Part shown: positions 1-20,000 of the stretch, one piece after another | How the letters are laid out: each line of letters opens with the position of its first letter | How positions within the stretch are numbered: the stretch's first letter is position 1 | Source: an uncultured virus (IMG/VR IMGVR_UViG_3300027747_004519) | Taxonomy: Duplodnaviria; Heunggongvirae; Uroviricota; Caudoviricetes | Strand: one strand, 5' to 3' | IMG/VR virus record: IMGVR_UViG_3300027747_004519 | DNA length: 20,000 nucleotides | Position numbers and translations under genes: made by a program | Notes under the pieces: generated by a model | Seen by the model: the letters and a program-made list of their open reading frames with translations, nothing else | Told to the model about the DNA's origin: nothing | Databases searched by the model: none

Positions 1-2
1 CA

Positions 3-503
3 CATATACCCATCTCTCAGGTAAATTTACCAATTCCCTCCACTGGACAGCTAATCAATTTAATTCCAATAATTGAAAAAGCTTTTAATTATCAAAAAGT
101 ACCAATTCTAATAGGAATTAATAATCTTTGGTATTTTAATTATGATCAAAATGGCAATTTAATTAATGATCAAAATGGCAATCCGATTCCAGCTGGCTCA
201 TTGCGCGGGATAACAGATTTAGCTTTAGCCACGGATTTTCCTTCTAATATCACGTACGCTCAATTGGTTGAGCGCGGAATCCATTATATTGATAATCAAG
301 ACGGTACTATTATTTTATTGCCGGGAACAGCGCTAGACAATCCACGGGCTGCAAGCTCGTTAACTTCTTTGTTTTCTTTTTCGGCCCATTTGCTCCTTGA
401 AAATGAAAAAATTGCATTAGGCTATATTGAGGTAAGCCCTAGGGTAACTGAGCCTAATCAAGGGTTCGATTGGAATTATGATTTAAATTTTACTAATGGC
501 TAA
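3..503 (+). CDS. Hypothetical, probably virion/tail-associated protein, 5'-truncated by the window edge
   Basis: The frame of the 201..503 ORF is open without stops back to position 3 (HIPISQVNLPIP...YDQNGNLINDQNGNP...), so TTG at 201 is probably internal. Its end overlaps the start of the next gene. Confidence 0.6.
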   Translation, partial: HIPISQVNLPIPSTGQLINLIPIIEKAFNYQKVPILIGINNLWYFNYDQNGNLINDQNGNPIPAGSLRGITDLALATDFPSNITYAQLVERGIHYIDNQDGTIILLPGTALDNPRAASSLTSLFSFSAHLLLENEKIALGYIEVSPRVTEPNQGFDWNYDLNFTNG

Positions 504-801
504 CAACTATACTACTCAAGCTGGCTCACCTACTGTTGTCACAGTTTTAGTAAACCCCAGTGGTTTTGCTATAAATCAAGTTCAGCTGATATCCGAATAT
601 GTCGACAATTTCACGCCAACTTCAAGGCAAACTCAATTTACACTAAGGCATATCCCCTTGAGGCCTACAGAAACTCTGCTGTTTGTAAACGGGCAACAGC
701 AGAGTTTTGGAGCTCAATATTATATTAATGGGATCAACTTGATCTGGACTGGAACTTTTACTTTAGAGCCTACCGACTCTTTATCGTTTTACTACAGCTA
801 G
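496..801 (+). CDS. Small virion-type beta-rich protein (hypothetical structural)
   Basis: 101 aa. QFTLRHIP...LFVNGQQQ..GAQYYING..LIW resembles the 'FTL..VFVNG..Q..G.DY.I.G' domain seen in phage tail-associated proteins. Overlaps the upstream gene. Confidence 0.55.
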   Translation: MANNYTTQAGSPTVVTVLVNPSGFAINQVQLISEYVDNFTPTSRQTQFTLRHIPLRPTETLLFVNGQQQSFGAQYYINGINLIWTGTFTLEPTDSLSFYYS

Positions 802-2282
802 CTAGTTGGAGGTGTGAAATTCGCAATATAGATCCCTTTGCGATAAACCCTAAATTGCTCCACAAGTCCGTTAATTTTCCAAACAATGCCAGCATCTCCG
901 TTAGCGCCAATTATAAAAGGCGTTGAATTGCTATTGTACTGTGTAAAGTCAGTGGTTGTCTGTAGCAATGTACCATTTAAAAATAGACGTCTTTGTCCAG
1001 CTAACCGGGATATAGCGTAGTGATACCAAGTATTAAGGGCAATTGTTGTCGTGCCATTAGTACTTAGCGTGTTTGCTTCCCAAAGAGCATTAGAACTAAA
1101 ACTTGCATTTGTTGGGTTGACTGTAGCTAAAAAGCTATATCCGCCCGATTGCCATTTACTAAATAGCGTGTTATTTCCGCTGGCATTAAAAGCGGCAAGC
1201 CTGAACCAAAGGGCTATTGTATAATCTCCAGAGCCAAAATTGAAAATATTATACGCAGATTGTCCGCTTGCTATACTAATATAGCTATTGCCATCAAACG
1301 CGCCAGATTTTGTATTAATATTGCTGACAGTGGAGATAGTTACTCCAGTATTGGTTATTATTGAATCGCTAAGCGCCCAATTATCTAGCGCAGTATTGGT
1401 CAAGGGCAAACTAGCAAAATTAAGTTCAAGTGGATATGCCGGATATAATTCGGATCCACTACTAATCGGAGTCCAAGCCGATAAATTACGGCTATCAGTT
1501 TGATAAAAATAAAGCTTGTTAGCATTTTGGCTAAACCAACTTGTACCTTGAGTTGGATTGCTTGGTGGAGTGCCGCTAAAAATTGTGGCAGAGCCACTGC
1601 TACCACCGCCTGAACTGATTTGCTGTAAGGTATAAGCTGTGCCTTGGGCATTCACTACAGGGACAAATCCGGCTGATGCTAGAGTTGGCAAGGGTAATCC
1701 AGGTTGTAGGGTATAAGCTGTGCCTGCGCTGTTGATTACTGGAGAAAACCCTGCTTGCGCTTGACTAGTTGCTGGCAGTGTTGGTATAGTTTGCCATTTT
1801 AATCCTAGGGTTTGAGTACTATCTGCTTGCAGAAAAGTTCCAGTAGTTCCTATTGGAAGCCTTGACGGTGCGCCGTTAGCTCTGCCGACATAAATATCAC
1901 CAAGGGTAGTTAAGGGATTGGTGCTGCCACCGCTAGCTCCCGTATTAATTGGGCTCCAAGCGCCGCTACGGTAGATGTACCACACTTGCTCATCAATCAC
2001 CATAACCACAAGCCCTTCGTAAGGCTGAAAGTACAAAGGCAAAGAGTTATAATACAAAACTAATTGATTGGCTTTATTAGCCCAATCACCTGTGGATCCC
2101 GTGGCGGGAATTAGATACAGCGATTCGTTCGCAGGTGAGCTAGGTGGCGTGGTAAGAGCCCTAGTGAGCGCGCTACGGGTCAAAACGCTAGTAGCTAGTA
2201 AGGCGTTATTGATTACCTGCTCTTTGAACTCTTGGCTCTTGTCAACTAGCGGGATATTATTATTTAAAATATATTGAGTCAT
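798..2282 (-). CDS. Tail fibre / receptor-binding protein: N-terminal DUF2793-like domain and C-terminal LamG/concanavalin-A-like domain
   Basis: The N-terminus (KEQVINNAL..SVLTR..LTTPPSSPA..LYLIPATGSTGDWA..QPYEG) matches the DUF2793 pattern. The C-terminus (FDGNSYI..DYTIALWF..WYHYAISR..LFLNG..FIIG..ING.VEQFRVY) is a Laminin_G_3 signature. G/S/T-rich linkers lie between. Confidence 0.8.
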   Translation of the reverse strand: MTQYILNNNIPLVDKSQEFKEQVINNALLATSVLTRSALTRALTTPPSSPANESLYLIPATGSTGDWANKANQLVLYYNSLPLYFQPYEGLVVMVIDEQVWYIYRSGAWSPINTGASGGSTNPLTTLGDIYVGRANGAPSRLPIGTTGTFLQADSTQTLGLKWQTIPTLPATSQAQAGFSPVINSAGTAYTLQPGLPLPTLASAGFVPVVNAQGTAYTLQQISSGGGSSGSATIFSGTPPSNPTQGTSWFSQNANKLYFYQTDSRNLSAWTPISSGSELYPAYPLELNFASLPLTNTALDNWALSDSIITNTGVTISTVSNINTKSGAFDGNSYISIASGQSAYNIFNFGSGDYTIALWFRLAAFNASGNNTLFSKWQSGGYSFLATVNPTNASFSSNALWEANTLSTNGTTTIALNTWYHYAISRLAGQRRLFLNGTLLQTTTDFTQYNSNSTPFIIGANGDAGIVWKINGLVEQFRVYRKGIYIANFTPPTS

Positions 2283-2325
2283 ACTTGGCTTGTATTGATT
2301 GTTACTTGTTTGATTTTAGCAACAA

Positions 2326-3036
2326 TCAAAAAACCGGTTTGGCTCTATATTTCCTAAAGGGTAAAAGCAGATAATCTGGCACTTTATAAGCAGATGCTTC
2401 AGAGCTATTAAAGCTTACAGTGAGATCGTCAAATGGACCTTGGATGCTTGATACTCCAGAATATTGCTTGCTTTGTAAATACTTACCAATTTCACAAGCT
2501 GCTATTTTTAAATTTGTTATTTCTGGTGTGGGTTTAGTAAAGTTTAAGCCTGCCCAATATTGACACCTAATTTCTGTGGCGACCGGACGAATACTTTGAC
2601 TGAACTCTGGGTAATTGTAAAAATAAGTTTGAGTTAAAAATAAAGAAAGCAATCCATTTGTGTCAATTTGCACCATATTATTATCCAAGGTGCGCCAATC
2701 TTGCACTGGCACGCCTCGCCCATAATAATTAAGCATATTGCCTATCCTGACCTGAAAATGAGCCTTATATAGATCGTTGCCCGTAAAACTGATCCGAGAA
2801 GTTGGATCTACTGAAGAATTGAATACTAAAGGTCTAAAACTTAAAAAAGTATTTTGTACTTTAACTGCAAGAGATTTGATTTCTGTATATTGCGTAATAC
2901 CTAAAACTCTATTGGCGCCGGATGGAGATTCAATAGTATAGTTAATCAGATTCACTAAAGAGCCTAGCTGAGCCCCGTCAAGAGAGCTCCAGCTAGGTAC
3001 AAAAGTTAGGGCATCGTTTATGCTCAGCAGCCCCAC
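2326..3036 (-). CDS. Putative head-tail connector/adaptor protein
   Basis: 236 aa, downstream of the capsid gene. The C-terminal pattern Y.AG...P...LKIAACEI...VPDYLLLPFRKY resembles HK97 gp6/SPP1 gp15-like adaptors. Confidence 0.6.
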   Translation of the reverse strand: MGLLSINDALTFVPSWSSLDGAQLGSLVNLINYTIESPSGANRVLGITQYTEIKSLAVKVQNTFLSFRPLVFNSSVDPTSRISFTGNDLYKAHFQVRIGNMLNYYGRGVPVQDWRTLDNNMVQIDTNGLLSLFLTQTYFYNYPEFSQSIRPVATEIRCQYWAGLNFTKPTPEITNLKIAACEIGKYLQSKQYSGVSSIQGPFDDLTVSFNSSEASAYKVPDYLLLPFRKYRAKPVF

Positions 3037-3040
3037 AATT

Positions 3041-3325
3041 TTACTCCTTAATAAACTGACAATCTGGCAGCTCGTTAGGACAAACTAACTGTCCATAGCC
3101 ATCACTGTTCTTTTTGGATCCACATTGGGCGCAAACTTTAAGCCCGTTTCCGATCCACAGCAAATAGTCTGCAGAATTGCGAAAATTGACAAAGTCTGAA
3201 CCTACCCTCTTGGCTTTACTAATTTTACCTGGGGAATTAATCTGCTCGGTTACTATTTCGGGAGCAGAGGGCTGCTTGAGCCCATCTGCTTTAGTAGTAC
3301 CGTTTTCGTTGGGTACTGCTGGCAT
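3041..3325 (-). CDS. Small hypothetical protein with possible Zn-ribbon (CAQC...CPNELPDC)
   Basis: 94 aa, tightly packed between capsid and adaptor genes on the same strand, four Cys. Confidence 0.65.
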   Translation of the reverse strand: MPAVPNENGTTKADGLKQPSAPEIVTEQINSPGKISKAKRVGSDFVNFRNSADYLLWIGNGLKVCAQCGSKKNSDGYGQLVCPNELPDCQFIKE

Positions 3326-3336
3326 TTTATTTATCC

Positions 3337-5178
3337 TTAAGCCAGAGTATCAGTAGTGCGAATTTGGAATACTCGCAACTGTTGAGGAACCGTTGAACTA
3401 TCAGAATAGCCAGTGGGATCCACATCGAGAGCTGCAAAACCCTCCTCAGATCTCCAGATGAACGAGTTAATACGATTATAGTTGGTAACTTCGTTTTTAC
3501 GAATTTCAAAAGGAGTACCAACACCGCGTCCAACCGCAGCATTACCAAAGGCGTAGCTAGTGCGAGTAAGCACGTTTGAAGTTGCACCGATAGTCTCGGT
3601 TTGCACACCTTCTGTACCAGCTATACCAACACTAAACGCGTTGGATTGGAAAATGTGGAAGTTGTAGTAAGTACCGATGTAGCCAGGGACTCTAGATCCG
3701 TTTACAGGTTGAACAACTCCGGGGTTTAGGATTGAAGTCATTCCCTCAATTTCATCTTTTGAAGCAATTCTGTAAAGTCCGGCTAAGCTATTTAGGAATT
3801 GAGCGGCAGCAGTAGGATGCAGCACCAACGCGTAACAACCGTCAGCAAAAGATTCGACTTGGCGACCCAACATGTAAGCGTAAAGTTGAATCAGGAATTC
3901 TTTGCTAAGTACTCCAGATGGGTTTGCTGTGGTACTTACAGCAACGCTAGAGCCTGCGGTCGCAACGTTACTGTTATTGTTGTAAAGTTTGACGCTTGTA
4001 CCAGCATAAAGAGATCTTATTTTGAGATCTTCAAAATAAGCGTAACTTTGTCCTAAGTTGCGTTCCAAAAGATTCATCAAATCAAGCATGGAGTACGCTA
4101 GAACAAAGCTAGGCAAAGAAACTGGCTGGTTAACAGTACTTGGTTTACCTAATCCGTATTCTTTAAGAGTGATAGGTACTGTACCTGAGCTGATTTGTTG
4201 CAATGTGTTGTCCAGTGTGACAAAACTACCACTGCCGCTCAATTCCCAATCCGCTGGGTTAGAGGAAGCGGCTGAATAAGCAACTCGAGGAACCAGTACG
4301 TTAGATCCTTCGCCCTTGAGGTAATTAAATTCAGTTTGGGCGAATTGCCAAAACACAAAACGAGCTCTATGAGTAGTTCGGATGATAGAACTTAGTGAAT
4401 CAAGAAAAGCGCCAGAAATATCGCTTGCTTGAGTACTTGCTTGCTTTACGATTTCAGGGCTTGGGTTTAATCCTTGAAGCAGTCCGTTTTTCTTAGCAAA
4501 AGCTTCAAGGTCTTTGATAAGCGAGTCTCTGTTTTCAGCCGCAAACTTATCAGCTTCACGAAAATCGTTCATCATATAGGCGTTGCCTAGTGAAGAGCGC
4601 TTGAGTACTGCAACAGATTTTTGTTTAATCGCTTCAAATTCGGCAAAGGCGCCAACCATGCGATCAGAAGTAGTAGATGTCAAAACGTTCAAAGCGGGAG
4701 TCTTAGCTTGTACCACTGGATTTGGGTTACCGTGTAGTTTGAATACTTCAGCCATACGCTTTTCAGCGATTTTGGCATCTTTGAGCTTTGTATTGGTTTG
4801 TTTAAGTTCTGATTGAATACTTTCGATCTGTTCGCTGGTTTTGGCGGTCAAAGCTTCAAGGGTTGCCTTGTAGCTTTCGAGCTCTTGCTGGTGAGCCAAG
4901 TCTCGCTCTTGTAGGGTTTTTTCAATTTCTAATTCTTTGGCTTTGAGCTCAACTGCTAGCTTTTCTCCTTGGATTGCTGTGGCAGCATCGATAGCCTGCT
5001 TGATAAGGTCAGCGTTGCTAATTGCAGAAGCAGATGGGATAACTTCTTCTTGTTGCTGCTTAACTGCTTTTACGCTGTTGATCGAATTGGCTAAATCGTT
5101 TGTATTAACAATTTGTACCTGGTCGTTAGGGAAATTTAAATTTTCCTTAACTTCCGTGCGCACGGAACGTCTAGGCAT
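3337..5178 (-). CDS. Major capsid protein (HK97-fold) with fused N-terminal coiled-coil scaffold region
   Basis: 613 aa. The E/K/Q-rich coiled-coil N-terminus is followed by a capsid-like body (GSNVLVPR, VPITLKEYG, YALVLHPTAAAQF, GYIGTYYNFHIFQSN). GGAG RBS upstream; lies in head-gene context. Confidence 0.85.
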   Translation of the reverse strand: MPRRSVRTEVKENLNFPNDQVQIVNTNDLANSINSVKAVKQQQEEVIPSASAISNADLIKQAIDAATAIQGEKLAVELKAKELEIEKTLQERDLAHQQELESYKATLEALTAKTSEQIESIQSELKQTNTKLKDAKIAEKRMAEVFKLHGNPNPVVQAKTPALNVLTSTTSDRMVGAFAEFEAIKQKSVAVLKRSSLGNAYMMNDFREADKFAAENRDSLIKDLEAFAKKNGLLQGLNPSPEIVKQASTQASDISGAFLDSLSSIIRTTHRARFVFWQFAQTEFNYLKGEGSNVLVPRVAYSAASSNPADWELSGSGSFVTLDNTLQQISSGTVPITLKEYGLGKPSTVNQPVSLPSFVLAYSMLDLMNLLERNLGQSYAYFEDLKIRSLYAGTSVKLYNNNSNVATAGSSVAVSTTANPSGVLSKEFLIQLYAYMLGRQVESFADGCYALVLHPTAAAQFLNSLAGLYRIASKDEIEGMTSILNPGVVQPVNGSRVPGYIGTYYNFHIFQSNAFSVGIAGTEGVQTETIGATSNVLTRTSYAFGNAAVGRGVGTPFEIRKNEVTNYNRINSFIWRSEEGFAALDVDPTGYSDSSTVPQQLRVFQIRTTDTLA

Positions 5179-5333
5179 TATATATACTCCAGTTGATATA
5201 TTATTACTAATTACATTTATACCATAAATACGTATTAGCTGTATTTAACGTACCTAAGCATATAGTTACTAATAGCAACTAGAGCTATTGCCTAGCAATC
5301 TTTTACAAAAGCCAGTAGTTTTGCCGGCAACAG

Positions 5334-5360
5334 AAAAACCCCTAGAGCGCACTTTAGGGG
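5334..5360 (-). terminator. Putative intrinsic terminator upstream of the capsid gene
   Basis: Minus strand reads CCCCTAAAG-TGCG-CTCTAGGGG followed by TTTTT. Confidence 0.5.
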
Positions 5361-5407
5361 TAGAATTATTATTAAATTAGAAATACTGCAACAAGAACAA
5401 CTAAACC

Positions 5408-5869
5408 ATGTCGATTGAACTATTCAAAGCTGACCTTGACGATTTGATATTAATAGCTCACCTAGTAACCCATCCAACCAAAGCGCTCAATCGTAGAGAG
5501 CAGCTACTTACTAGGATTCTGTGGCAGGCTGACAGCAGGCAGATAGAGGGTAGATTTTTGCAAAACCTTGGCTCAATTAACAGGTTGCAGGCAGAATTGG
5601 TCAAAGCCCATGGCGCTCTGGTATACGTCAAGAGCGATCATAGCCAGCGCTTTTGCCAGAGAATGTACTCGATAGATACAAGCAGTTGGGATAATCGTTT
5701 TGCCGGCAACGGATTCCACCAAGATTTAAAACGAGAATACCGCAGGCAGATTGACGCGGCGCTGGCACAATTTAACAAAGATCTCTTGGAGTTACTACAG
5801 CAGGAAATATCCAAGCATTACCCGTACATCTGGGGGTACATTGAATCTTCTGCGTATTTCTCCAGATAG
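5408..5869 (+). CDS. Hypothetical protein
   Basis: 153-aa ATG ORF filling the gap, TAGAAT -10-like hexamer upstream (5361), ends right at a terminator hairpin. No family recognised. Confidence 0.65.
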   Translation: MSIELFKADLDDLILIAHLVTHPTKALNRREQLLTRILWQADSRQIEGRFLQNLGSINRLQAELVKAHGALVYVKSDHSQRFCQRMYSIDTSSWDNRFAGNGFHQDLKREYRRQIDAALAQFNKDLLELLQQEISKHYPYIWGYIESSAYFSR

Positions 5870-5871
5870 GC

Positions 5872-5895
5872 AAAAAAAATCCCCCTTTCGGGGGA
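5872..5895 (-). terminator. Intrinsic terminator of the 54-aa gene
   Basis: Minus strand TCCCCC-GAAA-GGGGGA followed by a T run. Confidence 0.85.
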
Positions 5896-5904
5896 GTCTG
5901 TGGA

Positions 5905-6069
5905 CTACAGCCAGGGCCACCAACCTCTGGCTTTGAGCTCCCTGATGGAAGCTTGTGCGCTACCCAAGTCGGGAGCTTGTGGCTCGGGCTCGCCTTTAAG
6001 ACGACGGGCAGTGCGGGCTACTTGTTCTTGCTGAACGAGGTCTAGGATTTCTTCAGGTGCGGTAAACAT
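5905..6069 (-). CDS. 54-aa small protein not in the ORF track (MFTAPEEILDLVQQEQVARTARRLKGEPEPQAPDLGSAQASIRELKARGWWPWL)
   Basis: ATG preceded by an AAGGAGA RBS, own promoter and terminator. The paralogue at 18222..18383 differs mostly by synonymous third-position changes. Confidence 0.85.
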   Translation of the reverse strand: MFTAPEEILDLVQQEQVARTARRLKGEPEPQAPDLGSAQASIRELKARGWWPWL

Positions 6070-6101
6070 GAGCGGTATCTCCTTATCGGGCTTATATATA
6101 T

Positions 6102-6130
6102 ATAATATGCGATATACCCTAGAAAATCAA
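6102..6130 (-). promoter_or_regulatory. Sigma70-type promoter for the 54-aa gene
   Basis: TTGATT-17 bp-TATTAT, preceded by ACCTA. Member of a six-copy promoter family. Confidence 0.75.
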
Positions 6131-6415
6131 TAGGTATTTATACCTAATTTTAGGTATTTTCTTATAAACTTTCTTATATATTCCTAGATATTTTAAGATT
6201 TTACTTATGTATAGCGATAATTGTATTGATAAACGTACGAATACCCGAAAAATACATAAGATATTCTGTCGATTTTGCTAAAACTCATCAGGATTTTGTA
6301 TATCTGTTGCTATGTATCAATACAGTCATTACAATATATAAGCAAAATCTTAAAATATTTGAAAATACATAAGATATCCTATAAAAAAATATTCAAAATT
6401 AGGTATAAATACCTA

Positions 6416-6444
6416 TTGATTTCCTAGGGTATATCGCATATTAT
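6416..6444 (+). promoter_or_regulatory. Sigma70-type promoter for the ParB-N-like gene
   Basis: TTGATT-17 bp-TATTAT. A leader hairpin follows (GGCG..GAGG-AAATG-CCTC..CGCC, ~6450-6474). Confidence 0.75.
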
Positions 6445-6506
6445 ATATAGGCGAAAGAGGAAATGCCTCACGCCACCCGTACCTTAACAATTTATAGGAA
6501 ACCATC

Positions 6507-6809
6507 ATGCGTTATACTACCGCCGACGTTAAAGACCTTTTTTCCGTTGTTCCCGCTAGCGAGTTTAACAAAACCGATATCGAGGAATTAGCCCAGAGTA
6601 TCCTGCAAACCGGTGGCTGTCTAGCCCGACCCATCATCCTCAAGCAGATTCACCTAGAATCCCTTGAAGTGGTTGCAGGGCACCTCAGCTACCACGCAGC
6701 AGTCAAAGCCCGCGAGTTGGATCCTAGAAAGTGCGAGATGATCAACGCCTTCGTGGTGTCCGAAGATCAAATCGAGACTATCAAGTCTCAGCTTGCCATC
6801 TACAACTAA
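6507..6809 (+). CDS. Stand-alone ParB/Srx N-terminal-like domain protein (cyanobacterial type)
   Basis: IEELAQSILQTGG..PIILKQ..LEVVAGH..YHAAVKARE.DPRK.EMINAFVV closely resembles ParB-N-like proteins of cyanobacteria. It lacks the GxRR arginine patch and any HTH. AGGA RBS. Confidence 0.75.
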   Translation: MRYTTADVKDLFSVVPASEFNKTDIEELAQSILQTGGCLARPIILKQIHLESLEVVAGHLSYHAAVKARELDPRKCEMINAFVVSEDQIETIKSQLAIYN

Positions 6810-6815
6810 ATACCT

Positions 6816-6844
6816 TAAAACCCCTCCACTAACGAGGGGTTTTA
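6816..6844 (+). terminator. Intrinsic terminator (possibly bidirectional) after the ParB-N-like gene
   Basis: TAAAACCCCTC-CACTAAC-GAGGGGTTTTA. Confidence 0.7.
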
Positions 6845-6867
6845 TAATACCTACAAGGAGAAATTAC

Positions 6868-7206
6868 ATGGGATTATCACAATCAGAAGAACTGCAAATT
6901 GCAGCAGCATCCGAGCTTATCAATCAAGGAATTGCGCTCATCGTGCCAGAAAAAGCAATATACCAGGCTACCTACAAGGCTATATGCTATTGGTCAGTAC
7001 TGGATGAAAACTTTATTACCAGCGCTGAAATTGCCAAGCGCACTGAGCAAGCCAGGGGGTTAGCGACCTTGCCCGGTCAGATTTCGCACATCCATATCTA
7101 CTTGAGGATACTCCAAGCCAATGGGGTATCTATCAAGTGTGAAGAAAAGCAAGTGCGAGGCAAGCCAAAGTTATGGGCTAGCTCAGGCACATCTTCTGGG
7201 CAATAG
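6868..7206 (+). CDS. Putative winged-helix DNA-binding protein, 112 aa, paralogue of 17519..18181
   Basis: Start reassigned to ATG 6868 (AAGGAG RBS); the track's TTG start would read through the terminator. ITSAEIAKR..HIYLRILQANGVSI..LW suggests HTH plus wing. Confidence 0.65.
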   Translation: MGLSQSEELQIAAASELINQGIALIVPEKAIYQATYKAICYWSVLDENFITSAEIAKRTEQARGLATLPGQISHIHIYLRILQANGVSIKCEEKQVRGKPKLWASSGTSSGQ

Positions 7207-7855
7207 AGCTATTGAGCACTCTGGCACTGGGACAATTGCCAGCCATTACCAAAGAGAGCTCCGCAGTATCAATGTAGCCTCCACGAATCCAGTAGGGGGC
7301 TATATTTTCAGCTTTTACATTGCCGTGGATCTTGCCCACTGGCAAATAGTGCGGACAATCGTCATCCTCAAAGCTTGTATTGCAAATTGGACAGTAAGTT
7401 TGTTTATCGCTAAAGCCACCGATAGAAGCGTTAATTTTTCGGTTGTATTGCAGATCGTTAGTAATCGGGTGAGAGGTTTCCGTGACAACGTGGCACAGCA
7501 ACTGATACAGTCCCTCTTGTTCTAGAATCTTGCTATCAATCTCGGGTCTAGGTGAGCGAGAAAGCATATACTCTTTAAGCTCAGGCGAGGGATTGGCATA
7601 ATGCAATAGTGTTGCATCGTACACAAAACCGCACTGCTTGAGAACATCTTCCCAATCGTGATCTAACATTAGTGGCTTGCCAGGGTAAGTGCGGGCCATC
7701 TGCTTAATGCTTGGCAAATCCCACCGAAACAAATCACAATGCAACAGATTATTACTAGCCAGGATATGAAAAGTACTAATGTCAGAATCGCTATATTCTG
7801 GGTGTCCATGCGGACGAAAACTATTAATTTTATTTAAAGTATCTGGATTTATCAT
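7178..7855 (-). CDS. Prohead (capsid maturation) protease with a Cys-rich insert
   Basis: GKPLMLDHD (His), NASIGG (Ser) and AELSLV motifs typical of HK97/herpes-clan phage proteases, with a CPIC...CPH insertion. Follows the portal and minor head genes. Confidence 0.75.
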   Translation of the reverse strand: MINPDTLNKINSFRPHGHPEYSDSDISTFHILASNNLLHCDLFRWDLPSIKQMARTYPGKPLMLDHDWEDVLKQCGFVYDATLLHYANPSPELKEYMLSRSPRPEIDSKILEQEGLYQLLCHVVTETSHPITNDLQYNRKINASIGGFSDKQTYCPICNTSFEDDDCPHYLPVGKIHGNVKAENIAPYWIRGGYIDTAELSLVMAGNCPSARVLNSSIAQKMCLS

Positions 7856-8522
7856 AAATTTGCTCTATAAGTATATCTAAACTATTATAGAGCAAACGTT
7901 CTTTAGGCATAGTATAGCTCTGGCTAAATTCAAAGTAGCACCGGCAATGGGAGCGACACTCACACTTTTCACCAACTGCTGGTAGTGAGCCCATAGGTTG
8001 CCAGCCAGCTTCAGCGTATTTTGGGCAATCAGCGCAGGGCTCTTTAGAGCTCAGTAACCTGCGCTCCCACTTATAACCAGCGTCTGCATAAGAGTCCCTA
8101 GTTGCATTATTGAAAACAGTATGGGCAGCTTGTAAATACTGATTAGCCCTAGCTTGAATCTGGGCATCCGAAAGCTTGCCAGCATGCACATCTCGAGTGA
8201 AATTGCGCAAGAAAGTATATTGCTTTTGCAAATGGCGCCCTACGTTTGCCCAATCCGAAGTTGTAGCGGTGGGATTGGCAACTTTGTATGAACAGACCGT
8301 CACTTCCCTGATCGCATCAGCCAACTTGTTTTCCCAAGCAGCAATAGGGATTTTGCCAGAGCTATAATCTTGGTTTATCTGGGCAAAAGTACCCTTGTAG
8401 CTATCGATAAAATTCTGAGTGGCATCTCGCACTTTCGAGGTAGAAATGAACTGTCCTTTTTTGTTGCCATCTGTGTAGTGGTAGCGCTGAGTGCGTTTGT
8501 TAAAAGAGAAGTTAGGAGACAC
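7830..8522 (-). CDS. Phage head morphogenesis / minor head protein (Mu gpF / SPP1 gp7-like)
   Basis: C-terminal YKWERR..PCADC....P....CECRSHCRC Cys cluster; position between portal and protease; GTG start with GGAG RBS. Confidence 0.7.
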   Translation of the reverse strand: MSPNFSFNKRTQRYHYTDGNKKGQFISTSKVRDATQNFIDSYKGTFAQINQDYSSGKIPIAAWENKLADAIREVTVCSYKVANPTATTSDWANVGRHLQKQYTFLRNFTRDVHAGKLSDAQIQARANQYLQAAHTVFNNATRDSYADAGYKWERRLLSSKEPCADCPKYAEAGWQPMGSLPAVGEKCECRSHCRCYFEFSQSYTMPKERLLYNSLDILIEQIYDKSRYFK

Positions 8523-9423
8523 AAGCCATCTCCAGTTGTTTGACAGGGAAAAGCTCTGGAAAGCATAAGCGCTGCTTTTTATAAAGATCTAGTATGTAAG
8601 GATCTTGGCAGTTAGAATCTTTAATCCAAATGGACTCAGTGCGCTTTTTGTCTAGGTCTTGTCGCTTAGCTGCGCTCATCGTGGCAGCAAAATCTACTCT
8701 AGCCCAATCTGCCGGCACAACATCGTTAGGATAGCAACTCAATACAAATGAGCCTTTGATGTTTTTAAGTGTATCAATAAGGTCAATAAAATCCTCTCTG
8801 GTATAACCAGCGTAATGACCTTGATCTGCATCAATATAAGGCGGATCTATATAAAAAAGAGTTTGAGGACTATCCCATCTTTTAATGCAAGCTAGCGCGT
8901 CTTCGTTGCTAATATGCGTTTGGGCAATTCGCTCTAATACTGCTTTGAGCCTTGCTTTGTGGTTATTAAAAGTTATTGCCTCATTGTGACTTTTAACGCT
9001 GGTTCTCCAGCCTCCAAACATTTTGTTTGCAAAGCTCATATTGCATTGCAGATAGACTGCCCAAGCAATATCTAAAGGATTATTTGAGGTTCGCTCTTTT
9101 AATATTTTTCTTGCTTTCTTGTGGTCGCTTTGGCTATATAGCGTTGCGTCAATTCTGGCAAAGAACTGCTCTGGCTGCTCTTTAGCCACTCGGTACATTG
9201 TTATAAGATCGTCATTAACGACGTTAATGACCTCACGATAATTATCGTTGTTTCCTGTGTGTAAATAGGGTTTGGCAAAAAGCATCGTTGCGCCTCCACA
9301 GAATGGCTCAACATAGACTGTATGCTGTGGAAAATGGGGCAGTATTTTTGAGACTAATCTTTGCTTGCCTCCATAGTAGGAGACAATCGGTTTATGATGC
9401 ACTTTTGCTATTGTCATCTTCAA
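8512..9423 (-). CDS. DNA adenine methyltransferase, D12/Dam-like class (start may be ATG at 9417)
   Basis: YYGGK, YVEPFCGG, FYIDPPY and FVLSCY motifs. The usual NDxN motif reads NVVN here. Confidence 0.9.
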   Translation of the reverse strand: MKMTIAKVHHKPIVSYYGGKQRLVSKILPHFPQHTVYVEPFCGGATMLFAKPYLHTGNNDNYREVINVVNDDLITMYRVAKEQPEQFFARIDATLYSQSDHKKARKILKERTSNNPLDIAWAVYLQCNMSFANKMFGGWRTSVKSHNEAITFNNHKARLKAVLERIAQTHISNEDALACIKRWDSPQTLFYIDPPYIDADQGHYAGYTREDFIDLIDTLKNIKGSFVLSCYPNDVVPADWARVDFAATMSAAKRQDLDKKRTESIWIKDSNCQDPYILDLYKKQRLCFPELFPVKQLEMACVS

Positions 9424-9592
9424 TCTCAGCTTCTACAAGGTTTTTAAATTCATCCGGAGCGTGTTGCTGCCATGCTTTGAGCGCCTCGGATATCACCTCT
9501 GGAGTCAGTTTAGATTTGGCGCTGAGATCATGAAACGAGCCCAAGCCTTCGTCTTCGTTGCTCTGCTGGTTCAATATTGGATTGCTGCTCAT
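9392..9592 (-). CDS. 66-aa hypothetical protein overlapping the portal 3' end
   Basis: ATG with GAAGGAG RBS 9 nt upstream. Fills the portal-methylase gap. Acidic, helical-looking sequence. Confidence 0.65.
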   Translation of the reverse strand: MSSNPILNQQSNEDEGLGSFHDLSAKSKLTPEVISEALKAWQQHAPDEFKNLVEAEIEDDNSKSAS

Positions 9593-10799
9593 TTGGTTGT
9601 GCTCCTTCGTTTATTAATCCAGTTTGTTGAATGTCCCAGATGGGCCACTCTATCCTATAGCGCCCATTTTCTAGATACCAATCGTAGCCCTTGCGCAATA
9701 CTAGTTCAGTGTCGCAAACCTGCTTGATAGCCTTGGATAGGATTGAGCACCAAGACTGACGCATCCTGCCATATTTGCGGGCAGGTTCACCGGCAATATC
9801 CCGAGCTCCGGTATTATCTAGCCCAGGGAAAAACCACACTGGAAAGCCAGCGGGTATAATTTCGTATTTCCAATAATTGCAAACTTCAATCAAATTTCCT
9901 AGGTTTGGACTGGAGCTTTGAAGCATTTTAAGCTCTGTATTATTGAATAAGAACAAATCTGTAATGATCCCATCTAGCTGGCGGTTCTGGTAACTCTGTA
10001 TATAAATTTGGCGATCCTGTTCGTCAAACTCGGGTGGTAATACATGCAAAATTGGATTTACACCTAAAGCTTTAGCTGCTTGGGCTAGAGCCAATGTTGC
10101 TTCTTTGAGATTGCCCCAAGCTTGCAGCGATTGCGCAAAAATCGATTGACCATAGAGAAACTGTCTATCGTGGCGCAAATGAACTATCTGGCAAGCGTCA
10201 AATTCTGCATCAGGATCGCGCGAGCTCATAAAGCGTCTTTGGTCAAATCCCTCTAGAAATCCTTGGTCTGTTTCACGCCTGAAAATCTCCCAAGTAGGGA
10301 GGTACAGCAAATTAGAGACGCCATAAGTACTGCCGTCTTTTTCTACCCCAATTTCTAGGAAGCTATCGCCATAGCTTAGAAATTGCTTTTGCGCTTTTTC
10401 CAATTTGTCGCCACCGATGACCCATTGGTCAATTGATTCTTTGCGGTTTACTAAATCGTTTAGTATAGCCTTTGTTTCTGGGTTAATTGGCTCGGTTTTT
10501 TTGCGATCAATAAATTCGCTAATCTGCCAACCCATGTCGTCCCCATCCGCACTAGCAAATGTATCGTCTATAGCTGCAGATATAGAATGCCTTGCCTCAT
10601 AGCACCAATTTACTAGCTCGATTAGCTCCTTGCCTTTGATGGGATCGCGAACGCTAGATTCTAAGATTTCCGTATCATAATTTCTTAGCACACTAGCATA
10701 CACTTGGCTTAGCGGTCGCTGTGAGCCTTGCACCGAAGGCTGAGCGCCGGTGGGCGCGACATCAAATATACTGAGTTGTTTTTTAGCTTGAGGAATCAT
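9528..10799 (-). CDS. Phage portal protein
   Basis: 423 aa with LSYGDSFLEI, LLYLPTWEIFR and QIVHLRH..LYGQSIF (HK97-type portal 'G.AF..', 'IIH.R....YG.S' motifs). Lies upstream of the head genes. Confidence 0.85.
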   Translation of the reverse strand: MIPQAKKQLSIFDVAPTGAQPSVQGSQRPLSQVYASVLRNYDTEILESSVRDPIKGKELIELVNWCYEARHSISAAIDDTFASADGDDMGWQISEFIDRKKTEPINPETKAILNDLVNRKESIDQWVIGGDKLEKAQKQFLSYGDSFLEIGVEKDGSTYGVSNLLYLPTWEIFRRETDQGFLEGFDQRRFMSSRDPDAEFDACQIVHLRHDRQFLYGQSIFAQSLQAWGNLKEATLALAQAAKALGVNPILHVLPPEFDEQDRQIYIQSYQNRQLDGIITDLFLFNNTELKMLQSSSPNLGNLIEVCNYWKYEIIPAGFPVWFFPGLDNTGARDIAGEPARKYGRMRQSWCSILSKAIKQVCDTELVLRKGYDWYLENGRYRIEWPIWDIQQTGLINEGAQPNEQQSNIEPAEQRRRRLGLVS

Positions 10800-11085
10800 C
10801 GTTTCTGGGGTAAATCACGCTAGGCTCATGCCCGTTGGAATTGGCTTTAATAAAATGCAAGTCAGTTTCGATTTGAGATATATCTCTTTCTACCGCGGAA
10901 AGCTTGATTTGAGTCACTTCTAGGTAATTAGTAATTTTCGTAATAGCGTTCCAGTTTTGCTGCGAAACTTCGTAGAGCCTTTCAATTCGGATATTTTGCT
11001 GCTCAATCTGTTTGGATAAGCTACCACTGAGAGTAAAGCCACATCCTAGAATCGAAAGGAGCAGTGTAATGAATTCGTAGTTCAC
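10783..11085 (-). CDS. Membrane-anchored coiled-coil protein (holin-like or lysis accessory candidate)
   Basis: N-terminal hydrophobic helix (FITLLLSILGCGFTL) followed by a coiled coil. Divergent from the endolysin and overlaps the portal start. Confidence 0.5.
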   Translation of the reverse strand: MNYEFITLLLSILGCGFTLSGSLSKQIEQQNIRIERLYEVSQQNWNAITKITNYLEVTQIKLSAVERDISQIETDLHFIKANSNGHEPSVIYPRNDDSSS

Positions 11086-11155
11086 TGGAATAAAAAGTAA
11101 ATATATTAATATTATTAGTATACATGTAATTGAATTTTAGTAATAACTTACTGCC

Positions 11156-11968
11156 ATGACAACTATTGCACAAATAATTGCTGAAAAGATAGCCTTCCCA
11201 TTGCCCAAAGCTGATAATGAATTTTTGATTGAGCTCCAGCAAAAACTTAAAAATTTAAACTATTATTTTGATGCTGTAGATGGCGTTTACGGACCTAATA
11301 CAGCAGAGGCTTGGAAGCACTTTAAATTGGATCATTGCCAAGCCAGTTTTGATATATGCGGCCCAGGTAGCCTTGACTTACTCTTAAAAGCCGAGCCTAG
11401 GGTAGTTTCCCCTCTAGCAGCTGGCTATACCAATTTGTGGAATGCCTGCTCTGTTAATAGCGGCAAGATTGATGATTGCGATTGGGTGATTAACCGTAAA
11501 TTTATACCCAACAAAGGATTCTATGACGCGGTCGAAAAAGCTACTAGAGTGCCTTGGTACGTGGTAGCTGTATTGCATGCGAGAGAAAGCGATTGTGATT
11601 TTAGAACTCACTTGCACAATGGGGATCCTCTTAGTGCTAGAACAGTCCATGTGCCAGCAGGTAGACCCACTTGGGGTAAGCCTCCTTACAAGTGGTACGA
11701 GAGTGCAATTGACGCTCTGCAAGAAAACGGTATAGCCAATAACCGCAATTGGTCTATTGCCAATACTTTAGAAAAGATAGAGCGCTACAACGGCACAGGC
11801 TATTTCAATAAAGGTATTAATAGTCCATATGTTTGGGCAGGTACTAACCAGTATTCACGTGGCAAATACGTAGAAGATGGACGCTATAGTTCATCTGCTG
11901 TAGATAATCAATTGGGATGCGCAGCCTTGCTAAAACGCTTAGAGGCTAAGGGTCTGGTTAAATTTTAA
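11156..11968 (+). CDS. Endolysin: peptidoglycan-binding domain plus lysozyme-family catalytic domain (COG5526-like)
   Basis: LQQKL..VDGVYGPNTAEAWKHF matches PG_binding_1. VPWYVVAVLHARES, HLHNGDPL, ERYNGTGY, SPYVWAGT and GKYVEDG match the catalytic family. Confidence 0.9.
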   Translation: MTTIAQIIAEKIAFPLPKADNEFLIELQQKLKNLNYYFDAVDGVYGPNTAEAWKHFKLDHCQASFDICGPGSLDLLLKAEPRVVSPLAAGYTNLWNACSVNSGKIDDCDWVINRKFIPNKGFYDAVEKATRVPWYVVAVLHARESDCDFRTHLHNGDPLSARTVHVPAGRPTWGKPPYKWYESAIDALQENGIANNRNWSIANTLEKIERYNGTGYFNKGINSPYVWAGTNQYSRGKYVEDGRYSSSAVDNQLGCAALLKRLEAKGLVKF

Positions 11969-12003
11969 ATAATAATATCTTTGGTAGGATTTAGAAATAA
12001 GTT

Positions 12004-12282
12004 ATGTCGCAGATCATGCTATTTTTAAGCGGTACTATCAAAGATATTAATTTGCAAAATCAAACTATTGAAATTGCAAGTTGCAGCAGAATTTACCAAG
12101 GCGCATTTAATATTTTGCCAGAGAATATGCCTTTAAAATTGGGCTTGATGGCTCATTTTAAAGGAATCAAACTAGATAGCCAAACTCTAGCAATAAGCGA
12201 GATTAGCTGGCAATATCCAGTGTTTAAACCGGTGGGTTGGGATTGCCGTCACAAGATTTTTACTGGTATTTATTATGTTTGA
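12004..12282 (+). CDS. Hypothetical protein (possible OB-like beta barrel)
   Basis: 92 aa with LSGTIKDIN..TIEI..LKLG..FKG..LAISEI. Overlaps the next gene. Confidence 0.55.
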   Translation: MSQIMLFLSGTIKDINLQNQTIEIASCSRIYQGAFNILPENMPLKLGLMAHFKGIKLDSQTLAISEISWQYPVFKPVGWDCRHKIFTGIYYV

Positions 12283-12733
12283 TTTTTCGCTCAAATCTGA
12301 AGCGCAATTTGTGGGAGATATTCTCAATCAATTACCTAATGCTACTTTGACTTTTAAAGATGCCAAGGATACTGGCACAATTGATATTATCTATCAAGCT
12401 GATGGAAATCCAGTTATTGACTCCGCTGATATACAAACTACTACGCTCTCGCTGTATCTTGTGCAAAGGGCAATACCCGGAGGTATCTTTGATGTCAGTC
12501 GGGGGGCGGATCTCGAAACTGTCTATTTTGAGGGCAGGCTAGTAGATCCAAAGACATACCCTTTGCCAATTCAAGCGCAAGGGGATATCTTAGCCATTAT
12601 CAATGGGCAACAAGGTAGGGTAACCAGCGTGAGAGCTTTTAGCACTCCCACAGCCCAAGCTTTTAATTATGATTTGCAGATGGGACAAAAGCTGGGATTA
12701 TTTGTGCAGTTCTTTCAAGGCACATCTAGCTAA
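12275..12733 (+). CDS. Hypothetical protein, possibly virion neck/head-closure
   Basis: 152-aa beta-rich ORF overlapping the upstream gene. The function is a guess from size and composition. Confidence 0.55.
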   Translation: MFDFSLKSEAQFVGDILNQLPNATLTFKDAKDTGTIDIIYQADGNPVIDSADIQTTTLSLYLVQRAIPGGIFDVSRGADLETVYFEGRLVDPKTYPLPIQAQGDILAIINGQQGRVTSVRAFSTPTAQAFNYDLQMGQKLGLFVQFFQGTSS

Positions 12734-13429
12734 TCATGTAAGGTGAGGGGGATAATTAAATTGCTTGCACAATTGATGATAGACAATGTCACAATTTTTA
12801 ACAAAATGATTGCTGCCATCTATTTGAGTTATATTCCAATCAATTTCGCCAGGAAAAGTATTGGGTTGAGCAAATAAATTTATCATTGTTTGATGGTATC
12901 CCACTAAGCTTTTTTGAGCGTGAAAACCATATTTTTCTTTTGGGGCAATAGACAATTTAAACTCTTCCAAATAAACTTGATTTTCCTCATAACTCATCGG
13001 TTCATACAATGGATCGATTGATGTTGGCACAAAGTCAGATAATTCTTTTTTTCTTTGATATCCAATTTCTGGGGGTATTGTCAATAAAAAAGTAATATCA
13101 GGAATACGCAAGGCTTTTTTAATGTTGCGTAAGTTTACCCAGTCCGTATTTGTGGAAGAACGCAAAAATTGCTGCACACAAAAAAACAAAAACCCTCGCT
13201 CAATAACCACTCGTTGCGAATCCTTTAAGCGTTGATTGATTGTTAAAAGATCTTCCATTAAATAACAATTGTTTCGTTCGCTGTCGCTAGTTTTTAAAAA
13301 ATAATATTTACGTGAGGGAAATTCTAGATATTCAGCTTTCCACAATTTTGCAATGTATTTAGCAATAGTAGTTTTGCCACTGCGATCACAACCTTCAACA
13401 CAGATAATCCAATTTTTTTGAGGTATCAT
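12734..13429 (-). CDS. Divergent thymidylate/dNMP kinase-like P-loop protein
   Basis: IICVEGCDRSGKTT Walker A, EFP, VVIER (variant of the DR motif), IPDITFLL, IDGS. Confidence 0.75.
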   Translation of the reverse strand: MIPQKNWIICVEGCDRSGKTTIAKYIAKLWKAEYLEFPSRKYYFLKTSDSERNNCYLMEDLLTINQRLKDSQRVVIERGFLFFCVQQFLRSSTNTDWVNLRNIKKALRIPDITFLLTIPPEIGYQRKKELSDFVPTSIDPLYEPMSYEENQVYLEEFKLSIAPKEKYGFHAQKSLVGYHQTMINLFAQPNTFPGEIDWNITQIDGSNHFVKNCDIVYHQLCKQFNYPPHLT

Positions 13430-13479
13430 ATTTTTCTACTGATTACTTATTAACCTATTGCAGTTCTTCCAAAGCACAT

Positions 13480-13875
13480 CTAGTTAGATGGTTTTCTATA
13501 TCTATAAGCCGGCTTGATATATAAATCATCTATTTCCTCGGCAAGGTTGCAGCTCTCTACAATTATTGGCTTAACAAACAAGCTTACTAGTTGCATATCA
13601 TTTAGTGTGAAGCTACCGCTAAGCGCCACTTTGCTAGGATTGCGCCTTTTTCCTATACGCCAAACTGGGAGCCCATCAGCATCCACAGATTCATGCACAA
13701 CCTGGTCAAAAAACTTTAAAAGCTCAGTATTATCACAAGCTTTATCCAATAGCAAATAGCGTACCTCTGGATGATTGATCAAAAAATTAATAATCAAGTT
13801 AGGCTCATTGAGTATGCTGTGGGCTTTGTTGGTACCTAGCGGATATACCACCGCGACGTCAAATCTTTTGAACAC
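13480..13875 (-). CDS. Hypothetical protein between the two kinases
   Basis: 131 aa, overlaps the end of the upstream kinase, same strand. Confidence 0.6.
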   Translation of the reverse strand: MFKRFDVAVVYPLGTNKAHSILNEPNLIINFLINHPEVRYLLLDKACDNTELLKFFDQVVHESVDADGLPVWRIGKRRNPSKVALSGSFTLNDMQLVSLFVKPIIVESCNLAEEIDDLYIKPAYRYRKPSN

Positions 13876-14425
13876 AATATTGCTCCATATCCTGTACCAT
13901 AAGCTCTGTTACGGACTTGCTGGCATCCAAGGTCTGGAAATTCCAACCCAGCTGTCGCAGGCTAGCTATAGCCTCACCGTAAGCTTCAAGGGCTTTTACT
14001 TGGTTAGCATAGCTCTCAATCTCGGGCACGGGTTCCCCTCTATAGCACGCGCGCTCCATAATTCTCTGCTGAGCTTTTTCAGGCGAAAGCGACATGAGAT
14101 AGGTGATATCAGGCACGATTAGCCCGCGGGATAGTTTTATCCAAGTGTGGGTTTTCACCTGCGCGTTGCTCAATTTTTCGTAGGCTAGATGGCTTGGCAG
14201 ATACCTATCTAATACTACCTTCTCGCAGTCTCTTATCTTGTCCTGAATTCCGTAGAAATCCGCCATATGTAGCATGGCATTTGTGTAGTCGCAATCGGTT
14301 TTATTGATGTAGTAATACTCGCTAGGGCATTTAATATAAGTGGCATTCCAAGCCCTAGAGACCCTAATTGCCAGCGTGGTTTTCCCAACTCCATCTATTC
14401 CCTCAAAGCAGATAATCTTGGTCAT
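13859..14425 (-). CDS. tmk: Thymidylate kinase (dTMP kinase)-like protein
   Basis: IICFEGIDGVGKTT, VVLDRYLPSHLAYE, VPDITYLM..PE.A.QRI.ER and LDASKS are canonical dTMP kinase motifs. Confidence 0.82.
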   Translation of the reverse strand: MTKIICFEGIDGVGKTTLAIRVSRAWNATYIKCPSEYYYINKTDCDYTNAMLHMADFYGIQDKIRDCEKVVLDRYLPSHLAYEKLSNAQVKTHTWIKLSRGLIVPDITYLMSLSPEKAQQRIMERACYRGEPVPEIESYANQVKALEAYGEAIASLRQLGWNFQTLDASKSVTELMVQDMEQYCVQKI

Positions 14426-14470
14426 TTTTTGCGAGTTGTCTTGATTAATTTTCTTATTGTATCAAGCAAC

Positions 14471-14493
14471 AAAAAAGGACTCTTTCGAGTCCT
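14471..14493 (-). terminator. Intrinsic terminator
   Basis: Minus strand AGGACTC-GAAA-GAGTCCT followed by a T run. Confidence 0.85.
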
Positions 14494-14501
14494 CGGCAGT
14501 T

Positions 14502-14801
14502 TTAGTGGTTTGCGTTTTGTCTAGCCACCATTTGCAACAGAATCGCCCGAGTAACGCCTTTGTCCACAGCAGCTCTTGGGTTATTGTATATTTTGCTTTT
14601 CCAAATCTTACCTGAACCATTTAGCGTTAATTGAACATAATATTCATCTATACTCACGCAAACCAATTTAAAGCGACCTGTGTTGCCTTTAAGCCCTACT
14701 AAAGGCAAAAAGTCTCCCACTGTTTTTTTCCAGTTGCGCATAAAAGCTTTATTTGCCAATTTTTGGTTGTCTGATAAATATGTTTTAGTAGCGGTTGTCA
14801 T
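14502..14801 (-). CDS. Hypothetical basic protein (cassette gene)
   Basis: 99 aa with AGGAG RBS, own promoter and terminator. Confidence 0.8.
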   Translation of the reverse strand: MTTATKTYLSDNQKLANKAFMRNWKKTVGDFLPLVGLKGNTGRFKLVCVSIDEYYVQLTLNGSGKIWKSKIYNNPRAAVDKGVTRAILLQMVARQNANH

Positions 14802-14916
14802 GATTCAATCTCCTGTATTTCTTAACTTTCTTCTATTATCGGGTATATACCCTGAAAAGTCAATAGGTTTTTAAAAAAAAGTTTTGGTCAAAAAAAAAGA
14901 GGCTCGGTTGAGCCTC
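14794..14916 (-). repeat. Terminator-promoter-RBS module, copy 1
   Basis: Near-identical to 15303..15423. Contains the GAGGCTC-AACC-GAGCCTC+T terminator, TTGACT(14863-14858)-17-GATAAT(14840-14835), the palindrome GGGTATATACCC, AGGAG and ATGACAAC. Confidence 0.92.
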
Positions 14917-14923
14917 GGATGTG

Positions 14924-15310
14924 TTAAGGATTTTCGTTAAGCCATTTGCGCACTTCGGCTGCGCCTATTGGACCAAATCGATCAATTGGATATTCGTTGG
15001 GGTTTTTGGCGTAGTGCGACTCAAACCAGCTTAGGGGCTTGGTGCGATTGGACAGAAAGAATTGAGCGGAGGTTTCATAGTAGAGAGCGCGTTGGACAAG
15101 GCGCAACGCTCCAAAAGTGGAGCCTGTGTGGGTCTGTGTGTTTGCACAAACCTCAATTGAGATAAATAATTTTTGTTTGATTTGCTTAGCCCAAGCTACT
15201 TGCTTGGGAGTACCTACCAACTGGGTAGGACAATCGGTAATCTCTGCCAACTTAATCGAATCTTTGCTTCTTTGAGTGTAGTTAGCGTTGTAGTGAGTGA
15301 AAGTTGTCAT
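14924..15310 (-). CDS. Hypothetical phage protein with an 'L.G(S/T).KQ.AWA..I' motif (cassette gene)
   Basis: 128 aa. LVGTPKQVAWAKQIK is a recurrent motif of small phage proteins. Has its own promoter, RBS and terminator. Confidence 0.8.
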   Translation of the reverse strand: MTTFTHYNANYTQRSKDSIKLAEITDCPTQLVGTPKQVAWAKQIKQKLFISIEVCANTQTHTGSTFGALRLVQRALYYETSAQFFLSNRTKPLSWFESHYAKNPNEYPIDRFGPIGAAEVRKWLNENP

Positions 15311-15423
15311 GATTGAATCTCCTGTATTTCTTAACTTTCTTAATTATCGGGTATATACCCTGAAAAGTCAATAGGTTTTGGAAAAAAGTTTTTGGGCAAA
15401 AAAAAGAGGCTCGGTTGAGCTTC
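15303..15423 (-). repeat. Terminator-promoter-RBS module, copy 2
   Basis: TTGACT(15371-15366)-17-GATAAT(15348-15343), terminator at 15398..15424, same RBS and first codons as copy 1. Confidence 0.92.
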
Positions 15424-15475
15424 TAAAATGTTGAATTTTAACCGGAGGTGATTAATTATTATGTTTTTTACTGCA

Positions 15476-16090
15476 CTATCTGCATCTAATACAACACATA
15501 TTACCAGCCTCAACATTCCCATACGTATTATATTGTGCACCACATTCCCAGCACTCTTCTAGTACTTTAGTTAGTTCGTCTTTAAATTGTATTTTTTCGC
15601 TAGGTAGTCCGACAATTTCTATAGCTTGCTCGTTAGTAATTTGTTGTATTACCCCTTGTGATACCTTTAACCAAACTTCGGACTTATTACCTGAACCGCT
15701 ATATGAGACAGACTGATAGATACCATCTTCTTTAATCAGATACTTTTTACGTTTACCGTCTTGATCAACAGCATTAACAAACTTTCTAGAATAGCCATAT
15801 TGTAGGTCTTGACCTTCAATTAAAGCGATCCAGCCTTTTTTATTCGCATAGTCAGACGTCTGATAATTTGATTCTATTTCAACAGGTTTTAAGCCCTTTT
15901 CTATCTCGCTGTTAAATTTTTCTATAGAATTCCACTGTTCCAATTTCCCTTTCTCAATAATTGATATAGCAGTGTATCTAATATCAGTATCTTTTAAAGT
16001 AGTCCAAACTGATATCTCTGGGTGAACTTTTACCCTGTTATTGTCTGTAGTAAAACTTAAACCTGAGCGAGTACAAATTTTGGTATACAT
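15476..16090 (-). CDS. Hypothetical protein with a C-terminal Cys cluster (CWEC...CCIRC) (cassette gene)
   Basis: 204 aa with AGGAG RBS. The central KGWIALIEGQDLQYGYSRKFV resembles a recurrent small phage domain. Confidence 0.8.
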   Translation of the reverse strand: MYTKICTRSGLSFTTDNNRVKVHPEISVWTTLKDTDIRYTAISIIEKGKLEQWNSIEKFNSEIEKGLKPVEIESNYQTSDYANKKGWIALIEGQDLQYGYSRKFVNAVDQDGKRKKYLIKEDGIYQSVSYSGSGNKSEVWLKVSQGVIQQITNEQAIEIVGLPSEKIQFKDELTKVLEECWECGAQYNTYGNVEAGNMCCIRCR

Positions 16091-16116
16091 TTTATTCTCC
16101 TAATCTGTCGTATTTT

Positions 16117-16173
16117 CTGTATTTTTTAACTTTCTATAGCTTAAGCGATATTCTAGAGAAAGTCAATAGGTTT
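16117..16173 (-). promoter_or_regulatory. Diverged third promoter/leader module
   Basis: ACCTATTGACT(16166-16161)-17-TAAGCT, then the leader AGAAAGTTAAAAAATACAG, similar to AGAAAGTTAAGAAATACAG of copies 1 and 2. Confidence 0.7.
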
Positions 16174-16248
16174 CCAAAATAAAAGATATTAGCCCATGTG
16201 GTACGCTAAAAGAATAACCCGATTAGCTGGCTGCCAGCCTTCGACAAT

Positions 16249-16464
16249 ATGAATTTCTGGAAAATATTAGGAATAGGTGCGGCTATTACCGCTAGCACTG
16301 TAGATACCAAGGATCACAAAACTCAAGAAGCGCTAGGGCATATTAACAAGGTGATTAGCGTTCTCAAGCCAGTTAGTGACGCTGGTTTAATTAACGATCC
16401 AAAGGTAGCAGAGAGTGTCGATTTTCTCCACACTTTGGTAAGTGAATTGCGCAAGCCTCAATAG
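16249..16464 (+). CDS. Small hypothetical protein with hydrophobic N-terminus
   Basis: 71-aa ATG ORF, followed by a hairpin shared with the convergent gene. Confidence 0.6.
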   Translation: MNFWKILGIGAAITASTVDTKDHKTQEALGHINKVISVLKPVSDAGLINDPKVAESVDFLHTLVSELRKPQ

Positions 16465-16502
16465 GGCTATACTAAAATAGTCTCTTGCAGATTTTTTAGG
16501 TT

Positions 16503-16531
16503 AAGCCACCGGGTATAGCTCTCGGTGGCTT
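16503..16531. terminator. Probable bidirectional terminator between convergent genes
   Basis: AAGCCACCGGG-TATAGCT-CTCGGTGGCTT. Confidence 0.65.
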
Positions 16532-16538
16532 TGTCATT

Positions 16539-16844
16539 TTATTCAAGTATTGACGACAAAGTGGCAGAATTTACCTCTCGAATCAGTTCTGAGATGGACT
16601 GCTTACCTTTGCCACGTTTGGGTGTGCAAAGTGGTTTTGATGCAAAGTAGGTAGTGGAAACCTTAGTAAAGGGCTGGCTAGCTTGCACCTGCTCCCTTAT
16701 TAAGAGGGTATTGGGCTTAGCTTGCGCAATATAGACGGTTTCTGTGCAAACTGGTTGAGTTGATTTTTTGAGAGCTGTGATCATGTAGCTGTAGAAAGTC
16801 AAAAACATTAAAAACAAAATTACTTGAAGTATAAAGCGTTCCAT
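16539..16844 (-). CDS. Hypothetical membrane-anchored protein
   Basis: 101 aa with an N-terminal TM helix (FILQVILFLMFLTFYSYMI). AGGA RBS and an upstream promoter. Confidence 0.65.
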   Translation of the reverse strand: MERFILQVILFLMFLTFYSYMITALKKSTQPVCTETVYIAQAKPNTLLIREQVQASQPFTKVSTTYFASKPLCTPKRGKGKQSISELIREVNSATLSSILE

Positions 16845-16910
16845 GGTGCGAATATCCTATTGTAGCGATTAATTGTCCTAGCTTGTGTATCGAGTGGCTA
16901 GAATTTTTTC

Positions 16911-16940
16911 AGCTTACTCTAGTTTTCTTGAAAATGTCAA
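16911..16940 (-). promoter_or_regulatory. Sigma70-type promoter
   Basis: TTGACA-18 bp-TAAGCT, directly downstream of a terminator. Confidence 0.55.
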
Positions 16941-16946
16941 GCTACT

Positions 16947-16973
16947 AAAAAGCCCCTAGGGAACTAGGGGCTT
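16947..16973 (-). terminator. Intrinsic terminator
   Basis: Minus strand AAGCCCCTAG-TTCC-CTAGGGGCTTTTT. Confidence 0.8.
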
Positions 16974-16980
16974 GCTTCTC

Positions 16981-17403
16981 TTAAACCATATTGTGAAATT
17001 CTAACATAACAGGCTGATCGTCTTCAGGCACGTAATCCGCGCTGTCAATTGCCGAGTCATCGTCTTGATCTTCGTCATTGTCGATCATATTATTTTCAAT
17101 ACAAGTTTTGCTGAAATAACAATCCGTAGACATTTTGACGCAAGTATAGCCAGCGAGTGCTTCGTCCATTTGCCCTTCTAATCTTGCTATCTCGTTTTGA
17201 TCACATGCATTAGCAAAATCCATAGAAAACCAAGTGTTCACCACTTTTAAAATATTTGGCTGGTCAGGGTCAAGCCAGAGCTCTTTGCGAACTACGCCTG
17301 GTTGTTGAATTAGCCAAGTATCCCAGATTCTTTTCTCGGCTGCTATATAGGTAGGAATTGCCGCTTCTTCAATAAAGTAAGTTATTTTTTCGATGTAATA
17401 CAT
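16981..17403 (-). CDS. TIGR03792-like cyanobacterial protein (dimeric alpha-beta barrel / ABM-like) with an acidic tail
   Basis: IE..(F).I......YIAAEKRIWDTWL.QQPG..RKELWLDPDQPN...V..W matches my recollection of the TIGR03792 pattern. D-rich C-terminal extension. Confidence 0.7.
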   Translation of the reverse strand: MYYIEKITYFIEEAAIPTYIAAEKRIWDTWLIQQPGVVRKELWLDPDQPNILKVVNTWFSMDFANACDQNEIARLEGQMDEALAGYTCVKMSTDCYFSKTCIENNMIDNDEDQDDDSAIDSADYVPEDDQPVMLEFHNMV

Positions 17404-17518
17404 AGTTAGTAAAACAATAATCAGATTTACTAGTATTGTACCCTATGGCTTTTATTGGCAAAATGGCAGGTGCTCTCAGCTTGGGGTATAATTTTGGAAA
17501 ACTCAATCTAACAGGCAA

Positions 17519-18181
17519 ATGGCAAAATCAATACAATCGCGCACAGAAGTTTTTGACGCGGTATCCCAGATAATCTCGCAGAATATGGCGCTACCCGAGG
17601 CGGTATTGATTTCCACTGCTCGTAATTGCTTAAGGCTGTATGATCTGCTTACGAATTACCCACAAAGTACCACGGACTTATTTACAATCTACCAAAGCAG
17701 GTATAGCGAACCGCTAAATGCTCACAGGATATCTAGCCTTCTGATAGCCATGGTTAGAGCTGGCGCTCCCATAGTACGCAGGGTAGAGCGATCCGGGTTT
17801 CCCTCAAAGCATTTAAGCTATTGGCACTTAAGAAAAATCAGCAGCTATCCGCTCTTGTGCAAATCTGCCCAGAGCGAAGCGATAGCGATATTAGCAGAGC
17901 TACTGCGAGAAGGGATAAATTTGCTGCCTATCAAAAAAGCGCTGGCATATTCTACCCAAAAAGCGCTAGAAATCTATAGCCTGCTTAGCCCAGAGGGAGC
18001 GCATTCACCGGTAATTGCGGAAAAATACGAAGCGAGATATACCAGGGATGTTTCTTACTCGCTAGTGCAAAATACCTTACACACTCTGGCTAGACACGGC
18101 GCACCTATAGTAAAAACGCACGTACGCAGCACGAAACCAAGAGGTGGCGACATGCTGTATTGGTCTATCGATACGAGGTAA
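17519..18181 (+). CDS. Tandem two-domain putative winged-helix DNA-binding protein
   Basis: Internal duplication (LYDLL..Y.SRY..GAPIV..SYW and IYSLL..YEARY..GAPIV..LYW). Upstream TGGCAG-17-TATAAT. Confidence 0.7.
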   Translation: MAKSIQSRTEVFDAVSQIISQNMALPEAVLISTARNCLRLYDLLTNYPQSTTDLFTIYQSRYSEPLNAHRISSLLIAMVRAGAPIVRRVERSGFPSKHLSYWHLRKISSYPLLCKSAQSEAIAILAELLREGINLLPIKKALAYSTQKALEIYSLLSPEGAHSPVIAEKYEARYTRDVSYSLVQNTLHTLARHGAPIVKTHVRSTKPRGGDMLYWSIDTR

Positions 18182-18189
18182 TTATGGAC

Positions 18190-18213
18190 AAAAAAAATCC
18201 CCCTTTCGGGGGA
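18190..18213 (-). terminator. Intrinsic terminator of the 53-aa gene
   Basis: Identical hairpin to 5872..5895. Confidence 0.85.
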
Positions 18214-18221
18214 GGAGGAGG

Positions 18222-18383
18222 TTAGCGGGTCCACCACCCTCTGGCTTTGAGCTCCCTGATGGAAGCGTGGGCGCTACCCAAGTCAGGAGCTTGGGGCTCA
18301 GGTTCGCCTTTGAGTCGACGGGCAAAGCGCGCGACTTGCTCTTGCTGGGCGAGGTCTAGGATTTCTTCAGGTGCGGTAAACAT
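18222..18383 (-). CDS. 53-aa small protein not in the ORF track (MFTAPEEILDLAQQEQVARFARRLKGEPEPQAPDLGSAHASIRELKARGWWTR)
   Basis: AAGGAGA RBS, own promoter and terminator. Paralogue of 5905..6069. Confidence 0.85.
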   Translation of the reverse strand: MFTAPEEILDLAQQEQVARFARRLKGEPEPQAPDLGSAHASIRELKARGWWTR

Positions 18384-18414
18384 GGGACAATCTCCTTATC
18401 GGGCTAATATATAT

Positions 18415-18443
18415 ATTATCGGATATATTCCCTAAAAGATCAA
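18415..18443 (-). promoter_or_regulatory. Sigma70-type promoter for the 53-aa gene
   Basis: ACCTA-TTGATC-17-GATAAT. Confidence 0.7.
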
Positions 18444-18564
18444 TAGGTATTTATACTTAATTTTGGGTATTTTCCTATAAACTTTCTTATATGTTTTTGA
18501 ATATTTTGCGATTTTACTTATATATAACAATAATTGTATTGATATTTGTACGGGTATCTAGAAA

Positions 18565-18865
18565 ATATATAAGATATTCTGTCATTTTTGCCAGAAATTA
18601 TCAGGAATTCGTATATAAACTGTACGGGTATTTGTACGGATTGTCGTACCGGTTATCGTACCGGCAAGGAGATATATAAGATATTCTGTCGATAGCAGCC
18701 GGATTCATCAGGTTTCCGTATGGATATTGTATTGATAATCGTATCGAGTGTCGTACCGGTTATCGTATTGAAATAGGATATATAAGATATTCTGTCGATA
18801 GAGGAAAAATTTATCAGGTTTTCATATGAGTATCGTATTGCTGATCGTACCGCCAGCTATACCGA
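18565..18865. repeat. Non-coding tandem array of about three 106-107-bp units with internal 11-12-bp GTA periodicity
   Basis: ATATATAAGATATTCTGTC at 18565, 18672 and 18778. TGTCGTACCGGTTATCGTA at 18642 and 18749. Confidence 0.88.
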
Positions 18866-18903
18866 TCATTGCATTATTAATTGATTTGTACGTCAATGCG
18901 AGC

Positions 18904-19998
18904 TTACGCATCCCCAAATCTTTTTACAGTACGTTCGGTCTGTATCTGGTTGTACGCTCGTACCTGTGAATCACTCATACTATTTGGATTGCTGGGGTTG
19001 TAATTGATATTCCAATTATTGCTCACAGCGTAGGATCGGTTATTGTTGGTCACTGTAGATCCACTGTTGCCTGTGTCAATTCCGCTATAAGCGGTCATAT
19101 TGGCTAAGTTGTTGAGCCTGTAGGGTTTAGGATTTGCCGAAAGCAAATTATTTACTTGATCTCTAGGAATCACATATTCGCCAGGGGTAAGCGCTGCCAA
19201 TACCGGTTTAGTGCCAGATGCGTTTTGTTCAGCAAAGAGTGCTTGAGCAGCCGCATTGCCCAGTGAGGTAATTGTACCACCGCTGGCATAGTTGCCTACT
19301 AGTCCGCCTTTGTGAAATCCTAGTGAAGTAATCCCGCTAGTGCTGAAACCACCGCCCATCCCTCCAAATAATCCGCTTAGCATGTTCACGCCTGAGCCGA
19401 TTAGTGAGCCTATACCTGATCCTCCGTTACCTGCAAAAATGCCAGAAGTATTGAGCCCTGCTGTATTTTGTATTGAAGACCCCACAGCAGATTGAGCTCC
19501 AAATATCCACTCTGTAATGGATTTGGACATCATATTACTAATTTCATCTGTCACGCCAGAGAACATTTTTCTAATACCGTTTGCCACAATTTCTAGTGGC
19601 TTAGTATAGCCATCGACGTCTTGAGCCAATCCTGAAATCATATCTTTCAATCCAGTTTGGAAACCGCTAGCGTACTTGTTGCCGGCAATCTTAGCATCTT
19701 TCAAAGATTGAGCGTTCATCTGATCCATCTGTTGTCTGAGCTCGGCAATCTTGCCAGCTCCTAGAGTAGCTTCTCCCCCCATCTTGGCTATAGATTCTTC
19801 TAAGTCAAATGAGCGTTTTAAATTGTCCATTTTGGCTGTGAGTATAGCTGCCTGCCCCCCCATAGAGCCGAAAGGGTCTTGTCCTGTATCAGATAGAAAC
19901 TTGGCGTATTGAGTTTGGAAACCGGCTAGAGCTTGAGTCGATTCAATATAAGCTTCAACTTGCTTTCTACCTTGGGCGGTTTGAGTTGCGTTACCCTC
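18904..19998 (-). CDS. Tail tape measure protein, C-terminal part (5'-truncated)
   Basis: The frame is open to the window end. G/S/A-rich helical sequence with FHKGGLV, YASGG and LTPGEYVIP motifs typical of TMP C-termini. Confidence 0.8.
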   Translation of the reverse strand, partial: EGNATQTAQGRKQVEAYIESTQALAGFQTQYAKFLSDTGQDPFGSMGGQAAILTAKMDNLKRSFDLEESIAKMGGEATLGAGKIAELRQQMDQMNAQSLKDAKIAGNKYASGFQTGLKDMISGLAQDVDGYTKPLEIVANGIRKMFSGVTDEISNMMSKSITEWIFGAQSAVGSSIQNTAGLNTSGIFAGNGGSGIGSLIGSGVNMLSGLFGGMGGGFSTSGITSLGFHKGGLVGNYASGGTITSLGNAAAQALFAEQNASGTKPVLAALTPGEYVIPRDQVNNLLSANPKPYRLNNLANMTAYSGIDTGNSGSTVTNNNRSYAVSNNWNINYNPSNPNSMSDSQVRAYNQIQTERTVKRFGDA

Positions 19999-20000
19999 AA

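Follow-up and report, generated by a model that had tools for sequence, protein, structure and literature searches.

Single accessory genes that carry their own promoter and terminator and lie between phage genes, some of them with atypical composition, are known from lambdoid phages as morons; morons are not known to share a single repeated promoter/terminator family acting as a recombination handle. Promoters scattered over a genome can also be tied together by a common operator, as with the C1 operators of phage P1 and the KorA/KorB operators of plasmid RK2. The closest described systems, however, are the promoter-early stem-loops (PeSLs) of the T4-type phages RB49/phi1, T4/PST and KVP40/nt-1. 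These are small units combining a strong promoter of the sigma-70-like type with a stem-loop terminator; they flank ORFans and insulate the cassettes transcriptionally; junctions of insertions, deletions and replacements between close relatives lie in the units, and crossovers fall between the -10, the Shine-Dalgarno sequence and the ATG (PMC2839356, PMC4122927). The promoters are early, and recombination between neighbouring PeSLs yields excised mini-circles (PMC2839356, PMC4122927).

The DNA analyzed here, a stretch of 20 000 nt from the virus record IMGVR_UViG_3300027747_004519 (hereafter the window), comes from a tailed phage in which about a dozen small ORFan genes are wrapped in copies of one promoter-plus-terminator unit. 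The preliminary description of this DNA had named PeSLs as an analogue, and rightly so (PMC2839356, PMC4122927). The modules appear to work like T4-type PeSL cassettes, but in a non-T4 phage; the shuffling scheme itself has already been described for T4-like phages. The modules also differ from PeSLs in that their sequence is unrelated, that they have three matched promoter/terminator types and operator-like palindromes, and that they continue through a conserved leader to the first codons. Comparisons were made with a second genome, G001, which is 79.7 kb long and 84–96% identical.

Promoter copies and cassette anatomy

The sequence ACCTATTGAY is present six times in the window without mismatch, at 6126–6135(-), 6411–6420(+), 14859–14868(-), 15367–15376(-), 16162–16171(-) and 18439–18448(-), as against 0.06 matches expected, and none of 200 shuffles reached six. 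Allowing one mismatch added no further copy in the window, and a scan with a profile of the module core returned the same six places and none besides. Every copy forms the upstream edge of a promoter of the form TTGAYN-17-(GATAAT/TATTAT/TAAGCT). Five of the six were recovered as TTGAYN-17-GATAAT/TATTAT among the 60 sites listed by a promoter scan; the sixth (16166 to 16138, TTGACT-17-TAAGCT), absent among those 60, was read from the sequence. The proposed six-copy family was thus confirmed, and the coordinates first given for its members are correct, being the -35 to -10 spans.

Downstream of all six promoters, a shared leader with an AGGAG ribosome site leads to an ATG at 60–91 nt. The ORFs encode, in order of position, 54, 100, 99, 128, 204 and 53 aa, and each is followed by a hairpin and a U-run (-12 to -16 kcal/mol; four of the six hairpins were listed by a terminator scan). 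Promoter type and terminator type are matched, and there are three such types. Type A promoters are found at 6102–6135(-) and 6411–6444(+), both with ACCTA + TTGATT-17-TATTAT, and at 18415–18448(-), with ACCTA + TTGATC-17-GATAAT; at the first, the palindrome TAGGTATAAATACCTA abuts the -35 region. The first two face outward in a divergent locus (6097–6449) made of two 135-nt inverted arms that are 84% complementary. The minus-strand promoter of this locus heads the gene for a 54-aa ORFan (5905–6069(-), GC 0.57) closed by the hairpin TCCCCCGAAAGGGGGA and U8 (5880–5895(-)), the terminator type that closes all type A cassettes. Its 53-aa paralogue (18222–18383(-)) lies behind the 18.4-kb promoter and ends in CCCCCGAAAGGGGG followed by U8 (18198–18219(-)).

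The plus-strand promoter of the divergent locus heads the gene for a 100-aa protein with a ParB N-terminal domain only (6507–6809(+)). The hairpin behind it (6816–6844(+), -16 kcal/mol) has a weak U-tract and is a possible attenuator ahead of ORF 6868–7206, which has its own ribosome site and begins 22 nt on. Given this weak U-tract and the nearby ORF, five of the six cassettes are clean one-gene units while the sixth is possibly bicistronic.

The type B modules at 14808–14868(-) and 15317–15376(-) are near-identical (ACCTA + TTGACT-17-GATAAT, with the palindrome GGGTATATACCC in the spacer and the shared leader GAAAGTTAAGAAATACAGGAGAT); a variant at 16112–16171(-), ACCTA + TTGACT-17-TAAGCT, has a leader of the same family. 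They head ORFans of 99 aa (14502–14801(-)), 128 aa (14924–15310(-)) and 204 aa (15476–16090(-), GC 0.35), respectively. The first is closed by a hairpin and a U-run (14475–14494(-)), the second by GAGGCTCAACCGAGCCTC followed by U9 (14899–14916(-)), and the third by a degenerate version of the type B terminator with a U-run (15397–15424(-)). Type B modules have a hairpin and a U-run 35–40 nt upstream of the -35 region, and the GAGGCTCAACCGAGCCTC terminator, directly upstream of the 14.8-kb promoter, forms with it a composite terminator/promoter. At the sequence level, these are sigma-70-like promoters with adjacent hairpins, as in PeSLs. The arrangement supports the view that the copies are sigma-70-type promoter/leader modules heading what would be insulated small-gene cassettes; insulation, reported for PeSL cassettes, is here predicted from sequence (PMC2839356, PMC4122927).

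Upstream of the 18.4-kb promoter lie three tandem units of about 107 nt (18564–18875), in each of which a ATATAAGATATTCTGTC box is accompanied by YGTAYBG heptamers spaced 12 nt apart. Arrays occur at A-type loci in both genomes, A[TC]ATAAG[AT] boxes are mostly found at these loci (9 of 10 in the window, 15 of 22 in G001), and a ParB N-terminal-domain gene stands under one A promoter. The long type A modules (promoter plus 107-nt arrays) might then be mainly DNA-level sites such as origin iterons or a partition centromere, with the adjacent ParB_N-like protein acting on them and the promoters secondary. This seems quite improbable: the ParB-like protein is just 100 aa long, with no DNA-binding domain detected, and the type B and hybrid modules share the promoter but are without arrays. 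Further, a contig of one sequencing run lacks the whole 18.2–18.85-kb cassette and array, so that copy is dispensable.

Phage genome, probable host and distribution of the modules

The window is part of a tailed-phage genome of about 80 kb. To reconstruct this genome, the window was combined with two IMG/VR contigs of different samples; a 640-nt overlap with 99% identity and shared regions of identical sequence served as joins. The full-length comparison is one of two genomes, this composite lineage and G001. The portal of the window's lineage is 35% identical to those of two Cylindrospermopsis phages, the sole matches in the phage collection searched, and the sequences of this phage are free contigs in freshwater metagenomes. 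It is a lake-water virus, probably with filamentous cyanobacteria as hosts; its designation as a cyanophage is plausible on these grounds, together with the presence of the same -35 motif in phage Cr-LKS4 (see below). The PHROG matches of G001 comprise integrase, HTH repressor, Ant, primase/polymerase and RNR, and no T4-type core module was found among them. None of the 95 G001 ORFs of at least 55 aa was recognized as a member of a phage RNA polymerase or sigma family (94 were scanned directly and the 95th through its homologue at 3337–5178 of the window).

An nhmmer search found 12 modules in G001 (nine with E ≤ 1e-10 and three weaker), six in the window, five in G002 and two in G003. Two of those in G002 are the two of G003, and the window's lineage has 11 modules in total. 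The family is therefore genome-dispersed, as had been proposed. The modules are spread over the whole genome and are also present between tail and portal genes, whereas PeSLs are packed in hyperplastic regions.

Each cassette is an autonomous promoter–gene–terminator unit, as morons are, and atypical composition is seen in the type A cargo, with a GC content of 0.50–0.59 against 0.41 for the genome. In G001 there are also genes for an integrase-like protein (phrog_1, E 4e-11), an HTH protein of the Cro/CI type and an Ant-like anti-repressor, a set that, like the ∼80-kb non-T4 genome and the portal nearest to Cylindrospermopsis phages, sets this phage apart from those with PeSLs. The cassettes could thus be lysogenic-conversion units expressed from a prophage rather than early lytic genes, a reading compatible with the shuffling mechanism that differs from it in timing and purpose only. 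We regard it as possible but doubtful. No prophage copy was found in a portal search of one genome per species, which gave no relative; a search of 596 Gb for the module 18-mer gave 48 stretches, all single and scattered, of which just one belonged to a cyanobacterial MAG; the phage itself occurs as the free freshwater contigs mentioned above; and the type B cluster leads directly into nucleotide-metabolism genes.

Cargo differences and breakpoints

Eleven of the 12 module positions of G001 are matched in the window's lineage. At five positions the cargo is orthologous (128 aa, 88% identity; 99 aa, 94%; 54/53 aa, 98%; 313/315 aa, 95%; ParB_N-like, 76%), while at seven of the 12 it is unrelated, extra or only 35% identical. 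Four pairs gave no BLASTP match (53 versus 75, 204 versus 170, 80 versus 135 and 82 versus 44 aa), the first two being the window ORFs at 18222–18383 and 15476–16090 and the G001 ORFs at the same positions. A 143-aa cassette is extra in G001 and a 100-aa cargo is extra in the window's lineage; one further pair, 138 versus 298 aa, is only 35% identical. The cargo products, of 44–313 aa, have no assigned function in Pfam, NCBIfam, PHROGs or PADLOC apart from the ParB_N domain and DUF5895 and, since seven positions differ between two viable-looking genomes, resemble the small non-essential ORFans associated with PeSLs. The host-takeover or anti-defence role first suggested for them is a conjecture.

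Homology between the window's lineage and G001 is lost in the interval from 13 nt ahead of the start codon to 23 nt past it, the same zone as that given for PeSL crossovers (PMC2839356, PMC4122927). It is regained within the terminator hairpin or immediately behind it, for instance in the degenerate terminator of the 204-aa gene. A 127-nt stretch alignable with both of the flanking modules borders the extra G001 cassette. Hand curation of BLAST chain gaps gave 21 structural differences of 100 bp or more, of which eight have a breakpoint inside a module or up to 40 nt from it; the permutation null had a mean of 0.8 (uniform placement) or 2.0 (intergenic placement only), and none of 20 000 permutations reached eight under either (P ≤ 5e-5). 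The comparison of relatives for gene-content swaps, as proposed in the preliminary description, was therefore positive, with junctions inside the elements as reported for PeSLs. Some enrichment at promoters would be expected even if the modules were not a recombination substrate, since accessory genes are variable in any phage. The other 13 events lie outside modules, e.g. a methyltransferase insertion at 8517–9410 and a 754-bp deletion that arose through an unrelated direct repeat of 28 nt; the modules are thus one route of change among several.

Contigs from three other metagenome runs, belonging to two further studies, had joints from 14916/14918 to 16106/16120 (runs X4 and X3), from 14499 to 16117 (X6) and from 18184 to 18854 (X6), all four bounded by module or terminator positions, although paralogous modules within one genome, or breaks of de Bruijn contigs at repeats, may account for loose ends and for some of the joints. 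A joint that goes back, from 16177 to 15382 (X6, 45 nt on the short side, contigs only), is explained equally well by an extra upstream cassette.

The mosaicism claimed for the copies was borne out in full. The inverted promoters at 6.1 and 6.4 kb agree at 54 of 55 positions, TATAAACTTTCTTATAT is found only at 6163 and 18476, and the -10 GATAAT is common to the 18.4-, 14.8- and 15.3-kb copies. The 54-aa cassette of G001 resembles the 6.1-kb copy of the window in its distal part (72/74) and is identical to the 18.4-kb copy in its promoter (75/75), with a mixed ORF interior. Across the modules, sub-blocks of the upstream region, the spacer and the leader occur in different combinations.

If the shared promoter/operator were kept merely by selection for a common regulator, with the cargo dispensable and the repeats non-causal in recombination, the system would resemble the P1 and RK2 regulons, in which one cis element stands at many promoters. 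The palindromes GGGTATATACCC, TAGGTATAAATACCTA and GGATATATCC (in the spacer or upstream) are almost confined to modules and occupy positions usual for repressor binding; the divergent type A locus, with its ParB-family gene, looks autoregulatory; and the 13 events outside modules would fit as well. This explanation is nevertheless unlikely. Breakpoints in modules are far commoner than intergenic placement predicts, the extra G001 cassette is flanked by a direct repeat of the module, patchwise conversion tracts cross promoter and ORF, and the matching of promoter and terminator types is not required by regulation alone. In addition, the palindromes vary by module type, hybrid modules lack a spacer palindrome, and no such palindrome lies beside the Cro/CI-type HTH gene of G001. 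A further difference from the P1 and RK2 systems is that the ParB-like protein has no recognizable DNA-binding domain.

Proposed mechanism

The observed anatomy, dispersion, mosaicism and cargo differences with breakpoints in modules are best explained, with a probability of about 0.75, by dispersed composite promoter/terminator modules serving as recombination pads that shuffle insulated accessory-gene cassettes. A full module consists, in this order, of the hairpin that terminates the preceding unit, a promoter, a conserved leader of about 30 nt with AGGAG and, often, the first 3–6 codons. The promoter is of host type (sigma-70-like), with the -35 extended to ACCTA-TTGAY, a 17-nt spacer often containing an ATAT-centred palindrome, and GATAAT, TATTAT or TAAGCT as the -10. 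From each module, an insulated transcript of one gene, a small accessory ORFan, would start and run to a terminator of the corresponding type. Since both the 5′ module and the 3′ terminator recur genome-wide and are shared by related phages, they could provide two short landing pads for homologous recombination. Cargo would then be replaced, cassettes gained or lost where direct repeats flank them, or a cassette copied into a different module, and gene conversion would proceed patchwise from module to module. Host RNA polymerase may fire at the modules, possibly early in infection; the palindromes may be operator sites for one shared regulator, and the cassettes may be co-regulated.

One-gene cassettes of variable content bounded by repeats also recall integron arrays, and the genes might be moved by a dedicated system of mobile elements (MITEs, homing elements or integron-like cassettes). 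We consider this very improbable. No recombinase adjoins any cluster, and over 40 kb separate the sole integrase-like gene of G001 from the type B cluster; the repeats are promoter and terminator sequences, not attC-like sites; and neither target-site duplications nor terminal inverted repeats surround the cassettes. In contrast to integrons, each cassette has its own promoter and terminator, and exchange would proceed by homology, not by site-specific recombination.

The upstream element in unrelated cyanophages

ACCTA is the conserved 5′ edge of the module, and in type A and hybrid modules it is completed to the palindrome TAGGTATAAATACCTA, directly against the -35 region. An unexpected observation was that AGGTATAAATACCT-TTGAC recurs in unrelated cyanophages without enrichment in genomes of the host order. 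In 61–201 genomes of a cyanobacterial order, the upstream element gave 49 versus 73, 37 versus 50 and 6 versus 12 control matches. The 18-mer GTATAAATACCTATTGAY was present in 39 IMG/VR stretches, as against three for a reversed control, and 29 of the 39 lie outside the phage family of the window. Among these 29 are complete T7-like contigs of marine origin, with a terminase that shares 82% identity with that of Prochlorococcus podoviruses; apart from a weak terminase match, this phage shares no proteins with the three podovirus genomes tested. We tentatively suggest that the ACCTA/TAGGTATAAATACCTA edge might be a portable, phage-specific, promoter-proximal element of unrelated cyanophages, independent of any shared phage protein and read by a conserved cyanobacterial component, either RNA polymerase itself or a host factor; if so, very different cyanophages would share a takeover promoter signal. 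Mastigocladus phage CHP58 contains AGGTATAAATACCT-TTGC twice, and Cylindrospermopsis phage Cr-LKS4 has eight exact copies of ACCTATTGAC, each with a -10 region at 17 nt.

Phage genome and its relatives

The window belongs to the genome of a tailed phage. Among its genes are those for a tail-fibre-like protein, a D12 adenine methyltransferase and an endolysin-like protein, and two more code for thymidylate-kinase-like proteins. In the phage collection its 423-aa protein matched solely the portal region in two Cylindrospermopsis phages (35% identity). A 140-aa ORF at 16981-17403 matched the uncharacterised NCBIfam family TIGR03792 above the cut-off (48.8 versus 45.75 bits). The IMG/VR genome G001 (79.7 kb, rated 96% complete) is collinear with the window at 84-92% identity; its predicted products include an integrase-like protein, a Cro/CI-type HTH protein, an Ant-like protein, a primase/polymerase, RNR, PhoH, a clamp, a terminase and tail proteins. 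The lineage of the window itself is extended by two IMG/VR contigs, G003, which overlaps window positions 1-640 at 99%, and G002, which has identical modules and cargo in common with G003; a further stretch (L090) is identical to 5598-12343. This is a non-T4 freshwater lineage, possibly with a temperate lifestyle. No DNA similarity to deposited phages was found for 5800-6900. A portal search of metagenome contigs returned one 6.7-kb piece identical to the window and no other relative, and the same search of genome contigs returned no relative.

Six modules precede small ORFs

The motif ACCTATTGAY was present in six exact copies in the 20-kb window, against 0.06 expected; none of 200 shuffles reached six, and allowing one mismatch yielded no further copy in the window. 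This agrees with the number in the preliminary description, whose coordinates correspond to the -35 to -10 spans. A consensus promoter scan recovered five copies as TTGAYN-17-GATAAT/TATTAT, while the sixth (TTGACT-17-TAAGCT, 16166 to 16138) was read directly from the sequence. Downstream of all six lies an AGGAG; an ATG comes 60-91 nt after the start of the module and opens an ORF, these being of 54, 100, 99, 128, 204 and 53 aa. A hairpin with a U-run was found 3′ of each of these six cargo ORFs (four of them also in the consensus scan), and the one behind the 204-aa gene is a degenerate terminator copy. Behind the 100-aa gene the hairpin has only a weak U-tract, and another ORF (6868-7206) comes next, which suggests that this unit may be bicistronic. 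The proposal of one small gene per promoter, closed by its own terminator, therefore describes five clean cassettes, the sixth being perhaps bicistronic. Rfam and tRNA scans across the window gave no match. The G001 proteins gave no match to an RNA polymerase or sigma family, so the host polymerase probably reads the module promoters.

Pfam, PHROGs, NCBIfam and PADLOC provided no function for any cargo; all are ORFans. The 54-aa protein had no relatives of known function, and the ESM Atlas returned nothing for it (best 0.75). The family of the 204-aa cargo has six members in a set of 5.8 billion proteins, one of them 90% identical and encoded on a 44.3-kb contig, and no relatives in IMG/VR.

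Module types, hybrids and arrays

The modules are of two types. In type A (6126 and 18439, minus strand; 6411, plus strand) the palindrome TAGGTATAAATACCTA abuts the -35; the leader is ATATATTAGCCCGATAAGGAG and the terminator CCCCCGAAAGGGGG-U8. Type B modules (14859, 15367 and 16162, minus strand) retain the ACCTA half alone, without the rest of the type A palindrome; the spacer usually contains GGGTATATACCC, the leader is GAAAGTTAAGAAATACAGGAGAT and the terminator GAGGCTCAACCGAGCCTC-U9. As the type B terminator lies directly 5′ of the next promoter, the two form a composite terminator/promoter. Hybrids with the type A palindrome and a type B-like -10 and leader were found at other positions of the genome. 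The type B terminator behind a 170-aa cargo of G001 (~9490-9510, L086) has an unchanged stem and a reversed loop (GGTT for AACC), as if the hairpin had flipped. Type A cargo had a GC content of 0.50-0.59 (window 5905-6069, 6507-6809 and 18222-18383; G001 6622-6849; G002 26428-26676) versus 0.39-0.41 for the genomes, a trait resembling that of lambdoid morons; type B cargo was at 0.35-0.45.

Judged by their position, the module palindromes could be operators of one regulator, a reading to which we give slightly less than an even chance. They differ between types, and the hybrids have no spacer palindrome. A tie to the Cro/CI-type HTH gene of G001 was rejected, since that gene has none of these palindromes next to it.

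The region upstream of type A modules is made up of ~107-nt tandem units, each with a ATATAAGATATTCTGTC box and four to five YGTAYBG heptamers spaced at 12 nt. These arrays lie at 18535-18875 and 6160-6400 in the window and at 6177-6560 and 51930-52300 in G001; they contain 12 of the 25 heptamers of the window, and their unit number differs from run to run. They look like iterons or a centromere, and a gene with a ParB_N domain only adjoins; no DNA-binding domain was detected in this ParB_N-like protein.

Cargo differs between relatives at conserved module positions

A profile of the module core identified 12 modules in G001 (nine strong, three weak) and 11 in the lineage of the window: the window itself has six, G003 contributes two, and G002 a further three, of which two are weak. 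Matches to a degenerate 24-nt promoter pattern in IMG/VR and genome contigs were, apart from G001, single and scattered, and were read as chance. Modules lie beside a 1727-aa ORF, ahead of nucleotide-kinase genes, between the tail-fibre and the portal genes, past the tail genes, adjacent to the clamp and Ant genes and near the terminase gene, which bears out the earlier observation that some cassettes sit among structural genes.

Eleven of the 12 module positions of G001 have a counterpart in the lineage of the window. Cargo is orthologous at five positions (128 aa, 88%; 99 aa, 94%; 54/53 aa, 98%; 313/315 aa, 95%; the ParB_N-like protein, 76%) and differs at seven. Four of the latter have cargo pairs without a BLASTP match (53 versus 75, 204 versus 170, 80 versus 135 and 82 versus 44 aa); one has an extra 143-aa cassette in G001, another an extra 100-aa cargo in the lineage of the window together with a replaced stretch 5′ of that module, and at the last, cargo of 138 and 298 aa is 35% identical, with a 1019-bp insertion. 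The points at which homology ends lie between 13 nt before and 23 nt after the start codon, and it returns in or just past the terminator. The extra G001 cassette is bounded by a 127-nt stretch alignable to the module on either side, the signature of direct-repeat exchange. The comparison of relatives proposed in the preliminary description thus uncovered gene-content swaps with breakpoints in the modules.

Structural events were defined as all gaps in the collinear BLAST chains that reach 100 bp in one genome or the other (n = 21), leaving out four smaller gaps and three G002 rows that duplicated G003 events; a G001 segment of 842 bp, at the distal end of a type A array, was scored as non-module. 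Eight of the 21 events had a breakpoint inside a module ±40 nt. The null mean was 0.8 when 12 modules were placed at random and 2.0 when placement was intergenic only; under either null, none of 20000 permutations reached eight. The other 13 events lie away from modules, among them a clean 894-bp insertion (8517-9410) comprising the D12-class methyltransferase gene (8512-9423), where G001 has 2 bp between the flanks; no module or repeat was seen at its ends.

Mosaicism and probable gene conversion

The mosaic nature attributed to the copies was confirmed: the inverted promoters agree at 54 of 55 positions, TATAAACTTTCTTATAT is confined to 6163 and 18476, and the -10 GATAAT is common to three copies. 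The two divergent promoters homogenised in this way in the window are unlike each other in G001. The 54-aa cassette has one copy in G001 and two in the window. The G001 copy matches the 6.1-kb copy of the window in 72/74 of the distal 75 columns and the 18.4-kb copy in 75/75 across the promoter, and its ORF alternates between the two. Type B and hybrid modules combine upstream, spacer/-10 and leader sub-blocks in varied ways, and the promoter/leader variant of the 128-aa gene differs between the window and G001. Unrelated cargo have common first codons (MTT..., MNAITT..., MSQST...), as for ATGACAAC... and MNAITT... at 14794-14801 and 15303-15310 of the window and 12471 and 17122 of G003, which suggests that the exchanged unit extends a few codons into the ORF.

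Module junctions in other populations

Parts of the window were contained in 13 DNA runs from seven freshwater or aquatic metagenome studies, none of the runs being recorded as RNA, and contigs of four of these (X2, X3, X4 and X6) were compared over 5500-19500. Contigs of X4 and X3 join 14916/14918 to 16106/16120 with a different sequence in between; an X6 contig joins 14499 to 16117, and another joint in X6, from 18184 to 18854, lacks a whole type A cassette and its array. All these joints begin and end at a terminator or in the leader of a module. The contigs are de Bruijn assemblies, prone to breaks at repeats. Paralogous modules of one genome could also yield the loose ends (16121, 14863, 14896 and 6383-6388) and the joints linking the two type A loci, so these were left uncounted. 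A 754-bp deletion in X3, X4 and X6 (12705-13458, joint 12704 to 13459) has at its edges an unrelated direct repeat of 28 nt (12705-12732 and 13459-13486) that makes up the 3′ ends of two adjacent genes, and takes out a 231-aa thymidylate-kinase-like paralogue.

A probable PeSL-like system in a non-T4 lineage

Two reports (PMC2839356, PMC4122927) define the promoter-early stem-loop (PeSL) cassettes of T4-type phages as a strong sigma-70-like promoter combined with a stem-loop terminator, placed on the flanks of ORFans. Close T4-type relatives differ by indels and replacements that these elements mediate, and the crossovers map between the -10, the Shine-Dalgarno and the ATG. At the sequence level the modules match PeSLs in promoter/stem-loop, in the flanking of ORFans and in the junction zone; the PeSLs described so far are those of T4-type phages, and this phage is not T4-type. 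With a probability of about 0.75, the cassettes make up a PeSL-like system of insulated one-gene units, in which the repeated 5′ module and the matched 3′ terminator would serve as short homologies by which accessory genes are replaced, gained, lost and copied. The cargo swaps, the module breakpoints and the 127-nt boundary support the earlier suggestion that the repeats may act as shuffling handles; the regulation and early timing also proposed for the modules are putative.

Outside T4-type phages, literature searches on promoter/terminator-mediated modular shuffling yielded no description beyond passing mentions. The kind of system is already known; new are its occurrence in a non-T4, possibly temperate, freshwater lineage, its genome-wide dispersion, the matched promoter/terminator sets, the sub-block mosaicism and the shared upstream element. 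Shuffling published for T4-type phages would thereby extend to a different cyanophage lineage of bloom-forming freshwater hosts, with a concrete map of accessory-gene exchange sites. The modules point to the accessory genes to test first for host-takeover or counter-defence roles, and phage engineering could use the matched pairs of promoter and terminator as natural 'landing pads'. If functional, the ACCTA/palindrome element would offer a way into the recruitment of host transcription by cyanophages.

The upstream element in other phages

The 18-mer GTATAAATACCTATTGAY was found in 39 IMG/VR stretches versus three for a reversed control. Ten belong to the family of this phage; the other 29 represent 25 distinct contexts and include complete marine T7-like contigs, with a terminase 82% identical to that of Prochlorococcus podoviruses and two adjacent 18-mer copies in a non-coding region. 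The AGGTATAAATACCT-TTGAC element recurs in unrelated phages (stretches L126, 1960-2100; L092; L159, 1490-1560; and, in the form ACCTATTGAC, L158), and Mastigocladus phage CHP58 has AGGTATAAATACCT-TTGC twice. Cylindrospermopsis phage Cr-LKS4 has eight exact ACCTATTGAC, each with TTGACA-17-TATAGT/TATCAT/TATATT, just five of them unique because of an inverted duplication. In this record (L158, OQ625504.1 77000-98000), ~77-84 kb is mirrored at 91-98 kb, which doubles the ACCTATTGAC promoters, and two annotated CRISPR arrays lie between the arms.

A possible but, in our estimate, rather unlikely reading of this recurrence is a promoter-proximal signal that unrelated cyanophages share. The marine podovirus copies have no clear TAnnnT -10 at 16-18 nt, which suggests that their function may not be promoter-related. 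Apart from a weak terminase match, this phage had no protein in common with any of three podovirus genomes. A search of 596 Gb of prokaryote genomes gave 48 scattered stretches with the 18-mer. A host-promoter origin of ACCTA-TTGAC was rejected: across 61-201 genomes from the order to which a Calothrix genome belongs, the words were no commoner than reversed controls (49 versus 73, 37 versus 50, 6 versus 12), although counts of exact words have little power to detect a degenerate binding site. Literature matches to the motif as text were unrelated primers only. A prophage candidate with three ATACCTATTGAC copies in a cyanobacterial chromosome (G146:C5 280429-289084, L156) was also discarded; it has no similarity to the phage, and the copies belong to an unrelated ~100-nt chromosomal repeat that contains ATACCTATTGAC by chance. 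In the marine contigs, TAGTACAT(A/T)TGTAC palindromes adjoin the element, and these resemble the cyanobacterial LexA box.
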